Source: an uncultured Eubacteriales bacterium
GTDB lineage: Bacteria > Bacillota > Clostridia > Christensenellales > UBA1242
Direction of reading: 5' to 3'
DNA: 64,000 nt
Assembly: GCA_902496015.1 (NCBI GenBank)
Contig: CABUZJ010000004.1
Location: 4,257 to 68,256, forward strand
Position 1 is the stretch's first letter; each line of letters opens with the position of its first letter. This document shows, in pieces, positions 1 through 64,000 of this stretch. The notes beneath the pieces are model-generated. The model worked only from the letters and a program-made list of their open reading frames with translations, had not been told where the DNA came from and did not search any database. Made by a program: the position numbers and the translations under genes.

Positions 1-289
1 AAGCGAAATAAGCATTATTCTGAATAGTTCCCATTTGTGGCGAAGATGATGTCAACACTGCATTTCTCATATAAGTTAAACACTTTAACACATTAGATTT
101 TCCTGAAGCATTGGCACCAAAAATAATAGCAGATTTCAATAAACTATTATTTTCATCTTGGTTAAATAAGTCTTTATTTACACTAAACGTATTTATGCCA
201 TCAAATTCTTTAATAGAAGCAGCCTGTAAACTTAGTTGATTTTCATTATAGAATGACTTAGCATTACCAAATCTAAAATTTACTAACAT
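1..289 (-). CDS. AAA/ABC-type P-loop ATPase, N-terminal 96 aa only (the rest lies left of the window)
   Basis: Own translation from ATG at 289-287, with GGAG at ~297-300: MLVNFRFGNAKSF...SAIIFGANASGKSNVLK. This is a Walker A in the N-terminal context typical of AAA_21/OLD/Abi-type ATPases. Absent from the ORF track because it runs off the edge. Confidence 0.65.
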   Translation of the reverse strand, partial: MLVNFRFGNAKSFYNENQLSLQAASIKEFDGINTFSVNKDLFNQDENNSLLKSAIIFGANASGKSNVLKCLTYMRNAVLTSSSPQMGTIQNNAYFA

Positions 290-494
290 AACTTTTCTCC
301 TTGAATTGTGATTATTATAATATAATATATGCAATTTGTCAATTCTTAATGACAATATTTGCAATTTTTTTTCAAAATTATATATTAAGAATATTAACCA
401 TTAAAATAATTTTATACATATTAGCGTAAAAATACATTTGTCTCACTTAACAAAACTAAACTAAAAAACTTATTTTATATAAATTTAAACAAAT

Positions 495-682
495 TTACAT
501 AGTTTTAGACAGTTTTAAATCACTTGATTTTATTAAAAATATAGGCGTAGGTGTATGTAGGTGCACAAGTTTTAAAATTTTTTGTACCTATTATAAAAAA
601 TACTAGCATTTTTGCTAGTATTTATAAGAGTTTTATTAGCATAGAGCACAAGTTTTGGTAAAAATATTTTTAAGTTGGTAAG
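495..682 (+). repeat. Copy 1 of a ~188-bp direct repeat (R), ending in the core TTGGTAAG
   Basis: Aligns by eye with 17278-17465 with roughly ten mismatches. Contains hairpins AGGTGCA..TGyACCT and AATACTAGC..GCTAGTATT. The last 8 nt match the anticodon-loop segment of the neighbouring tRNA-Thr genes. Confidence 0.85.
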
Positions 683-743
683 ATAAAAAATGACAAATTT
701 TACCACTTAAAAAACAACAAAATTTAACTTAAAAACTGAATAT

Positions 744-783
744 GCTAATGTAGCACAGTCGGTAGTGCACCGCCTTGGTAAGA
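744..783 (+). pseudogene. tRNA-Thr 5' half (acceptor 5' strand, D arm, anticodon stem 5' strand and loop), truncated right after TTGGTAAG
   Basis: GCTAATG-TA-GCAC-AGTCGGTA-GTGC-A-CCGCC-TTGGTAA-G, after which tRNA-like sequence stops. Its acceptor strand pairs better with the orphan 3' half at 17458-17502 than the intact gene's 5' strand does. Confidence 0.7.
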
Positions 784-844
784 TTTGAAATGCCTAAAAT
801 TATCGACTTAAAAACTTAATAAATTAGCCTATTTTTATAGATAT

Positions 845-919
845 GCTACTGTGGCTCAGCGGTAGAGCACTGCCTTGGTAAGGCAGGGGTCACGGGTCCG
901 ATTCCCGTCAGTAGCTCCA
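845..919 (+). tRNA. tRNA-Thr (anticodon GGT), CCA encoded
   Basis: Hand-folded cloverleaf: acceptor GCTACTG/CAGTAGC, D stem GCTC/GAGC, anticodon stem CTGCC/GGCAG with loop TTGGTAA, T stem ACGGG/CCCGT. 75 nt. Confidence 0.9.
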
Positions 920-1013
920 CTCATTAAAAGTCGCTAAAACCCTTTATTTTCCTCAGGTTTTGGCGATTTTTTTATTCTCATTTTTAAACGAAGATTTTAA
1001 GTCTAAAAAACAT

Positions 1014-1147
1014 TTGCTGTCAATTTTTGGTGCAATTGCTGTCAATATTTGCTCCATAAAAAAGACCGATAGTCAAAAAATCAACTATCGGTCTAAATTG
1101 TTCTAATACTATATTAAACGGATATATTTGCTGTCAATTGCTGTCAA
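1014..1147 (+). repeat. Four direct copies of TTGCTGTCAA (1014, 1036, 1128, 1138)
   Basis: Read directly. The reverse-complement motif TTGACAGCAA / TTGACATCAA / TTGACAGTA recurs at 60938-60998. Confidence 0.8.
1057..1094 (-). terminator. Rho-independent terminator downstream of the 1134-1727 gene
   Basis: Stem AGACCGATAGT / ACTATCGGTCT followed by a T-run on the minus strand. Confidence 0.7.
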
Positions 1148-1727
1148 CTTTATTTGTTGTATTTTTTATTTCTTTTACTTCACTTCTAAAAGACTCCAAC
1201 TCCTGCAAATTACTATCTTTGATAATGCTTGCAGCAAATGGGTGTTTTTTAATAAAATTGATACTTCTGTTTATTTCTTTTAAAAAATTCTTAGTATCTT
1301 CATTTGATATTTCTCTTATTTTTGAATGTAAAATATTTTTTTGCTGTTCAATTTCTTTAATTCCTTTATTTATTCCAAAAGAAAATGACTGGTATGTCAC
1401 CATAAGTGTAAGCAATGAAAATAAGAATATTCCTAACAAATTCATAAAAGAAAAATCAACAAGATTAAAATTATATCTAATTGTTTCTCCGAGAAACAAA
1501 GAAACCATTAAGCTTATTAATGATTGCCAATATTGATTTTTAATCTTAATAGTAATTGCCGACATTAATTGAAATAAATATAGTTCTAAAATAAATGCAT
1601 TAGCCCAAGTATTTATATCCTTTATCCATGAAATATCAATCTCTAATTTTGAAAGGCCTGTTAATATAGCCCATACCAATGTTATTACCAAACTTGGCCA
1701 ATTTTTCTTTAAAAATAATTTAATCAT
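1134..1727 (-). CDS. Hypothetical integral membrane protein (about 4 TM plus a charged C-terminal tail)
   Basis: 197-aa ORF with hydrophobic segments and a terminator downstream. No recognisable domain. Confidence 0.6.
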   Translation of the reverse strand: MIKLFLKKNWPSLVITLVWAILTGLSKLEIDISWIKDINTWANAFILELYLFQLMSAITIKIKNQYWQSLISLMVSLFLGETIRYNFNLVDFSFMNLLGIFLFSLLTLMVTYQSFSFGINKGIKEIEQQKNILHSKIREISNEDTKNFLKEINRSINFIKKHPFAASIIKDSNLQELESFRSEVKEIKNTTNKVDSN

Positions 1728-1996
1728 ATAAACCTCTATCTCTATGGTATTATATCATACTATTATTTTAAATTCATCTACATCTCAAAATCTTTTTCTT
1801 TTCTCTTTTTCTTTCTTTCGAGTTCTTTAATCATTCTATCAATTTCTTCGTCAGTAAGTTCATCATCTTTTGGCTTTTCAATTTCAACTTCTTTCTCTTT
1901 TTGTTGTTCTTGAATTCTAGTGTTTAGTCGGTCAGTTGCTTCTCTTACATAATCACTATTAACAGAGTTATAAACTGTAATTGTAGTAAATACGAA

Positions 1997-3664
1997 CTAT
2001 AGGCGGTTAACTTTTTGTTTATTTCGTTTAAAATCTATACCATTTATATTGTCTATGAGTTTATAGTAAATATGAATTTTTCGAGGTTCTTTACTTCCTT
2101 TAATGAATTTATCTACTGTTATAAATTCTATTAGTTCTAATGCCATTTCTCGAGTTAAAACGGGTGTTTCTATATACTTTTTCACTCTTTGTATAAACTC
2201 ATCAACATTTTTCTTATTTTGTTCTATTTTCTCTATGCTTTTATTTATTTGTGCAATCTCTTTTTCTAAAATTTCCTTTTCTTTTTGATAATTGTTTAGT
2301 AGTGATATACAGATATCTTCTGAGATTTTATTTAAAACTTTATCTTCATAAGTTGATTGAATTAGTTTTTTAACATCATCAAGTCTTTTTACTTTATTTT
2401 GCAAATTTTTATTATCAATTGAAAACTTTTCTTTTTGCAAACTTTCTTGTCTTTGCAAAAATTCTTTTCTTGCTTTTTCTTCATTAAAGTTTATAAAGTT
2501 TGCCTTTGATTTTATATCTTGCAAAACAATATTTTCAATATCATCAATCTTTATCATGTGGCTTGTACATATTCTTGTACCAAAAACTTTAAACCCACCA
2601 CAATTATAATTTGCTTGTCGGTATATTCTAGGCCCATTTCTTGAATGTCTTGTATTATTCCAACCTATGTGCATTTTACTGCCACAATCTTCACAATACA
2701 TTAGTCCTGAAAGTGGATGTACAATATCATTTGATTGAACTTTTCCTTGACTTACAGACCTTTCAATCTCTTTTACCTTATCCCAAAGTTCTTGCGAAAT
2801 TATTGCTTCATGAGTATTGTAAATTATCACTTTTTCTTCATCTGGCCTTTTTATTTGCTTTCTATTTTTATAAGAAATATTTGTTGTTCGTAGTTGAACC
2901 AAATGCCCTAAGTATGTTGGATTGCGAAGTATTTGCTTTACAACATCACATGTCCAAAGATGATGACTAAATCTATATGCCATAACACCAAATTTTTGAG
3001 TCCTATAGTCTGATGGAATTGGTATATTCTCATCATTAAATTTTATTGCAATATGTTTTGGACTAATCCCACTTGCTCGCATCTCAAATATTCTTCTTAC
3101 ATTGCTTGCTGCAGGTTCATCTATTATTGGAAGTTTCTTTTCATCAGTTCCTTTTACATAACCATAAGGTGCATAGGTTGTTCTATATTTTCCAGCTTTT
3201 GCATTGGCTTCAATTACTGCTCGTATTTTTTTACTAGTATTAGCCGAATGCCATTCATTAAACACATTCATTATTGGCATCATATCCATACCTGTTGTAT
3301 TTTTTGCAGTATCAACATTATCATTTAAGGCAATAAATCTAATGTTATACATTGGAAAAATGTAATCTGTATATTGTCCAACTTGAATATAGTTTCTTCC
3401 AAACCTAGACAAATCTTTGCAAAGTATTGTGTTTATTTTTCCACACTTAGCATCCTCTAATAATCTTTGAACTCCCGGTCTATCAAATGTTGTTCCAGAA
3501 TATCCATCATCAACATATATTTCTATCAAATTCCAACCTTGCTCTAACACATATTTTTCAAGTATAAGTTTTTGATTTTCTATTGATAGAGACTCCCCAT
3601 TTCTTTCATCATCTCTTGATAATCTTGCATATATACCTACTTTAATTTCTTGTTTTGATTCCAT
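1997..3664 (-). CDS. Large serine recombinase (resolvase domain + recombinase domain + zinc ribbon + coiled coil)
   Basis: IKVGIYARLSRDDE catalytic-Ser motif and a C..C...C Zn-ribbon region (CEDCGSKM...NYNCGG). Start moved to MESKQ (ATG 3664) behind GGAGGA. Confidence 0.9.
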   Translation of the reverse strand: MESKQEIKVGIYARLSRDDERNGESLSIENQKLILEKYVLEQGWNLIEIYVDDGYSGTTFDRPGVQRLLEDAKCGKINTILCKDLSRFGRNYIQVGQYTDYIFPMYNIRFIALNDNVDTAKNTTGMDMMPIMNVFNEWHSANTSKKIRAVIEANAKAGKYRTTYAPYGYVKGTDEKKLPIIDEPAASNVRRIFEMRASGISPKHIAIKFNDENIPIPSDYRTQKFGVMAYRFSHHLWTCDVVKQILRNPTYLGHLVQLRTTNISYKNRKQIKRPDEEKVIIYNTHEAIISQELWDKVKEIERSVSQGKVQSNDIVHPLSGLMYCEDCGSKMHIGWNNTRHSRNGPRIYRQANYNCGGFKVFGTRICTSHMIKIDDIENIVLQDIKSKANFINFNEEKARKEFLQRQESLQKEKFSIDNKNLQNKVKRLDDVKKLIQSTYEDKVLNKISEDICISLLNNYQKEKEILEKEIAQINKSIEKIEQNKKNVDEFIQRVKKYIETPVLTREMALELIEFITVDKFIKGSKEPRKIHIYYKLIDNINGIDFKRNKQKVNRL

Positions 3665-3758
3665 TATTCCTCCTTTTAGAGAAACCAAAACACTGAAAGT
3701 AAATACATTTTTATTATAACATAAAAAATGCTAAACTGACAGTGTTTTTAGAAATCTC

Positions 3759-3935
3759 TTATAACATTTCCTGATATGCTTGCTTCTGGGCAAGATTAAT
3801 TATAATTTCATTTAAATTTTTACTTCCAACAAAGTGACTGATTACTATATATTTTTTATCTTTAATAACATATTCTTGTTTGCGTGTTGGAAAGTTTGAA
3901 AATTCTTGTTTTAAGTTTTGTAATTGTTTTTTCAT
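3759..3935 (-). CDS. Small TnpW-like transposon protein (58 aa)
   Basis: Own translation: MKKQLQNLKQEFSNFPTRKQEYVIKDKKYIVISHFVGSKNLNEIIINLAQKQAYQEML. GAGGG lies 6 nt upstream. It resembles small proteins next to Tn4451-type serine recombinases (from memory). Confidence 0.5.
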   Translation of the reverse strand: MKKQLQNLKQEFSNFPTRKQEYVIKDKKYIVISHFVGSKNLNEIIINLAQKQAYQEML

Positions 3936-3989
3936 TCATTACCCTCATCATAAAAAACTCCTTTCTATTAAATTTTGTCATAGTTCTTT

Positions 3990-4395
3990 TACGCATCGAG
4001 CGAAAGACTTTAGGCAATATATTAGGGAATCCCAAAAAGTATTACTCGCTAAACTTTTTGGGAAGCGGAAAAGCCAACAGTAAAATGAACAAATTTTATT
4101 TAAAAAATAAGATTTCAAATCCAAAGGTTGTGCTTTGACGAAGTGTTAGGTATCCTAACAGCTTTTAAAAAATGACGAGAAAACAAAAAATTGCTTGATT
4201 CTACAAAAGTCCTTTATTTTATGGATATTTGTAGTTATCAAAAGCAATTTGTTTCTCGCTTATCCTGTTTTCGCGTCAAAGCACTCACTTTTGCTCAAAA
4301 TTGCAAATAATATTTGCAATTTGTATCGCCTTTTCGTTCGGCTTTTCCTTTCCCCAAAAACTCTAGCAAGCAAGAGTTGTTCGGGGACCCCAATT
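3990..4395. other. ~400-nt imperfect palindrome (candidate oriT / single-strand origin / long hairpin RNA)
   Basis: Matching arm blocks: 4054-4075 CTTTTTGGGAAGCGGAAAAGCC vs 4340-4361 GGCTTTTCCTTTCCCCAAAAAC; 4130-4140 GTGCTTTGACG vs 4274-4284 CGTCAAAGCAC; 4177-4199 vs 4237-4257; centre CTACAAA..TTTGTAG. Inner hairpins at 4145-4159 and 4303-4317. Confidence 0.6.
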
Positions 4396-4403
4396 ATAGA
4401 TTT

Positions 4404-5601
4404 TTATATTTCAAAATCATTTTCATATTGTTCTATCAAATTTTGGTATCTCAATTCTTCTAACTTATTATAAAATTCTTGAAATGTCTTTATTATCTCA
4501 TAATTAACCTTTTGACTGATATATAAACACTCTTGAATTTCGTTAAACAATTTTTTCTTTTGCTTTATTTTTTGTGCTTTATATTTTGCATTTAGTTTTA
4601 ATCTTTCATCATCTTTTGCTTTTAAATTTTTCGATTGCTCAATAACAACATTTCCAATTCTTCGGTAAAAATCTTGCATATATTTTTTCTCAAAATTAAA
4701 AGGTTGTTTAACGCGATTTCGCTTGCAATATGCTTCAAACTTTTCATCTTTCTCTTTTGCTAAATTTATAAAATCTTCCTTTAAAGTTTTTGCTTGATAG
4801 TCTTTTGACAAAATGTAATTTGTAATACTATCAATCTTAGGTTTTAGTGATTTCATATTCTCACAGTCATAATATGTGTGTCCAGTTTTTGGAAATTCGT
4901 TTGCAAGAGATAAAAGTTTATTCTTTAAAATATACCCAACACTTGTCATTAAACCTTTTAATTTTGTCATTTTGTCTTTTTCTTGCAAGTATTTCTCTTG
5001 CCTTAAAGTCTATTGCAGAAAGCTCAATATTTGCTTTTAACTCATTGATTTTATTTAATGATAGCTTGCCATTAGAGTATTGCTTTCCTTTTTTATTTGG
5101 GCGTATTCTTTGTGGACTATTTTCAAAAAATGAAATGTGAATATGTCTGTTATCTGTATTCTCGTGAAGTCCTGCAAACCAAGTTATATTATCTGGTTTT
5201 AGTCCAGCATTTTTAAAAAATTTTGGCAACTCACTTTTTATTAAATTGTATGCTTGCTCATAACTATCACACCAAGCCTTACCAAACTTTTCTTCAAAAC
5301 TTATAACCATATCCCAAATAACTGATTTTGTTTTTCTTAAAGCCTGCCTTATCTCTTTTCTTTCATCACTTGTTAAAAGTCCATTTTTACCAAATACTCC
5401 AGCACTTTTATCTTTGTTGTTCATATATGAAAGATAGTCAAATTTTTTCATGTCATTTATTCCAGTCAAAATGTAATTCATATAATCTTTATTTGTGTTA
5501 GATGAATAAAATTGCCTTTTGTTTTTATATTCTTTACTCCCATCATGAGAGTTGTAATAATGCAAAAATATATTCACATTAGGAACAATTCTATCTGCCA
5601 T
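4404..5601 (-). pseudogene. MOB relaxase (MobL-like; HENTDNRHIHISF histidine motif) split into two overlapping ORFs by a frameshift
   Basis: ORFs 4918-5601 and 4404-4988 overlap by 71 nt. Frames can be joined near an A5 run (plus-strand T run ~4977-4981), giving ...AREILARK|DKMTKLKGL... Confidence 0.65.
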
Positions 5602-6031
5602 TTGTTTCCCTTATGCAATTAAGTTCTTCATCTAACAAATCAAATAGCCCTTCGTTTATATCATAATCACATTTTTTGTTACATTCTGAGTTGTAAACCA
5701 CATAGGCAACATAATTTAACATTTTCTTAATTAAAGCAATATCTATTTCATATTCGTTTTTGTTTTGTTTAATTTCGCATTTTGTGTTTTTAATTTCTTC
5801 ATTGATATAATATAAACTTTGTCTTATCTCATCTAGATTTGCTCTTTGGTCAACTTCATTATCTCCAAGTAATTTTTCAGCACCAGTAACAGTGCAATAA
5901 CGAATAAAGTCCGAAAGATTATCAAATCCCGATTTTGTTCTATTGTATGCTTTATCTAAAATATCTTTATCTTCTTGATTGTAAATTCGCAGTGTTAATT
6001 GTGATTTTAATGTTTGTTTTGTTTTTGGCAT
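5591..6031 (-). CDS. Ribbon-helix-helix mobilisation accessory protein (MobC-like)
   Basis: MPKTKQTLKSQLTLRIYNQEDKDILDK has an RHH-like N-terminus, lies directly upstream of the relaxase and overlaps it. Start set at ATG 6031 behind AAAGGAGAA. Confidence 0.55.
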   Translation of the reverse strand: MPKTKQTLKSQLTLRIYNQEDKDILDKAYNRTKSGFDNLSDFIRYCTVTGAEKLLGDNEVDQRANLDEIRQSLYYINEEIKNTKCEIKQNKNEYEIDIALIKKMLNYVAYVVYNSECNKKCDYDINEGLFDLLDEELNCIRETNGR

Positions 6032-6109
6032 TTTGTTTTCTCCTTTTGTTTTAGTTTTATAAAGGGGCAACAAAAAAAACTATCAAATTTTTAATAGTTC
6101 TTTTGCTTA

Positions 6110-6886
6110 TTATGAAATTTTATGTTTTGCTAATTCTTGAAGTATTTCATAAGTTGGAATATTCAAATATACTTTTTCTGTTTCATTAAACTTCCCACAT
6201 TGTTTTAGTTGTTTTAAAAAATCCCACACAGGTTTTGTCATCTTTTCTAATTTTTTTATTGTTGTAATAGAAATTTTTATTCCTTTCTTTTCTGCTATTT
6301 TCTTTATTTGAGTTACATTTTTCATTAAATCCATAACTTGTCCTAAATCAATTGAGATAAAATCTTTACTTGCCGATTTTATAACTTCTTCTATAACATC
6401 ATCTGCAAAATCTTTATAATGAGATTGATAAAAATTTGTATTGCTAAATTCAGGATCAAAAGAAAGCAAAATATGTAAATGTTTTAATGCTGTTGCTTTA
6501 AATTGACAAAAAGCACTAGTGCTCATTTTTAAGTAATCAGCAAGTTCTTTATTTTTATAGCCATATTTATAATAATCTTTTATAATCTTCGCTTGCTTAT
6601 CTTCGAGTTCGTCAACAACTCGCCAAATACATTTTGCAAATTCTTTTTTCTCTAAATTCTTTTCAATATAAGCATTCTCATCTGCAATTATTTCGTGATA
6701 TGTTAATGCTTCTTCACCATTATATTCTGTTTGCTCATCCAATGAAATTGCAATATATTGCCTATCTTTTTCTTGTTGACGTTTTAGTCTTTTATTGTCA
6801 CTACGCAAAAATAGAGCAACTTCATCGTTTACTTCCAAATCTATAAATTTATTGTGAATTCTATCGTAATATTTGATTGTTTCCAT
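6110..6886 (-). CDS. Sigma-70 region-4-like HTH regulator, of the type found in conjugative transposons
   Basis: KQAKIIKDYYKYGYKNKELADYLKMSTSAFCQFKATALKHL is a region-4-like HTH. Confidence 0.55.
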   Translation of the reverse strand: METIKYYDRIHNKFIDLEVNDEVALFLRSDNKRLKRQQEKDRQYIAISLDEQTEYNGEEALTYHEIIADENAYIEKNLEKKEFAKCIWRVVDELEDKQAKIIKDYYKYGYKNKELADYLKMSTSAFCQFKATALKHLHILLSFDPEFSNTNFYQSHYKDFADDVIEEVIKSASKDFISIDLGQVMDLMKNVTQIKKIAEKKGIKISITTIKKLEKMTKPVWDFLKQLKQCGKFNETEKVYLNIPTYEILQELAKHKIS

Positions 6887-7084
6887 TTTATCTTCCTTTA
6901 TTTAACTAGGTAGAACTTTGTTTTTTTGCAATCATCTCATTTACGAAAAAAGCCCAGTTTACCTATATGATACTTCTGGTCGGGTATCGATTTCGGTGCA
7001 CTAAGGCTCACTCAGAATTTATCTTTTGTTGGAACGATAAAGTTCGCTATGTAATGAAAATTAATACTCTTAACTTTCATTGCT

Positions 7085-7113
7085 ATTATAGAACAAATGT
7101 TTGGTAAATGCAA
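7085..7113 (-). promoter_or_regulatory. Sigma-70-type promoter TTGCAT-N17-TATAAT driving the 6886..4404 operon
   Basis: The reverse complement of 7108-7113 is TTGCAT and of 7085-7090 is TATAAT, with a 17-nt spacer. Confidence 0.6.
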
Positions 7114-7129
7114 GTAATATTTAATAACT

Positions 7130-8068
7130 TTATATTGCACACATAAGTTTTCCAAATTTATTCATCATATCAGTTTTATACGACATAAGCGAATGTGTAT
7201 ATCTTTGCAGTGTTATCATAGGGTTTTTGTGTCCAAGTATTTCGGAAACAGTTTTAACATCCATACCAAACTCTAAGGCGCGAGTTGCAAATGTGTGGCG
7301 AAGTGAATGGAAATTTTTATAAGGAATATTAAGTTTATTAAGTATTCTTTCAAATGTTCGTTGATATGACCTTGTTCCAACCATACCATTGTTTTTTGTT
7401 GTTATAACAAATTTTGATGTGGAGCTCTTTTTTATTTTCTTTAAAACTTCAACAAGTTGCTTTGGCAGTGGAATAACGCGGTTAGAATTCTTTGTTTTTG
7501 GTGTGTCAACAATAATAGTAATCTTATCATCTTTTTTGCCCTGAAAGGCAGATTTTGAAATAGTCATATAGTTTCGCGCAAAATCAATATCATCCCAAGT
7601 AAGTGCTAAAAGTTCTCCGATCCTTAGTCCCGTATACAAACAAATAACAATTCCAATGTAATTTGGTTTTTTGCTAGACAAACAAAACTTTTCAATTTTG
7701 TCCTGTTCACTTTTTTCAAAAGCACTAACTTTTGTTTCTTCTTGAATTGGCATTTTTATTTTCTTTGTTGAATTCTTGTTTGTCATTTCCAAAACATTTG
7801 CTTCTTCAATTGCTTGTTTTAATATGTTGGTCATAACAATAACAGTGTTGTTAGCCAACCCCTTGCCATTTTTCAAATTGCCCTTTTCCAACTTTTCTAG
7901 CACAAACTCTTGAAGAACCTGCGGTGTTAGATTTTCAAGTTCTAACTCGCCAAGTTTGGGTTTTATATGCTTTTCAATAAATTGTAAATAAGTGTTATAG
8001 GTCCTTATTTTAACCGTGTGCTTAACATATTTGTTCATCCAAGTGTCAAGCCAATCTTTTAATTTCAT
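7130..8068 (-). CDS. Tyrosine recombinase / phage-type integrase
   Basis: C-terminal catalytic region ...TGLRIGELLAL...HSLRHTFATRALEFGMDVKTVSEILGHKNPMITLQRYTH. Confidence 0.9.
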   Translation of the reverse strand: MKLKDWLDTWMNKYVKHTVKIRTYNTYLQFIEKHIKPKLGELELENLTPQVLQEFVLEKLEKGNLKNGKGLANNTVIVMTNILKQAIEEANVLEMTNKNSTKKIKMPIQEETKVSAFEKSEQDKIEKFCLSSKKPNYIGIVICLYTGLRIGELLALTWDDIDFARNYMTISKSAFQGKKDDKITIIVDTPKTKNSNRVIPLPKQLVEVLKKIKKSSTSKFVITTKNNGMVGTRSYQRTFERILNKLNIPYKNFHSLRHTFATRALEFGMDVKTVSEILGHKNPMITLQRYTHSLMSYKTDMMNKFGKLMCAI

Positions 8069-8203
8069 CTTTGTTTACCTCCTAAAATATTTTAATTGAT
8101 TTTTGCCCCCTCACATATATAAGGACATTTAAAAATCAAAAATTTAGGCAGTAAATGAAATATTTTCAATTTTTCTAAAAAATTTTTTAATTTTCATACA
8201 AAA

Positions 8204-8238
8204 AGACCACCTAATCTTGCAATCGGTGGTCTCTTTTG
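8204..8238. terminator. GC-rich hairpin AGACCACC..GGTGGTCT with flanking A/T runs (left boundary of the MTase cassette)
   Basis: Read directly. Similar in sequence to the hairpin at 11192-11226. Confidence 0.6.
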
Positions 8239-8427
8239 CTTTTAATATAAAACAATTATAACATACTTTTTCTAAAAATGTATAAGTTTTTACCATTTTC
8301 CCCAAAATAGATGTATCAAAAGAATAATATTAGTAAAAGTTGAAGTCATTTATTGCAAGAATAGATGACTTTTATTTTTTTATAAAGATACATCTTTTTT
8401 ACTGTAATGCGTGGTCAAGGAGAGATT

Positions 8428-9450
8428 ATGGCCACAAAATTAATGGATAATGCTAAAAGGAATAAAGCAGATGAATTTTACACTCAACTTAATGATATTG
8501 AATTAGAATTAAAACACTATAAAGATCAATTGAAAGATAAAGTAATATTTTGTAATTGTGATGATCCTTACGAAAGTAACTTTTTTAAATACTTTGCTAT
8601 GAATTTTAATCATTTAGGATTGAAAAAATTAATAGCAACTTGCTATGATGACTCTCCAATTGCTTATACACAATTTAATATTTGGGGAGAAAGCAAGACA
8701 ATACCAAATAAAAATAGACATCCTTATAAGATTGAAATAAATGAAGTTCAAGATTACAATCAAGATGGAGCAACAGATCTTGCTGATGTTGAATATCTTT
8801 TAAAAAACAAAAAGAACTATATGACTCTCTTAAAAGGTAATGGAGATTTTAGATCTGAAGAATGTATAGAATTATTAAAACAATCTGATATTGTTGTAAC
8901 AAATCCACCTTTTTCTTTGTTTAGAGAATATATTGAACAGCTAACAACTTTCAATAAAGATTACATTATTATGGGTAATACTAATGCTCTTACATATAAA
9001 GAAATTTTTAAACTATTTAAAGAAGATAAAATAAGAACGGGTTATACAAATTTTAATGTTGGAATGTATTTCGTTGTCCCAGATGATTGTGAGAAATTTC
9101 ATAAAATTGTTGATGGTAAAAAAATGGTTAGAGTTTCTACTTCTTGTTGGTTTACAAGTTTGCAAGTTTCAAAGCACAAAGAATTTATAACTCTATATAA
9201 AACTTATAATGAAAAAGAATATCCTAAATACGATAATTACAACGCAATAAATGTGAATAAATACAATGATATTCCCTATGATTATGATGGTTGTATGGGT
9301 GTTCCAATAACATTTTTAGATAAGTATAATCCTGAACAGTTTGAAATCGTTAAGTTTAGAAAAGGAAATGACGATAAAGATTTGTCAATAAACGGCCAAT
9401 ATCCATATTTTAGAGTCATAATTAAAAGGAGAAAAACGAATGAAAATTGA
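8428..9450 (+). CDS. N6-adenine DNA methyltransferase (EcoRI-methylase-like family)
   Basis: DIVVTNPPFSLF (NPPF motif IV) and an N-terminal DEFYT motif. Start moved to MATKL (ATG 8428) behind AAGGAG. Confidence 0.8.
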   Translation: MATKLMDNAKRNKADEFYTQLNDIELELKHYKDQLKDKVIFCNCDDPYESNFFKYFAMNFNHLGLKKLIATCYDDSPIAYTQFNIWGESKTIPNKNRHPYKIEINEVQDYNQDGATDLADVEYLLKNKKNYMTLLKGNGDFRSEECIELLKQSDIVVTNPPFSLFREYIEQLTTFNKDYIIMGNTNALTYKEIFKLFKEDKIRTGYTNFNVGMYFVVPDDCEKFHKIVDGKKMVRVSTSCWFTSLQVSKHKEFITLYKTYNEKEYPKYDNYNAINVNKYNDIPYDYDGCMGVPITFLDKYNPEQFEIVKFRKGNDDKDLSINGQYPYFRVIIKRRKTNEN

Positions 9451-10522
9451 GTTGAATGAAATTTCTATAAGAGAAGTAGCGGAAAATTATGTTGATAATG
9501 CAGAAGATGGTGTTGTTGGATATAATGGCAAATTAAATATTAGACCAAAATATCAAAGAGAATTTGTTTATGATGAAAAACAAAGAAATGCAGTTATTGA
9601 TACAATAAGAAAAGGTTTCCCACTTAATGTTATGTATTGGGTTAAAAATGAAGATGGAACATATGAAGTCTTAGACGGACAACAAAGAACAGTTAGTTTT
9701 TGTCAATATATAAACGGAGATTTTTCCATAGATAATCGTGCTTTTCACAATTTAACAAAAACAGAACAAGATTTAATTTTAGATTATAAATTAATGATTT
9801 ATTTTTGCGAAGGCAACGACAAAGAGAAATTAGATTGGTTTAAGATTATAAACATTGCTGGAGAAAAATTGACTGACCAAGAGTTAAGAAATGCAGTCTA
9901 TACTGGCCCATGGTTAACAAATGCAAAATTGCATTTTAGCAAAACAAATTGTGCCGCTTATCTTCTAGCAAAGGATTATGTTAATGGTTCACCTATAAGA
10001 CAAGAATATTTAGAAACGGCACTTTCGTGGATAAATAATGGCAATGTGGAAGAATATATGTCAATTCATCAACACGATCCTAATGCTAATGAGTTATGGA
10101 CTTATTTCAGAAATGTTATTGAATGGGTTAAACTAACATTTACAAATTATAGAAAAGAGATGAAAGGCATAAATTGGGGTGCTCTATATAATCAATTTAA
10201 AAATAATACCTACGATACTGACATATTAGAACAAGAAATACAAACACTTATGATAGACGATGATGTTACAAACAAAAAAGGTATATATTTTTATGTTCTC
10301 ACTCGTAATGAAAAGTATCTTAATATCCGTGCATTTACAGAAAATCAAAAAAGAAGTGCTTACGAAAAACAAAATGGAATATGTAAAAATTGCGGAAAGC
10401 ACTTTGATATAAAGGAAATGGAAGCTGATCACATAACTCCTTGGCATGCTGGAGGTAAAACTTCGGTTGACAATTGTCAAATGTTATGTAAAGATTGTAA
10501 TAGAAGAAAATCTGGAAAATAA
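9440..10522 (+). CDS. DUF262 (ParB/GmrSD-N-like) domain fused to a C-terminal HNH nuclease
   Basis: RPKYQREFVY...LDGQQRTVSF is the DUF262 signature. C-terminal CKNCGKHFDIKEMEADHITPWHAGGKTSVDNCQMLCKDCNRRK is an HNH motif. 11-nt overlap with the MTase. Confidence 0.85.
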   Translation: MKIELNEISIREVAENYVDNAEDGVVGYNGKLNIRPKYQREFVYDEKQRNAVIDTIRKGFPLNVMYWVKNEDGTYEVLDGQQRTVSFCQYINGDFSIDNRAFHNLTKTEQDLILDYKLMIYFCEGNDKEKLDWFKIINIAGEKLTDQELRNAVYTGPWLTNAKLHFSKTNCAAYLLAKDYVNGSPIRQEYLETALSWINNGNVEEYMSIHQHDPNANELWTYFRNVIEWVKLTFTNYRKEMKGINWGALYNQFKNNTYDTDILEQEIQTLMIDDDVTNKKGIYFYVLTRNEKYLNIRAFTENQKRSAYEKQNGICKNCGKHFDIKEMEADHITPWHAGGKTSVDNCQMLCKDCNRRKSGK

Positions 10523-10533
10523 AAGGAACAAAA

Positions 10534-11187
10534 ATGAACGAAAAGAAAAAATTGTTAATGCATAGATTGATTTGGTTGAGTTTAACTATACTTATAATAT
10601 TGTTACCAATTATTATTAATGCTTTTCAACCAAAATTAGAATTGATAGATAGTGAATGTTATGTAGACTATTATGAATCAATAGATACAACCAGTTGTGA
10701 TATTACATTATATTTTAATCGAGAAGTTAATAGTGGATATGCTACAATTAATTTTTATGATTCTAATAACAATTTAATTGACAGCATAGAAGAATATTTT
10801 TTTAGTGATGGAAAGGAAGCTTCAAATTTATACACTTCTATTGATGGCAATGTTGATTCTTACGAAATAGTAGCATACGACTTTGAAACCTATAGTGGTA
10901 TATATGGAATATACGGATTACTTATAATAGCTATTCCTATGTTAATTTCTGCACTTTTACTTTCATATAAAGAATGTAATTACAATGGGAAAACAATATC
11001 TGTTTATGCAGGATTTTATCATCATACTCTAAGAGTTGATGGAGAATTATGTGATGAACATAACACTCTTATATCTTTTACTTCAATAAAATTAAGTACA
11101 ACTGATAAAGATAATAGCAAAATTGAAGCTAATATTAGTTTAACCAATCGAATTGCTATCAAAGTTAACGATAAATTATGTAAATAA
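10534..11187 (+). CDS. Hypothetical two-TM membrane protein, third gene of the MTase/DUF262-HNH cassette
   Basis: Hydrophobic helices at ~aa 12-30 and ~117-135, an 11-nt gap after the HNH gene, AAAGGAA RBS, and a terminator immediately downstream. Confidence 0.6.
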   Translation: MNEKKKLLMHRLIWLSLTILIILLPIIINAFQPKLELIDSECYVDYYESIDTTSCDITLYFNREVNSGYATINFYDSNNNLIDSIEEYFFSDGKEASNLYTSIDGNVDSYEIVAYDFETYSGIYGIYGLLIIAIPMLISALLLSYKECNYNGKTISVYAGFYHHTLRVDGELCDEHNTLISFTSIKLSTTDKDNSKIEANISLTNRIAIKVNDKLCK

Positions 11188-11191
11188 AAAA

Positions 11192-11226
11192 AGACCATCT
11201 AATTTTATAATAGATGGTCTTTTTTC
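11192..11226 (+). terminator. Rho-independent terminator AGACCATCTA..TAGATGGTCT + T5
   Basis: Read directly. Confidence 0.8.
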
Positions 11227-11412
11227 TTCCCTTTTTAGTCTTTTTTATTAAATTTTAATGCCAAAACTATTTTAGTTTAGCCTTTATAATTATATTGATT
11301 GATAGTTTTAAATAGTATTTTTATAACCCTTTGCCACTTAATATAAAAATAGAAGTTAGTTATAATAAGTGGAAATACCATCTATTTTATTCCCTTTGTA
11401 TAGGGGAGTAAA

Positions 11413-11865
11413 ATGAACATATACAGAAATAAAATTGTTGCGTTTGCCGGTCATAGATATGAATGGCAATCAATAGGGATAGAAGAAAAACTTTTGCGAG
11501 TGTTAGAAGATTTAATCAATAAAGGTTATACAATATTTTATGACGGCAATTATGGTGCTTTTGACAATAAGTGCAGAAATGCAGTTTTGAAACTTAAAAA
11601 TAAATATCCACATATAAAACTTGTTTTAATTTTAACATATTATCATCACAACAAAGAAAAATATCCAATACCATCATATTACGATGAAACCATTTTACCA
11701 GAACTAGAAAATTTGCACTATAAACAAAAAATTACAAAACGAAACGAATGGATAATCGACAACTGTAACTTACTTGTCTGTCACGTCCAAGAAATTTACA
11801 AAAGTGGTGCTTATAACACTTTTAAATACGCCCAAAAGCAAAACAAACCAATTATTTATATTTAA
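11413..11865 (+). CDS. SLOG-superfamily protein (DUF1273 / YpsA-like)
   Basis: KIVAFAGHRYE...FYDGNYGAFD...KLVLILTYYHH...KRNEWIIDNCNLLVCHV...SGAYNTFKYAQKQNKPIIYI follows the DUF1273 layout. Confidence 0.7.
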   Translation: MNIYRNKIVAFAGHRYEWQSIGIEEKLLRVLEDLINKGYTIFYDGNYGAFDNKCRNAVLKLKNKYPHIKLVLILTYYHHNKEKYPIPSYYDETILPELENLHYKQKITKRNEWIIDNCNLLVCHVQEIYKSGAYNTFKYAQKQNKPIIYI

Positions 11866-11885
11866 TAAAAAATAAAGACCAGTTA

Positions 11886-13553
11886 TTAGTCTTCTTTTAT
11901 AGATTGATCTAGTCTCTTATATAAATGAGATAATAAACTTAATAAATCAAGGCAATCTTTTTCAGTAAACAATCCTGATTCTTTTAAATCAACATGTTCT
12001 TCGTGACTAATAATATTCCTTCCACCTTGGACAATACCTCTTGAAAGTGCTAATTGCCCCTCTTCAATATTGTTTAGTGTTGTTTCTGAGAAAGGTTGCC
12101 CATTAGGCCTTAGCTTAAAATTTGCTGTAGTTTTTAAAGGTTTATTATCTTTGCCAAACGATTTAGACATAATATCTAAATCTTCTGTTGCTGAAACTCC
12201 TGACTTTGCTTGTACTGCATTTTTATATCTTTTTAATGCTTCTTGAAATGCTGAGTAAAAATCTTTTTGTTGATAATGAATCTTTGAAGCATCTTGAACT
12301 TGATTATGTAATAATCTATAGTGGAAATAAGTATATGGTGGTATTAAGTCATAAACTTGATGTACGACAATTGAAAAATCTTCATCATCAATTTCTGGTT
12401 TTTCTGATATTTTGCTTATAATACTAGATAATCTAGGGCGAATATCATCGGGTACTGTAGCATACCATTTAGAAATATTTATCCCTGTTTTTTCAGTATT
12501 TGATTTTTCTTTTGCTTCTTTACGTTTTGCACTCCAATCACGGACTAAAAATCTAATCATCTTTTGCAAAAATTCTTGTAATTCTTGAGCTTCTGGCATA
12601 TCCCAGCTTAAAGATTGTCTATCCGTTGAAATTAAATCCTTATCAAATTCATCAAGATAATCAGCATCAATCCATCCAGTTAAATAAGAAAAGGTGTGCC
12701 CTGCCTCAGAAACACCAAAGAAACTAGGGACATTTGCTAATCGGCCATTTACATAAAGGGTAACACCTCTTAAGTCAGGCTTTATAGGCTTTTTAGATGA
12801 AATAATTTTTCCCTTTAATGTGTTTTTAAAAGAATATTCACATTCAATTGTTTCACATAAATCTACAACACTCCATTCAAACTCCTTATCAATACTTTCG
12901 TACTTTAATTCTCTTGTAAGTTCCAAAACCTCATCATCGTTTCTACTCATTACAACTTTGAATGTTTCATCAAAACAATTAAAAAGTTTTGATAACGATA
13001 TTGCTGTTGATGTTAAATCAAATTCACTAACCCTTGATAAGTGTGTTAGTTCAATTGTTGTTCCTTTCAGAGATAAATCTTCCTTACTAAGAATAGTACA
13101 TATTGGAAAATATTTGCCAGAAGTTTCTTGCAAAATACAATCCCAATCTAAAGAAAACTTTGTAAATGTGTCTTCATTTTCTTTAGTGGTTGTTATGGTT
13201 ATTGTTTTTCCAATTCCAAACAACGCTAATTTCCCAATACCTTTCTTACCTGTTATTTTTCGTCCCTTGGAATTATTTCTACTTTCATCTTCATCCCTAC
13301 GTCGTCTACCTATAACCAAAAAGTTATCTCTTACTTCCTCAAAAGACATCCCACATCCATTATCTGAAACAATTATTTTTTTATTATTTATATCTTTATC
13401 ATAAAGTTTTATTTCAACATGTTCTGCACCTGCATCATAGGCATTTGCGACTAATTCAGCTAATGCATATGGCAACTGAGAATACATTTTAATACCTAAA
13501 TGTTCAATTGTATGAGGATCAAATTTTAATTCAAGTTTATCATTAGTATCCAT
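11886..13553 (-). CDS. GHKL (HATPase_c_3 / paraMORC-like) ATPase with a C-terminal TIGR02391 (Abi_C-like) domain
   Basis: ELVANAYDAGA (N box), SDNGCGMS (G1), GKKGIGKLALFG (G2). C-terminal ...FQEALKRYKNAV...LSRGIVQGGRNIISHEEH...LLSLLSHLYKRLD. Confidence 0.75.
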   Translation of the reverse strand: MDTNDKLELKFDPHTIEHLGIKMYSQLPYALAELVANAYDAGAEHVEIKLYDKDINNKKIIVSDNGCGMSFEEVRDNFLVIGRRRRDEDESRNNSKGRKITGKKGIGKLALFGIGKTITITTTKENEDTFTKFSLDWDCILQETSGKYFPICTILSKEDLSLKGTTIELTHLSRVSEFDLTSTAISLSKLFNCFDETFKVVMSRNDDEVLELTRELKYESIDKEFEWSVVDLCETIECEYSFKNTLKGKIISSKKPIKPDLRGVTLYVNGRLANVPSFFGVSEAGHTFSYLTGWIDADYLDEFDKDLISTDRQSLSWDMPEAQELQEFLQKMIRFLVRDWSAKRKEAKEKSNTEKTGINISKWYATVPDDIRPRLSSIISKISEKPEIDDEDFSIVVHQVYDLIPPYTYFHYRLLHNQVQDASKIHYQQKDFYSAFQEALKRYKNAVQAKSGVSATEDLDIMSKSFGKDNKPLKTTANFKLRPNGQPFSETTLNNIEEGQLALSRGIVQGGRNIISHEEHVDLKESGLFTEKDCLDLLSLLSHLYKRLDQSIKED

Positions 13554-13563
13554 GTTATACTCC

Positions 13564-14613
13564 TTAGATTTTATAATATTTTAAAATACTTCTTCCTATT
13601 ATTTCTCCCAATTTAACCGGAACTGCATTGCCAATTTCTCTTGCTACATCTTTTAATGAAAAGTCTTTACCTGGCTCTGTAAACTGATAATTTTGTGGAA
13701 AAGTTTGTATTAATGCTCCTTCTCGAAGAGTTAGTGCTCTATTTTGTTCGGGATGTCCATATCTGCCTGTACCATAACAATAAAATTGTGTCGTCATTGT
13801 TGGAGATATTTTATCCCATTCCATTCTTCCATACACAGAAGTATAAGTTTGACCGCTATCTTTTTGATGACATTTACATCTTAATTCTTTAGGCCAATCT
13901 TTCCAAGTCCCACCGGGTTTTGATAATTTTATTCTTTCTAAATTAATATCTGATAACTTTGCTGTTTGGTGAAGAATGTCTGTTGGACAAATTTCCCCAC
14001 TTTCAACAGCTGGTAAGTGACCAATTGTTTGTCTTACAGTAACGTAACTATCTTTTGAATGAGTTTTATCCAATAATTTAATCTCACCTTTTTTAGAAGC
14101 TAATAGTAAAAATCGTCTTCTATTTTGTGGTATTCCATAATCTGGGCAATAAACAACTTTGTAATCTACATTATATCCAGATTCTTCAAGAATTGCTAAA
14201 AATTCTTTGAATACATATGTATCACGAATTTTAGGTACATTCTCCATAGAAACTATGTCAGGTTTTACACTTTTAACCAAACGGCCAAATTCTAACAGCA
14301 AATCATATCTTTTATCATTTTCTCGTTTTTTATTTTCATCACTTTGATATTTAAAACTCATTTGCGAAAATGGTTGACAAGGTGCACATCCTGCCAAAAC
14401 CTTTATTGCATTGGGGGAGTAACATTTATTTATATCTTCAGCTGAAACATTTCTAATGTCTTTTTCAATAAATTTTGCGTTGTTATTAAATTCATAAGGA
14501 TATTTACAAGTTTTATCTATATCAAAACCAGCTTTTACTTTAAGCCCACTTTGTATTAATCCGCAGGTTAACCCTCCGACCCCACAGAACAAATCTACTA
14601 CTTCTATTTTCAT
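13564..14613 (-). CDS. dcm: DNA (cytosine-5) methyltransferase
   Basis: DLFCGVGG (I), APCQPFS (IV), ENVP (VI), QNRRR (VIII), GNAVP (X). Confidence 0.9.
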   Translation of the reverse strand: MKIEVVDLFCGVGGLTCGLIQSGLKVKAGFDIDKTCKYPYEFNNNAKFIEKDIRNVSAEDINKCYSPNAIKVLAGCAPCQPFSQMSFKYQSDENKKRENDKRYDLLLEFGRLVKSVKPDIVSMENVPKIRDTYVFKEFLAILEESGYNVDYKVVYCPDYGIPQNRRRFLLLASKKGEIKLLDKTHSKDSYVTVRQTIGHLPAVESGEICPTDILHQTAKLSDINLERIKLSKPGGTWKDWPKELRCKCHQKDSGQTYTSVYGRMEWDKISPTMTTQFYCYGTGRYGHPEQNRALTLREGALIQTFPQNYQFTEPGKDFSLKDVAREIGNAVPVKLGEIIGRSILKYYKI

Positions 14614-14717
14614 AAATTTTCTCCATTTTCATTATAACATATTTTATGTATTATTTTTATTTTTTTAATAATTTTATTAAATTTTTAATAATTTTAATCC
14701 TGATTAATAAACATTTA

Positions 14718-15818
14718 CTAACTTATTACCTGTAATATTTTATTAATTATTGAATTGCAAAGGGTAATTGATAGTTTTAATTGTTTTCCGATGTTTAGCA
14801 AGTCTTCTTTTGTTGGGTTGGCATTTCCGTTGACGGTCATTTCGTGTTCTAACTTGCTTGGTGTTTTTGTTAAGTCGTATGCTGGGGACAAAACATAGCC
14901 TTTTTTATCTTCATCATATAAGAAAGAAAAGTTCTTGCCGTGATCGTCTTTGTTGCCATACAAAACATTAAAACACATTCTTTTATACGCCTCTATAATA
15001 TCGTTTTTATCTACACAAATATTTTGTATTACTTGAAACAAGTGCATATAATCTAAATTTGGTATTCTATGGGTTGTTTCAAGTAGAGATGATAAAGATA
15101 TCATATGAACTCGTTTGCCGTCCTTTCTATCAAATCTTTTAGCTCCAAAATAACCTGAACATATTTTAGATTTAAACAACTTAAATTCATTAACATTTAT
15201 ACCACATTCTTCTGCTAGTGTATTTGCTTTGTATTCTTGTTCTCCAATATTTTTAGGGTCAATAATGCAAGGGAATTTAACAATCCAATAGTCTTTATCT
15301 ATCTTTATATGTGCTTTTGGTCTAGCACCACCAGAACTTCCACCAAGGTTGTAGATTTTATCTAAATCAATATCTATAATTTCATCTTCTAGTACCTGTT
15401 GTGCTTCTTTTGCGATTTCATCTAAATCAAATTCTATTTCACTTTCTTCTTGTGTCTGGCAAGGTTCATATGAAAGTCCACCAAGACCATTTCCACTAAC
15501 AAGGGTTAGTTTTGTAAGTGGAGATATTTTATTAGGATTTATTCCTTTTTTAGATAACATTCTATTTAATAATAGTTCACCCCAACCATCTGGCAAACTA
15601 TCTTGAAAAACACCATACAATCCATTAAAAGTTAGTTTTTCATTTATATATACTTTATTTGAAAGTGGCAAAGAAAATGGAGAAATGGAAAATCCTGTTT
15701 TAATCCATTCCTCGTCATACTGAAAACCTATTTTATTATCTTCAAGTTCTGCTAAATAACCAACGATTGTGCTATTATATTTTACTACTAGTTTCTTAAC
15801 ATTTTGAATTTTCATCAT
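14718..15818 (-). CDS. hipA: HipA-family serine/threonine kinase toxin
   Basis: GGSSGGARPKA and DDHGKNFSF catalytic motifs. ATGA overlap with the upstream HTH gene. Confidence 0.85.
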   Translation of the reverse strand: MMKIQNVKKLVVKYNSTIVGYLAELEDNKIGFQYDEEWIKTGFSISPFSLPLSNKVYINEKLTFNGLYGVFQDSLPDGWGELLLNRMLSKKGINPNKISPLTKLTLVSGNGLGGLSYEPCQTQEESEIEFDLDEIAKEAQQVLEDEIIDIDLDKIYNLGGSSGGARPKAHIKIDKDYWIVKFPCIIDPKNIGEQEYKANTLAEECGINVNEFKLFKSKICSGYFGAKRFDRKDGKRVHMISLSSLLETTHRIPNLDYMHLFQVIQNICVDKNDIIEAYKRMCFNVLYGNKDDHGKNFSFLYDEDKKGYVLSPAYDLTKTPSKLEHEMTVNGNANPTKEDLLNIGKQLKLSITLCNSIINKILQVIS

Positions 15819-16108
15819 AGCTCCTTCAAGGATGAAATTTTAGCATTCTTAAACAAAGCGTCAAAATCATTTAAACAATCAATGGCATTTGCTAGTTTAA
15901 TTAAAGAAGTTAAAGATATTTCACCATTACTTTCAAATCTTCTAATGCTTGCATAAGAAACACCAGACTTAACTGATAAGTCCTTTTGGGAAAGTTTTAA
16001 TTCTTTTCTTCTCTTTTTAAATCTTTCAACTAAATCATTTGTCGTTTTACTTTCTGTTGGAACAGAAACAAAATCATTAATATCATACATCTCTTTCATA
16101 ATGCTCAT
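15815..16108 (-). CDS. hipB: Xre-family HTH antitoxin (HipB-like)
   Basis: RRKELKLSQKDLSVKSGVSYASIRRFESNGEISL is an HTH_3 pattern, translationally coupled to hipA. Confidence 0.8.
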   Translation of the reverse strand: MSIMKEMYDINDFVSVPTESKTTNDLVERFKKRRKELKLSQKDLSVKSGVSYASIRRFESNGEISLTSLIKLANAIDCLNDFDALFKNAKISSLKEL

Positions 16109-16183
16109 ATTTTAGCAATTTTAAACTCATTTGTCAACCAATTGCTCAAATATTATTAATTTTATATTGTTTATAATAATCAA

Positions 16184-16213
16184 ATAAAAAAGACAGGATT
16201 TTAATTCCTGTCT
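16184..16213 (-). terminator. Terminator AGACAGGA..TCCTGTCT + T-run after the 16233-17039 gene
   Basis: Read directly. Confidence 0.65.
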
Positions 16214-16232
16214 CAATTCTTATAGACTATAT

Positions 16233-17039
16233 TTAAATATGATATCCCATAGATCCCAAGTTAAATAGCACAAAATATAATATAGCAGTCGGTAAATCTA
16301 CATTCTCTTTTCCCATAATCAAAGATACTAAACGTTCTTTTGATTTACTTAATTTAAACTCAACCTTTGGATTGCTTAATTTTTCTTTTCCCCTATATGG
16401 ATCATCATGCCCCCAAATTGATAATGCAATCTCTCCCCAACCAGTTTCTATAATTCTTAAGCAATTTTTTTGAGTAATGCATGACAATATTGCTTTCTCA
16501 GGAGTAAGATTTTTCTCTTTCATAACTTTCATTATCATATCTTGCGAGTTATCATCGTTTGTAAAATCAATAACTATTTTAGGTGAAATAACTCTTTTAT
16601 TGCTATTTCCTTCATTTAAAAATACTCTTTTAAATATTTCTAATTTTTCTTCATCATTAAAATCTCTAAGATTTTCTTCTTCGTATGATTTCCAATCTGT
16701 AACAATCATACTTTCAACCATGTTTGTAAAAAAGCCCTGTTCTTCTTGATATTTTTCTCTATTGGTAAGTAACAATTTACCAATTTCTAAAGCGGGTTCA
16801 CTCGCTTTAATTAAATCTGTCCATTTGTTAAACCCAGAAAGTTTAGCAATAATATGTTGAGCTTTCATTAAACCAAATTCCATATCATCTGTAATATGAA
16901 AATTAGACAAGATATCAAAAATGTCATTAAAAAAACGTGGTTTATAATCATAATACCCCTCGTCTTCATTAAAATATCTTGTTTTATAATCGTCAAACAA
17001 CTTTTTAGCTTGTTGTTTAAAAAAATTTATATTTGCCAT
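16233..17039 (-). CDS. Hypothetical 268-aa cytoplasmic protein (own transcription unit, last cargo gene of the island)
   Basis: Long ORF with a terminator. No domain recognised. The N-terminal FFKQQAKKLFDDYK...GLMKAQHIIAKLSGFNKWTDL motif recurs in many uncharacterised proteins (from memory). Confidence 0.55.
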   Translation of the reverse strand: MANINFFKQQAKKLFDDYKTRYFNEDEGYYDYKPRFFNDIFDILSNFHITDDMEFGLMKAQHIIAKLSGFNKWTDLIKASEPALEIGKLLLTNREKYQEEQGFFTNMVESMIVTDWKSYEEENLRDFNDEEKLEIFKRVFLNEGNSNKRVISPKIVIDFTNDDNSQDMIMKVMKEKNLTPEKAILSCITQKNCLRIIETGWGEIALSIWGHDDPYRGKEKLSNPKVEFKLSKSKERLVSLIMGKENVDLPTAILYFVLFNLGSMGYHI

Positions 17040-17277
17040 ATAATATACTCCTTAATTTTTAATTTAATTTATTGTCTATTATTTGTGCGTCCGTAAACTT
17101 TTTAGACAATAAATCTTAAAAATAAAGAATGTATTATCTATACATTGGCTGGACATTATCCTTTCCACGGACGGGTAGGCTTGCCAATAAGCACATTAAT
17201 ATAATAACTAATTGTAGTTAAAAAGTCAATAATTTTACTAACATCACTTGAATCAGATTAGAAAGTAAGTTCCTAAC

Positions 17278-17465
17278 TTACATAGTTTTAGGCAGTTTTA
17301 AATCACTTGATTTTATTAAAAATATAGTCGTAGGTGTATGTAGGTGCACAAGTTTTAAAAATTTTTGCACCTATTACAAAAAATACTAGCGTTTTTGCTA
17401 GTATTTATAAGGGGTTTATTAGCATAGAGCACAAGTTTTGATAAAAATATTTTTAAATTGGTAAG
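17278..17465 (+). repeat. Copy 2 of the ~188-bp repeat R, ending in TTGGTAAG
   Basis: See 495-682. Confidence 0.85.
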
Positions 17466-17502
17466 GTGTAGGTCGCAAATACGATTCCCGCTATCAGCTC
17501 CA
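17458..17502 (+). pseudogene. Orphan, decayed tRNA-Thr 3' half (anticodon loop to CCA)
   Basis: TTGGTAA-GGTGT-AGGTC-GCAAA-TACGATT-CCCGC-TATCAGC-T-CCA. The T-stem 5' strand is GCAAA where GCGGG would be needed, so it no longer folds. Confidence 0.7.
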
Positions 17503-17751
17503 GAAATTAAAATCGCTAAAAACAATTTATTTATAGGGATTTATCGATTTTTTATTTTCAATTTTAGAGAGAACTATTCTTTAAAAAATACAATAGATAT
17601 ATTTTTTTAGTGTCGTAGATGACAAAATTTAACCCAAAAATTATGAAGATAAAGACCGTAAACTCATTTTTGAATTTTCGGTCTAAAACTGCCTAAATAC
17701 AACTAATACTCGTCCGGTAAGTGTATATAGGTGTAAAAATTTTTTATTTTA

Positions 17752-18972
17752 TTAACCACAATACATAAACGATGGTTTCTCTATTTTATCCCACATATCT
17801 TTAAGTAAAATACCATTTATATTAGCTTTATTTTCGAATTCTTTACGAGAATTATATTCTTGTTGAAAACTTTTGCAACAAAATACAATATCACAACCTT
17901 CATTTCTTTTAGAATTTTTATTGGCTTTTAAAAACACCTCATATACTTCATTATTGTATTCAAATAACATTTCACTATAAAAATATAAGCCATTAACAAA
18001 TTCATTAAAAGTTGCTTTAAATGGCAATCCTTTTTTGTATTGTTCTTTTGCAGTTGTTGGAGTTACAAGCATAGGATAACTTACCCCCGCTTTCTTTTCT
18101 AATTCTTTTTCATTTTTACTAAATTTCCAACCACAGTTTTTACACTCACCATTACCATATTGATCTTGCATTGCAACATTCCCACAAATTGAACATTTTA
18201 CTAATTGGTCTTTAACATAAGGGTCATCATATTTAAAATATTTAAAGTTATTTTCATTTAAACCAGAAACATTTTTATTTTGTTTTTCCCATTTAAAATG
18301 AATTAAATCTTTCCAATTTAAATCTTTTGTCCATTCATAAGTTGTTGGTAAAAATTGTTTGATATTACCTTTCATTGTTTTAAATGGTTCATCATAACAC
18401 AAAACAATACTTGGTTTTATGCGCTTTAACATTTCATTATATCCTAACATAAATTCTTCTTCACAATTCTCTCTATAATAAGTGCATACTGCAACTATCG
18501 ATCCTTCTTCAATCCCATCAAAACAAAATTCAAAACTTCTTTCATCACCCCATGAAATTGTTGGAATAACCTTTAACCCTTTGCTTTGCCAATATGCTCC
18601 ACACCAACGATTTTTAAAAACACTTTCAATTTGAAGTGCAATTGGCATATTTGTAAATATAGAAAAGTCAGGACTCAAAAGGCAATAATATTGCTTTAAT
18701 TTTTCTAATTCTTCCTCTGCATTTTCATAAACTTTTTCAAATTTCCAATCGTATGTGAAAAAATGTATAGTTTTATCTTTATTCTTATTATCATCTGTTT
18801 TAGCATTAACATAACTTAAAAATTCAATTTTATTTACATCAATATCTTGCTTTTTTATCTTAGGAAATTCATATTTGCCACAAGAATTATTTTGAAAAAG
18901 GAATTCATTCCTAACAAGTTTTTGTTTTTTCTTTTGTTTTTCAATTTCATATTCATTTAATTGTTTTGTCAT
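17752..18972 (-). CDS. DUF4417-like N-terminal domain + CPCC-type zinc ribbon + unknown C-terminal domain
   Basis: TIHFFTYDWKFE...LSPDFSIF...ESVFKNRWCGAYWQSKGLKVIPTISW resembles DUF4417. CSICGN...CKNCGW is a Cys4 ribbon. Confidence 0.55.
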   Translation of the reverse strand: MTKQLNEYEIEKQKKKQKLVRNEFLFQNNSCGKYEFPKIKKQDIDVNKIEFLSYVNAKTDDNKNKDKTIHFFTYDWKFEKVYENAEEELEKLKQYYCLLSPDFSIFTNMPIALQIESVFKNRWCGAYWQSKGLKVIPTISWGDERSFEFCFDGIEEGSIVAVCTYYRENCEEEFMLGYNEMLKRIKPSIVLCYDEPFKTMKGNIKQFLPTTYEWTKDLNWKDLIHFKWEKQNKNVSGLNENNFKYFKYDDPYVKDQLVKCSICGNVAMQDQYGNGECKNCGWKFSKNEKELEKKAGVSYPMLVTPTTAKEQYKKGLPFKATFNEFVNGLYFYSEMLFEYNNEVYEVFLKANKNSKRNEGCDIVFCCKSFQQEYNSRKEFENKANINGILLKDMWDKIEKPSFMYCG

Positions 18973-18983
18973 ATTATCTCCTT

Positions 18984-19277
18984 TTAAGAATATAAATTAT
19001 AATCCGTATCTAAATTATTAGGATTTCTGTCTGGATAACCTTTTTCCCAATTCCAATTATGATCGTGTGGAAAAGTATGATTGTTGTGTGCGTCTTGATG
19101 GTTATAATCTCTATTTCTTATTACATTTCCTTTTGAATCAAACCATCTGCTTTGGACTTTTTCTCCATTCACATATAAGTCATATCTTGAATTTGGTTTT
19201 GCTCCACTTGTTGGTAAATCACCACGTTTACCATCTACTCGTTCAATTGTTCTATTAGGCACTCCTCCTGAACCCAT
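18984..19277 (-). CDS. 97-aa His/Asn/Trp-rich protein resembling a detached C-terminal toxin tip
   Basis: GSGGVPNRT...RWFDSKGNVIRNRDYNHQDAHNNHTFPHDHNWNW. 11-nt gap to the downstream DUF4417 gene. Confidence 0.4.
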   Translation of the reverse strand: MGSGGVPNRTIERVDGKRGDLPTSGAKPNSRYDLYVNGEKVQSRWFDSKGNVIRNRDYNHQDAHNNHTFPHDHNWNWEKGYPDRNPNNLDTDYNLYS

Positions 19278-19423
19278 TATAACACCTCCTATTGATTTTT
19301 AATTAAAATATTTTAAAAAAATGCAAAAGGTTGAAGAAATGAAAATTTTCTTCAACCTTTATATATCTGCATTATATCATACAAATTTTCAAAATCAATA
19401 CTTGTATGTCATTTTTCTCAAAA

Positions 19424-21069
19424 TTACATTTCAAAACTTTTTTCTCTTTGTTCTTTGTAATAATCATAGCCACCTAAATAAGTTGTGATTTTTCTATCTT
19501 TGAATTCTATAGTTTTATCAGCAAATTTATTAATAAAAAATCTATCATGACTTACAAAAATTAAAGTTCCATCAAAATCTTCAATTGCATCTTCTAACAC
19601 TTCTTTTGTTGTAATATCTATATAGTTTGTCGGCTCATCAAAAATCAATGTATTAATTCTCTTTTGTAAAAGTTCAGCTAACTTTACACGAATTTTTTTT
19701 CCGCCCGATAAGTTTTTTATCCTTTTATCAACATCCTTTTTATAAAATTTAAATGCCGATAAAATTTGACGTGATTTTTGCTCTGAAATTCCGACTTTAG
19801 TTTTAAAATAATCTAGTAATTGCATATCGCCATTTTCAAACTCTATTATTTGTGGTAAATATCCAATTTTAACACTTGGTCCTATATAAACTTCTCCCTC
19901 TACAGTCAAATCTTGCGTACCCATAATTGTGTTAATAAATGTTGATTTACCACTCCCATTTGCTCCAATAAGGGCAACCCTTTCACCTGAAGATATTTGC
20001 AAGTCAACATTATCAATTATTTTTCTTCCATCTGGTGTTTTTACACTCAAATTTTTTGTTTCAATAATGCGTTTGCTTGTTTTTCTTATTTCATCAAAAC
20101 CAATATTAATTTTTTTATGTTCTCTGGGTTTTTCAATAGCTGTTTTTCTCATTCTTTCAAGTTGAGTTTGCAATGTGTGAGCTCTGTCACACATTGTTGA
20201 ACTATTTTTTGCCATACCCATTTGTGCAAAATATTTAATTTGCTCTTCTAATCTTTTCATTACTAACTGTTGGTCATTGTAAGTTGCCAATTGCTTTTCA
20301 TAATCTCTTTGTCTCTCTTTTAAATAGCCAGTATAATTTGTAAAATAAACTTTAGGCTTTCCAAAATCAAGAGCCAAAATTTTATTTGACATTCTATCCA
20401 AAAAGTATCTATCGTGAGAAACTATAACTGTAGCTCCTTTAAAAGATTTTATATATTTCTCCAACCATTCTATACGATCTATGTCTAAATGGTTTGTTGG
20501 TTCATCTAGTAAGAATAAGTCTGGTTTTATAAGTAAAGCTTTTGCAAGTTGAACTAGCGTTTTTTCTCCACCGCTTAGACTATTATATGACTGATATAAA
20601 ATATTTCTATCAATTTTTAAACCCTCAATAACAGTGTTTATATTGACATCAATATCATATCCACCCATCATAGAAAATTTTTCCATTAAATCACAATATT
20701 TATTATAATAATATCATAATCTGTTTCAGGCAAATTCTCATTAAGTTTCTCTTGATAATGCGATAATCTATTATTCATCTCGATTAATTCTTTAAAAACA
20801 TCTATTAAAATATCATGAACTATACGATCGTCTTTAATACCAGACCCAGTTTGATCAAGATACGCAACTTTCGCACCTTTTTTTATATTAACTTTACCAG
20901 TATCCATTCTTTCTAATCCTGCAATAATTTTCAACAATGTTGTTTTGCCACAACCATTAGGCCCAACTATTGAAATTGATTCTCCTTCATTCAACGAAAA
21001 AGAGACATCTTCAAAAAGTTGTTCATGACCAAAATTTTTACTCAATTTATCTGCATTTAAAATTATCAT
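19424..21069 (-). pseudogene. ABC-F (ARE/EttA-like) ATPase interrupted by a frameshift
   Basis: ORF 20686-21069 holds Walker A GPNGCGKTT. ORF 19424-20686 holds LSGGEKT, a second GANGSGKST and LSGGKK. Removing one nt in ATTATTATAATAA (~20695-20715) restores ...DYDIIxNKYCDLMEKFSMMGGYD. Confidence 0.8.
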
Positions 21070-21770
21070 AAAATCACCTATTTGTAGGATAACATAAATC
21101 TTATTAAATGTAAATGTTGCGACAAAAAAGTATTTATTGTAATATAATCTAGCTTAAGGATAATATATATTATATTATATATAATGAGAAAAGTTTGGGC
21201 TCAATATTAATAGCAGTTTTATCAATTGTCGAAAGCAATATAAAAAGAGCTGTTAATAATTGTAAAAATATTTGTTTTATTTATCCTTTTAAATGTATTA
21301 ACAATGAAAAAATCATACAACTTATTAATATAATTTTTTTGGCTTGTCAAATATGAATCAATATAAATTGGTAAGCAAGTATATAATCAATAATACAATT
21401 CTTAGTTTTTCTATCCCAAAATAAGAAATAATCTTTGCAAATGAACATTTCAAAACTCAATTATATTTCTTGATAATTTTAACAGTTAATGAGTTAAAAA
21501 ATAAATCACTAAAATTAATTATGATATTAAATTTAATTTTAACAAAAAACAAAGATTTGAACAATCAAGATTTGATATACCTCTGGGGGGAAATACTTAA
21601 ATTTTTTGATGGCATTAAACATTTTTCCTTTCACATTCACGATAAAAATAAAAATTTGTTGATAGACAAAATGTTGAAAAAATACACGTCATCTTATCTA
21701 TAAGCCCTAGTTTAAAAACAAAAAATATATTCATTACTATGAATATGTTATAATCATAAAGAGAAATAAA

Positions 21771-22106
21771 GTGTACAACAAATTAAAAGATACAGTAAAA
21801 CAAGGATGTGAACTAGCACCATATGCAATTTTTGAATATATGGATAATGATAAAGATAAATTATACTCTACTTATTATCAAATATTTTTTAATAGTTTCA
21901 AAAATATAGAATTAATTTGCCATGCAATTTATATCAAAGCATACACTCAAGCGGGTGCTTTGTTACGCATACTAATAGAGCAAGTTTCAACTTTACAATT
22001 GTTATTAGATAACCCAAATATATTATATGAATATAATAAATTCGCAGAATTAAAATTAAATTATGCCATGAATAATAAAGATACTATAAATGAAATAAAA
22101 AATTAA
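21771..22106 (+). CDS. Hypothetical 111-aa ORF, possibly the intact head of a decayed gene
   Basis: ORF only. Downstream frames are stop-riddled up to ~22470. Confidence 0.25.
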   Translation: MYNKLKDTVKQGCELAPYAIFEYMDNDKDKLYSTYYQIFFNSFKNIELICHAIYIKAYTQAGALLRILIEQVSTLQLLLDNPNILYEYNKFAELKLNYAMNNKDTINEIKN

Positions 22107-22635
22107 AAAACAGAGCAATATAAAATCTAGTATATTAAATTTTTGTGATTATGGTTAGTTATTGAAATTAGGAGAAACCAACTTATCAATTAACACAATA
22201 GTAGAAAAAGTTAACATTTGTACTTTATCAAAATGGAGACTTTTTTGTAGTAATTTTGTACGTAATTCAATTTTTCCCTTCAACTTAATAATAAAGGAAT
22301 AGATTATTATATTAAGAATTTTATTTACATTATGGCTATTATCTACGACCATTTACTTTGTCTTTTTCATAATATAAATGGTTTTAATTTTATCTATAAT
22401 GGTATAGATTACAAAAAGATGTTTATTAATCGATTTAACTTTGTTACACAACAACGCAAAAATGAAGATAAAAAATAAATTTTTTATTATATGTAACAGT
22501 ATAGTTATAAAAAATATTAAAATGCTTTATCATATTTGATTACAATTGACTCATTTTAAACATTAAAATAGATATATAAATATTCTCTAATAGAGATTTA
22601 ATATTTAACAAAAAAATAATCAAATTATTTAATTA

Positions 22636-22720
22636 TTTTTAGGCAGTCCAAAATCATCTTAAGTAGAGGTGTCATGTGATAAATTAGCATAATTGTCAAA
22701 TGGTGCCTACAAGTTTGTAT
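22636..22720 (+). repeat. Divergent partial copy of repeat family R
   Basis: TTAGGCAGT..AAAATCA..GTAGAGGTGTCATGTGA..GGTGCCTACAAGTTTG compared with R1. Confidence 0.45.
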
Positions 22721-22966
22721 TTTGAAAGCAAAAGAAAAACACCAGCAGTTCTTCTAGTAATTAAAAATTTATTATAATTTTATTAAATAATTACAAGTTA
22801 ATGTTTAAACATTTAATTGTAAAATTAAAACTTAAATATTTTTAATATAAATAATTTTATTAATTTCATATTTAACAATTTTATTTAAGAAAATTTCTAT
22901 TTAAAATAAAGTGTCTCAAATTTGCAAAACATATGATTTTTATAAAGAATATAGTAAATTACACTA

Positions 22967-23752
22967 TCAGTTCATCAATTTGATTTCTATTCCTACAACT
23001 CCATATTTTGATTGTTTTTCTTTGCTATAATATTTTTCCATGTCCATTGAATTACATAATTCATTTTTTTCATATCCTAACTGAAAATTACTAAAATTTT
23101 GATACAACTGTTTAAAATTATCAAAAATATGCAATTCTACAACCCTACACCACATTCTTTCTCCATTTTCTTTATTGCTAAATATAATTATATCATTAGG
23201 TTTAATTTGGCTTATTTTTTCATCATACAAACGCATTTCAATATTTTTATTTCCAGTTTTTATTCTGTTAAAAGGTTTGCTATTTAATTGCATCAAATGT
23301 TTTTTACAATCATCATTATAAATATGTTCATTTTTAAACCATTTATATAATCCTTCTATTTGTTCAGGTTTATGTTTAAAACCACATTTTTTATAAAATT
23401 CTAAACTCCCTTTTGTTGGCAAAAGTTCCAAAATAAACTCATCTCTTTCATTTACAAATGTTTGAATTTGCATTGAAATATCGTTAATAATCTGTTTCCC
23501 AATTCCTTGTTTTTGATATTCTGGTTTAACTATTACATCACACAAAAGACCGTGAGTGGCAAAATCTCCAACAACCCTTGCCATACCCACAATCTCACCA
23601 TCAATAACAGCACACGAGACAAACATAGAGTGTTTTAAAGAACACTCAACCTCTTTATCTTTTAAAATTTTCCAACCAACAGAAATTTGCAGTTTTTGAA
23701 AGTCTTCACTTGATAAATTTCTAACAATATCCACTTTAATCTTCCTTAACAT
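22967..23752 (-). CDS. GNAT N-acetyltransferase fused to a C-terminal ASCH (PUA-like) domain
   Basis: VKPEYQKQGIGKQII is GNAT motif A. C-terminal LNSKPFNRIKTGNKNIEMRLYDEK...GVVGIEIK is ASCH-like. Confidence 0.65.
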   Translation of the reverse strand: MLRKIKVDIVRNLSSEDFQKLQISVGWKILKDKEVECSLKHSMFVSCAVIDGEIVGMARVVGDFATHGLLCDVIVKPEYQKQGIGKQIINDISMQIQTFVNERDEFILELLPTKGSLEFYKKCGFKHKPEQIEGLYKWFKNEHIYNDDCKKHLMQLNSKPFNRIKTGNKNIEMRLYDEKISQIKPNDIIIFSNKENGERMWCRVVELHIFDNFKQLYQNFSNFQLGYEKNELCNSMDMEKYYSKEKQSKYGVVGIEIKLMN

Positions 23753-23850
23753 TTTTTAATTTTATATAATTATAAGTTAATCATTGTATAATTTAAAGTT
23801 AATTTTAACATATTTTTTTATTTTTAATAATATTAAAAATGAATATATAA

Positions 23851-23945
23851 AAATTTAAACATATTTACAAATTTCTAGGCAATTTTGAACCACTTAATTT
23901 TATTAAAAATATTTGACTTGGTTTATGTATGTTTACAATTTTGTG
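23851..23945 (+). repeat. Partial copy (5' ~95 nt) of repeat family R abutting the stop of the epimerase gene
   Basis: AAATTTAAACATATTTACA..TAGGCAATTTTGAACCACTTAATTTTATTAAAAATAT aligns with 481-575. Confidence 0.7.
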
Positions 23946-23948
23946 CAT

Positions 23949-25025
23949 TTAATTGTTTTTAATTTTATAAAATTCTTTATACCATTTAGCAAATTGTTTT
24001 AAACCTTGCCTTAATGAAGTTTGTGGCTTAAAGCCAGTTGCCTTCTCTAATGCCTTTGTGTCAGCATAAGTAACTGCAACATCTCCCATTTGCATTGGAA
24101 CCAACTCCTTATGCGAATCAAAGTCATAGTTCTTAGGCAAAATTTCCTCTTCAATCAATTCTTCTTGTAAAATATTAACAAATTCAAGTAAATTCTCAGG
24201 ATTTCCATTCCCAATATTAAATAATTGATAAGGTGGATTTGGCAATCCATCATCTCCAATAGATTTTTCTGGTGGAAGTTGCATAATTCTAACAATGCCT
24301 TCAATTATATCATCTATATATGTGAAGTCCCTTTTACAATTACCATAATTAAAAATTTTAATTTTTTCACCCTTAATTAGTTTATTTGTAAAGCCAAAAT
24401 AAGCCATATCAGGTCTTCCTGCCGGACCATAAACTGTGAAAAATCTTAACCCAGTAGAAGGAATGTTATATAATTTTGCATATGCATGTGCTATAAGTTC
24501 ATTAGATTTTTTTGTCGCCGCATAAAGTGAAATTGGATTATCTACCATATCTTGCGTAGAGTAAGGAATTTTTTTATTATTTCCATATACCGAAGATGAT
24601 GAAGCATAAACTAAATGCTCCACAGGAAAATGTCTGCATGCTTCTAAAATATTATAAAAGCCTAAAATATTGCTTTCTATGTATGCATCTGGGTGGTCAA
24701 TTGAATATCTTACCCCTGCTTGTGCAGCAAGATTAACCACAATGTTAGGCTTATTTTCACTAAACACCTTTTGTATAAATTCTTTATCTGCAATGTTTCC
24801 TTTTATAAACTTAAAATCTGTATTCGACTTAGTTTGTGCAATCTCATTAATTTTTTCAAGCCTATATTCTTTAAGAGAAACATCATAATAGTCGCATAAA
24901 TTATCTATGCCTATTATTTTACAACCCTCAATATCTTTTATTAACCTTTGGGCAAGAAATGCACCAATAAACCCTGCAACTCCAGTTATTAATATTGTTT
25001 TGTTTTTTAAATTTAATTTTTCCAT
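23949..25025 (-). CDS. NAD-dependent nucleotide-sugar epimerase (UDP-glucuronate 4-epimerase-like SDR)
   Basis: ITGVAGFIGAFL Rossmann motif, SSSSVYG, YAATKKSNE (YxxxK). Confidence 0.8.
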   Translation of the reverse strand: MEKLNLKNKTILITGVAGFIGAFLAQRLIKDIEGCKIIGIDNLCDYYDVSLKEYRLEKINEIAQTKSNTDFKFIKGNIADKEFIQKVFSENKPNIVVNLAAQAGVRYSIDHPDAYIESNILGFYNILEACRHFPVEHLVYASSSSVYGNNKKIPYSTQDMVDNPISLYAATKKSNELIAHAYAKLYNIPSTGLRFFTVYGPAGRPDMAYFGFTNKLIKGEKIKIFNYGNCKRDFTYIDDIIEGIVRIMQLPPEKSIGDDGLPNPPYQLFNIGNGNPENLLEFVNILQEELIEEEILPKNYDFDSHKELVPMQMGDVAVTYADTKALEKATGFKPQTSLRQGLKQFAKWYKEFYKIKNN

Positions 25026-25042
25026 AATTCACCTAATTTATA

Positions 25043-25777
25043 TTACTTAGTTATTTCATATTCTTCTTTTACTTTATTATAACTAATTATATCACCTATA
25101 TCAAACCTTTTTCCCGGCATTTCTTTAGCATATAAAGTTGAATTCTTTGCTAGCCACCCAATAAAACTTCCTGGTGCATCAACGCCACATCCGCTGTTTA
25201 TAGCCTCATCTAATAAATTAATGTCGTTTTTTATTAAATAATAAAATGGTGGCACTACCCAATTTGAAGATGGCTTTTTTGGTTTTTCTTCCATAAAATT
25301 AACTTTGCCAGTTTGATCAAAATTAACTACTCCACTTTTCGTTAATTTACTTTCGTCATTTTCATAATATGCAAGAATACACGATGCTTTTTTTTGTTTC
25401 GCATAATCAACAAAACTAGCAAGAGAAAAGTCAAGTAAATTGTCACCTGCTATAACAAGCAAATCTTCATCTATATTTTTACTTTTTATTGCCAACTTTA
25501 AATCATTAACTGCCCCAAGCCTGTTTTCATTAGTTGTTGTATTGTCATCAATAATAGAAATATTATATTTTTTTTCATCTGCCCATTTTTGAAAAATTGA
25601 AGCAAATTTATGATTTGTTACAACAAATATTTCATCAATACCACAATTATAAGTCAAATCATCTAAAAGCCAATCTAAAACAGTTTTCCCTTTTACTTGT
25701 AAAAGTGGTTTTGGAAAATTTTTAGTTATTGGATAAAGCCTTGTTGCATATCCTGCTGCCAAAACTACACATTTCAT
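25043..25777 (-). CDS. Sugar-1-phosphate nucleotidyltransferase
   Basis: VVLAAGYATRLYPIT...PKPLL is the NTP_transferase signature. Confidence 0.75.
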   Translation of the reverse strand: MKCVVLAAGYATRLYPITKNFPKPLLQVKGKTVLDWLLDDLTYNCGIDEIFVVTNHKFASIFQKWADEKKYNISIIDDNTTTNENRLGAVNDLKLAIKSKNIDEDLLVIAGDNLLDFSLASFVDYAKQKKASCILAYYENDESKLTKSGVVNFDQTGKVNFMEEKPKKPSSNWVVPPFYYLIKNDINLLDEAINSGCGVDAPGSFIGWLAKNSTLYAKEMPGKRFDIGDIISYNKVKEEYEITK

Positions 25778-28485
25778 AATTTCACCCCATCTGCACTATG
25801 ACAAATAAATATTTCAAATTTATCTTTTAACTCAGGAAATGTTTTTGTATATTCTTTTGTGATATACTCTTTAATAGATTCTTCATGTTTTGGGTCAATT
25901 ATTGCCATGCAACAACCTTTAAAACCAGCACCACTAAATCTACCGCCATAAACTCCTTCTGTCTTTGTTAATAAATTATATAAGCATTTTAATTCTTCTG
26001 AGCCAGTTTCATAGTTTTCAATACTAGATTTTCCGCTCTCAAAACACAATTTACCAAATTCAACTAAATTTCCTTCTTCCCAAGCTTTAACACCATCTTC
26101 AACTCTTTTAAATTCAGTATACCAATGGGTTGCTCTTTTTTTCCAATTTAAAGGCAGTTTTTCTTTATGTTTCTCAAACACTTCAACAGGAACATCTCTT
26201 AAATATGTTTTATCAAACACATCATAATCCATTCCCTCAAATGCCTTTAACGCATAAGCCGCTGCCTTGCACTCATCTACTCTAGCATTAAATTTGCTGG
26301 TTGCTAAATTTCTTTCAATGCCTGAAAATAAAATCATAAACTCATATTCTGGCATATTTTTATTTGCTTCTATTAATTTGTAACTTCCGTCACGAGTGTC
26401 AAGATAAAGTAAATTCTCTTTTTTTGAATAAACTTCACATGATTGGTCTAATGTGCCACAACTAACACCAACATAATTATTTTCTGCTTTAAGTGCTATT
26501 TCTATTATTTCGTTATCACTTAAAGTTATATCATTTACTTTACATAATGCAGAAATAAAAGCAATTATAACACTGGCAGATGAAGATAAGCCCCCTATTG
26601 GCAAACTACCCTCAATTACCCCACAAAGCCCAACAGTAAGTTTTTTTACTTTTCCTAGTTCAAGTGTTGCCCCTCTTAAATAATCTGCCCAGTCATTTTC
26701 CTTTTGTTCAGGAACATCACTTATATGCCATTGTGCACGCTTGTCAAATTGTAATGATTCTAATTCAATAACTCCATTGTGCTTTGCAGAGCAAGCAATA
26801 TGAATGCCCTTGTCTATTGCAAAACCTGTAATTTTACCTAACTGATGATCACTATGTGCGCCTATTGGGCAAATTCTATAAGGGCAAAAAACTAATTGCT
26901 CTGGTTGCTTATGATATTTATTAATAAAGACTTCTTCACATTTCATTAAATAATCTCCTTTTTTTATAATTTTTTTATTTCTTCTATTATTCAAGTTTCT
27001 TTTTAAATGTCCTATCAAAATTTTTATTATTCTGTTATAAAAAATTAAATTGACAATTGTTGATATAGCTAAAACTATCAAAGCACAAATTAATGCCATA
27101 ATAAACCAAGAAAGATATGTGGTTTCACTTAGCTTTAACCAAAAGCATGCACCAATAGAGATAACTGCTATAAGTATATCAACAATAATATGTTTTACAA
27201 AATGTTTGAGTTTTCTATTTAAAATATTTTTTCTTAAATAAAAGGCAAGATAAATTGTTCTATAAAGCATTGCAACCAATGTGCCAATTGCAACACCAAC
27301 TAAACCTAAAAAGAAAACAAGAATTATTGATAAAAACACATTTATTCCCGCTTCAATAAAAAAACTGGTTTGTGTTTGTTTATAATGTCCCGCAGCAAGA
27401 ACAATGTTATTATAAGGTATTCTTAAACAGTAAACGGCTTGTGCAAGGGTTAAAATTATTGCAAAAGATGGAACAATATAATTTGCATCGGTTATTCCCC
27501 TAGTATAAACCGAAATAAATGGGACAATCAAGATTCCTGCACAAACATAAATAAAAGTTACAACAGTGTGAATAACCCATTCATAAATATTAAATGTTTT
27601 ATTTAGTTTATCTCCTTCTTCTTTTGCTATCATATTCCCAACTAATGATTGCATACCACTTGTTGTAGACGATATCAAATTATTTAATCCAGTTGTAACT
27701 AAACTATACACATTATATATTGATACATTTGAAAGTGATGAAAATATTGTTAAAACAACTGAATCAGTATTTGAAAGTACAACTGAAGCGACATGTTGTG
27801 CCATTCCATTCCATTTTTGTTTTATTGGTTCACCAACAAACTTAATTTTTTTATCAATTTTATAATGTTTTTTAACATAAATAATTAACACAAAAGGAAC
27901 GCTCATGTGAATTAGAACAGAGCATAACTTAACAATATGAATACCAAAGCCAATCCTTATTAACAAAATGCTAACAATTAAATTCAATAAAATTGCAACA
28001 GTTTGTGCAATAACGGGAACAAAACCTAACTGATCAGCATTAAGCAAAAGTTTGTAACTTATGCTAAAAAAATATTGCGAAAATGAGCTTAAAGAAATTA
28101 TTAAAATTAAACTAATTGTATACCAAATGTCGAATGATTCATTAACAAAAAAAGGATAAATTAAAGTTAAAATCAAAACATAAAGTATAAGAACATAGGC
28201 TATTTTCCTAAAAAATCTTTCTGCTGAAACAATTATTTTACTTACTTCATTTTCATCTTTTTTTGCCAATGGCTTATATAAAGCAGTTTGAACCACTGCT
28301 CCAACGCCACATTCTGCCAAAGTTATAAAACCTAAAAACTGAGAAATTGAAGAAACTAAACCATTAACATCAGATCCATAATAACTTAAAAAATATCTAG
28401 GCAAAATAAAGCCACAAATAATTGTGACTATTTGATATAATAATCCCGCTATTGTATTAAGTATTAGTTTCTTTTTTCTTGTCAT
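25774..28485 (-). CDS. Single 903-aa ORF: Wzx/MOP-type polysaccharide flippase (aa 1-513) fused in frame to a GHMP sugar kinase (aa 514-903)
   Basis: About 12-14 TM helices N-terminally. The kinase part has ICPIGAHSDHQ and PIGGLSSSASV. An internal AAAGGAG + ATG at 26946 lies in frame with no intervening stop. Confidence 0.75.
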   Translation of the reverse strand: MTRKKKLILNTIAGLLYQIVTIICGFILPRYFLSYYGSDVNGLVSSISQFLGFITLAECGVGAVVQTALYKPLAKKDENEVSKIIVSAERFFRKIAYVLILYVLILTLIYPFFVNESFDIWYTISLILIISLSSFSQYFFSISYKLLLNADQLGFVPVIAQTVAILLNLIVSILLIRIGFGIHIVKLCSVLIHMSVPFVLIIYVKKHYKIDKKIKFVGEPIKQKWNGMAQHVASVVLSNTDSVVLTIFSSLSNVSIYNVYSLVTTGLNNLISSTTSGMQSLVGNMIAKEEGDKLNKTFNIYEWVIHTVVTFIYVCAGILIVPFISVYTRGITDANYIVPSFAIILTLAQAVYCLRIPYNNIVLAAGHYKQTQTSFFIEAGINVFLSIILVFFLGLVGVAIGTLVAMLYRTIYLAFYLRKNILNRKLKHFVKHIIVDILIAVISIGACFWLKLSETTYLSWFIMALICALIVLAISTIVNLIFYNRIIKILIGHLKRNLNNRRNKKIIKKGDYLMKCEEVFINKYHKQPEQLVFCPYRICPIGAHSDHQLGKITGFAIDKGIHIACSAKHNGVIELESLQFDKRAQWHISDVPEQKENDWADYLRGATLELGKVKKLTVGLCGVIEGSLPIGGLSSSASVIIAFISALCKVNDITLSDNEIIEIALKAENNYVGVSCGTLDQSCEVYSKKENLLYLDTRDGSYKLIEANKNMPEYEFMILFSGIERNLATSKFNARVDECKAAAYALKAFEGMDYDVFDKTYLRDVPVEVFEKHKEKLPLNWKKRATHWYTEFKRVEDGVKAWEEGNLVEFGKLCFESGKSSIENYETGSEELKCLYNLLTKTEGVYGGRFSGAGFKGCCMAIIDPKHEESIKEYITKEYTKTFPELKDKFEIFICHSADGVKL

Positions 28486-28498
28486 ACTTTTCTTCTGC

Positions 28499-29980
28499 TT
28501 AACTTTTTTGTTTTAAAAATGCATCGACCCAACCAGCACCTTGTGGTTTAAAATAAAAAATACTATCATCTTTTAATTCTTGCAAAGTTTTATTATTAAA
28601 TCTTTTATCTAATGAAACAATAAACCCTTCAACCCCTTTTTCACAAAGAGAATATCTTGAATTTTCCGTTTCTCTAACCCTTAAAAAAGTATTAATTTTA
28701 TCTAATTTTGCACCCATAATTCTTGCAATTATCTCATCAAAATAAACAGGATTTTCGCCAACAGCAATCATTCCAACATTTTTAGGAGATGGGCGTAACG
28801 GACCATCTTTTTCACCTGAAATTATCATGTCTGCAACAATTAAGTATTTTCTTTGTTTTTCATTTTGCATAGCACCAAATTTATCTGCATAAAAAATTAT
28901 TTTATTAATATCTGTAATTGTTCGACTAATAGTGTCGTTACCAAGCCAATTCCCTTCGCCAATAACTTCTTTATTAAATTTATTAAGCAAAAAATTAATT
29001 ATTTTCAAATAAAAATTTAAAAATTTAACTTTAACATAAGCCTTTTTTGTTTGTTGCAAATAATTCCTTTTGTCAAGTATTTTATTTCTCAAATTTTTCA
29101 ACTTTGATTTTTTTAAAAATTCGTCTCCGCCCTCTATTACTGCTCCATTAGCATGATGTGGTAAATATTCCTTTCTAGAATTAACACCTATCATATTTTT
29201 AAGTGATATTGTAACACCAGCTTTTCTATGAGTCTTTGGCTTAGGAATATTTATTATAACATCAGCATTTAAAATATCTTTACTAATCAAATATTCATTG
29301 GTTTTTTCATTATGATGTTGTTTTAGTAATGCTGGGTCATAGTTTGTTATTCTTATTTTGTCAAAATATTCTTTTGACTCGCCATAAAAACTACTTTCTT
29401 CGCCAAGGTCAACAACAATCGACTGAGAATCTTGCTTTTCATGCGACTTTAAAACACCATTTTTTTCAACACTCACTAAATCTCTAAAATCTACAAGCTC
29501 AATGCTAATTGTTTCGGGAAGAACTTTTTTATAATAGTCTATCATTTTTGAATAACCACTATCATTAATTAGTTTTTCAAAATCGCAACTTTGCATTGGA
29601 GCATCACCAACTATTATTTTACCTTTTCCTTTAAGTGCAATAACAACATAATCAATAACAGTTGCAACCACTGCAGGATTTGTAAACAAGCAATCAGTTC
29701 CTTCACCCGAACCATTTTTATCCATAACTAAATTTGGCTTTAAAACAACATTATCACCAGCCTTAACAATGTCTTTTAATGGATTCCAATTCGGCAAATT
29801 AAAATTATGCTTGTCATAACCCATTAGATGAAAAGTTTCACGCACCATGTCATAAACATGATTTTCAGTTTTACTAATTTCATTAAATGGGTATTCTACA
29901 TATTTTTTTGATGGTCTAAATGGTGAATTTTTAGGATAATAATATTTTTGAGTTGTTACTATTCCAATCTTATTATCCAT
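28499..29980 (-). CDS. DUF362-family protein
   Basis: GDNVVLKPNLV... layout typical of DUF362 (from memory). Confidence 0.45.
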   Translation of the reverse strand: MDNKIGIVTTQKYYYPKNSPFRPSKKYVEYPFNEISKTENHVYDMVRETFHLMGYDKHNFNLPNWNPLKDIVKAGDNVVLKPNLVMDKNGSGEGTDCLFTNPAVVATVIDYVVIALKGKGKIIVGDAPMQSCDFEKLINDSGYSKMIDYYKKVLPETISIELVDFRDLVSVEKNGVLKSHEKQDSQSIVVDLGEESSFYGESKEYFDKIRITNYDPALLKQHHNEKTNEYLISKDILNADVIINIPKPKTHRKAGVTISLKNMIGVNSRKEYLPHHANGAVIEGGDEFLKKSKLKNLRNKILDKRNYLQQTKKAYVKVKFLNFYLKIINFLLNKFNKEVIGEGNWLGNDTISRTITDINKIIFYADKFGAMQNEKQRKYLIVADMIISGEKDGPLRPSPKNVGMIAVGENPVYFDEIIARIMGAKLDKINTFLRVRETENSRYSLCEKGVEGFIVSLDKRFNNKTLQELKDDSIFYFKPQGAGWVDAFLKQKS

Positions 29981-30896
29981 TCACTTTCTCCAAATCAATA
30001 TAATCCCCTAACATTTTATCATATTCCTCTGGTTCAAACTCTTCAAGCCCATTTCCAGGGAAAAATGTAAGTTCACCAAAATACACCTTTCCATTTACTT
30101 CATAAAAATCAACCCTAACGAATGGTATATTTTTTGAAAGTTTTTCAGCTAATTCAATCATTAATTCATAATTTTTAGGTTTTTCTATAACTTTTTCACT
30201 CTTAGGATAGTGCCTTGTAAATGGCATAACTTGCCAATCTCTATCAAAAAAAGTAACTTTTAAGCCTTCGCCAGAAAACCTTTCAGAACAAACAAAAGAA
30301 CATTTAACTTCACCATTAAAGCACATAAATTTATAGTCTTTAAGGTCTGGAGATTCTTTATCTTCCATAAATTGTTCGCACACAATTTTTCTTTCAACAT
30401 TTTTATATGGCCATTCTCTGCCAGTTAGGTAATAATCTTGTTTTAACCCTTTATTAAGCCCTTTTCTTACCTTCCTAATATTTATTTTGCTTTTATCTTT
30501 ACAGATACACATTCCAACCCCAGAATTGTGATTACATTTTAAAACAAATTTTTGTGGAAGTTTGTTAAAATCAATGTCTTCTGCTTTGTCATACACTGCA
30601 ATTAATGGGATAAGATATTGTTCTCCAATAGTATTTGCCACATATTCTCTTACCTTATATTTATCAACCATTATTGTGTATTCAGGTTTTCTGTCGTGAA
30701 GTTTAAGCCATTGCAGTTTTTCATTAAATGTTTTTGGGTTATCTAAATCTAAATCATATTTTAATCTTGATTTAAACAATCTTTTTAAAAATTCATCATC
30801 TGGCATTTTATTATAAAATCCCAAAGCTCTATTAATATCAAACCTATAATCTTTATTAAAAATGTATTTAAACCCTTTTGTAATTAAATTTGCCAT
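29973..30896 (-). CDS. TupA-like ATP-grasp protein
   Basis: FNEKLQWLKLHDR...KCNHNSG...DFYEVNGKVYFGELTFFPG. Confidence 0.65.
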   Translation of the reverse strand: MANLITKGFKYIFNKDYRFDINRALGFYNKMPDDEFLKRLFKSRLKYDLDLDNPKTFNEKLQWLKLHDRKPEYTIMVDKYKVREYVANTIGEQYLIPLIAVYDKAEDIDFNKLPQKFVLKCNHNSGVGMCICKDKSKINIRKVRKGLNKGLKQDYYLTGREWPYKNVERKIVCEQFMEDKESPDLKDYKFMCFNGEVKCSFVCSERFSGEGLKVTFFDRDWQVMPFTRHYPKSEKVIEKPKNYELMIELAEKLSKNIPFVRVDFYEVNGKVYFGELTFFPGNGLEEFEPEEYDKMLGDYIDLEKVNG

Positions 30897-30908
30897 AATC
30901 TCCTTCCT

Positions 30909-32045
30909 TTAAAAAAGTCCCCATTCGTAAATCATAAAGCCAGTTGTATCCCCTGCCCTATAAAGCCTGTATGCAGTGTAAACCGTGAAAGCAAGAAAAA
31001 CAAAAAATTTGAATATTATTTTTGAATTTTTATTAAATAAATATTTATCTTCATAGGTATTTAATAAAACTCCCCACATTATTAGTCGTGGAATGTAAAG
31101 ATATTCATTTATCCTCCAAACACCTAGAATAGTTGCTGGCAATATTAGAATAAAACTAAAAATACAAAAACATTTAATTAAATCATATTCTTTTGTTGCT
31201 TTAACCCATGGGTCTAATAATATAAACGGAATGAACAGCATTAAATTGGTTAAGCACATGTTTATAACATTCATTATTGTTCTTGTTTCAGTTTCGTCAA
31301 TATATTCTTTATCACCATCACTTAGTAAATTGCTAGACTGTAACAAATCCTTGCAACTATAAACTAATAAACCTATCATTATTATACCTATAATAATAAA
31401 TAAAGCAAGTTTATAGTTTGGTAAATCTTTAAGAAATTGTTTATAAAAATAATAAAATGGTATAATTAAAACTAAAATAATGCTAATTCTATGAATAAAT
31501 ACTGAACTTATTATTAAAATTGATGCTAAAATTTTGTGGTTTTTAAAAGCAACTAGGCCTAATAAAAACATTGCAACAGCACAAGATGATCTTAATGTGT
31601 TAAATGAAAGTAAATAAAGATAGAAAAATGTTATAAACGGAATATAACTTTGATTTTGCTGGCTATAACTTTTTATAAACAAAATAAAAGATATTGCAAT
31701 AAACAAGTAAACAAATAGAAAATAAATTCTGTAATCAGTTGTGAAACTTCCTATTATTTGATTAATAAAACAAAACAGCCACTCTCCCTTTGAATACCAA
31801 AAAGCAAGGTCTTGACTTTGGAAATGATAGATATAATTAATCATATCAGCCCCGCCAATGCCTTCATCAATTCTTCTACCAAAAGCAAAAATGGTTAACA
31901 ATATAACAATAAAAATGTAATAATAATTTACTTTTTTATCCTTTACAAACCACTCGTTTTGTCTTTTTTGTGCAAGAAACAATAAAAAAGCAACAAGCAA
32001 AGAAATAAACATAAATAATATGAAAGTAAAAACATTAATATTCAC
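30909..32045 (-). CDS. EpsG-like polytopic membrane protein (putative polysaccharide polymerase)
   Basis: More than 10 TM segments, located within the polysaccharide locus. Confidence 0.5.
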   Translation of the reverse strand: MNINVFTFILFMFISLLVAFLLFLAQKRQNEWFVKDKKVNYYYIFIVILLTIFAFGRRIDEGIGGADMINYIYHFQSQDLAFWYSKGEWLFCFINQIIGSFTTDYRIYFLFVYLFIAISFILFIKSYSQQNQSYIPFITFFYLYLLSFNTLRSSCAVAMFLLGLVAFKNHKILASILIISSVFIHRISIILVLIIPFYYFYKQFLKDLPNYKLALFIIIGIIMIGLLVYSCKDLLQSSNLLSDGDKEYIDETETRTIMNVINMCLTNLMLFIPFILLDPWVKATKEYDLIKCFCIFSFILILPATILGVWRINEYLYIPRLIMWGVLLNTYEDKYLFNKNSKIIFKFFVFLAFTVYTAYRLYRAGDTTGFMIYEWGLF

Positions 32046-32074
32046 ATTTATTTCTCCTTATAATTTTAAAAAAT

Positions 32075-33166
32075 TTATTTATTCTTCTGTTTTACAACAT
32101 ATTCAAAATAATCTAAATATCTTTTACTAATATTGTCAATTGAATTTGTTTCTTTTAATTTCATTGCATTTTTTGCACATTTTTGTGCAAAATCGTTATC
32201 TTCAATATATTTTAATATTGCATTTGCAACAGCATCAACGTCTCCAACAGGCACTAATTGTCCATTTTCATTATTAATAATTAATTCGTTTGGTCCATAA
32301 TTACAATCAGTTGAAACAACAGGGGTTCCAACTGCCATTGCTTCCATTAAAGCATTTGGCATTCCTTCATTTTTGGAAGTCATTACATAACATGTTGAAG
32401 TATAAACTCTTCTTAATGCATCTTTTTGAGCACCCATAAAAACAACATTATCTTTGCAAGTTAAATTATTTAAAAATTGTAAGAGTTCTTGTTTTTGTTC
32501 TCCTTCTCCAAAAATAATAAGGTTAAAGTCTTTATGCTTTCTAAATACCTTTTCAAAAGCACTAAGTAAAGTTTTATAATCTTTTTGAGGCACTAGTCTC
32601 CCTACCGCCACAATTTCCTTTTTCCTTTCTTTGCAAGGCTCTTCATATTCATAGGCAATTTTATTACCTACTGCATTAGGTATAACAACACCGTCTAATT
32701 TACTATGCAGTTTATAATAGTTCTTAACTGCTTGCGTTTGAAAAATCATTCCATTACAACGCTTGAAAGAATAATCCCGAATTTTTATTTTTAACTTTTC
32801 TGTAATCATTTCAGGAGCCGCCCTTTCAGATCCAATTAAAGGAATATTTTTTGCACCTATAATTGCACAATAAAGTGCAACATATAAAACTCCAAAAATA
32901 ACATCTGGCTTATTTTCCTTAACATACTTTTTGAATTTTTTACATCTATCTATTGCCCTTATAATTCTTTTTATAAGATTTTTTTCTATTTTTGCATTGC
33001 TTAAAGGAATAAAAGGAACATTTTCAGGTAAATCATAAAACTTAATATCAGTTAAAGAAACAACATCAACTGTGTGCCCTTGCCTAACAGCATAATCACA
33101 AAGATATGAAACTGTTCTTTCTGCTCCACCACTTCCAAGGGAGGGAACTAACATGCAAATTCTCAT
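32075..33166 (-). CDS. Family 4 glycosyltransferase
   Basis: SKNEGMPNALMEAMAVGTPVVSTD (E-x7-E). Confidence 0.8.
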   Translation of the reverse strand: MRICMLVPSLGSGGAERTVSYLCDYAVRQGHTVDVVSLTDIKFYDLPENVPFIPLSNAKIEKNLIKRIIRAIDRCKKFKKYVKENKPDVIFGVLYVALYCAIIGAKNIPLIGSERAAPEMITEKLKIKIRDYSFKRCNGMIFQTQAVKNYYKLHSKLDGVVIPNAVGNKIAYEYEEPCKERKKEIVAVGRLVPQKDYKTLLSAFEKVFRKHKDFNLIIFGEGEQKQELLQFLNNLTCKDNVVFMGAQKDALRRVYTSTCYVMTSKNEGMPNALMEAMAVGTPVVSTDCNYGPNELIINNENGQLVPVGDVDAVANAILKYIEDNDFAQKCAKNAMKLKETNSIDNISKRYLDYFEYVVKQKNK

Positions 33167-34416
33167 TAATTTTTATCTCCTGTTGAAAATTCTTTAAATT
33201 TTTTTCTGTCTATAATCATATTAACAACGCAACCTAAAACAAGCCCAACAAATAAACATAAAATAGTGCTAGAAAATAGCCCCATCCCACCGCTTGCAGA
33301 TAATACTTGCCCAGTGGTGTAGTGAACAGAAGCATCAGAACTTATAACATTACTAGCAGTGTCACAAAATTCATCCGTAAATTCAACAAGTTTATTATAA
33401 TATTCTTGTAATGTTAATTCAAAACCTGATACATCTTGGCCAATTCCATCAATTTTAACTTGAATTTCATTAATCTTTTGAGTAATTTCTACTTGCTTGT
33501 TTGTAAGTAAAACAATCTGTGAATTGTAAGATTCTAAGTCAAGTGTTTGCAAAGAACCAGAAGATGCTATTAAATTATCTCTTTCTTCTCTAAGTGCGTC
33601 AATTTGTGCCTGACAAAAACTTTGTTGTTTTGTTAAAGTCTCCTTTTCAAGTGTTAATTGTGATAAATAACTTTCATCTTTAACATATCCATTTATAGTA
33701 ATTTCAGAGTAAAGATAATTAAATGTATTATTTTTAAAATAAAGGTCTTGTTCTGCTTTTATTTCTGAAATTCTTCTACCATCTGCCGTAACAACATCAC
33801 CATAGTCACTTATTAACTTATCATATTTTTCATCTAACAAAGCAAGCTGATTTTCAAGATATTCAACTTGTGTTTCATAGATTTTTGACAAAGTAAAACC
33901 TTTTAAATTTGCATTATAGCCCGCAACACTTATAGTTTCTATGCTTTTTTGAAGTGGATATAATGCAAGAGCATCTAGAAATTCTGTAGCCAAATTAGCA
34001 TTATCAAAATATTTTGCTGAAACACTAATTGTAAAATACGGATTTTCAACTTTTGTTGAACTTTCAACTAATAGTGGTTCAACATACTCAATTAATATAC
34101 CACCTTCTTTATACATTTTATTTACATCAATCGATTTGAAATTTTCACTAGATGCTTTAACTTCTTTTAAAACACTTAACGATTGCATTATTTTATAGTC
34201 AAATTTTGTTCCGTCACTATATTTCCCATCTTTTAAATTATCTAAAGAATATTCAAAACTTGATGAATAAACTATTTTATTCTTGTTATACTTTAAATTG
34301 ATAAAAAGCATGCCCCCAACATACACCAAAACCACAACGATACATAACAGCCACCATTTACCAAACATTATTTTGCATAACTGACCCAGGGTTATACTTT
34401 TTTCTTCAGCTTTCAT
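33166..34416 (-). CDS. Wzz-like chain-length determinant (TM - periplasmic coiled coil - TM)
   Basis: N- and C-terminal TM helices with a coiled-coil middle. First gene of the locus. Confidence 0.5.
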   Translation of the reverse strand: MKAEEKSITLGQLCKIMFGKWWLLCIVVVLVYVGGMLFINLKYNKNKIVYSSSFEYSLDNLKDGKYSDGTKFDYKIMQSLSVLKEVKASSENFKSIDVNKMYKEGGILIEYVEPLLVESSTKVENPYFTISVSAKYFDNANLATEFLDALALYPLQKSIETISVAGYNANLKGFTLSKIYETQVEYLENQLALLDEKYDKLISDYGDVVTADGRRISEIKAEQDLYFKNNTFNYLYSEITINGYVKDESYLSQLTLEKETLTKQQSFCQAQIDALREERDNLIASSGSLQTLDLESYNSQIVLLTNKQVEITQKINEIQVKIDGIGQDVSGFELTLQEYYNKLVEFTDEFCDTASNVISSDASVHYTTGQVLSASGGMGLFSSTILCLFVGLVLGCVVNMIIDRKKFKEFSTGDKN

Positions 34417-34648
34417 ATCTTTAATTCTCCTTTTTAGTCATTAGTTTATTATAACTAAAAAGGTTAAACTATGTCAATCTATTAGATATATAAATAAAAT
34501 ATATTGCCTTACTCAAATATATTAATTTACACTGATTTTATATTATTAAAAAGTTGAAAAACTTATTATTATTAAAAATTATAAAAAAATTAAAACCAGC
34601 AAAATGCTAGTTTTAATTTTAATCTAATTTAAAGATTTATTAATTCAT

Positions 34649-37600
34649 TTAAACCAATATAAATTTTACAACTAATAAGTTTTCTGCTAAAGTATCATTA
34701 GTTGCACCTTCTGCACACACATAAATTGTTGCAACAAGTGTCCCATCACCCTCATCAACAAAATTTAATGTTAATTCTGTTTCTAAATTTTCACTTGTTG
34801 GTCCAGTTAATGTTGGTGTTTCACCTATTTGATAATCTGTTGTAAATTGATAACTTAAATCATTAAACACTCTTGACCATTTAACTATTGCTGTAACAGT
34901 GTTCTCTTCGTTAGTAATTCCAAGTTGACTTCTAGTCACATTAATTACTGGTCCAATGTCACCAATTTGGAAATCTCCTAAATCAATGTTCTCCACATTC
35001 CCATCACTAACTTCTGCAAAATTCATTTTTAAATTAAATGATGTATCATTTTCGTCAATTGCACTATCGCCATTAATATCGAAATTAAATGTCATTGGAT
35101 ATGGTGGTTGGCCAGCAAATATAAAATAAATTGGAAAATATACGTCTTCAAATAAATTTATATAAATAACTGCATATTTAGCACCCATTATTTTAGTAAT
35201 CGACCCATCTGTATCTTCAAGTAATTGTAACACAAGATTATTTAAACTTGTTATTGGTGTTAAATCTGGTAAATATAATTTATTTTCATAACAAGTATTG
35301 CCATTTAATGTAACAGTAGTTTCATCGCCGAAATCAACATAACTGAAATATGCATAAAATGTTGTCATTCCATTTTGTTCTACTTCCATTGTAACATTGC
35401 CTGTTGGGCCATTTTCACCATTTTCTAAATATAATCTTTCATCATTATAGGAAACTTCAAATATTAAGGAATCAACATTTGTAACTGTAACTGTTATAAT
35501 CCTTGAAGCGGTATTATCTGATGATATAATTTTTATTATGTAAGTTCCACTTGTAGAAATATTAAGCGAATTACTATTCTTGCTAATTAAATTTTCTTCT
35601 GCAATAGAGTTTTTATAAAATTCAATTCTTGCATGTGAATCTTCTGTTATAACCCGCAAAGTTCCTTCTATTACAATATTTTCAATAGTATACGAATTAT
35701 CAACTATTTCACTTGTTATATCTTGTTCTGAGGTTGATTGATCTTCAAAATATAATGAAGCATCAGTGTTACTAGAAATAGTGCCATAAGTTTTAATATA
35801 AGCTCTATATGTTTTATCGCCTTCTGGTGTTGAAATAGTGTATTCTAAATAACAAATATCTTTAGCTTGTGAAAAGATTATTTCTTGTGAAATAACACTA
35901 GCATCACCTATGGTTTGAATATTAATTCCACTCTCTGGTATAAATGCTAAGTCATAGAAATTATGTGGGTTTTGTGAAATATTTAAATCTTTATCAAAAT
36001 TTATAGAATAACCACTATCATAAATATCATTATAAGTTATGGTTATATCACTAACATAATTAGTTACATTATTACCTTCTAAAATATATTCAACATATAA
36101 TTTGAATGAATAATTATAAGTTTTACCATTCATTGTTGCAGAATAGTTTACCTGAACTTCTTGTTGCCCTTCAATTAAAGTTAGTGTTTGACTACCATTA
36201 AAAGTTAAAACTTCATTAGTAAAATATATGTTTGAATCAAATGTCTTAGATAACTGCTCTTGATTTGTTATAAGTATTGCAACATCTCCATTATCATTAA
36301 AATTCAAATCATTAATAACATACATTCTATAATATAAATTAATTGAAGCATTATATATTTCGGTTTCATTTAGATAAACTTTCAAAGTATAAATACCACT
36401 TTCAGCCTGAGTAAAATCTTCAATTAATTCCCCTTGTGGATTAAAAACACTATAAGTACATTCAGCGTAAGCGTCTTTAAATTGAACTTCAAAATTAGTT
36501 ATAAATTCATTTATGCTTAAATACAATGAATTATTCGTTATTGAATAAGGCACTTCACTTTGACCATAACTAGAAGTTGTTTCAATTAATATGTTTTGAG
36601 TAGGGTTAAATTTTGCTATTTCAATTTGTAATATATAATTGTCTAAATCATCATACAAAGTAATAGCATTATATCCTTCGTTTAATGAAATGGTTATTGT
36701 AGATTGTGTAAAATCTATATAACTGCCAGTATTATTTATAGTATATTTTAAATCATATCCATTAAATGCATCACCAAAATCAATAACAAAAGATTGCTCG
36801 TTTAAATCTCTTTCATAAGTATAAAACTGACTATTTATAGTATAAGGCTCCCCATTTATTGTAACATCAATTTCAGGATTAATACTTATATTATATTCTA
36901 ACAACTGTGAACTATTTTCCACTTCAATATTAATATTGCTAAAAGAATTAACAACTATTGTCTTTTGTCCTGTTATTTGTTGTCTGCCATTTTCATAAAT
37001 ATAAACGCTATAATTAGTTATATTAGGATTTACATAAAATTTTAGAGTGCTACCAAAATCAATACTTGTCATTGATTTAAGTTCTTCAAGAGTTATAGAT
37101 TGGTCATTTAATGTAATATCAGTTATTACATCAGTATTACAAGTTATATCAATTAAATAATATTCTAAACCGCTTATATCATCATTTTCTTTAATTTTAA
37201 TAGTAGTATCTTCAGTAATTGCTGAATCATTTACAAAAGTTAAACTTAACTTTGATGAATATTCACTTTTTAATAATATTGAAAGTGTATCTCCATATTT
37301 AACAACGGGATTTGCTTTAAACTCATCAAAAGTCATTTCTTGGTCGCCAACAACAACTTTTTCAAATATATCTCTATTAACATTAATAGTTTTAGAATAA
37401 ATTGTTACTGCATTTTGATTTATTTTTATTTCAAAAGATATTGAATTTGGATTAACAGATATATTATTATCCAATGCTGATGAGTCAGTAGATTCAACAC
37501 CTGTATTTATATTATAATAATGTTTTACTACGGTGCAAGAGAACCCATCTGCAATCACTAACCCAAGTTCATCGCCAATATTTAAAGTTGTTAAGTTTAC

Positions 37601-39517
37601 AAATTCAGCATCAGTCATCACTTCACTATTTAAGGTAATAGAAGTAAATGGACTTGAAATAATTTCCCAATTTAAAACAACATCTCCACTTTCATCAGGT
37701 TGTGCCCAATAATAATTATTTTTATCAACTAAACTAATTGTTATTGTATAATTTCCAATTTCAGTTTTTGTTGTATCTCCTGTTGTTGTAACTTCAATGC
37801 CTTCTGGTAAATTAATAACAGTTGGAGTTATTGCATTTTCCGTATAAATATAATAAGTTTGCTCTAATGATGGGTTGCCAACCATTACAGAATAAATTTT
37901 AAAAGTGCTATAATAAATGGAATCTTCTACTGATATCCAGTTTTCGTTTCCTTGTGAAAATCCTTTAACATAATATGTTCCAGCATTAGTTGGCACACCA
38001 TCAAGTTTTTGATATTCCCCTTCAACTAAAACATAATATTTATAATCAATATTTCCAAACAATGCTTGTAAGCCGGTTGGTTCATTTGGTTCTTCGCCAT
38101 AATGCCAATCATCAATGGATAATAATCCAGAAATTTTATTTTCTGCTTTTTCAATTGTCCATTCGATTTCATCTGCAAAATTTTTGTTTGTTAAGTTGTA
38201 ATTATTATTATCATAAACAAGAGTAACTGTTGTTTTATAGTCCCCAGCATTTATTGGGTTATTTTCAATTAATTGGTATTCTCCATTAACTTTATAATAA
38301 TTTTTATATACAACATTTGTTATCTCAGTAGCATTATTTATACCTGTTAACTGAACAATCTGCTCTTCTCCATTATATGTTAAATCAGTATTACTCCAAT
38401 TAACATTACCTAAATATATACTTGCTTTTTCAATTGTCCATTCATGGTTATAACTAAAATCTGCTGGTAAATTTAATTGGTAATTAATATCGTCGTAATT
38501 AAATTCAACTGATACATTATAAGTTCCAACATTTATTGCTTCGGTATCTCCTGAATATATTGCTTCTACGCTTGAAGGCATACTACCAACTAAAGCAATT
38601 TGTTGTGTTTGATTATTGTAAGTAAAATTATAAGAAGGCCAACTAATTTCAGACAAATCTAGCCCAACTTTATTTATAGTCCATTCTAATTCATTTTCAA
38701 AATCACCATAAACTAATTGGTAATTATCTTCGTCATAGCTAAAATTCGCAATCGCTGTGTAAGTCCCCGCATTAATTTGAGCATTATTTGAATAACTAAC
38801 TGTTATTCCATCTGGTAAATTTTGTAAACTTACGCTATGTTCGCTTCCGTCATAAGTAAATGGAGAGTAATAACCCCAATAAGCATATTGCATATTAATT
38901 TCAGCTTTCTCAATTTCCCAATCAAGATAATAGCCAAAATTATCATTTATAAGTTTATAGTTTGTTGTATCATAAACCAATTGAACTTCTGCCCTATATT
39001 GCCCAGCATTAGTTTGAGCATTATTTGTATATCGCGCTGTAACATCATAAGGCAAATTATTTAATTCAACACTATATTCATTCTCATTATAGGTAAATAG
39101 ATAAGAAGCATCATAGTTCCACGATACTCCACTCATATCAATTTCACCCTTATTAACAATAAGTTTAATTTTAGCAGTATAACCATTATAACTAATTGTT
39201 AAATCATAGCCTGCTTCATTTGCATTTAGCACGCTTGGCAAACCACTAATGGTGTAACCACCTTCACCATAATTTATTTGAGTTTTAGTGTCATCACTGT
39301 TATTTAAATAAACAGTAATATAGTTACTTAAATAACTAGGTTCAAATTCGCCATAATAATCGGTGTAATTTAAAGTAACCGTGTTGCCTTCAACATTATT
39401 AACCACCACACTTATTCCATTTTGTGTTGGTTTCTTTTCGCCACACGCACTAAATAAAAATGCACATGGCAAAATCATAATACATGCTAAAACGAACATT
39501 AAAATTTTCTTTTTCAT
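34649..39517 (-). CDS. 1622-aa surface lipoprotein with N-terminal MBG-like repeats
   Basis: Signal + lipobox LFSAC. Start set at MKKKIL (ATG 39517) behind GGGAGGAG. Repeats of Y.G..., NAG.Y, ...EWTIEKA type occur about 6 times. Confidence 0.8.
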   Translation of the reverse strand: MKKKILMFVLACIMILPCAFLFSACGEKKPTQNGISVVVNNVEGNTVTLNYTDYYGEFEPSYLSNYITVYLNNSDDTKTQINYGEGGYTISGLPSVLNANEAGYDLTISYNGYTAKIKLIVNKGEIDMSGVSWNYDASYLFTYNENEYSVELNNLPYDVTARYTNNAQTNAGQYRAEVQLVYDTTNYKLINDNFGYYLDWEIEKAEINMQYAYWGYYSPFTYDGSEHSVSLQNLPDGITVSYSNNAQINAGTYTAIANFSYDEDNYQLVYGDFENELEWTINKVGLDLSEISWPSYNFTYNNQTQQIALVGSMPSSVEAIYSGDTEAINVGTYNVSVEFNYDDINYQLNLPADFSYNHEWTIEKASIYLGNVNWSNTDLTYNGEEQIVQLTGINNATEITNVVYKNYYKVNGEYQLIENNPINAGDYKTTVTLVYDNNNYNLTNKNFADEIEWTIEKAENKISGLLSIDDWHYGEEPNEPTGLQALFGNIDYKYYVLVEGEYQKLDGVPTNAGTYYVKGFSQGNENWISVEDSIYYSTFKIYSVMVGNPSLEQTYYIYTENAITPTVINLPEGIEVTTTGDTTKTEIGNYTITISLVDKNNYYWAQPDESGDVVLNWEIISSPFTSITLNSEVMTDAEFVNLTTLNIGDELGLVIADGFSCTVVKHYYNINTGVESTDSSALDNNISVNPNSISFEIKINQNAVTIYSKTINVNRDIFEKVVVGDQEMTFDEFKANPVVKYGDTLSILLKSEYSSKLSLTFVNDSAITEDTTIKIKENDDISGLEYYLIDITCNTDVITDITLNDQSITLEELKSMTSIDFGSTLKFYVNPNITNYSVYIYENGRQQITGQKTIVVNSFSNINIEVENSSQLLEYNISINPEIDVTINGEPYTINSQFYTYERDLNEQSFVIDFGDAFNGYDLKYTINNTGSYIDFTQSTITISLNEGYNAITLYDDLDNYILQIEIAKFNPTQNILIETTSSYGQSEVPYSITNNSLYLSINEFITNFEVQFKDAYAECTYSVFNPQGELIEDFTQAESGIYTLKVYLNETEIYNASINLYYRMYVINDLNFNDNGDVAILITNQEQLSKTFDSNIYFTNEVLTFNGSQTLTLIEGQQEVQVNYSATMNGKTYNYSFKLYVEYILEGNNVTNYVSDITITYNDIYDSGYSINFDKDLNISQNPHNFYDLAFIPESGINIQTIGDASVISQEIIFSQAKDICYLEYTISTPEGDKTYRAYIKTYGTISSNTDASLYFEDQSTSEQDITSEIVDNSYTIENIVIEGTLRVITEDSHARIEFYKNSIAEENLISKNSNSLNISTSGTYIIKIISSDNTASRIITVTVTNVDSLIFEVSYNDERLYLENGENGPTGNVTMEVEQNGMTTFYAYFSYVDFGDETTVTLNGNTCYENKLYLPDLTPITSLNNLVLQLLEDTDGSITKIMGAKYAVIYINLFEDVYFPIYFIFAGQPPYPMTFNFDINGDSAIDENDTSFNLKMNFAEVSDGNVENIDLGDFQIGDIGPVINVTRSQLGITNEENTVTAIVKWSRVFNDLSYQFTTDYQIGETPTLTGPTSENLETELTLNFVDEGDGTLVATIYVCAEGATNDTLAENLLVVKFILV

Positions 39518-39640
39518 TAAATCTCCTCCCTGTGTTATACGCAAGTTGGCTTAGATTAGTGAATAAAAATGTATAACTTAATAATAGTATTACACAATTT
39601 AATTAAAAAAATCAAGCAAATATATGTGTTAAAATAATCC

Positions 39641-41344
39641 TTATATATCTATGTAATAAGCATAAACTTTAAAACCATTATCATCTTCATCAGTAATGTA
39701 ATCATCATGTGGTTTATAATAATAATTGTTTTCTTGTATTTCCCAAGGATTTAAAGAATTTCCTTCATTATCTGTTAATTTAACACCAGTTCCGTTTTCG
39801 CCAGTATAATACCCAACAAAAGCCTTACCATCAATGTCAGCATATTCAATTACAAAATTACTTCCTTCTGTAACATAAAGTAAAAATTCATTTGGTCTAT
39901 CTACTATTCTAACTGAATTTGAAATTATATCAATATTATTTTCAAAATATAAGAATATCATCCCATTTGAAGCATTTTGATTAACATAACTTGAAAATAC
40001 TATTGTTTGACCTCTATTAGCACTGAAACTCCCACTAAATGTTTCTCCACTTTTTATCTCATCACTATAAACAAGCGTGCCATCAATAGTAATGTTTAAC
40101 ATTGCAGTACAAGTACTACTTTGAATTTCAAAATTTCCATTAAAACTTACAGTCCCATCTTCACAATCATAAACATAAGTATATATATGTGGTTGGTTAT
40201 ATGCAAGATTTGACATTGTTATTTTCCTTCCTGCTGTCATAATGTTAGAAAATAAAATATTGTCGGTTTTTATAAATTTTGCAGTTAAAATAAGTAATTT
40301 ATTTGTCTCTGTTTGTCGATTAAAATTATATTTACTATTTTGTGTAGTATACCAACCATCAAAATAATAACCTGATCTTGATTGTGGTTGCAAACATTCT
40401 ATAATGTCTCCCTCGTTATATGTAACAACATATTCTGCTTCTACATCATTTGCATAATAACCTCTATATCTCACAGTCATGGTTGTATCTATATTATTAT
40501 TATCGTATATAACTTTTTGCGTCTGTGCTTCAGTAAAATAAGCATAAATATACATACAATCACTAGAGCTTGGTAAAAAATCAACTATAAATTCACCATC
40601 ATTTGAACATATTTGTTCACCTTTCCCAAAAGGCTCTGTAAAAAATCCATGGAATATAAATCCAATTTCAGCAGGTGGGGTAATTGTTACTTTTTCATTA
40701 AATTTTATAATCTTTGTTTCATTACAATATTTAGGATTATAAGGATTAGTAGAATAATACAAATAAAAAGATATAGGTTTAAAAATTGCGTAAAGAGTAA
40801 CATTTTCCATATATTTACCACTATAAACATTATTAATGGTAAAAGAACTGTCTTTACTTTCACCCCAACCTTCAAAAGTATATCCATATTTAGAAACAAT
40901 TGGCAATTTATAAGAATCTGCCACTTTGTGTGTTTGTGTAGTGCTAGTTAATCCATTTACAAGAGTTAATGAATAAGTTTTATCAATCTTGTACTCATAA
41001 ACTTTTACAACACTTTTGTTTTGGCAATATGAAATAAAGTCGTTAGTATAATATCCATAGTCATCATAAACACGAATTCCTTGACCATTTAATTGTGTAA
41101 AATAGCCACTATAAGAATAATAATTAGCATTCATAATGACAAACTCACAATAATATATTGAAGTAAAATCAACATTATAAGATTTACCTACACTTATACC
41201 TTCTTGCGAATATAATTGAATTTCAACACTATTTAAAGGTTGCTCTTGTGGTTGTTTTTCTTTGTCACCCCAACACCCACTAAAAATAATTAAACAAGGC
41301 AAGAAAATAATTGTTATTAAAAACATTTTTAAAAAATTTTTCAT
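39641..41344 (-). CDS. 567-aa lipoprotein with Listeria-Bacteroides (Flg_new) type repeats
   Basis: Lipobox IFSGC. GYTFEGWG, FHGFFTEPFG, GYYFDGWYT, FVGYYTGENG. Confidence 0.75.
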   Translation of the reverse strand: MKNFLKMFLITIIFLPCLIIFSGCWGDKEKQPQEQPLNSVEIQLYSQEGISVGKSYNVDFTSIYYCEFVIMNANYYSYSGYFTQLNGQGIRVYDDYGYYTNDFISYCQNKSVVKVYEYKIDKTYSLTLVNGLTSTTQTHKVADSYKLPIVSKYGYTFEGWGESKDSSFTINNVYSGKYMENVTLYAIFKPISFYLYYSTNPYNPKYCNETKIIKFNEKVTITPPAEIGFIFHGFFTEPFGKGEQICSNDGEFIVDFLPSSSDCMYIYAYFTEAQTQKVIYDNNNIDTTMTVRYRGYYANDVEAEYVVTYNEGDIIECLQPQSRSGYYFDGWYTTQNSKYNFNRQTETNKLLILTAKFIKTDNILFSNIMTAGRKITMSNLAYNQPHIYTYVYDCEDGTVSFNGNFEIQSSTCTAMLNITIDGTLVYSDEIKSGETFSGSFSANRGQTIVFSSYVNQNASNGMIFLYFENNIDIISNSVRIVDRPNEFLLYVTEGSNFVIEYADIDGKAFVGYYTGENGTGVKLTDNEGNSLNPWEIQENNYYYKPHDDYITDEDDNGFKVYAYYIDI

Positions 41345-41624
41345 AATTCACTTAACCCTTATTACATTTATTATTATAATTCTATTATAAAATAATATAT
41401 TTGACAAATTTTTTTATGAATTGTAAATAAAATAATTAATGACTTTCTTAAAAAAACAATTTAGTTTAATAATATAAAGCTCAAAGTTAATATTTTTATC
41501 TTATGTTTATTTATCATATTAGTAAATAAAAAACTGCAAATTCATAAGAATTTACAGTTTAAAATATTACTATACTACATAATTGTTGATGATAACCTAA
41601 ATCATAATGATATTATTAATTAAA

Positions 41625-43196
41625 TTAAAGTGGAAGGTCTTTTTTATCAAAATAGAAAATTCCAATAATAAAAGTCACAATTCCAATACCAAATAAAATT
41701 GCAAATTTCCAAACGAAAGATATTGCACCTTCTAAAATTGCCGTTGTGTCAAATAAAGTTATTATTGATAAATAGTTAAAGAAATTCATTTGGTCTATTC
41801 TCATTGCAGATGGAACAACACTTGAACCAAATAATCCTAATATAGTGCAAACTAACATAAAAATTGAAATACCGCCACCAATAGATAACGAATATTTAGT
41901 TCTATTGAATATGCTAGAACACATAAAGCAAAATCCTGCAAACGCAAACATCGTTAAAAATGCACCAAGGTTAAATAATAATATTTGCGAAAAATTAATA
42001 GCAAAATCGTTCCCGCCAACTATAAATATTGAAACCACACTAACCACTGTTACAACCGCAAACATTGTAAACAATGCCAAAATTAAATAAATCATTTGGG
42101 TAACAGTTACAGTTCTTCTTTTTGTTGGAGTTGAAAGAACATAAGCCATAGAACCAGAATCAACTTGCCCCGCAAGAAGGCCATTAGCAACCATTATAAC
42201 AAATACCATTGGAAGTAAAATTCCTGCAATACGATAAAAGATTGAACCAATTATTAACCCATAAATATCCATATTCCCCAATTCTGTTAATGCTTCCGCA
42301 ACATCATCTGGAATTTGGTCAGTTATGCTTGCACTGGCTTTCTCTTTTGCGTAACTTTTATCAAAGCCTTCATTTTGATAAAATTCATAAGTGCTTATTG
42401 CAGAGTTAGACATAACTTTCACTGCAAGTGCATTAATTCTTGCATCATCATGCCCTAAAGTATCTTTAAACTGATTATAAACTTCGTTATATAACATATC
42501 GTTAACAAAAATATTCGCTTCTTGTTTTAAATCGTTTAATCTTTCAGGTTCTTCCTGCTTTAATCTTTTAAATTCAGCTATAACATCTCCCGCTAACACT
42601 TTTGCTTGTTCGGCTTTTTCTTGTGCTTGTTCTTCATTTCCAATTTCTTCAAATTCTAATGCATAAGCATTGTTTTCAACTAATATTTTATAACTTTCTT
42701 CAAACACTAATTGCAAGTCTGCCTTAAAATTTGCAGTAGTGTCAGTCCTAACTGGTGTTTGTTTTGCAATAGTTAAAAATACTTCACAAAATGCTAGTTG
42801 TTCTTCTTCACTCATTCCATCTAAAAATCCCTGTGACGCAAGTAATCCTTGCACAGTAGATGGAGTTGCAAAATCTGAATTAATCATAGGCCACATGTTT
42901 TTAAAGCTTTCAAGACTTCCATCTTGTTCGGCAACATCTAAGTTTGTTGTTAATTGATTTTCAAAATCTAAAGTTTGATATGCAAGGTCATAACTATCTA
43001 CAGCATTTTCTTGCACAATTGCCTGATTATTAGCGTCTGAAAAAACTTGTTTTAATGAAGTTCTAATGCCATTAATATCTAAACTGCCTAAAACAATTAT
43101 AACTATTGCAAGCATTATACTGGTTGCAAGCATAACTGCTAACCATTTTATCCAATTCGCCTTAATTGATTGTTTAAAAAGCGCTTTACTAAACAT
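41625..43196 (-). CDS. ABC-2-type permease with a large extracytoplasmic loop
   Basis: N-terminal TM, a ~270-aa soluble region and a C-terminal 5-6 TM bundle. Overlaps the ATPase gene. Confidence 0.65.
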   Translation of the reverse strand: MFSKALFKQSIKANWIKWLAVMLATSIMLAIVIIVLGSLDINGIRTSLKQVFSDANNQAIVQENAVDSYDLAYQTLDFENQLTTNLDVAEQDGSLESFKNMWPMINSDFATPSTVQGLLASQGFLDGMSEEEQLAFCEVFLTIAKQTPVRTDTTANFKADLQLVFEESYKILVENNAYALEFEEIGNEEQAQEKAEQAKVLAGDVIAEFKRLKQEEPERLNDLKQEANIFVNDMLYNEVYNQFKDTLGHDDARINALAVKVMSNSAISTYEFYQNEGFDKSYAKEKASASITDQIPDDVAEALTELGNMDIYGLIIGSIFYRIAGILLPMVFVIMVANGLLAGQVDSGSMAYVLSTPTKRRTVTVTQMIYLILALFTMFAVVTVVSVVSIFIVGGNDFAINFSQILLFNLGAFLTMFAFAGFCFMCSSIFNRTKYSLSIGGGISIFMLVCTILGLFGSSVVPSAMRIDQMNFFNYLSIITLFDTTAILEGAISFVWKFAILFGIGIVTFIIGIFYFDKKDLPL

Positions 43197-44103
43197 GGCT
43201 TTCCTCCTTTTGTTGTTTCATCAATATTTCTTTAAAATGTTTCTCAAGATTATTTTTAATTTCTGCAATAAATTTTATTTTATAATGCGTAAGCGACTTA
43301 AATAACTTATTAATATCTTTATCTTCAATTAAAATAGTCACCTGATTATATTGCTTTTGATCTCTTATTATCTTATATTTCAAATGTTTAAATTTATGGT
43401 AACTATCCTCATCTAAAAATTCAATCTTATATGTTTTACATGTTGAATTTTTAAGTTCGTTAACACTAGTTATATCTATAATCTTCCCATTGTGAATAAG
43501 GGCTACTCTATCACAAACATCTTCAAGTTCGTCAAACATTTGACTACTCATTAAAATTGTTTTACCCTTTCTTTTTTCTTCGTTTAATAATTCAAGAAAT
43601 GTTTGGCGCATTAAAGGGTCTAATCCAGTTGTTGGCTCATCTAAAATTAAAATCTCTTTATTTGCCATTAATGCTGAAACTATGGCAGTTTTTTGTTTCA
43701 TTCCCTTACTCATTCTTTTTAAACTTGCAGAGGGATCAAGTTGCAATTTTTCAATTAAATAATTAGCATAATTCATATCTTTAATTTTTAAAAATTCTGC
43801 CTGACTTTTTAAAAATTCTATACCAGTTGTAAGGTCTGGAAAAGAAATTTCACCAGGCACATAACTAACATAGTTTTTAATTTTACAAGAATCTTTCCAA
43901 GCATCCATTCCTAACACACTAACTTTGCCACTATGTGCTTTTAAAAAACCCATTATATGCCTTATGGTCGTGGTTTTGCCACTGCCATTAGTTCCCACAA
44001 AACCAAAAGTTTCACCTTTTGCCACTGAAAACGAAAGGTCAAAAATTCCCCTATTTTGCCCATAGTCTTTTGTTAAATGTTCAACTTTAATTATTTCTTC
44101 CAT
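43189..44103 (-). CDS. ABC transporter ATP-binding protein
   Basis: GTNGSGKTT, MSKGMKQK, ILILDEP. Confidence 0.85.
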   Translation of the reverse strand: MEEIIKVEHLTKDYGQNRGIFDLSFSVAKGETFGFVGTNGSGKTTTIRHIMGFLKAHSGKVSVLGMDAWKDSCKIKNYVSYVPGEISFPDLTTGIEFLKSQAEFLKIKDMNYANYLIEKLQLDPSASLKRMSKGMKQKTAIVSALMANKEILILDEPTTGLDPLMRQTFLELLNEEKRKGKTILMSSQMFDELEDVCDRVALIHNGKIIDITSVNELKNSTCKTYKIEFLDEDSYHKFKHLKYKIIRDQKQYNQVTILIEDKDINKLFKSLTHYKIKFIAEIKNNLEKHFKEILMKQQKEESHV

Positions 44104-45050
44104 TTCAACGCACCTTTAAAATTCTTATCTTCATAATAAAACTGCATAAAATAGTCTTGCAAGGTAAATTCAACTTGCTTAAATTCTTTTATTTTAAATT
44201 TACTCATTAACAAAATTACTTCATTAATATCCTTATCTTGAACACAAACTATCACTTTCAAATTTTTTTCGTCTACACTGCTAATCCCATATTTTAAAAT
44301 AGTGTCTACTTTAATTTTTGCTTTAGGCATATTTTTAACAAATTCTTTTAATTCTTGTTCATTATTAAAATAAACTTCAAAACTTTTATTTTGATTGTGT
44401 TTAATTGCATTTGTTTCAAATGTTGAAACAATTCTACCATCTTTAATAATGGCAATTCTATCGCATGTTGCTTCTACCTCGCTAAAAATATGTGAAGAAA
44501 GCAAAATCGTCTTGCCTTTTTTCTTTTCTTCTTTAATAAATTCAATGAAATTTTGTTGCATAACTGGGTCTAGTCCACTTGTTGGTTCATCTAACACAAG
44601 CACATCAGGATTATTCATAAATGCTGCCACTATGGCAAGTTTTCGTTTGTCTCCAAGACTCATATTTTTTGTCTCAATATTAGGGTTAAGTTCAAATTTT
44701 TGAAGTAAATAGTTTAACATATCGTCAGATTTACATCTTCTTAAATCGCCCATCATCTTAATAAAATCTGTTCCAGTTAACCCTTCAGGCAAGGCTATTT
44801 CGCCGGGCAAATAACCCACTCTTTCTAAAATTTTATAATAATTATGAAAACTTTCTAAACCAAAAACTCTTGTCTCTCCTTTTTTAGGTTTAGAAAATCC
44901 CATTATATGCCTAATAGTTGTAGACTTCCCCGCACCATTTGGCCCCAAAAAACCAAACACTTCCCCTTTTTTAACGGCAAAAGACACATCAAAAATTCCT
45001 CTTCCATGACCATAGTCTTGCGTTAAGTTATCCACTTCTATTATGTTCAT
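44091..45050 (-). CDS. ABC transporter ATP-binding protein (second ATPase)
   Basis: GPNGAGKST, LSLGDKRK, VLVLDEP. Start set at MNIIEV (ATG 45050) behind GGAGGG. Confidence 0.85.
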   Translation of the reverse strand: MNIIEVDNLTQDYGHGRGIFDVSFAVKKGEVFGFLGPNGAGKSTTIRHIMGFSKPKKGETRVFGLESFHNYYKILERVGYLPGEIALPEGLTGTDFIKMMGDLRRCKSDDMLNYLLQKFELNPNIETKNMSLGDKRKLAIVAAFMNNPDVLVLDEPTSGLDPVMQQNFIEFIKEEKKKGKTILLSSHIFSEVEATCDRIAIIKDGRIVSTFETNAIKHNQNKSFEVYFNNEQELKEFVKNMPKAKIKVDTILKYGISSVDEKNLKVIVCVQDKDINEVILLMSKFKIKEFKQVEFTLQDYFMQFYYEDKNFKGALKWKK

Positions 45051-45535
45051 GTTTGTCCCTCCGTTCATTTATTTTATTTTAAAATGATTTTCATTGTTAA
45101 GGTTTTTATAACAAGATAATAGATTTATATATTTATATAACAATTATAATAGAAATAGTTAAAATAAATCAACAATAAAATGCTATAATTTAAAAAATTT
45201 ATATCAAAAATTGTTTAATAAATTCATTTAATGAATTGTTAAAACATAATAATTGTCCAAAAGTTTTATATAACTAAAATAATTATTATTTTCACAATGC
45301 AAATTGCTTAAATAAACAATATAAATTAATCATTAATTTTAAGAACGCTAAACAAAAATTATCATGAGTTAATTTGAATTGAAAAAAAGTGTCTCATAAT
45401 AACACTATAAGCAAAGATAATAATATTATAAAATTGATAAATGAAAAATATAAAAAATAAATAAATTAATAAAAAACTCTTGATTTTAACTAAAAAATAA
45501 TGTAAACTACAAAAGCATATAAATGCAAAAAAAAT

Positions 45536-45623
45536 GGAAGGTTGGCTGAGCGGTCGAAAGCAGCGGTCTTGAAAACCGTCGTAGTGAGAGCTACCTGGGG
45601 TTCAAATCCCTAACCTTCCGCCA
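45536..45623 (+). tRNA. tRNA-Ser (anticodon TGA)
   Basis: Acceptor GGAAGGT/ACCTTCC, anticodon loop CTTGAAA, long variable arm, CCA encoded. Confidence 0.85.
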
Positions 45624-45679
45624 AGCGAAACTGATAAGAACAATTTTTGTTCTTATCGGTTTATTATTTTTGAGGTATT

Positions 45680-46165
45680 ATGAGTAAAGTTTTATTAATT
45701 GTAGATATGCAAAAAGGCTTTATAAACAAAAAAGAGTATTTAGATTTAGAAATTAAGATAAATGATTTGATTAAGAAAAATACTTACAATTACTATATTT
45801 TTACTAAATTTATTAACAAAAGCGATAGTTTTTATGTTAACATATTAAATTGGAAAAACTTAACAAACAAGGACTCTCAAAGAATTTGCGTAACCATTCC
45901 TAAAAATAGTTTAATTTTTGAAAAATTTGGCTATGGTTTAAACGAGTCACAAATTAAAAGAATTAAAGAAATTGTATCCGCTGATAATCAAATAGATATT
46001 TGTGGTCTACAAACAGATGCTTGTGTATATGCTATTTCATTGCAACTTTTTGACAATCAAATTTTCCCTAATATTTTAATAAATTACACTGCAACAACAA
46101 ACAATAAGGAATATATAAAGTATATGCTTATTCATCAATTTGGAAAAATTGATGAAATGAAATAA
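45680..46165 (+). CDS. Isochorismatase-family cysteine hydrolase
   Basis: LLIVDMQKGF and GLQTDACV. Confidence 0.7.
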   Translation: MSKVLLIVDMQKGFINKKEYLDLEIKINDLIKKNTYNYYIFTKFINKSDSFYVNILNWKNLTNKDSQRICVTIPKNSLIFEKFGYGLNESQIKRIKEIVSADNQIDICGLQTDACVYAISLQLFDNQIFPNILINYTATTNNKEYIKYMLIHQFGKIDEMK

Positions 46166-46420
46166 AGTTTGTTTTTATGAATACTTACGCTTTCAGCCAA
46201 TTGCGAGCAATCCAAACCCTTTGGGTTAGATTGCTCTGTTTTATTTTTAAATTCGCTTTTATTTAAATGTATTATAAAGTTTAAACATTTATAAATATTC
46301 TACCAAATGAAATTTTAAAGAAAAACTTAATTTTTTAAATTTTAACTAAAAAATAAAACTTAAAAAATTTTTATATATCTTTTATATTATATGATATAAT
46401 AAATTTATTAAGGAGACTCT

Positions 46421-46957
46421 ATGAAAAATAAAATTGAAACAGAAAGATTAATTTTGAGACCATGGGAACTTAATGATATTGAAGCATTATGTGAAGGTTT
46501 AAACAATTTTGATGTGGCGAAATTTTTAACAATTCCATTTCCATATACAATAGAATATGCAAAAAGTTTCATTAATACAAGGATTGAAAACCCAAACACA
46601 AAGCAAAAAAGTTATTTTGCAATCGTTGAAAAAAATAGTGGAAAAGTTATTGGCGGAACCAACATCTGTCTTGATGAAAATAATATAGCAACTGGTGGTA
46701 TTTGGATAAATGCTAATTATCACGGTCATGGTTATGGAACAGAAGCAATGAGAGGAAGGGCGATATACTGTTTTGATCAATTAAAAGCAGTTTATTTAAT
46801 TAATGGATTTTTGGAAGGTAATGAAATTTCTTATAAAATGCAAAGAAAATTAGGGTATAAGTTAACTGGAGAACTTGGAGAACGAAATTGTCCTGCTCGT
46901 GGTGGCAAAACTAAAGAAATAAAAACAATGCTTAAAAAAGAAGATTTTATTAGATAG
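46421..46957 (+). CDS. GNAT acetyltransferase (RimJ/RimL-like)
   Basis: TERLILRPW... and HGHGYGTEA. Confidence 0.7.
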   Translation: MKNKIETERLILRPWELNDIEALCEGLNNFDVAKFLTIPFPYTIEYAKSFINTRIENPNTKQKSYFAIVEKNSGKVIGGTNICLDENNIATGGIWINANYHGHGYGTEAMRGRAIYCFDQLKAVYLINGFLEGNEISYKMQRKLGYKLTGELGERNCPARGGKTKEIKTMLKKEDFIR

Positions 46958-47105
46958 TTATGCATAAACACAAAATAAATTAAGTTTAAAACTATTGAAT
47001 TTGGTTTAAAAGTATTTATTTGATAAAATTATCTATTTTAGTTCATAAACAATCTTATACTAAATATATTATTAATTAATTTTATAGAAAGAAGTTATTT
47101 CATTA

Positions 47106-47156
47106 CACCCAACTCCAATATATTCTAGTGTTAAGATTGGTTGTCGGTCTGCCCGC
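47106..47156. repeat. ~50-nt conserved hairpin-capable motif (second copy at 57459-57511)
   Basis: CACCCAACTCCAATATATTCTAGTGTTAAGATTGGTTGTCGGTCTGCCCGC vs CACCCAACGCCAACATATATTTTTGTGTTAGGATTGGTTGCCAGTCTTCCCGCC. Confidence 0.7.
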
Positions 47157-47327
47157 AAAAAAACTGATAAGATTTGCTTATCAGTTTTTTATTTTAATGT
47201 GATATTTACTAACATTTATATTTTTTATTAAATTATTACTAAAATGAATTTAGTTTTATCAATTCACAAAAAATTAGATTTTATTAAAAATATTACATTC
47301 TTTTATAGTAGTTTTTATTAATAAAAT

Positions 47328-48269
47328 TTATTTAGCCAATCTGCGTGGCTCTCTTCCAAGTTTATTTTTATTCTTATCTTTTTTGCCTCTACTTAAATTA
47401 TTAGCATCAATATTTGCTAAATAATCTTGGCTTCTTTCATTATTTTCATTTAATAATTGTTTATTATTTTCATTTGTAATGTCGGTTGCTCTTTTGCTAT
47501 TTATATTATGCGTTAATGCCAGTTCCAATTTTTTCTTATGTTTATTTATTGCATAAACTATTATAAATGGTAATAAGAATAAAACTATTAATATTACACC
47601 AATTATTAAATAAGTGTAAATATGACTATATCCCGGGAAAAAGTTAAATGGCAATCCATTTTCTTTTAAATACATAAAGTTTGCTCCATCAACAATAGCA
47701 TTTCCAATGCTCGCATAACTTACAAGCAAAACCAATGCAATTGGCAACTGCCAAATTTTAGATAATTCTACTTTAAATGTGTTAGAACATAATGCACCTA
47801 AAACAACTGTTGGCATCATAAAATGCAACCCAATGCTTTCAATATCTAAAAATGAAAAGGATACATATTGGTAATAATCTCCAAACACAAAGGTTAATAT
47901 TCCGCCAAAAAATGTTAGCATTAAAACTGGCAAAACAAAGAATTTAGATTTTGTGAAATAATATATTGGGAAAACAAATGCTAAAATATGACATAATTGC
48001 CATGGCCAAACTTCAATGAAAGTTTGCTTTGCCACAAACATTAATAACAACATTCTAATAAGTCTTGAAATTAACATTACATAGCATAAAACATAAGTAA
48101 ATCTTTTTGCAAAAGTCTTATATTTTTTAAAAACAAAAAAACATATTATTAACCAAAGTGCAAGTGTCACCATTAATATTATGTGCATGTTACACCACAA
48201 GCCCCCACCTGCTGGCACCTTGCCCTCATAATTTTTTATTAACCAATCTTTAAAAGTTATTTCATTCAT
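47328..48269 (-). CDS. Polytopic membrane protein with a Lys/Asn-rich C-terminal tail (possibly YwaF/TIGR02206-like)
   Basis: About 7-8 TM helices. The family guess is weak. Confidence 0.5.
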   Translation of the reverse strand: MNEITFKDWLIKNYEGKVPAGGGLWCNMHIILMVTLALWLIICFFVFKKYKTFAKRFTYVLCYVMLISRLIRMLLLMFVAKQTFIEVWPWQLCHILAFVFPIYYFTKSKFFVLPVLMLTFFGGILTFVFGDYYQYVSFSFLDIESIGLHFMMPTVVLGALCSNTFKVELSKIWQLPIALVLLVSYASIGNAIVDGANFMYLKENGLPFNFFPGYSHIYTYLIIGVILIVLFLLPFIIVYAINKHKKKLELALTHNINSKRATDITNENNKQLLNENNERSQDYLANIDANNLSRGKKDKNKNKLGREPRRLAK

Positions 48270-48376
48270 AAGATAATATTACAACACAAATTATCTTGTT
48301 GCAAACAAAACAAAGAAAATTTATTTTAAAAACACAAAATTTTATAAATATCTTAATTTTTAAGATAAAAACCCAC

Positions 48377-48451
48377 TTATTAACAAAGTTATTAACAAGT
48401 TATTAACAAATTGTTAACAACTTTTATTACTTACTGACAAGTTGTTAACAC
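48377..48451. promoter_or_regulatory. Array of TTATTAACAA / TTGTTAACAA boxes at ~11-12 nt spacing
   Basis: Boxes start at 48377, 48389, 48400, 48411 and 48442, upstream of the 47328-48269 gene. Confidence 0.5.
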
Positions 48452-48587
48452 AAAATCAAATATTTGTTTGTTATTAAATTATAAAAATTATAGTTCTTTT
48501 ATTGCCTATTCAAAATTTAAAATATAATTAATAAAAAATTACCCTTTTGTTTTTTAGGGTAATTTTGGTATTTTTTATATTACTCAT

Positions 48588-50429
48588 TTACACTGCTTTA
48601 CTATATGTTTCACCATTATAAACAAAACTTTCAATAATGCCGGCTTTAACAATAATATCGCTAATTTCTATAATATTACCTTCACTTTCCACTCTAACGC
48701 TATTGTTTTCAACAATAACAGTAACAGAATAAGTTTCATAAGTTGAATTATCTGTTAAATCATATTCTCCATTTGATATTTCGTAAATATATAAAAAATT
48801 GAAACTAGGAGAAATATAACTTTCAGCAAATTTTGCTTCCGTTAAGATTTCTTCTATTATTAATGTATCTGTTATACTATTCGGTGCAATATAATTTTTC
48901 TCGTCAATTTCAAAACTAACTAAAACAGTATATTCGCCTGCTTCCACAGGAACTATTGAACTTCCATTATATGTTATGCTGTATGAAATAATCCCATCTG
49001 GCAAAATACCTTCTAGTTGAACTTCTTTTGCTGTGCCGTCATAAGTTGCGTTCAAGTTGGTAAGAGTTAATCCTGAAATGTCTATTGTTGCCTTAGCAAT
49101 TTCATATTCAAAAGTGCATTTTTCTTGTGGTAACACATAGTTCAAGTTATTTAAACTTACACTAGCAACATATTTCCCAGCATCAGTTTGAACATTATTA
49201 GAATAAATTAATTCTACATTATCACCTTCAACCACATCACTTGTGTTAAGTGTTGCTAAAATGGTGTGGGCAGATTTGTTATATGTTAAGCCTTCCGCAT
49301 TGTTCCAATCTAAATCTAAAATTATTGGATTAATTGTGAAATTTGCAGTTAACACTATATCTTCATAATTTTTAAACTTATATGTTAAATAAACTTTATA
49401 TGTGCCTACTTGGCTAACACCATTTTGACTACTATAAGTTGTTGCTTCATTAGAATATTGATAAATTTCAGCAATTGAACTTTCTTCAATTTGTGTATTT
49501 TTATTAAAAATTATAGGATTAGCTGGACTTATTGTTTGAATTTGACCATTATATGTAGATACTTCGTTTTTAAAGTTTACATCTTCATTTGTAACACTTG
49601 GTGCTGTTGCTTTTCTTATTACCCACACAAAAGGGTTATTTTCAGTTGGTGTTTGCGTTATATCTAAATAATAATTCTTTGCATCTCCAACAGATTTTAA
49701 CCCAGCAATATAAGCACTATATACGCCTGCATAAACTCCTGTTTCATCGCCACCAACATACGCTTGCACATTATCCCCATCTAACACGCCATTAACAACT
49801 GCATTAACTTCGTAAGCATTGCCATTATAAACATAGTCTCCGTCAGCCATAACAATAGATGCCGTTACAGTTTTAGGCTCAATTTTTATTTCGCAAGATT
49901 TTGTTACAGGTTCATAACCATCTTTTGTAACGGTAACCCTTACAACATAAGTTCCTGCATTAACAGCACCTTCAAACGCTTTCTCTTGACCCATTTCAAC
50001 ATAAGTTTTAGTTATGGTAGCACCATCCATAACACCAGATAAATTTACATCATGGATAGTCTTATCGTAAGTATATGTTCCTCCGGTTAAAGAAAAATCT
50101 AAACCTTGCCTTAAAGAAACACTATAAGTAAATTCAGTAGATTTACCTTTATATGTAATTTTAGCCACAGCGTTTTCAACAATTTGTTCAGTTGAAAAGT
50201 TTTCAATTTTCACATCTTTATCGGTTAAAGCAACCTCAAAATATTTGTTCCCACTTTTTGCAATAAGCACAGAGCCATCAGGATTAAAAGATTCCCCCAC
50301 ATAATATTCAGTTTTTATAATACCTTCTTTTATGGCAATCGAATCAATTTTATTACTACACCCAGTAAATGCCACTCCCGATAACACAACAAACATTAAA
50401 GCACATAAACTAAATATTAACTTTTTCAT
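48588..50429 (-). CDS. 613-aa surface lipoprotein with MBG-like repeats
   Basis: Lipobox AFTGC. Repeats with YDGTAKEV...VEAGEYTV..., NAGTYVV, DAGKYVA. Confidence 0.75.
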   Translation of the reverse strand: MKKLIFSLCALMFVVLSGVAFTGCSNKIDSIAIKEGIIKTEYYVGESFNPDGSVLIAKSGNKYFEVALTDKDVKIENFSTEQIVENAVAKITYKGKSTEFTYSVSLRQGLDFSLTGGTYTYDKTIHDVNLSGVMDGATITKTYVEMGQEKAFEGAVNAGTYVVRVTVTKDGYEPVTKSCEIKIEPKTVTASIVMADGDYVYNGNAYEVNAVVNGVLDGDNVQAYVGGDETGVYAGVYSAYIAGLKSVGDAKNYYLDITQTPTENNPFVWVIRKATAPSVTNEDVNFKNEVSTYNGQIQTISPANPIIFNKNTQIEESSIAEIYQYSNEATTYSSQNGVSQVGTYKVYLTYKFKNYEDIVLTANFTINPIILDLDWNNAEGLTYNKSAHTILATLNTSDVVEGDNVELIYSNNVQTDAGKYVASVSLNNLNYVLPQEKCTFEYEIAKATIDISGLTLTNLNATYDGTAKEVQLEGILPDGIISYSITYNGSSIVPVEAGEYTVLVSFEIDEKNYIAPNSITDTLIIEEILTEAKFAESYISPSFNFLYIYEISNGEYDLTDNSTYETYSVTVIVENNSVRVESEGNIIEISDIIVKAGIIESFVYNGETYSKAV

Positions 50430-50644
50430 ATTTCCTCCAAAGTATTATAAATTCTACCATACAAATTAACAATATAAAAATTAACAAAATCCTTTGTCAA
50501 GATTAAACATTATTTCAAAATTAAACAAAATCTTACAAAATTCGGCAAATTATTCCGTTCATGAATATCTATATTATTAATATATTAAATTTTAGCATAA
50601 TTTATTAAGCCGTTCAACTAAATAAATAATTTTGACATAAAAAA

Positions 50645-50690
50645 AGTATCAATAAGAACAAATGAACAAATTTTTGCACTTATTGATACT
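50645..50690 (-). terminator. Hairpin AGTATCAATAAG..CTTATTGATACT + T-run after the hydrogenase gene
   Basis: Read directly. Confidence 0.55.
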
Positions 50691-50808
50691 CTTTTTATTA
50701 TGCCCCAAAAATTTTAAAATAAACTAAAAAAGTTAATTTTATTAATAAATTTTTTATGTAATTTTATAGATATTCAAAATAAGGAGTTTAAAATCAAATT
50801 TAAAACAA

Positions 50809-52071
50809 TTACTTTCTCTTAACATGTAAAATATCATAGGCAAGGCTTCCGCCAAATTCGCCCAAAAAGTTTTCATAAAGAGATATAATTGCAGGATTTT
50901 CAAAAGAATTTTTATAATTGCATTTAAGTGCTCTATTATATAAACCTTGTGCACGCATTTTAACTGCTTGTTCCCTATTATTACTTAATGGTTGTCCTCC
51001 ACCGCCCACACAACCGCCATCACAAGCCATAACTTCAATGAAACTATAAGGGCTATTATTTTTAACACATTCATCTAGCAAAGGCTTGGCATTAGCCAAC
51101 CCCGACACACAAGCAATCTTGATTTCTTTCCCTTTTGCAAAAATCGTTGCTTCTCTTATTCCTTTCTTTCCACGAACTAAATTAAATGTCGCTTTTTTTA
51201 TTTCAAACTCTTTATGCTTTGCACTTGAACTTTCCATAACCGCTTCCATAACACCGCCAGAGTTTCCAAAAATAACTCCCGCCCCCGAAGAAAGACCAAA
51301 TTCATTGTCAAATTCTGCATCTTCAAGGCTATTTAAATCTATTCCCTTTAACTTAATAATATCTGCTAAATCTATAGTTGTTAATGTGCAATCCACATCA
51401 TAGCCTTGTTTAGTGTGTCCCACTTTAAGTCTTTCTAGTTTTTTCGCCACACAAGGAACAATGCTAACTACAAATAGATTAGAATTAATTATATTTAATT
51501 TTTTTGCAAAATAACTATTTAAAATTGCCCCAAACATCTGTTGTGGAGATTTACAAGTAGATAATTTAGAAATTAAACTTGGATATGCTCTTTCAACATA
51601 AGCCACCCAAGCTGGACAACATGATGTAAGCATTGGTAAATTTTTACCACTATCAAGCCTAGCTTTAAATTCACATGCTTCTTCAACAGTTGTTAAATCG
51701 GCAGCAAAATTCATATCAAACACATAGTCTACCCCTATCATTTTTAATGCATTAACCATTTTACCAGTAACATCAGTTCCAAGTGGCATATTAAATGCTT
51801 CGCCAAGGCTTGTTCTAATAGAAGGAGCTGTGTAAGCAACAACCTTAATTTTAGGGTTAATAATTGCAGACAAAAATAGATTAATTTCGCTTTTTTGGTC
51901 TAATATTTGCAATTTTTGCCCACATTTTGCACATTTTAAACTTTTTTTAATAAATTCCTGCCCTAAACTAGACATACATAAGAAGTCGCTAAAATCTTGT
52001 TTTAATTCACTCATAATGTGTTCACAACTTGGGCACAAATATTTAATAGATTTCTTTACTTTATTTTGCAT
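50809..52071 (-). CDS. [FeFe]-hydrogenase H-domain protein with an N-terminal Cys4 zinc-ribbon-like segment and no ferredoxin-like F-cluster domain
   Basis: TSCCPAW (L1), VPCVAKKLE (L2), EVMACDGGCVGGGGQP (L3). N-terminus CPSC...CAKC. Confidence 0.8.
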   Translation of the reverse strand: MQNKVKKSIKYLCPSCEHIMSELKQDFSDFLCMSSLGQEFIKKSLKCAKCGQKLQILDQKSEINLFLSAIINPKIKVVAYTAPSIRTSLGEAFNMPLGTDVTGKMVNALKMIGVDYVFDMNFAADLTTVEEACEFKARLDSGKNLPMLTSCCPAWVAYVERAYPSLISKLSTCKSPQQMFGAILNSYFAKKLNIINSNLFVVSIVPCVAKKLERLKVGHTKQGYDVDCTLTTIDLADIIKLKGIDLNSLEDAEFDNEFGLSSGAGVIFGNSGGVMEAVMESSSAKHKEFEIKKATFNLVRGKKGIREATIFAKGKEIKIACVSGLANAKPLLDECVKNNSPYSFIEVMACDGGCVGGGGQPLSNNREQAVKMRAQGLYNRALKCNYKNSFENPAIISLYENFLGEFGGSLAYDILHVKRK

Positions 52072-52363
52072 TATTATCTCCTATCCATAGTTTACAAAAA
52101 AACATTATGTTTAGCAATTAAATAATAGAAAAAATTAATTAATAGTAAATGAAAAACTATTTTTTGAAGTTAAATAAAAATAATTAAAGCTTAATCAAAT
52201 AAACAATAAAATAATTATTATTGCTAATTTTATTAATTATTACATGCGAAAAATAAAAAAATCGCAAAATTAAATAAAAAAATAAAAAAAATAATGAAAA
52301 TTTGCGTGCTTTTAAAATAAAATAGTGTTAATATTATATTAATAAATTATTAAGGTGATCACC

Positions 52364-53275
52364 ATGAAAAAAATTCCTGTTATAATTGATGCCGACCCAG
52401 GCATAGATGATGCTGTTGCACTTATGATGGCAGTTAAAAATAAATTATTAGATATTAAATTAATTACCTGCACAGCGGGAAATACAAGCCTTGAAAATGT
52501 AGCAACTAACACTCTTAATGTATTAGAACTTTTTGATGCCCCACAAATTCCTGTGGCATTAGGCAGAGCCACGCCCATAGCTCGTCCTTCTTTTTCAAAA
52601 GAAGTTTACCACGGAGCAAATGGCCTTGGGGGGTTTGAATTTGAGAAAAATAATCGAAAGCCTTCAAATCTTTCAGCGCTTGAAAGTTTTCATAAAATTT
52701 TAAGTGAAAGCCAAGAAAAAATTACAGTTGTTGCATTAGGTCCACTTTCAAATATTGCTGATTTAATTTCCACATATCCACAAGATCTTCAAAATATTGA
52801 AAAACTAATATTTATGGCTGGAAGTATTGAAGAAGACGGAATAAAAACTCCTTATGCTGAATTTAATATTTCTAGCGACCCAGAAGCAGCAGAGATTGTT
52901 TTTAACTCTAATCTTTCAATGGTAATGGTTCCAATGGAAATGGGACACACAGCATATCTAGACTGGAAAGAGGTTTTTTTAACTAAACAAGAAAATACCA
53001 CTGGTGAAGTTTTAGAATATATTTTTAGGTCATATAATGATGGTCATGTTAAAAATGGAATTGCCACTCATGATGGCACAACAATTGCCTATTTATTAGC
53101 ACCTCACATTTTTGAAACATTACCTGCCTTTGTAAGTGTTAAATATTTCAAAGAAATTGAATCAGGCGTAGCAATTTGTAATTTTCAACAAAAGCCAAAC
53201 ATGAGAGTTTGCACAAGAATTAACATAAAGTCATTTAAAAAACTATATTTTAAAGCATTGTCAAAATGTAATTAA
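52364..53275 (+). CDS. Inosine/uridine-preferring nucleoside hydrolase family protein
   Basis: VIIDADPGIDDAVAL (DxDxxxDD). Start set at ATG 52364 behind AAGGTGA. Confidence 0.8.
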   Translation: MKKIPVIIDADPGIDDAVALMMAVKNKLLDIKLITCTAGNTSLENVATNTLNVLELFDAPQIPVALGRATPIARPSFSKEVYHGANGLGGFEFEKNNRKPSNLSALESFHKILSESQEKITVVALGPLSNIADLISTYPQDLQNIEKLIFMAGSIEEDGIKTPYAEFNISSDPEAAEIVFNSNLSMVMVPMEMGHTAYLDWKEVFLTKQENTTGEVLEYIFRSYNDGHVKNGIATHDGTTIAYLLAPHIFETLPAFVSVKYFKEIESGVAICNFQQKPNMRVCTRINIKSFKKLYFKALSKCN

Positions 53276-53311
53276 AATAGTCTTTAAATTAAAACCACTA
53301 AATATGAAGGA

Positions 53312-54664
53312 GTGACAACAATTAAAAGGGAGCAATTCACAAAATTCATAGAAGACCATGTGCTTTCAATGTTCACAGGCAGCGAAATTGTTGGCAGTGA
53401 AGACTCTACATCTAGAGATGCAATAGTTGCCCTTGGAAGTGGTGGCACAATAATGGTTAAATTTATTAAGGCGGACACTTACCGCCTTATTATCAAACGA
53501 GTTCAACCTTTTAAAAGTTTTGAAGTCAGCCTTGTTCGCTCAATAATAGAAGAAATGGGGGCAATATATTCATCTAATATAAATAGTTCATACATTAAAG
53601 ATGTTGAACCTTTGGTTATTCAAAAAGCAATTTGTAAAGCCCTATCTCCCACTGCAAATAAAACTTTGCACGAGTTGTTAAGTTCAATGGAATCATGGGC
53701 ACAGCGAACATATGAAGGAAATAAAACAACTTTTGGATTTATTGTTTCAAACAAAAAAGCGAATGCTAAATCAAATTCAAATTTACATATCACTAAATTT
53801 TTAAAAAACGACTTCTCTGCTCTATTAAGTGATGGCGTAAACACTTGTCTTGAAATTTCATCTAATGGATACCTGCTAAATTATCTTACCGTTCCAAAAA
53901 CTTTTGACCAAGAACTTTTAGTGCCTTATCAATATATAAGACTTGCAAGTTTATGCACTGGTAATCGCGTGGGGGTTTGTCTGTTAGCAAATGGGGATAT
54001 TCTATTATTCCGTCAAAAAACCTTGCTATTTGCCAAACGAAATGGCAGTTGGGTTAGTTTTAGTCATGAAGAAATTATTAGCAAACTGGCAGATAGAAGC
54101 GGAGAGTACACACAAGAAGTTAGAAAAGCCATATATCTATCAACACTAGATACGGCTTTTGCTAGAACAGGCGGTTGTATTGTGCACTTAAATAAAGATG
54201 ACTATTTTAATGTTTTAAAACACATAGATATATGTGATGTTTTAAATGCTGAATGCTATCAATATAAATTACAAGAAAATATTAGCACTTCATTTTTCAT
54301 AGATGCAACCGAAGAAACTGAAACAAAGTCATTTGACGAATTTTTAACTGAAGATAAAATGACAAAAAGTGCTAACTTAATTCAAATAATAAATGGTAAA
54401 AAGTTTTATGATTTAGATAGAAAACTAAGACTTGAACTGATGAGCATAGACGGTGCAACTGTAATAGATGCCGATGGTAACATTTTAGCAGTGGGTGCAA
54501 TAATTAAAATAGAAGCAGGAAGCACAGGTGGAGGAAGATTAGCAGCTGCACGCACGCTTTCAAAATATGGAATGAGTATAAAAATATCAAATGATGGTAG
54601 AATGGAAGGATTTAGCATGGACAAACAAAAATTGCGTGTTCGCCCTCTTTTTGTGTTGGGTTAA
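53312..54664 (+). CDS. 450-aa protein with a C-terminal divergent diadenylate-cyclase (DisA_N/DAC)-like domain
   Basis: MSIDGATVIDADGNILAVGAII...GGGRLAAARTLSKYGMSIKISNDGRMEGFS parallels HDGAvii..g.I.AA...LGTRHRAA.giSe....ivVSEEtG.iS. The GTG start is uncertain. Confidence 0.45.
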   Translation: MTTIKREQFTKFIEDHVLSMFTGSEIVGSEDSTSRDAIVALGSGGTIMVKFIKADTYRLIIKRVQPFKSFEVSLVRSIIEEMGAIYSSNINSSYIKDVEPLVIQKAICKALSPTANKTLHELLSSMESWAQRTYEGNKTTFGFIVSNKKANAKSNSNLHITKFLKNDFSALLSDGVNTCLEISSNGYLLNYLTVPKTFDQELLVPYQYIRLASLCTGNRVGVCLLANGDILLFRQKTLLFAKRNGSWVSFSHEEIISKLADRSGEYTQEVRKAIYLSTLDTAFARTGGCIVHLNKDDYFNVLKHIDICDVLNAECYQYKLQENISTSFFIDATEETETKSFDEFLTEDKMTKSANLIQIINGKKFYDLDRKLRLELMSIDGATVIDADGNILAVGAIIKIEAGSTGGGRLAAARTLSKYGMSIKISNDGRMEGFSMDKQKLRVRPLFVLG

Positions 54665-54948
54665 AATAAAAAAATCTAATTCATAAGTATTTTTATTTTA
54701 ATTGCGAACATACAATTCATATTAATTAATTATTAAACTAAACTTAAAAAACTAAAAACCACAAAACCATAAATATACCAATAAAATAAATATTAAATAT
54801 TATACAAAAAACATAAAAATTTTTTAAATAAATTTAGAGAAAATACTTTAAATTTAAAAAATAATATGCTATACTACTTTTGTTTCCACATAAAATAATA
54901 AATATCTGGAAACAAAACAAAACAAAACATAAAATATAATATAAAAAT

Positions 54949-55042
54949 GGAGAGATACTCAAGTGGCTGAAGAGGATGCCCTGCTAAGGCGTTAGTACGG
55001 CTTTAAACCGTAGCGCGGGTTCAAATCCCGCTCTCTCCGCCA
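54949..55042 (+). tRNA. tRNA-Ser (anticodon GCT)
   Basis: Acceptor GGAGAGA/TCTCTCC, anticodon loop CTGCTAA, long variable arm, CCA encoded. Confidence 0.85.
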
Positions 55043-55182
55043 ATTGTGAGCAATCCGAACCCTTTGGGTTTGATTGCTCCTTTTTATTTTCTACATATTC
55101 TATCTCTTGTTTAATGTCTGGCTTTTTACTTAACTTTAATTGTATTTTTATAGTTGTCATCGTATAATGCAGTTTTTATTGA

Positions 55183-55293
55183 CTACCAACCATTTCTTTC
55201 GGCATATTCTTTGCACATTCTAAGTTGTTCATCAATGCTCTGTTCTGTTTGACTATCACTTGAATATCTTGTGTAAGTAGAAGCGTTATTCAT
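55183..55293 (-). pseudogene. N-terminal 36-aa stub of a serine recombinase
   Basis: Own translation: MNNASTYTRYSSDSQTEQSIDEQLRMCKEYAERNGW*. The frame decays toward the tRNA-Ser. Confidence 0.7.
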
Positions 55294-55391
55294 AAATTAC
55301 TATCCTTTTTGTTCTTTACTATAACATAAAACCAACAAAAAAATCAGCCCCTTTGACAAAATTTTTGTCTTAAAAGCTGATTTTTATGTTT

Positions 55392-55859
55392 TTATAATTC
55401 GCTTGTTGATTCTTCGATTGGTTGAGTATTTACCTTTTCCTTTTGGACAACCAACCCCATCAATTTTGGCTCATTAATAATAAATGTTTTCCAACTTTCA
55501 TAAGGTAATCCTGCACGAAATCTTTTACGAAGTGTCTCTGGTTCTACACCATCTTTTATTTTAACAAACCATTCTTTATCTTCTTGTTTAAATATATCAA
55601 AATAATCGCCATGTTCTTTTGACCATTCCATAAGACCATCTTCATCAGGTATAACCACAAATCTCTTGTTAAAAGTTTTTGCCATATAGTCTATTAAATC
55701 TTGAACATATTCTTCATGAACGTCCATACTAATTTGTCTTTTGCCCATTTTTTCGCTTATAGTTAATAACTCGTTTGCTATTACACAACCATCTGTAATA
55801 AAATACACTTCCACACCATTCTCCTTATTTCTGATTAAGTTATAGCACAAAGCCATCAA
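55392..55859 (-). CDS. Hypothetical ~140-155-aa acidic protein
   Basis: ORF only. An alternative GTG start follows AAGGAG (VEVYFITDG...). Confidence 0.45.
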   Translation of the reverse strand: MMALCYNLIRNKENGVEVYFITDGCVIANELLTISEKMGKRQISMDVHEEYVQDLIDYMAKTFNKRFVVIPDEDGLMEWSKEHGDYFDIFKQEDKEWFVKIKDGVEPETLRKRFRAGLPYESWKTFIINEPKLMGLVVQKEKVNTQPIEESTSEL

Positions 55860-56147
55860 AAAAGCAATTCCTAAACTAGAAAAAATAAGGAGCAGGATAA
55901 GGAAATAGACTTAAACTCGCTTTTTAGGAGTTAAGAAGCCTTATATAATAAGTCTTTCTAATGATTCACCCCACAAAAGCTAAAGTTTCACTTTTGAGTC
56001 ATTTCCTCTTATTAGACCAAGTGGGAAACCCACTTGTCTTTTTTTTGTCGAAAATATAGAAAATTGGAAAGAAAAATGTTATAATAAACGTGGACTTTAA
56101 ATAGTCAAAGTGTTCTTTGGTGTTATTCGCTTTTTAAGTAAGTAATT

Positions 56148-56387
56148 ATGAGAAAAACGAATAACAATCAATGTTTTATTGATTGTAAAGATATAGATGA
56201 AAACACTGCTGTTTTTGATTTTAATTCACACGAACTAAAATTAGGTAAAGTTAATTTAAACTCAAAGCAGATAGAAAAAATATCTTTTCTTCTTGCTCAT
56301 GATTTAAAAACCTTTGCCGAAACAAATGGCAACTTTCCAAACCTATCAGCAAATGCAGTTTATACCCATTTGCAAAACAATCAATAA
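56148..56387 (+). CDS. Hypothetical 79-aa protein
   Basis: ORF followed by the bidirectional terminator AGGAAGAAG..CTTCTTCCT (56386-56421). Confidence 0.4.
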   Translation: MRKTNNNQCFIDCKDIDENTAVFDFNSHELKLGKVNLNSKQIEKISFLLAHDLKTFAETNGNFPNLSANAVYTHLQNNQ

Positions 56388-56418
56388 AAAAAGGAAGAAG
56401 TTTAAACTTCTTCCTTTT

Positions 56419-57375
56419 TTACGATTTTTTCTTATCTAATCGTTTTTCTTTATTTTTCTCACTTGTATTATCATTTTCTTCTTGAACTAATTTTTCTATA
56501 TTTTTAATTGGTTCAATGTTGGTACTTTCAACTTTTTGTTCATAATATGTTATTTTTGTTATATCTATTCTTTGCATTTCCAAATCTATAACATCCCGAA
56601 TGTAATCAACAGGATGAACATAAGTTAAACCTGAATTTTCTGTTGTTATAGAAACAATTTCATTTGTTTGTAAGCTTTTGAGTTTGTCTTGATATGGAAT
56701 ATAACTATGAAGAATTCCTATTAACACTGCTTTAACATGAGGTTTAGTACCAACAACGGCCGTTAATTCTGGTCTTAAAATTACAGGTCCTCCTGAATTA
56801 CCCGGGAATGCTTGGGCATCTATAATAAAGTTTTTATCAGGGCTCCCCGGCGTATAAAGATTTGAAATTTTTGATATACATCCTATTCTACATATTGGGT
56901 CTTTATGATTAAAATCGACTAAATTCATAGGAAATCCTAGTACATTTACTAAATCACCTTCGTATACATCATCATTTTTCATATCTTCAATATATAAAGT
57001 ATTTTCATCCAACGCAAAAAATGAATATTTACTTTTTGTACTATTTAACACATTTGCATTTAAATTTAAAGCCACAATATCGACATTTGGGTCAACATGT
57101 GAAGAGTAATTTAATATACTATTATTTTTTAATGAAACTCCAAATTCATTTGTTGCATAAGTTCCGAATTGATTAAACCCCAAGGATACAACATCGTAAT
57201 TATCAAAAACATGTTTGTTGGTTATTAGGAATACAGCGTAACATCTTTTATTATTCTCTTCCTTAATAAATTTACCAACTAAAAAACCTGTACCTATACA
57301 AAATTTTCTACCATTTTTATCATCAACACTAATAGTTACTAATGTATCCATATAGACTCTGGGTATCAATGCCAT
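56419..57375 (-). CDS. Trypsin-like (S1/Trypsin_2) serine protease, cytoplasmic type
   Basis: GTGFLV...ITNKHV (His), DIVALNL (Asp), GNSGGPVIL (Ser). Confidence 0.8.
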   Translation of the reverse strand: MALIPRVYMDTLVTISVDDKNGRKFCIGTGFLVGKFIKEENNKRCYAVFLITNKHVFDNYDVVSLGFNQFGTYATNEFGVSLKNNSILNYSSHVDPNVDIVALNLNANVLNSTKSKYSFFALDENTLYIEDMKNDDVYEGDLVNVLGFPMNLVDFNHKDPICRIGCISKISNLYTPGSPDKNFIIDAQAFPGNSGGPVILRPELTAVVGTKPHVKAVLIGILHSYIPYQDKLKSLQTNEIVSITTENSGLTYVHPVDYIRDVIDLEMQRIDITKITYYEQKVESTNIEPIKNIEKLVQEENDNTSEKNKEKRLDKKKS

Positions 57376-57409
57376 ATTTTACTTCTCCTTTAGTTAAAAA
57401 TACAGTGGT

Positions 57410-57438
57410 ATTGTACCATGTATTTTTGTGCAAGTCAA
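57410..57438 (-). promoter_or_regulatory. Near-consensus promoter TTGACT-N17-TACAAT for the protease gene
   Basis: The reverse complement of 57433-57438 is TTGACT and of 57410-57415 is TACAAT. Confidence 0.65.
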
Positions 57439-57485
57439 GATTAGCTTTTAACTTAACCCACCCAACGCCAACATATATTTTTGTG

Positions 57486-58800
57486 TTAGGATTGGTTGCC
57501 AGTCTTCCCGCCAAGAGGAGGCTGATGGACTAAAAGTTCTAATTCAGTCTCTTTTTCTTTTAAATTTTCATCATTTTTATGCAAATGGGAGTTCAAGTTG
57601 TCAGAACTCCCATTTTTGTTGTCAAAGTTATTTTCGCCTGTTTCTTTTTTTTCAAAATTTTCTAAAATTCTTTTTGCATAAAGTTCATCGTTATTTATCG
57701 CAAGTTCGTTTTCATTCCCTTTACTACCTCGCATAATCACAATAACTTTATCGTTTAATAAAATCACCTTTTTTTATAAATCGATTAAAAAATTCATTGC
57801 GTTTAAACATGTCGTCATAATCTTTGCTGGCAAACAGTGATATAAAATTTTTAACATCTTCAAAAATTAGTGGCTAATCAAACTTGCTCTTTTCTTCGGC
57901 AATTTTAAGCTGAATGTCCGCCCTGTCATTTTAAAGTTTGTAAAGAGTTTTACGAAGGGCAAGCGAAATCAGTCCCTGTTCCATATTCTTCACAAGACTA
58001 TCTATTTTATTGTTTATCTGCCTGAGTTCCTTTTGAAGGCATGTAAGCACAACATTGTTTGAAATCTCGGAGTTATATCTGTCCACAACCATATGCTCGA
58101 TCTCTTCAATTTTGCTTGGGGTTAAAATGTATTTTTTAGTTTTATCAATGATGAGTTGTTCAAGTTCATACTTGCGGTAGTTTCTAAACAAACACGACTT
58201 ACCCTTAACCTTTTTCGTGCGACACTTGTATTTTTATATCTTGTCCCCAAATGGCTGGACCCCGCCTCGGCAATCACACTTTCACCGCAGTATTCACAGA
58301 ATATTTTACCCGTTAAAAAGTAAGGGTCATATTTGTCCTTTTTGTAATTCCTGCGGTAGTGCTCCATAATGCCATTCAACACTTGCCACAACTTTTCTTC
58401 AACTATCGGAGGAATTACATCGGTAAAAATCTCACCGCCAAACTTTTCTATCCCCATATATCTTTGGTTGTGTAGTATCTTGGAAATCGCATTGCCAGTC
58501 CACTTTTTATCAGTTGTCGTTCTTGAACCTTGTGCGTTTAAGTGGTCTGCAATTTCGGTTGCCTTCTCGCCCACTGAATATTCATTAAACGCCTGTCGAA
58601 CAAATTGTGCATGCTCTTCATCAACCTTCCAGCGCTTGTCTTCAACTTTGTAACCATATGTAACCTGCCCACCTGTGTAATAGCCCTTAATCAAACTTTC
58701 ACGAACTCCACGCTTAACCTTTTGACTAAGCTCGACAGAATAATATTCCGCCATACCTTCAAGCACACTTTCCATTAAAATTCCGCTGCAAGAGATTTCA
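57486..58800 (-). pseudogene. Large serine recombinase lacking its catalytic N-terminus, with several frameshifts and stops
   Basis: ORFs 58122-58775 (recombinase domain + Zn ribbon CEYCGES), 57931-58191 and 57486-57767 (FFNRFIKKVILLNDKVIVI tail) are colinear fragments. Confidence 0.8.
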
Positions 58801-58829
58801 ACTTTGACAATTCAAAAAATGTTAAATAA

Positions 58830-59738
58830 AATGTTAGAAGAAAATTTAAGTTTACTATGTTAAGAAAACTAAATTCTTACTTAGGCAATTTTTTGAAGAT
58901 AATCAATTTTTGTTGGCAAATCCAATACACAAAAAGCCAAAGTTAAAAGTAAAGAAAGAAAAATTTACGATAGTGAAAATAAATATAAAGCTAATCCACT
59001 AGAAATTAAAAAAAATTTATAGATTGTTTAAATAACCATAAATTTTTAAAGCCACTTTGCTTTGTTATGATGTTTGCAGGGCTTCGCACTGGTGAAGCGT
59101 TGGCACTCACTTAGGAAAATATTGATTTAGACAAAAAACAATTAGTATTGAAAAAGCAATTTCTACAATTCCTAAACTTGACAAAAATGGTAAAATAGTA
59201 GAGCTTGTGACTGTTATAAGTGATACAAAAACAAGTAGCTCAGTAAGAACTGTTCTTATGCCAGTTATATTAGTTTCTGCTCTTAAAGATTATAAAATTG
59301 AACAAGAACTAAATGTCAATTTACACAATACAAATTTGAAAGATAAAAAAGCTTTGTTTTTTGCAAATAATGATGGAAGCATTAGAACATATACCGGAAC
59401 AAAAATTTTTTATAGATTTCAAAAAAAATATGGACTTGATAAATATGGAATACATTTTCAAACTTTAAGACACACTTATTCAAATATGCTTTTTGAGGCT
59501 GATCAAAACCCAAAGCTTATACAAGCATTGATTAGACATAAATCAGTAAAAAACACCAATCACAACATATAATTCTGTTGATAAGAGTTATTTTCAAAAA
59601 GCAACTGATGTTATAAACAATCAAAATAATACTAATAAAAATGCAGATAAAAATAATGATACTAAACAAGAAATATTTGAAGATGAACTAGAAGAATATT
59701 CACAATGGGAAAAAGAGAAAAAAATTTTTGAAATGTAA
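58830..59738 (+). pseudogene. Tyrosine integrase with an in-frame TAG and at least two frameshifts
   Basis: FAGLRTGEALALT*ENIDLD (W codon changed to TAG), ...QTLRHTYSNMLFE..., then the catalytic-Tyr region TTYNSV appears only in a shifted frame. Confidence 0.75.
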
Positions 59739-59869
59739 AAATACTATAAAGTAAAGTGTCACACAAATATTGATAGTGAAAAATTTTATGATAAAATGTG
59801 ATTAATTAAGGTTGGAAAGAAAACAATTCTTTTCAACCTTTTGCATTTAAAAAGGAGATTTGTTATAAT

Positions 59870-60454
59870 ATGAGCATATTTGATGATTTACTACGAATTG
59901 ATGAAAAAGGAAATATAATTTACAACAATTGGATTGAGTGGGATCATTTTCTAATACCTAACAAACCAGAATGGTTAAGGGAAATCTTAAGAAATTTAAT
60001 GGCACTTCTTGCACACTGTTTAAATTGTACCGCTTTAGATGGTTGTTATCTATTGGATAATAATAAACCAGATCAACCATTACATGAAAATTGTGATTGT
60101 AAAAAAAATTATATTAGTTTCTCAAAAGTTAAGATGAATGCGTCTGCTGAATGTGCAATTGAAAAATTTACTAAATATGTATTTACAAATAATAAGGATT
60201 CAAAAGGTAAAAACAAAATTTTTTATGATTTAGTTTATTCAATTGAAAATTCTCAATATTTAAAGAATTTATATTGCAAGCAAGCATTGGAGCAATATCT
60301 ATTAGGAAATTATAAATTAAAAAATCTTGATAGAAGAGGTCAAAGATTGGCTATACCAATAAATTTAAAAGGAACTATTTTTTATAGCGGCTGGATGTTG
60401 TATCCAGAAGGAAAGATTAAAAACACAACACCATTTGGAGGATGGATAAAATGA
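59870..60454 (+). CDS. MuF/SPP1-gp7-like Cys motif N-terminus + DUF6883-like C-terminus (putative toxin)
   Basis: CLNCTALDGCYLLDNNKPDQPLHENCDC. C-terminal KFTKYVF...KGKNKIFYDL...GQRLAIPINLKG...SGWMLYPEG...TPF. Confidence 0.5.
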   Translation: MSIFDDLLRIDEKGNIIYNNWIEWDHFLIPNKPEWLREILRNLMALLAHCLNCTALDGCYLLDNNKPDQPLHENCDCKKNYISFSKVKMNASAECAIEKFTKYVFTNNKDSKGKNKIFYDLVYSIENSQYLKNLYCKQALEQYLLGNYKLKNLDRRGQRLAIPINLKGTIFYSGWMLYPEGKIKNTTPFGGWIK

Positions 60455-60936
60455 AAAAATTTGATTTGATATCGTTAAAAAATGAAATACCATATAAAGA
60501 GTACAATCTTCAACAAGATATGCATGGAATAGTATTAGAATGTGATGCTAATAAATTAGATGTTTTGTTTTTTAATCCAAAAAATCAAGGTGATTATATT
60601 ATTGTGAAAATAAACAAACATGATGTTGCGATTGAAAAAGAAAAATTACCTGAAAATATTATAAAAGAATTGACTGCTAAATTAGACAACTTAAAATCCA
60701 AAGCAAAAGTCAAATTTGACTATATAGAATTCAAATCTTATGATGTAGTTGAATTATTGGTTGAAGATGAAAAATATACAAGATACGGAATACATAAAGG
60801 CGCCAGAGGGTGTGTAATGGATGATAATGCTGTTCAAGATTATATTGAAGTAGATTTTTCAGGAATAGACAAAAATGGGAATTATTATGGAGATTGTATT
60901 TCAGTAAAAATAAATGACCTAAAAGTTATAAAATAA
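60451..60936 (+). CDS. Tandem DUF4926-like (SH3-like) domain protein (putative antidote)
   Basis: Two repeats (FDLISLKNEI...MHGIVLE; YDVVELLVEDEKYTRYGIHKGARGCVMD). ATGA overlap with the upstream gene. Confidence 0.45.
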   Translation: MKKFDLISLKNEIPYKEYNLQQDMHGIVLECDANKLDVLFFNPKNQGDYIIVKINKHDVAIEKEKLPENIIKELTAKLDNLKSKAKVKFDYIEFKSYDVVELLVEDEKYTRYGIHKGARGCVMDDNAVQDYIEVDFSGIDKNGNYYGDCISVKINDLKVIK

Positions 60937-61337
60937 ATTGACAGCAATTGAAAATAGTTGACATCAAATGTATCAGTTTTAGAGAGTTTTTGACAGTATT
61001 TGACCCAAAGCGAAATTTGGTTGTTTTCGGTCTAATTTTTTGATTATTTTATACATAAAAAAATATTTGCTGTGAAAATTGCAACATTTACTTTCAAAAT
61101 TATGATAAAAATTTAAAGGAAAAATTTGTGTAAATTTTAATATTTTTAAAAATTATAAAATCACTACAATCATTTATTCATAAGGCATATAGCGATTTTA
61201 GAATAAAAAATGAGAGCAATTTCTGCTCTCAAATTTGGTTGGGATGAATAGATTTACATTTAACACTTATACTCTCTCTCGCTCGTGTAAGTTGGGGTAT
61301 AGTAAAAAAAGTGGATAATATCCACTCATTCAACTTT

Positions 61338-61392
61338 TGGTTGGGATGAGTGGACTTGAACCACCGACCCCCACCTTATCAGGGTGTGTACC
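61338..61392 (-). pseudogene. 3' ~55 nt of a tRNA-Ile(GAT) gene without its 5' part
   Basis: The reverse complement reads ..ACACC-CTGATAA-GGTGG-GGGTC-GGTGG-TTCAAGT-CCACT-CATCCCA-A-CCA. The terminal 14 nt are repeated at 61234-61247. Confidence 0.7.
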
Positions 61393-61711
61393 TAAATAAA
61401 AAATATTTTTTTCTATATTTTAAAATCCTTTTATTTACAGCACTTTTAGATAAGTGCTTTTTTAATTGCTACAATGAATTTTTAAAAAATTGTAGCAGTT
61501 TATAGCAAATATGACTTTTTTATCACATTTTTACCATTTTGCACTGCCTAAAGCTATTTAAAAAGATTTAAATTGCTCGTTATAATATAGAAATTTAAAA
61601 TATCAAGTTCTTATAAGAACTGTTCCTGATCAATTTCTTATGAATCTTTTATTGTAAACACAATATTGCTATCTTTCGTGTATAATATTTTTACATTTTC
61701 ATTAACATTTC

Positions 61712-62460
61712 TTAAATTTCCCAATGTAGATGTTTCTTTTTTACAAAATATTCGTAATTTGTTATAACAGCAAAATCTAGCTTATAAATATTTAAAGTTT
61801 CTGGAGAATTACTATTATCTTCTCCGTGTTGTGGCACCTTATAAATATTAATTTTTTTACTTATAAGTTTTGCAATATTCAAATTAATATTATTTATATA
61901 AGATACACTATCATATTTATCTAAGACATCTCTGGTTAACAGAATTGTTTTATTAAAATATTCCATATAAGCCACCATAGAATTTACATTTTCATTATAT
62001 TTAATTTTTCTGAAACTTTCACACCTCTTATCTAAATATGCTTTTTTTTATTAAATTTTGGATATTGTAAATTTGTATAGTCACATCATCCAAGTTTATT
62101 GACTTTACATTTCCAATATTAATATATTTATATTTATTATTAATTAGATCTTAGATATAATTAAAGTATTTTAACTCTTTTCCCCTATACTCTTCCGTGA
62201 CAATATCACCATCACAATTTGTATAACTAAAACACTATGTTTCTTTATATAAACACTATCAATCTCGAAAATATTAATTAACATTTCCAGGGATCCATAA
62301 TGGTCAATATGAAAATGAGTAATTAAAATAAAATCTAATTTCTCGCCATTTAATTTCTCTAAATAAAATTTAATTTTATCGAATTAACCATCGAAACCAG
62401 TATCTATTATTGCAAAATTGTTGTTTTTTTCTAAAATAATCACATCATTCCATGATGACT
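61712..62460 (-). pseudogene. MBL-fold (ComEC-C-like) hydrolase with an in-frame stop and frame breaks
   Basis: Own translation: ...NFAIIDTGFDG*FDKIKFYLEKLNGEKLDFILITHFHIDHYGS... and the downstream ORF ...YKVPQHGEDNS. Confidence 0.7.
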
Positions 62461-62582
62461 TTAAAAAAATGAATACGTAAATCTTTTATAATTATATTAT
62501 AAAACAAAATTATAAGATTTGCAATAATTTACTTATTATTTGCATTTAAACATATTTCATGATATTATGATATCGGAATAAA

Positions 62583-63149
62583 ATGAAAAAATATATATTA
62601 ACAAAAAAAGATTTAAAACATTTTCTAGATAAAGAACTTAAAATAGTAACCAAATATTGTAGTAAGTGGTTTATACGATTTTGTCCTTTTCTAATTTATG
62701 AAGAACAAATAAAGTATAAATTTATTAAAGCATTAAGAAAAGCAGAATATCATACAAACACTAAACATAAATTGCGCGGTTTGCACTATAGGAGTAAATT
62801 ATATCATTTACAAACAAAATATTGCCTCAAAATACCAATGAATTGTTGTGATATTGGTCTAAATATTGCCCATGTTGGCCCAATTATCATAAATGATAAT
62901 TGTATTATTGGAAAAAATTTTAAAGTAAATGTTGGCGTTAATATAGGAAATAATGAATTTGTAGACCATGTAAAATCTCCAGTATTAGGTGATAATATAT
63001 TCATTGGCCCTGGTGCCAAAATTTATGGAGATATTTATATAGCTAACAATTGCAGAATTGGAGCAAATGCAGTTGTTAATAAAAGTTGTATAACTGAATT
63101 CGCAACTTTAGTTGGAGTTCCTGCCATAATAAAAAATAAAAAAGGATAA
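62583..63149 (+). CDS. Hexapeptide-repeat O-acetyltransferase (serine acetyltransferase-like)
   Basis: Left-handed beta-helix repeats: IGKNFKVNVGVNIGN...IGPGAKIYGDIYIANNCRIGANAVV. Confidence 0.75.
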   Translation: MKKYILTKKDLKHFLDKELKIVTKYCSKWFIRFCPFLIYEEQIKYKFIKALRKAEYHTNTKHKLRGLHYRSKLYHLQTKYCLKIPMNCCDIGLNIAHVGPIIINDNCIIGKNFKVNVGVNIGNNEFVDHVKSPVLGDNIFIGPGAKIYGDIYIANNCRIGANAVVNKSCITEFATLVGVPAIIKNKKG

Positions 63150-63153
63150 AAAT

Positions 63154-64000
63154 ATGAAAATTACTGTTGTTGATATGGGTTACGTGGATTTATCTAATGC
63201 TCTTCTGTTTGCAACTAAACATGATGTTACAATTTTAGATATAAATAAAATTAAAGTGTAAAATTTTAATAATAACATATTATTTATTCACTAAGATATT
63301 TTTGACGAGTTTTTTAGTAAACAAGCTTTTTGCGATGACATTAATGCTTATATGTGTGATGATTATGTGATCATTGCATTACCCACAAATTTTAATTATA
63401 AAATTAATGCTTTTGCAACTAACACACTTGATAATGTTATTTCAAAAAATAAAATGTAATGAACGTGAAAGAATTATAATAAAATCCACAGTACCAATTG
63501 GCTATATTGAATATATAAAATAAACAAATTTTAATAACATACATTTTTGTCCTGAATATTAAGAGAAGATAAAGCTTTAACTGATTGTTTAAATCCTTCT
63601 AGTATTTTTGTTGGTGGAGATAATCAAAATATCAGTCCAGATTTATTTAAAAATTGTTGCAAAATTAAAAATGATAATATAATATCCCTTTCAATTTCAG
63701 AAGCAGCAGCAATAAAACTTTTTTCAAACACATATTTAGCTATAAGAGTTGCAATTTTTTAATGAAATATATACTTATGCATTGAAGAATTCATTAAATA
63801 CAAAAAATTATATTAAAAGAATTTGTAACGATTATAGGATTTGAGATTTTATAATAATCCTTCATTGGTTATGGAGGGTTTTGTTTACCTAAAGATACTT
63901 TACAGACATTTTCCCAAATCGAAAATTACTCACACATAATACAATCAATAAATAAATCCAACGAACAAAGAATTAAAAAGATCGTTGAATATATCAATAA
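63154..64000 (+). pseudogene. ugd: UDP-glucose 6-dehydrogenase, heavily decayed (continues past the window)
   Basis: MKITVVDMGYVDLSNALL...KV*NFNN..., IIIKSTVPIGY, CPEY(L)REDKAL, AAAIKLFSNTYLAIRVA, GFCLPKDT spread over three frames with several TAA stops. Confidence 0.8.

Follow-up and report, generated by a model that had tools for sequence, protein, structure and literature searches.

Positions 783-17465 of the window, the 64,000-nucleotide stretch of DNA that was analyzed, probably represent a degenerate integrative mobilizable element (IME), E_c, which belongs to a family from uncultured low-GC gut Clostridia. The tRNA of E_c is the only tRNA-Thr(GGT) in the window. In its relatives, the target tRNA is split repeatedly, leaving stacked dead 5' halves. 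Judged by its sequence, the recombinase of the island is a lambda-like tyrosine integrase, and the adjoining large serine recombinase is an intruder. E_c is now defective, as its integrase is cut to 69 codons by the serine-recombinase segment and its relaxase is frameshifted. The features of E_c and of the neighboring islands are as follows.

1-464, minus strand: right-hand cargo end of an upstream island, E_a, comprising the promoter region and 5' end of an AAA_21 ATPase gene that starts near 290.
465-674, plus strand: R1, P arm of an attP-type site, with a hairpin (598-623) and, at 547-565, the direct repeats GTAGGTGTA / GTAGGTGCA.
675-682, plus strand: core copy 1 (TTGGTAAG), linking R1 to S_b in an attP-type junction also present in L033.
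683-743, plus strand: spacer S_b, a leader travelling with the tRNA_b allele.
744-782, plus strand: orphan 5' half of tRNA-Thr(GGT) allele b (T5_b), ending in core copy 2 (775-782).
783-844, plus strand: spacer S_c, with which E_c begins on the left and which separates the crossover from E_c's own tRNA.
845-919, plus strand: intact replacement tRNA-Thr(GGT), allele c (ARAGORN, Rfam), with core copy 3 at 875-882 and T-loop TCCGATT.
920-1147, plus strand: P' arm with a terminator at about 931-975, TTGCTGTCAA at 1014, 1036, 1128, and 1138, and a hairpin at 1063-1094.
1134-1727, minus strand: 197-aa membrane/coiled-coil protein, cargo adjoining the attachment site.
1781-1987, minus strand: 3' remnant of the tyrosine integrase gene, last 69 codons.
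1988-4400, minus strand: intruding segment with a large serine recombinase gene (1997-3688), replacing the 5' part of the integrase gene and the xis-like gene.
4404-4988 and 4918-5601, minus strand: MobL relaxase, split into two ORFs; island backbone (4404-6886).
5591-6073, minus strand: 160-aa gene, island backbone.
6110-6886, minus strand: HTH/sigma-70-r4-like regulator, island backbone.
7130-17039: cargo (Pfam).
17275-17457, plus strand: R2, P arm at the right end of E_c.
17458-17465, plus strand: core copy 4 (TTGGTAAG), attR-type junction.
17466-17502, plus strand: T3_x, a decayed tRNA-Thr(GGT) 3' half, orphaned and no partner of 744-782.
17503-17745, plus strand: decayed P' arm of an older island, E_x, with terminator, two degenerate repeat pairs, and a hairpin at about 17654-17685.
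17752-23752, minus strand: remains of E_x, with a DUF4417 protein, a split ABC-F gene, and a GNAT/ASCH protein.
23835-23942, plus strand: R3, a truncated third P arm copy, 78% identical to 465-572 and fused to a polysaccharide gene cluster.

An earlier note on this DNA had described a 5' half, an intact tRNA-Thr(GGT), and R2 fused to a decayed 3' half. All three are present, at most one base away from where it placed them. ARAGORN makes a single call on these pieces, the gene at 845-919, which scores 68.7 bits with the Rfam tRNA model (gathering score 29) and has 7/7 acceptor-stem and 5/5 anticodon-stem pairs; neither program calls a tRNA at 744-782 or 17466-17502. Allele c occurs with identical sequence in L014, L015, and L021-24. 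The orphan 5' half is 100% identical to the 5' half of live allele b in L005, L031/32, L034, and L037. The displaced 3' fragment lies at the far end of E_c as R2-TTGGTAAG-3' half (17458-17502), and an R-core-3' half junction is also found in L016/17 and L013. It is identical to live alleles at just 24-29 of 38 positions. Its reported better fit to the orphan 5' half than to the intact gene exists numerically (6 versus 5 acceptor pairs) but is meaningless, because it forms 6/7 acceptor pairs with T5_b and 7/7 with alleles GCTGATG and GCTGGTG. The two halves are thus not the remains of one gene, as had been supposed: the 5' half is pristine, whereas the 3' half is decayed and better matches other alleles.

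The core TTGGTAAG is found at 675-682, 775-782, 875-882, and 17458-17465. The whole window contains eight copies, compared to 2.3 expected, a number reached by 0/100 shuffles. The sequence common to the junctions is TTGGTAA, extended by a G in some, and all junctions in the window and its relatives lie in the anticodon loop of tRNA-Thr(GGT). The homology proposed earlier for the R-core-spacer segments is clear for R1 (492-682) and R2 (17275-17465), which are 94% identical over 191 nt (11/191 differences); S_b and S_c are only weakly alike, yet both fit the family consensus RAYAAAAA..GCA...TTT.ACCAC. R1 is also about 91% identical to the R of L033 and 75% to that of L016. R3, an extra copy absent from the earlier account, is probably the right end of E_x. 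As for the homology claimed between the flanks downstream of the intact gene and of the 3' half, 17503-17745 can be aligned colinearly with the P' arm behind the intact gene and with those of L016 and L005, each having a terminator and then a hairpin between two repeat pairs, and the R-core-T3-terminator stretch is 74% identical to L016 over 298 nt. The P' arm is conserved between tRNA and integrase gene in all relatives, and the R arms have paired repeats akin to those of the P' arm. Three observations count against the main reading: TTGCTGTCAA can also be read on the opposite strand as a -35 box (TTGACA), the repeat motif of R2 (GTAGGTGTA) differs from that of the E_c P' arm (TTGCTGTCAA), and the attP core has AT-rich flanks that do not resemble the anticodon stem, which is rich in GC.

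About 16 distinct related loci, all from metagenome assemblies like the window itself, share the order orphan 5' half, TTGGTAA, spacer, intact tRNA-Thr(GGT), terminator, TTGCTGTCAA repeats, and tyrosine integrase gene; their taxonomic labels are Christensenella, Clostridia, and Candidatus Caccovivens. These loci support the earlier claims that an integrating element sharing just the anticodon loop (TTGGTAA, in some with G) splits a resident tRNA-Thr(GGT) and brings a complete replacement about 61 nt past the crossover. The spare tRNA is present in the window and in all relatives, behind a spacer of 60-64 nt, or of 153 nt in one lineage (L043-46). The catalog of 16 loci comprises 22 orphan 5' halves and 15 intact genes, with starts about 100 nt apart and up to three stacked halves per locus. 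The splitting mode is supported by three alleles that are seen in both the before and the after state. An intact copy of allele GCTTATGTGGCG occurs in L012 and a split one in L034. Allele GCTGGTG is whole in L018/19 but split in L021-23, L025, L027, and L036, and allele b, whole in L005, L031, L034, and L037, is found split in the window, L033, L036, and L013. On the other side, neither a circular form nor an excision product nor a naive empty site was found.

One spacer-tRNA unit can stand behind differing orphan halves. S_c with tRNA_c follows three of them, in the window, in L014 (S_c about 93% identical, same tRNA), and in L021 (a variant). S_b precedes intact tRNA_b in L005, L031/32, L034, and L037 and the orphan T5_b in L033 and L036. 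At one chromosomal site, flanked by CrtO (82% identical, L023 versus L025), the same orphan 5' half is followed by different sets of spacer, tRNA, P' arm, and integrase gene. Contexts become homologous precisely at the orphan half's 5' end or at the core. The upstream DNA of L021, L022, and L023 is unrelated, and L025 and L027 differ upstream of the orphan 5' half but share 99.95% identity from there on, over spacer, tRNA, and integrase gene. All spacers carry a conserved 5' motif, which indicates that they belong to the element and not to the hosts. Although the seven live alleles differ from one another in many places, each keeps full pairing in the acceptor (7/7) and anticodon (5/5) stems, indicating that the two tRNA halves travel together. 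Of 11 pairs of units whose spacers are 90% identical or more, 7 have identical right-hand tRNAs and 4 identical left-hand halves, which is a weak statistic.

From these data, the attP of the family would consist of the P arm R with its direct-repeat pair, a TTTTTAAR flank, the core TTGGTAA, a RAYAAAAA flank, and spacer S, followed by a complete tRNA-Thr(GGT), a terminator, and a hairpin flanked by TTGCTGTCAA repeats. In sequence, the 7-nt core is the same as the tRNA-Thr(GGT) anticodon loop, and the junction sequences suggest that strand exchange at this position splits the resident gene. Its 5' half remains upstream fused to S, its 3' half lies beyond R at the far end, and neither junction rebuilds a tRNA. 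The element's own tRNA, behind the leader of the resident gene, would then take over its function. Each later invasion strikes the newest tRNA, so that dead 5' halves accumulate with a period of about 100 nt. Integration is putatively catalyzed by the tyrosine-family integrase, which in relatives is full-length (453-465 aa, Phage_integrase and SAM-like domains) and adjoins the same tRNA and P' arm. It also adjoins a xis-like gene and a MobL relaxase gene, which points to an IME. In L018, L025, and L031 the backbone order is the same: 153 aa, MobL (399-405 aa), 87/88 aa, and integrase. The 87/88-aa protein has a weak, sub-threshold match to HTH_17/AlpA. Judged by gene content, the relatives are thus putative IMEs, with an integration/excision module and a relaxase but no conjugative pore, and the backbone in the window has the same genes with the integrase truncated and MobL split.

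A competing, though unlikely, explanation is a classical tRNA-targeting island that carries only a 3' half, with an attP of the order R, core, 3' half, terminator, and arm sites. Crossover at 875-882 would then rebuild the tRNA from a host 5' and an island 3' half, and the units of 5' half and spacer would be resident sequences of other origin. Exactly this layout (R-TTGGTAAG-3' half-terminator-TTGCTGTCAA repeats-int) is present in L016/L017, and a paralogous remnant elsewhere in the window, described below, likewise keeps a tRNA 3' half. In addition, L021-L024, which have an identical integrase, share a 100% identical block only from the tRNA on, with the preceding 100 nt (orphan half and spacer) being 92-97% identical, and L033 has a chimeric tRNA with mismatched stems, which fits crossing-over within the loop of a tRNA gene carried by an element. 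The family therefore also shows crossovers in the tRNA of the element itself, either by the classical mode or by homologous recombination. However, such a crossover cannot make a junction of 5' half, core, and spacer, of which at least one is found in each of the approximately 16 occupied sites; what follows the host 5' half is a spacer, and no target tRNA is regenerated from host 5' and island 3' parts. Furthermore, the near-identical block of L025 and L027 takes in the spacer, the spacers are all homologous although their host contexts are unrelated, a P arm runs straight into a spacer at the R1-core-S_b junction of the window and L033, and halves are never mixed in live alleles except in L033. 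Most likely, the classical mode coexists with the splitting mode as a second one, with excision at the element's own tRNA loop, and does not replace it; for the last event in the window, the two modes cannot be told apart.

It is highly improbable that no mobile element was involved and that the 5' halves are local tandem duplications, caused by slippage on the 8-nt repeat, or an assembly artefact. The regular period of 100 nt, the exact 8-nt repeat at each boundary, and the sole use of metagenome assemblies would agree with this, but successive units differ strongly, in tRNA alleles with compensatory stem changes and in spacer type, so that they are not copies of one another, and they always accompany the same integrase family. 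The junctions are reproduced in independent assemblies and samples, and the 11/191 differences between R1 and R2 are too many for a collapse at k = 119-141. The artefact that the earlier note had raised as a possibility is also contradicted by a 107.8-kb ENA contig, which matches the window at 100% identity, and by separate Logan contigs (L002, L004), in which both junctions are found.

Least credible of all is insertion of the 16.7-kb segment by the large serine recombinase (1997-3688) with crossover at the short sequence TTGGTAAG. No other large recombinase near the left end is intact, and serine integrase attP and attB sites are typically little alike outside a short core, but the serine recombinase gene is absent from all related loci with the same junction architecture, which all have the tyrosine integrase or a remnant, and an identical protein is not recorded anywhere else. 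Homology to relatives breaks exactly at 1987/1988 inside the tyrosine integrase frame, 10 nt from the stop codon of the serine recombinase, indicating that the latter inserted into, or replaced, the original integration module.

Under the preferred explanation of a tRNA-splitting IME, the gene split by E_c is not a bare chromosomal copy, as first proposed, because an R-core-spacer junction of the attP type already lies on its left. The R-core-S_b-5' half junction recurs in another sample (L033), and the split tRNA accordingly belonged to an earlier sibling island. The contrast between the pristine 5' half and the decayed 3' half, which fits other alleles, requires a later deletion or R-R recombination. 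The history of the window may thus have begun with a sibling island (S_b and tRNA_b) in tandem behind E_a, whose right end would be R1. E_c (S_c and tRNA_c) would have struck this sibling, the rest of which may later have been deleted by R-R recombination, which would have brought R2 up against E_x (17466 to about 23942), whose 3' half and P' arm now follow it. Finally, E_c would have lost its integrase and xis-like genes to the serine-recombinase segment and, with a frameshifted relaxase gene, become a fixed fossil.

The integrase remnant is identical at the amino acid level (100%, tblastn) to the C-terminus of the L005 integrase up to the break at 1987/1988, and L015 encodes a full-length homolog of 455 aa. 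Homology to relatives ends at 1987 and returns in MobL, so the left boundary of the intruding segment is sharp and the right one, near 4400, is set solely by the returning homology; no att repeats bounding 1988-4400 were identified. Its recombinase contains the Pfam domains Resolvase, Recombinase, Zn_ribbon_recom, and DUF4368. The 197-aa protein has no Pfam match, and copies with 92-97% identity adjoin tRNA-Thr in L005-L015. The cargo encodes a second, short tyrosine recombinase (7130-8068), an EcoRI-type methylase, a GmrSD/HNH nuclease, a HATPase/Ymh protein, a Dcm methylase, HipBA, and function-unassigned proteins. In E_a, a consensus promoter lies on the minus strand at 342-314, and the parent contig leftward of the window (L003) carries AAA_21 and RloB genes and a type I restriction-modification system. 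Within E_x, 22627-22766 matches the region upstream of the integrase remnant in L013. A paralogous island remnant at 59-61.4 kb retains the 3' half of a tRNA-Ile gene, beginning in the anticodon stem.

E_c and its relatives resemble the IMEs of Firmicutes in being small islands with an integrase, an excisionase-like gene, a single relaxase, and no conjugation pore genes, and in their cargo of restriction-modification, toxin-antitoxin, and other defense genes. To our knowledge, known IMEs that target tRNA genes restore these genes, and no report of an IME with a spare cognate tRNA was found in the literature searched. An anticodon-loop sublocation class of tRNA-targeting islands was reportedly described by Williams in 2002. 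As in classical tRNA/tmRNA-targeting islands (Islander, PMC4383910), the tyrosine integrase gene adjoins the tRNA end, the crossover lies in the 7-nt anticodon loop with a displaced tRNA fragment at the far end, and islands form tandem arrays at one tRNA gene. Classical islands, however, carry the 3' part of the gene, regenerate the target at the junction, and accumulate only 3' fragments, whereas in the E_c family the junction yields no tRNA, the element supplies an entire gene, and it is 5' fragments that build up on the upstream side.

The earlier note fairly called the arrangement unusual, but it is not unprecedented. In the tRNA-dependent lysogeny of actinobacteriophages such as Fionnbharth, LeBron, Gaia, and others, first described for mycobacterial phages (Guerrero-Bustamante & Hatfull, mBio 2024, PMC10865867), the principle of a short core, no rebuilt tRNA, and a spare cognate tRNA has been published, the essentiality of the spare tRNA has been demonstrated experimentally, and an arm-binding domain of the integrases has been described; the same paper also points to the Lactobacillus johnsonii prophage Lj965. 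The E_c family likewise has an attB overlapping a tRNA gene with no functional tRNA rebuilt at either junction, paired candidate arm sites, and a tyrosine integrase with an N-terminal extension of about 77 residues before the SAM-like and catalytic domains. It is a new variant of this principle with a non-phage element and serial stacking. Unlike the phages, it is a MobL-bearing defense-cargo island of Clostridia, and no phage structural or lysis genes are present in 920-17277 or in the relatives. Its spare tRNA lies inside the P' arm, usually just about 61 nt from the crossover, and its invasions overwrite one another, leaving stacks of at most three orphan 5' halves. In a further difference from the phages, the family seems able to use its own tRNA loop as a second core in the classical mode.

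Within the window, ARAGORN calls a single tRNA-Thr(GGT), located at 845-919, which reaches 68.7 bits with the Rfam tRNA model. The octamer TTGGTAAG occurs at 675, 775, 875, and 17458, and the window contains 8 copies in total compared to 2.3 expected. The copies at these four positions are embedded in an array of P-arm repeats (R1 and R2), spacers, and tRNA pieces.

Features of the tRNA-Thr(GGT) locus (window positions)
465/492-674: R1
675-682: core copy after R1
683-743: spacer S_b
744-782: orphan tRNA 5' half of 39 nt with the core at its end
783-844: spacer S_c
845-919: intact tRNA-Thr(GGT), with the core as anticodon loop plus G39, followed by a terminator and then 16.3 kb of genes
17275-17457: R2, 94% identical to R1
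17458-17465: core copy after R2
17466-17502: decayed tRNA 3' half
23835-23942: R3, a truncated third R copy

A 107.8-kb ENA metagenome contig is 100% identical to the window, and both junctions are also contained in separate Logan contigs. The split tRNA-Thr pieces and repeats described in the earlier note are therefore no accident of assembly, and the observation is borne out by the ARAGORN and Rfam results, the octamer copies, the R1/R2 pair, and these independent contigs. An Rfam search with the R arms and spacers matched no known RNA family.

Related loci were gathered by look-ups with a 197-aa protein of the island and with a full-length integrase. The first of these queries, run against metagenomes, returned one short locus only, L015, which is the source of the full-length integrase (455 aa; 693 homologs at E <= 1e-30), and the genome scan returned three loci. 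In total, about 45 loci were retrieved from many human-gut metagenomes and three MAGs; the MAGs are labeled as uncultured Christensenella or Clostridia, and one homolog is named Candidatus Caccovivens. The order HTH regulator, 153-aa gene, MobL (399-405 aa), 87/88-aa protein, integrase, optional cargo, and tRNA-Thr(GGT) is conserved, with the tRNA on the strand opposite to the integrase gene block. The 87/88-aa protein is a candidate excisionase with a weak, sub-threshold match to HTH_17/AlpA. The optional cargo consists of the 197-aa protein, a reverse transcriptase, or a SMEK/radical-SAM set, and no phage genes were found in the approximately 45 loci. Judged by its gene content, the family is predicted to be an integrative mobilizable element with defense cargo. 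Many of the loci L025-L038 (e.g., L026 11664-12915) encode a 70/82-aa ORF and a 322-aa reverse transcriptase (RVT_1) between integrase and tRNA; this pair is probably a retron- or DRT-like defense cargo at a privileged position beside the attachment site.

Close relatives of the integrase are absent from annotated phage and plasmid collections, in which identity is at most 36%: the best phage match is MT839135 (36% identical, without a tRNA), and plasmid matches are at most 30% identical. A viral-contig scan yielded only 51%-identical integrases, none with a tRNA nearby. Among the recovered loci no complete relative with both ends is present, and the R arm of L025-28 starts just at the 10-kb flank limit.

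In tRNA orientation, every occupied site consists of upstream DNA, one to three units of 5' half-TTGGTAA-spacer (up to four spacer units in L036) with a period of about 100 nt, an intact tRNA, a terminator, two TTGCTGTCAA repeats, a hairpin, two further TTGCTGTCAA repeats, optional cargo, and the integrase gene. One lineage has a 153-nt spacer. L021, L022, and L023 share the same integrase; relatedness starts only with the first base of the orphan 5' half, and the DNA in front of it is unrelated among the three. L025 and L027 show 99.95% identity over the stretch that runs from the orphan 5' half to the integrase, spacer and tRNA included, but are unrelated upstream of it. L023 and L025 have the same orphan 5' half and a chromosomal flank (82% identical) in common but differ in their sets of spacer, tRNA, P' arm (the tRNA-to-integrase side), and integrase. 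Spacer S_c together with its tRNA allele (tRNA_c) is found in the window, L014, and L021, each time behind another 5' half. These junctions, and the allele and spacer comparisons given next, match the prediction that spacer and whole tRNA would form the left end of a mobile element, with a crossover that takes place where the resident gene has its 7-nt anticodon loop.

Three alleles have been found both intact and split: GCTTATGTGGCG (intact in L012, split in L034), GCTGGTG (intact in L018/19, split in L021-23, L025, L027, and L036), and allele b (intact in L005, L031, L034, and L037, split in the window, L033, L036, and L013). Despite differences at many positions in the stems, pairing is complete in all seven live alleles (acceptor 7/7, anticodon stem 5/5); thus, both tRNA halves are inherited together and not assembled at each integration. 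All spacers begin with a common 5' consensus, RAYAAAAA..GCA...TTT.ACCAC, and the P arms end in TTTTTAAR, which places the core within an imperfect AT-rich inverted repeat. In the orthologous loci L005 and L012 (89% identical over 2.2 kb), the tRNA-Thr genes, which occupy the same position, are only about 84% identical by hand count and less conserved than their flanks, with compensatory changes; this suggests that the allele was replaced or that the tRNA evolves unusually fast here. At position 55, U is nearly universal in tRNAs. Three live tRNA-Thr(GGT) alleles (window 845-919, L018, and L035) have the T-loop TCCGATT with C at this position; they fold and score like normal tRNAs.

The right-end junction R-TTGGTAAG-3' half is present in the window, L016/17, and L013. 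In L016/17, an R copy with 75% identity is followed by a well-preserved 3' half; the P' arm behind it is complete and the integrase live. In L013, the 3' half of allele b is joined to a different arm. The R arms contain paired direct repeats at a fixed position, namely GTAGGTGTA / GTAGGTGCA in R1 and R2, AGGTGTCAA twice in L016, and TTGCTGTCAA / CTGCTGTAAA in L025, which resemble the TTGCTGTCAA repeats of the P' arm. Together, the R and P' repeats are candidate arm-type sites in the layout expected for a lambda-like integrase. On the opposite strand, the TTGCTGTCAA repeats can also be read as -35 boxes (TTGACA); at window positions 1014-1147 they give 11/12 promoter-like matches (minus strand 1137-1108 and 1023-994), antisense toward the tRNA.

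The genes between tRNA and R2 show what has become of the island at 783-17465 (E_c).

Genes of the island
1781-1987 (-): last 69 residues of a tyrosine integrase
1997-3688: large serine recombinase
7130-8068: short tyrosine recombinase
between tRNA and R2: 197-aa membrane protein
between tRNA and R2: MobL relaxase, split over two ORFs
between tRNA and R2: 160-aa gene
between tRNA and R2: HTH/sigma-70-r4-like regulator
between tRNA and R2: restriction-modification, GmrSD/HNH, HATPase/Ymh, Dcm, and HipBA genes

The 69-residue remnant belongs to a tyrosine integrase other than the short recombinase at 7130-8068 and is 100% identical to the integrase of a related contig. Its reading frame is interrupted at 1987/1988; the serine recombinase gene has its stop codon ten bases away. 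Because homology with all relatives ends at 1987 and returns in MobL, the serine-recombinase segment (1988-4400) has replaced about 382 integrase codons, i.e., most of the gene, and the xis-like gene. The serine recombinase, which carries a DUF4368 tail and had no match in an exact-protein look-up, thus appears as an intruder and not as the maker of the tRNA junctions. The island in the window is a decayed and probably immobile fossil. The 197-aa protein was considered as a recombination factor and dropped, as it is a membrane/coiled-coil cargo protein missing from many relatives.

R1-core-S_b is a P arm fused to a spacer, an attP-type junction that recurs in L033; such junctions arise in tandem arrays. 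The DNA left of R1 carries island-like cargo (AAA_21 and RloB, and a type I R-M system). Accordingly, E_c split the tRNA of an earlier sibling island rather than a bare gene of the chromosome. The orphan 5' half (744-782) is pristine. The 3' half at 17466-17502 agrees with any live allele at no more than 24-29 of 38 positions; its acceptor strand forms all seven pairs with GCTGATG or GCTGGTG and six of seven with the orphan 5' half. The two halves do not stem from one gene. Downstream of the 3' half follow a colinear, decayed P' arm, a DUF4417 gene, a split ABC-F gene, a GNAT gene, and the truncated R3, which together look like an older island (E_x). The ABC-F type ATPase gene (19424-21069) is split into ORFs of 127 and 420 aa, which fits decay of this remnant. 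A deletion or recombination between R copies would have taken out the rest of the sibling island, resulting in the present order. The core of the earlier interpretation, an element carrying spacer and tRNA that crosses over in the anticodon loop, is retained. Three details are revised: the split gene belonged to a sibling island, the two orphan halves are not partners, and the acting recombinase would be the tyrosine integrase left as a remnant at 1781-1987.

A classical mechanism, in which the element carries a 3' half and rebuilds the tRNA, cannot replace the spare-tRNA model on its own since it is unable to create 5' half-core-spacer junctions. Crossovers do also occur in the loop of the tRNA that the element itself carries, as three loci or groups of loci indicate. 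In L021-L024, identity is 100% over tRNA and integrase gene, beginning at the tRNA start, and the preceding 100 nt are only 92-97% identical. The tRNA-Thr that ARAGORN calls on the minus strand of L033 (about 5453-5528) combines the 5' half of one allele with the 3' half of allele b and has 5/7 acceptor and 4/5 anticodon-stem pairs; this chimera is a footprint of a crossover inside an element-borne tRNA. L016 has the order R-core-3' half-P'. Such crossovers could reflect the classical mode or homologous recombination, and the classical mode probably coexists with the spare-tRNA mode. An integrated element would then have a choice of two left cores. If it used the outer core for excision, the circle would carry spacer and tRNA; with the inner core, a classical circle with the 3' half only would form, leaving a scar of 5' half and spacer. 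Among unit pairs with spacers at least 90% identical, the right-hand tRNA is identical in 7/11 and the left-hand half in 4/11, a weak association statistic. Since most spacer pairs are unrelated, a Mantel-type rank correlation between spacers and tRNA halves, right-hand or left-hand, did not reach significance, and the argument therefore relies on the specific site comparisons.

According to the Islander description, integration usually splits the target, island sequence restores it, and the displaced fragment marks the island end (PMC4383910). An exception to target restoration, tRNA-dependent lysogeny, was described in 2024: a tyrosine integrase acts on attP and attB sites whose common sequence is limited to a core of 8-17 bp within a tRNA gene, the tRNA is not restored, and survival of the lysogen requires the phage-encoded cognate tRNA (PMC10865867). 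Its authors expected it beyond actinobacteriophages and cited prophage Lj965 (PMC10865867). The tRNA-Thr island family agrees with this system in every feature that can be compared at sequence level. In contrast, the family is no phage, the spare tRNA is located within the P' arm adjoining the crossover, and the element is serially overwritten with stacked 5' halves, for which no report was found in the literature searched.

Tentatively, and with considerable doubt about the scheme as a whole, the spare tRNA can be regarded as the currency of inter-island competition, with lock-in, allele selection, and a two-core mode switch. An incoming island would kill the tRNA of the resident island and thereby make itself indispensable (tRNA lock-in or addiction); tRNA, P' arm, and integrase stumps persist after island decay, which lock-in would explain. 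The unusually fast compensatory diversification of tRNA-Thr(GGT) (seven alleles and the C55 T-loop variant) would reflect selection to escape either further targeting or tRNA-directed defenses, and the left end with one core before the spacer and one in its own tRNA would permit switching between the spare-tRNA and the classical 3'-half mode. The idea of tRNA lock-in, which the stacks raise, is testable.

The tRNA-Thr(GGT) gene of this lineage has been overwritten repeatedly by mobile elements, and the stacked dead 5' halves preserve the order in which invaders arrived at one site, rare material for studying island competition and turnover. The family extends tRNA-dependent integration, so far shown only in phages of Actinobacteria, to relaxase-bearing defense islands of uncultured human-gut Clostridia. 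Tools that map islands solely by regenerated tRNAs and 3' fragments would set the borders of islands like these in the wrong place. The 7-nt core with a portable tRNA could serve integration vectors where target disruption would otherwise be lethal.

A sister-island remnant lies at 58850-61400 of the window, with an integrase pseudogene at 59046-59572 (+) sharing 48% amino acid identity with the tRNA-Thr family integrase, a TTGCTGTCAA motif at 60938, and a 12-nt 3'-end repeat at 61247-61236. Its tRNA-Ile(GAT) 3' half (about 61388-61338, minus strand) starts inside the anticodon stem, i.e., in the classical 3'-half-carrying layout, and no intact tRNA-Ile is found near this remnant. Furthermore, a 58-nt repeat consisting of a tRNA-Ser(GCT) 3' end and terminator occurs at 46190-46247 and 55033-55090 (88% identical), recurring 570 nt downstream of tRNA-Ser(TGA); this pair may mark another island at 46.2-55.0 kb.

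Follow-up and report, generated by a model that had tools for sequence, protein, structure and literature searches.

What genetic unit is formed by three closely packed genes that lie on one strand between two similar hairpins? The locus was examined in a window of 64,000 nt, the whole stretch of DNA analysed here, from an uncultured Eubacteriales bacterium (GTDB UBA1242; GCA_902496015.1, contig CABUZJ010000004.1). The sequence-only reading had described an EcoRI-methylase-like MTase with an NPPF motif, a DUF262 (DGQQR) protein with a C-terminal HNH motif and a 217-aa protein with two transmembrane (TM) helices, together taken for a restriction–modification (R-M)/abortive-infection hybrid moving as a cassette. 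Its gene positions, both hairpins and the tight packing, with an 11-nt overlap between the methylase and nuclease ORFs followed by a gap of the same length, were borne out by ORF calls and folding (Table 1); the three-gene unit itself was not. The locus is probably a promoterless type II R-M operon in the slot of a recombinase-operated invertible promoter, carried by an integrative mobilizable island in a low-GC Clostridia genome. The methylase probably starts at ATG 8428 rather than at 8407, giving 340 aa; a ribosome-binding site (AAGGAGAG) precedes this ATG, and the 340-aa form is the one called in L024, L167 and L169.

Table 1. Features of the locus, with positions counted in the window
Feature	Position	Strand	Details
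Tyrosine recombinase	7130-8068	-	312 aa; putative invertase
Hairpin 1	8199-8238	.	-15.2 (+ strand), -19.2 kcal/mol (- strand); z about -5.5
IR-L	8211-8223	+	CTAATCTTGCAAT; 12/13 complementary to IR-R
Predicted invertible segment	8224-8351 (128 nt)	-	Promoter-scan match with TG extension
IR-R	8352-8364	+	ATTGCAAGAATAG
Extra AAAG-N(1-3)-CAYCTWWT copies	8360-8372, 8384-8398	-, +	Operon 5' leader; motif scan
Methylase ORF	8407-9450	+	347 aa; ORF call
DUF262-HNH nuclease ORF	9440-10522	+	360 aa; ORF call
Putative inserted passenger	10523-11187	+	Ribosome-binding site and 217-aa gene; missing at the exact point in L047
217-aa ORF	10534-11187	+	ORF call; 11-nt gap after the nuclease ORF
Hairpin 2	11188-11226	.	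-17.6 and -20.1 kcal/mol; z -5.5 and -6.0
YpsA/SLOG-like gene	11413-11865	+	150 aa; weak Pfam YpsA match (7e-5), below the curated cut-off

The methylase contains NPPF in its translation and matched Pfam EcoRI_methylase (PF13651, 2.1e-128) in a profile search and, over its full length, the PADLOC MTase_II model PDLC03297 (1.5e-117). The nuclease contains DGQQR in an N-terminal GmrSD_N (DUF262, ParB/Srx-like) domain (PF03235, 2.8e-20, residues 34-154), followed by a C-terminal HNH domain (PF01844, 1.6e-14), and its residues 1-360 matched the 372-position PADLOC REase_II model PDLC03418 (7.5e-141); PADLOC type IV models matched its HNH part alone (9e-6). No DUF1524 match was found in it by the Pfam search at E<=0.01, confirming that the nuclease module is HNH and not DUF1524. 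Against these two PADLOC families the pair shows full-length matches, the same gene order and no structural difference, so that the layout previously called non-standard is a catalogued type II one. In 77 of the 80 species genomes, the gene immediately 5' of that for the nuclease is a methylase homologue, and in the remaining three the contig is cut where the methylase would stand; the same pair, in the same order and adjacency, was also found on many plasmids. Homologues of the nuclease number >8000, and proteins 72-98% identical to it occur in many phyla. On these matches the pair is a widespread, ordinary two-gene type II R-M module with the nuclease as its restriction component, which would be translationally coupled to the EcoRI-family m6A methylase and whose cleavage would be blocked by cognate methylation. 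RefSeq names the two proteins 'adenine-specific methyltransferase EcoRI family protein' and 'DUF262 domain-containing protein', NCBI having no other name for the nuclease, and neither a biochemical characterisation nor a recognition sequence of the pair or the nuclease was found in the literature. The nuclease is better conserved than the methylase, which is unusual, and a palindrome-avoidance count gave 13 GAATTC sites in the window versus 19 expected. A DUF262 DGQQR N-terminus combined with a C-terminal His-Me finger nuclease is the general plan of type IV enzymes (PMC4619093, PMC12707154), and the window nuclease shares it with GmrSD, BrxU and SspE; however, these are proteins of about 600 aa with DUF1524, whereas the window nuclease has 360 aa and a classical HNH domain (PF01844), and, unlike those stand-alone enzymes, nucleases of the window type are always preceded by an EcoRI-family methylase gene.

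The packing on a shared strand and the joint occurrence of the genes in close relatives (L021-L030, L048, L049, L053, L107) would suit one three-component defence hybrid of methylase, DUF262-HNH protein and two-TM protein moving between the hairpins, as would the finding that P0156, a 52-54% identical homologue of the 217-aa protein, lies in defence-rich mobile regions, 3' of a conserved 328-aa ORF. However, the conserved linkage expected of such a system was not recovered across genomes: the 217-aa gene is present in four of the 80 nuclease loci, all from one lineage with nucleases 98% identical, and missing from the other 76. In L047, where the element is the same and the nuclease 98% identical, it is missing at the precise junction, the nuclease stop codon directly abutting hairpin 2, and it is also missing from the sibling elements L031-L038 and L051/L052, which have either no ORF or another ORF at this position. 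Homologues with 52-78% identity occur in unrelated contexts; the nine contexts examined outside the window lineage all lie away from the nuclease and methylase, and the closest of these homologues (78%) sit in housekeeping loci, with leuS and uvrB on either side and an XRE gene as neighbour. Chromosomal copies (L014-L018) share 82% nucleotide identity with the gene, confined to the ORF, and homology to the close relatives of the window continues through both hairpins. Because the linkage test failed, the three-component system is largely refuted, and we regard it as very improbable. As judged from these comparisons, the 217-aa gene is a passenger, a captured chromosomal gene set between the nuclease stop codon and hairpin 2. 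The claim of two TM helices agreed with hydrophobic segments at about residues 12-31 and 123-145 and with an AlphaFold model (pLDDT 92.9) comprising a TM helix, a beta-sandwich, a second TM helix and a beta domain; it is a predicted two-pass membrane protein with two beta-sandwich domains. It had no match among Pfam, PADLOC and NCBIfam families and no significant match in a PDB fold comparison.

Upstream of the methylase, a segment of ~150 bp is, by comparison with its relatives, probably an invertible promoter switch. An extended -10 promoter is predicted on the minus strand between IR-L and IR-R (-35 TATACA at 8284-8279; TGt-TATAAT, with the -10 at 8260-8255), and since it points to the recombinase, away from the operon, the operon is predicted to be OFF in the window, with the promoter reading straight into hairpin 1. 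Inverted repeats of 11-15 nt occupy the same positions in sibling lineages and are perfect there, those of the window matching at 12 of 13 positions. In all lineages the repeats lie ~143 nt and ~285 nt from the start of the recombinase; the sequence varies from lineage to lineage, yet the two members of a pair match. Even among close relatives the two arms change together: in L021 and L029 a change in one repeat is matched in the other (CTTACAAT / ATTGTAAG), and the one-position difference between the window and L021, like that between L054 and L055, is present in both arms. Both orientations were assembled in three sibling lineages, in cases that come from different samples and carry different cargo. 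Between L031/L036 and L032/L034, the recombinase-methylase intergenic region is 100% identical except for the inverted positions 148-301, which are bounded by 11-nt perfect inverted repeats; L137/L147 and L146 differ by an inverted segment with 98.6% identity over 141 nt, and L148 and L150 by one with 93% over 165 nt. The sequence TGnTAnAAT stands at a fixed place in the segment and its direction agrees with the segment orientation in all scored loci, which gave about 25 OFF and 8 ON contigs. In the lineage of the window itself the ON orientation was not found (10 of 10 switch-spanning contigs were OFF); a contig with an identical recombinase (L168) ends exactly at 8223, and another (L030) begins precisely at 8352, breaks at the repeat edges that are indirect evidence of both orientations in this lineage. 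Neither switch junction was found in a search of viral contigs. We infer that the promoter, a consensus match, is active and that flipping continues in the copy of the window; a second, constitutive promoter may lie in 8365-8427.

The two hairpins take different roles around this switch. Both fold far better than shuffled sequences on both strands (z -5.4 to -6.0, with 0 of 200 shuffles as good) and match each other at 31 of 38 positions in an ungapped count, in keeping with their earlier description as a similar flanking pair; a simple terminator scan, which allows loops of up to 8 nt, passed over both, as theirs are longer. The left arm of hairpin 1 (8199-8211) lies outside the invertible segment, the right arm (8225-8238) inside it, and the loop is IR-L, so hairpin 1 would exist in the OFF orientation only; in sibling lineages it is intact solely when the promoter points left. 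On the minus strand it begins ~10 nt after the predicted transcription start and is followed by UUUUUGUAU, so that the predicted OFF-state transcript folds into hairpin 1 and then runs into a U-run. Hairpin 1 is thus read as the left end of the invertible segment, serving as a recombination site and as the OFF-state terminator. Hairpin 2, by its fold and position, is the bidirectional intrinsic terminator of the operon: homologous hairpins lie directly 3' of the last cassette gene in L031, L047, L051, L054, L138, L140 and L145, and their stems show compensatory changes. In the window, exact copies of AAAAAGACCAyCTAAT occur at 8200 and 11188 only, and with <=2 mismatches a further one lies in the inverted arm of hairpin 2 (11209-11224); the expected count is 0.44, and three copies were reached in 0 of 100 shuffles.

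As all this evidence comes from metagenome assemblies, the two orientations might be assembly artefacts, and the hairpins might be ordinary, unrelated terminators, which often have an A-run, a GC-rich stem and a T-run in common. However, each flip ends exactly at the repeats, and such flips were seen in three lineages and in several samples and assemblers; a flip made by the assembler would not be expected, given that repeats of 11-14 nt are presumably shorter than the usual assembly k-mer sizes; in addition, the genes on either side of hairpin 1 are transcribed divergently, so that neither needs a terminator there. This explanation is hardly credible. In the proposed mechanism of promoter inversion, the tyrosine recombinase would invert the 128-nt segment between IR-L and IR-R. 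In the ON orientation, the extended -10 promoter would read into the methylase and nuclease genes and transcription would end at hairpin 2; in the OFF orientation, that of the window, it would read leftwards and be halted at once by hairpin 1. A population would therefore bet-hedge between restricting and non-restricting states. Switching a type II system ON and OFF risks self-restriction, and the safeguards evident are gene order and translational coupling alone.

The recombinase adjoins the invertible segment in every lineage examined. It matched Pfam Phage_integrase (6.6e-31) and Phage_int_SAM_3; its catalytic set is intact, and the residues R149, K191/K193, H254, R257, H280 and Y290 are invariant in five lineages. 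Its closest solved relative is Tn1549 Int (3e-17), a transposon integrase and not a known invertase, and together with the Pfam call and the location in a mobile island this could mean that it is simply the integrase of the element or of a subelement, with hairpin 1 as its attachment site and the inversions as by-products or neutral. The island, however, already has a serine integrase, encoding a large serine recombinase as well as a MobL relaxase, which would leave the small tyrosine recombinase free to act as an invertase. Moreover, the homology of relatives extends to both sides of the recombinase gene, which therefore does not stand at an element end, and lineages whose recombinases are only about 61-65% identical have kept the repeats, the spacing of these and the promoter between them, which argues for selection on the switch. 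A role as mere integrase is accordingly quite improbable, and the recombinase is more readily seen as the putative switch invertase.

Sibling elements share a conserved frame, comprising the tyrosine recombinase, the hairpin-1 region with the switch, hairpin 2 and, 3' of it in both the window lineage and sibling lineages, the YpsA-like gene, and quite different R-M operons occupy the DNA between the two hairpins in relatives. Homology to L127, which has the same frame and another cargo, ends at ~8377; between elements with different cargo it starts again precisely at the left edge of hairpin 2, and homology to close relatives ends at 11868-11905. The earlier idea of a cassette thus holds for a variable cargo between the hairpins, but not for hairpin 1 as a transposon-type cassette end. 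The locus is likely a phase-variable, swappable R-M slot on a mobilizable island. More tentatively, it might be a portable phase-variable dock, in which whole promoterless R-M operons of type II, type III-like and other kinds come and go precisely between the switch and a lox-like hairpin, and the same recombinase flips the promoter and exchanges cassettes at AAAG..CAYCTWWT sites; this is possible, though we would not favour it.

As a rival explanation, an integron-like dock, with the hairpins and motif copies as binding sites at which the recombinase, besides flipping the promoter, would also excise, capture or exchange cassettes, is unlikely. Of the six AAAG-N(1-3)-CAYCTWWT copies in the window, five are placed at the edges of the switch, within the leader and in the two arms of hairpin 2, although this pattern was defined after the sites had been seen; copies occur at the same positions in other lineages, those of the leader, putative recombinase-binding elements, at the same relative positions in L047, L138 and L145. 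Hairpin 2 consists of two inverted motif copies around a ~9-nt spacer, the shape of a full recombination site, and among nuclease loci such sequences are confined to those that also have the recombinase or whose contigs are too short to show it. On the right, the cargo changes exactly at hairpin 2, on the left in one case at IR-L, and L055 breaks within the hairpin-2 spacer; the cassettes themselves lack a promoter, and each replacement runs from a start codon to a stop codon. On the other hand, changes in the spacer of hairpin 2 are not mirrored in the switch cores, and L140 and L145 share hairpin 2 while their inverted repeats differ, which makes recombination of one hairpin with the other unlikely. 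On the left, the breakpoints differ from pair to pair, as ordinary homologous recombination in conserved flanks predicts, and neither an empty site nor a free circle junction was seen. Integrons comprise intI, attI, the promoter Pc and promoterless cassettes ending in attC hairpins, and the locus resembles them in its divergent tyrosine recombinase gene, platform promoter, apparently promoterless, interchangeable cargo and hairpin at the cargo end. Unlike in integrons, its recombinase is not an integron integrase (58.8 bits against TIGR02249, with a cut-off of 265), there is a single slot and no array, and the reaction demonstrated, in siblings, is inversion.

The switch can also be compared with known invertons, such as E. 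coli fimS with FimB/FimE, the RecV-controlled switches of C. difficile and the invertible promoters of Bacteroides. Like these, it appears as a promoter segment bounded by short inverted repeats beside a tyrosine recombinase gene, with two orientations corresponding to ON and OFF; unlike them, it carries a whole R-M operon as cargo on a mobilizable island, builds a terminator hairpin from a flanking and an internal arm in the OFF state, and is followed by cargo that differs between otherwise homologous elements. Phase-variable R-M systems include the type I hsdS shufflons of S. pneumoniae and the repeat tracts of type III mod genes. Type I hsdS shufflons have been described in B. fragilis (PMC7641763) and surveyed more widely (PMC7672463), and the classes given as phase-variable in a 2025 review are type I and type III (PMC11868660). 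The locus is like these in the recombinase- or slippage-driven switching of R-M activity within a clone, but whereas in the well-described systems specificity genes are rearranged or reading frames shifted, here a whole type II operon would be turned on or off by the flip of a promoter. A survey of 'epigenetic phase variation' lists invertons located up to 2 kb from systems of types I, II and III (PMC11741434), and a promoter inverton before a complete type II operon was not found described in it.

A promoter inverton in this place would turn a complete type II R-M operon on and off, on a mobile element with varying R-M cargo. It has been suggested that recombinases beside defence genes may regulate them by inversion (PMC13552941), and the promoter-inverton reading of the window bears on this idea. 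It also raises the problem of how a cell survives when the restriction enzyme comes on over an unmethylated genome. The passenger, for its part, is a warning for annotation: even where the genes of a defence operon are tightly packed, one of them can have arrived recently. The recombinase, the repeat spacing and hairpin 2 together offer a search handle for phase-variable defence cargo in gut Clostridia, and, if the dock reading were true, the mobilizable islands of these bacteria would carry an integron-like platform with a built-in ON/OFF switch.

The pair of methylase and nuclease genes, translated in the same direction with a short overlap and followed after a short gap by a 217-aa ORF, was confirmed as the sequence-only reading had described it. 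PADLOC type II models match both proteins over their full length (MTase_II, 1.5e-117; REase_II, 7.5e-141, spanning nuclease residues 1-360 for a model of 372 positions), so the earlier view of a non-standard layout was not upheld. The homologue search returned more than 8000 nuclease homologues. Among the best 80 loci (one genome per species; 72-98% nuclease identity), which came from Bacillota, Chloroflexota, Saccharibacteria, Lentisphaerota, Planctomycetota and other phyla, a methylase homologue lies directly upstream of the nuclease in 77, and the remaining three contigs are cut there. Many plasmids also carry the pair, with no annotation beyond 'DUF262 domain-containing protein' and 'adenine-specific methyltransferase EcoRI family protein'. 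By its matches and gene order, the pair is a common, catalogued module of an already known family. Unlike GmrSD-type enzymes, the nuclease lacks DUF1524, has half their length and always occurs with a cognate methylase, and a GmrSD-type identity was rejected on these grounds; the DUF262 and HNH domains, the missing DUF1524 and the cognate methylase had been read correctly, while the suggested hybrid with a membrane protein was not borne out. NCBIfam contained no model for methylase or nuclease, the PDB searches gave only distant HNH domains for the nuclease and no match for the methylase, and no characterised member turned up in the papers searched on DUF262 with HNH or on PF13651. Palindrome counts in the window revealed nothing beyond a general avoidance of 4-mers (GATC, CATG and others), and none for GAATTC, CAATTG or AATT. 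Across phyla, the nuclease is conserved far more than the methylase (72-98% versus 44-97% amino acid identity for the homologous loci L047-L126 against window 8407-10522), and in L050 the two are 97% and 57% identical to those of the window; the usual restriction-modification pattern is the opposite.

Features of the slot and its surroundings in the window
Feature	Position	Strand	Remarks
Direct-repeat copies	465-682, 17248-17465, 23835-23942		
tRNA-Thr	845-919		
Split MobL relaxase	4404-5601	-	two overlapping ORFs, 194 and 227 aa
Tyrosine recombinase	7130-8068	-	312 aa
Hairpin 1	8199-8238		left end of the switch
IR-L / IR-R of the switch	8211-8223 / 8352-8364		
Predicted segment promoter	-35 8284-8279, -10 8260-8255	- (leftward)	TG extension; promoter scan
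Methylase ORF, EcoRI family	8407-9450	+	Pfam EcoRI_methylase 2e-128; true start probably 8428
DUF262-HNH nuclease	9440-10522	+	Pfam GmrSD_N and HNH; 11-nt overlap with methylase
217-aa ORF	10534-11187	+	11-nt gap after nuclease; Pfam: none
Hairpin 2	11188-11226		3' end of the operon
YpsA-like gene	11413-11865	+	
Second-slot restriction-modification pair	11886-14613	-	
HipA-family kinase toxin gene	14718-15818	-	
Apparent 3' tRNA remnant	~17470-17502		

The 217-aa product is a two-TM protein as proposed, with two hydrophobic helices and a confident AlphaFold model (pLDDT 92.9) that runs from a TM helix through a beta-sandwich and a second TM helix to a beta domain. Pfam, PADLOC and NCBIfam searches yielded no family match, and in a PDB structure search the model matched only generic beta-sandwich folds, with no match reaching E <= 1e-3. 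With 59 matches, all in Clostridia, the family is small, and homologues at 52-78% identity lie at other loci rather than in the nuclease operon, most of them adjoining a divergent XRE-type gene in housekeeping surroundings (leuS/uvrB, serS, tyrS, rplI). The gene occurs in four of the 80 nuclease loci, all from the 98% lineage, and in L047, which carries the same element without it, the nuclease stop codon is followed directly by hairpin 2 and identical downstream sequence; a role as third component of the system, as had been supposed, is contradicted by this count and by the precise junction. Its position is also empty in the sibling elements L031-L038, L051/52 and L056 and is taken by a different ~300-aa ORF in L054, and nucleotide homology to the chromosomal copies is limited to the ORF and its ribosome-binding site (10522-11187). 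The gene is best regarded as a passenger, incidental to the pair. One homologue type, P0156 (L008-L013), always sits 3' of a 328-aa ORF without known function in serine-recombinase elements, amid defence genes (Hachiman-like, Shedu-like and restriction-modification), and the two may form a two-gene module of their own.

A recombinase-alignment scan recovered the same frame (recombinase, switch, hairpin 2 and YpsA-like gene) in relatives with other cargo between switch and hairpin 2, including an N6_N4 methylase with a ResIII helicase, an Eco57I/N6_Mtase with a 244-aa protein, a C5 methylase with an NOV_C protein, a 700-aa NPPF protein, Eco57I-type methylases, or a distant EcoRI-methylase/DUF262-HNH pair. 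Between frames of 93-94% identity, the left homology breakpoints vary (IR-L, just 3' of IR-R, or the start codon); on the right, homology restarts exactly at the left edge of hairpin 2 in both pairs with this hairpin in each element, and within the YpsA region in the L146 pair. These comparisons identify the unit as the cargo of an expression slot instead of a three-gene system. Cargo differs between frames, and the earlier impression of a hairpin-bracketed cassette was therefore right in that respect; the three-gene unit and the hairpins as its mobile ends did not stand. A second variable slot lies between the YpsA-like gene and hipA, where the window has a C5 cytosine methylase paired with a HATPase_c_3 and Hypoth_Ymh protein that distantly resembles BbrUII/HgiDII (213 bits, short of the cut-off of 550 bits). 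In close relatives this slot holds AAA_13, Gabija-like UvrD and OLD, RloB and AAA_21, or MmeI-like and Fic. The hipA gene immediately beyond it is kept in several relatives, with a small HTH gene beside it in L021.

On both strands, the two hairpins fold far more strongly than shuffled sequence, and their shared 16-mer has no further copy in the window, in agreement with the two similar hairpins first described. A simple terminator scan of 7000-15000 returned no sites, because both loops exceed its loop-length limit, and an Rfam search of the window found three tRNAs and no other known RNA family. A homologous hairpin 2 with compensatory stem changes lies 3' of the last slot gene in sibling elements, except in L146, which is without it, and this identifies hairpin 2 as the terminator of the operon. 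That the hairpins are the direct-repeat ends of a mobile unit was also considered, and this reading was rejected because homology to close relatives crosses both without interruption. In L022-L024, half of hairpin 2 is lost to a deletion of ~50 nt that runs from one short AATTTT repeat to another (at window 11203-11255), so that the 217-aa gene and the YpsA-like gene have no terminator between them. In L055 (7084-7110), the left half is followed by unrelated GC-richer DNA, with the breakpoint inside the hairpin spacer and no right half within 6 kb.

Hairpin 1 appears to be part of an invertible promoter. In an 85%-identical sibling lineage, the 363-nt recombinase-methylase intergenic region occurs in two forms (L031/L036 versus L032/L034, each contig from a different sample) that are 100% identical save for an inversion of positions 148-301, bounded by 11-nt perfect repeats. 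Inverted segments also distinguish L137/L147 from L146 (141 nt, 98.6% match) and L148 from L150 (165 nt, 93% match). The repeat positions are constant across lineages with recombinases just ~61-65% identical, and the repeat sequences differ among lineages and match within each pair; one-position changes are present in both arms (L054 versus L055, and the window versus L021/L029). Among the loci compared, a TGnTAnAAT element always lies inside the segment. Where it points towards the recombinase (OFF, ~25 contigs), hairpin 1 is intact, and where it points towards the cargo (ON, 8 contigs), the internal arm of hairpin 1 has moved to the far end. In the P0077 lineage (L031-L038; for example, L031:3895-5011), a T8 run (T6 in the window) shifts the reading frame of the methylase in every contig checked, ON-state contigs included, and the nuclease is intact. 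This run could be a second, slippage-type switch; alternatively, the methylase could be dead, a loss made tolerable by the translational coupling of the nuclease to it.

The window's own copy is in the OFF orientation, since the predicted promoter points leftward, straight into hairpin 1; its transcript would meet the hairpin directly and then UUUUUGUAU. For the window's exact lineage, the contigs recovered by exact look-ups of the recombinase and methylase were all either OFF-state or truncated, with no ON-state contig among them, and neither of the switch junctions was found in viral contigs. Contigs L168 and L030 stop precisely at edges of the repeats (8223 and 8352, respectively), which is the behaviour expected of assemblers when both orientations are present.

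A degenerate motif, AAAG-N(1-3)-CAYCTWWT, occurs in five places (the outer flanks of IR-L and IR-R, the leader and both arms of hairpin 2) at positions kept in other lineages, and five of its six window occurrences fall in this locus, for a pattern defined post hoc from sites already seen. It may be a recombinase-binding element, in which case hairpin 2 would be a full recombination site. Site-specific cassette exchange at the slot is possible but unproven, because the motif is post hoc, the hairpin 2 spacer shows no covariation with the switch cores, which makes hairpin 2 an unlikely recombination partner of hairpin 1, and no excision products were seen.

The island starts next to the tRNA-Thr gene and carries a large serine recombinase of its own, together with a split MobL relaxase, so the tyrosine recombinase, whose catalytic residues are invariant and whose nearest solved relative is Tn1549 Int, need not be its integrase. 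L021 has an intact 399-aa MobL; the split in the window is probably a frameshift, and the island may therefore no longer be mobilizable. A direct repeat of ~190 nt (94% identical) is found upstream of tRNA-Thr, with a second copy 16.8 kb away, followed by the apparent tRNA remnant ACGATTCCCGCTATCAGCTCCA, and a partial third; the copies probably mark where tandem islands end at the tRNA locus.

Invertons and phase-variable restriction-modification systems are both known, and the literature searched gave no description of whole type II operons controlled by a promoter flip within a mobile frame that swaps its cargo. The main feature of this region is probably a phase-variable, interchangeable restriction-modification slot.
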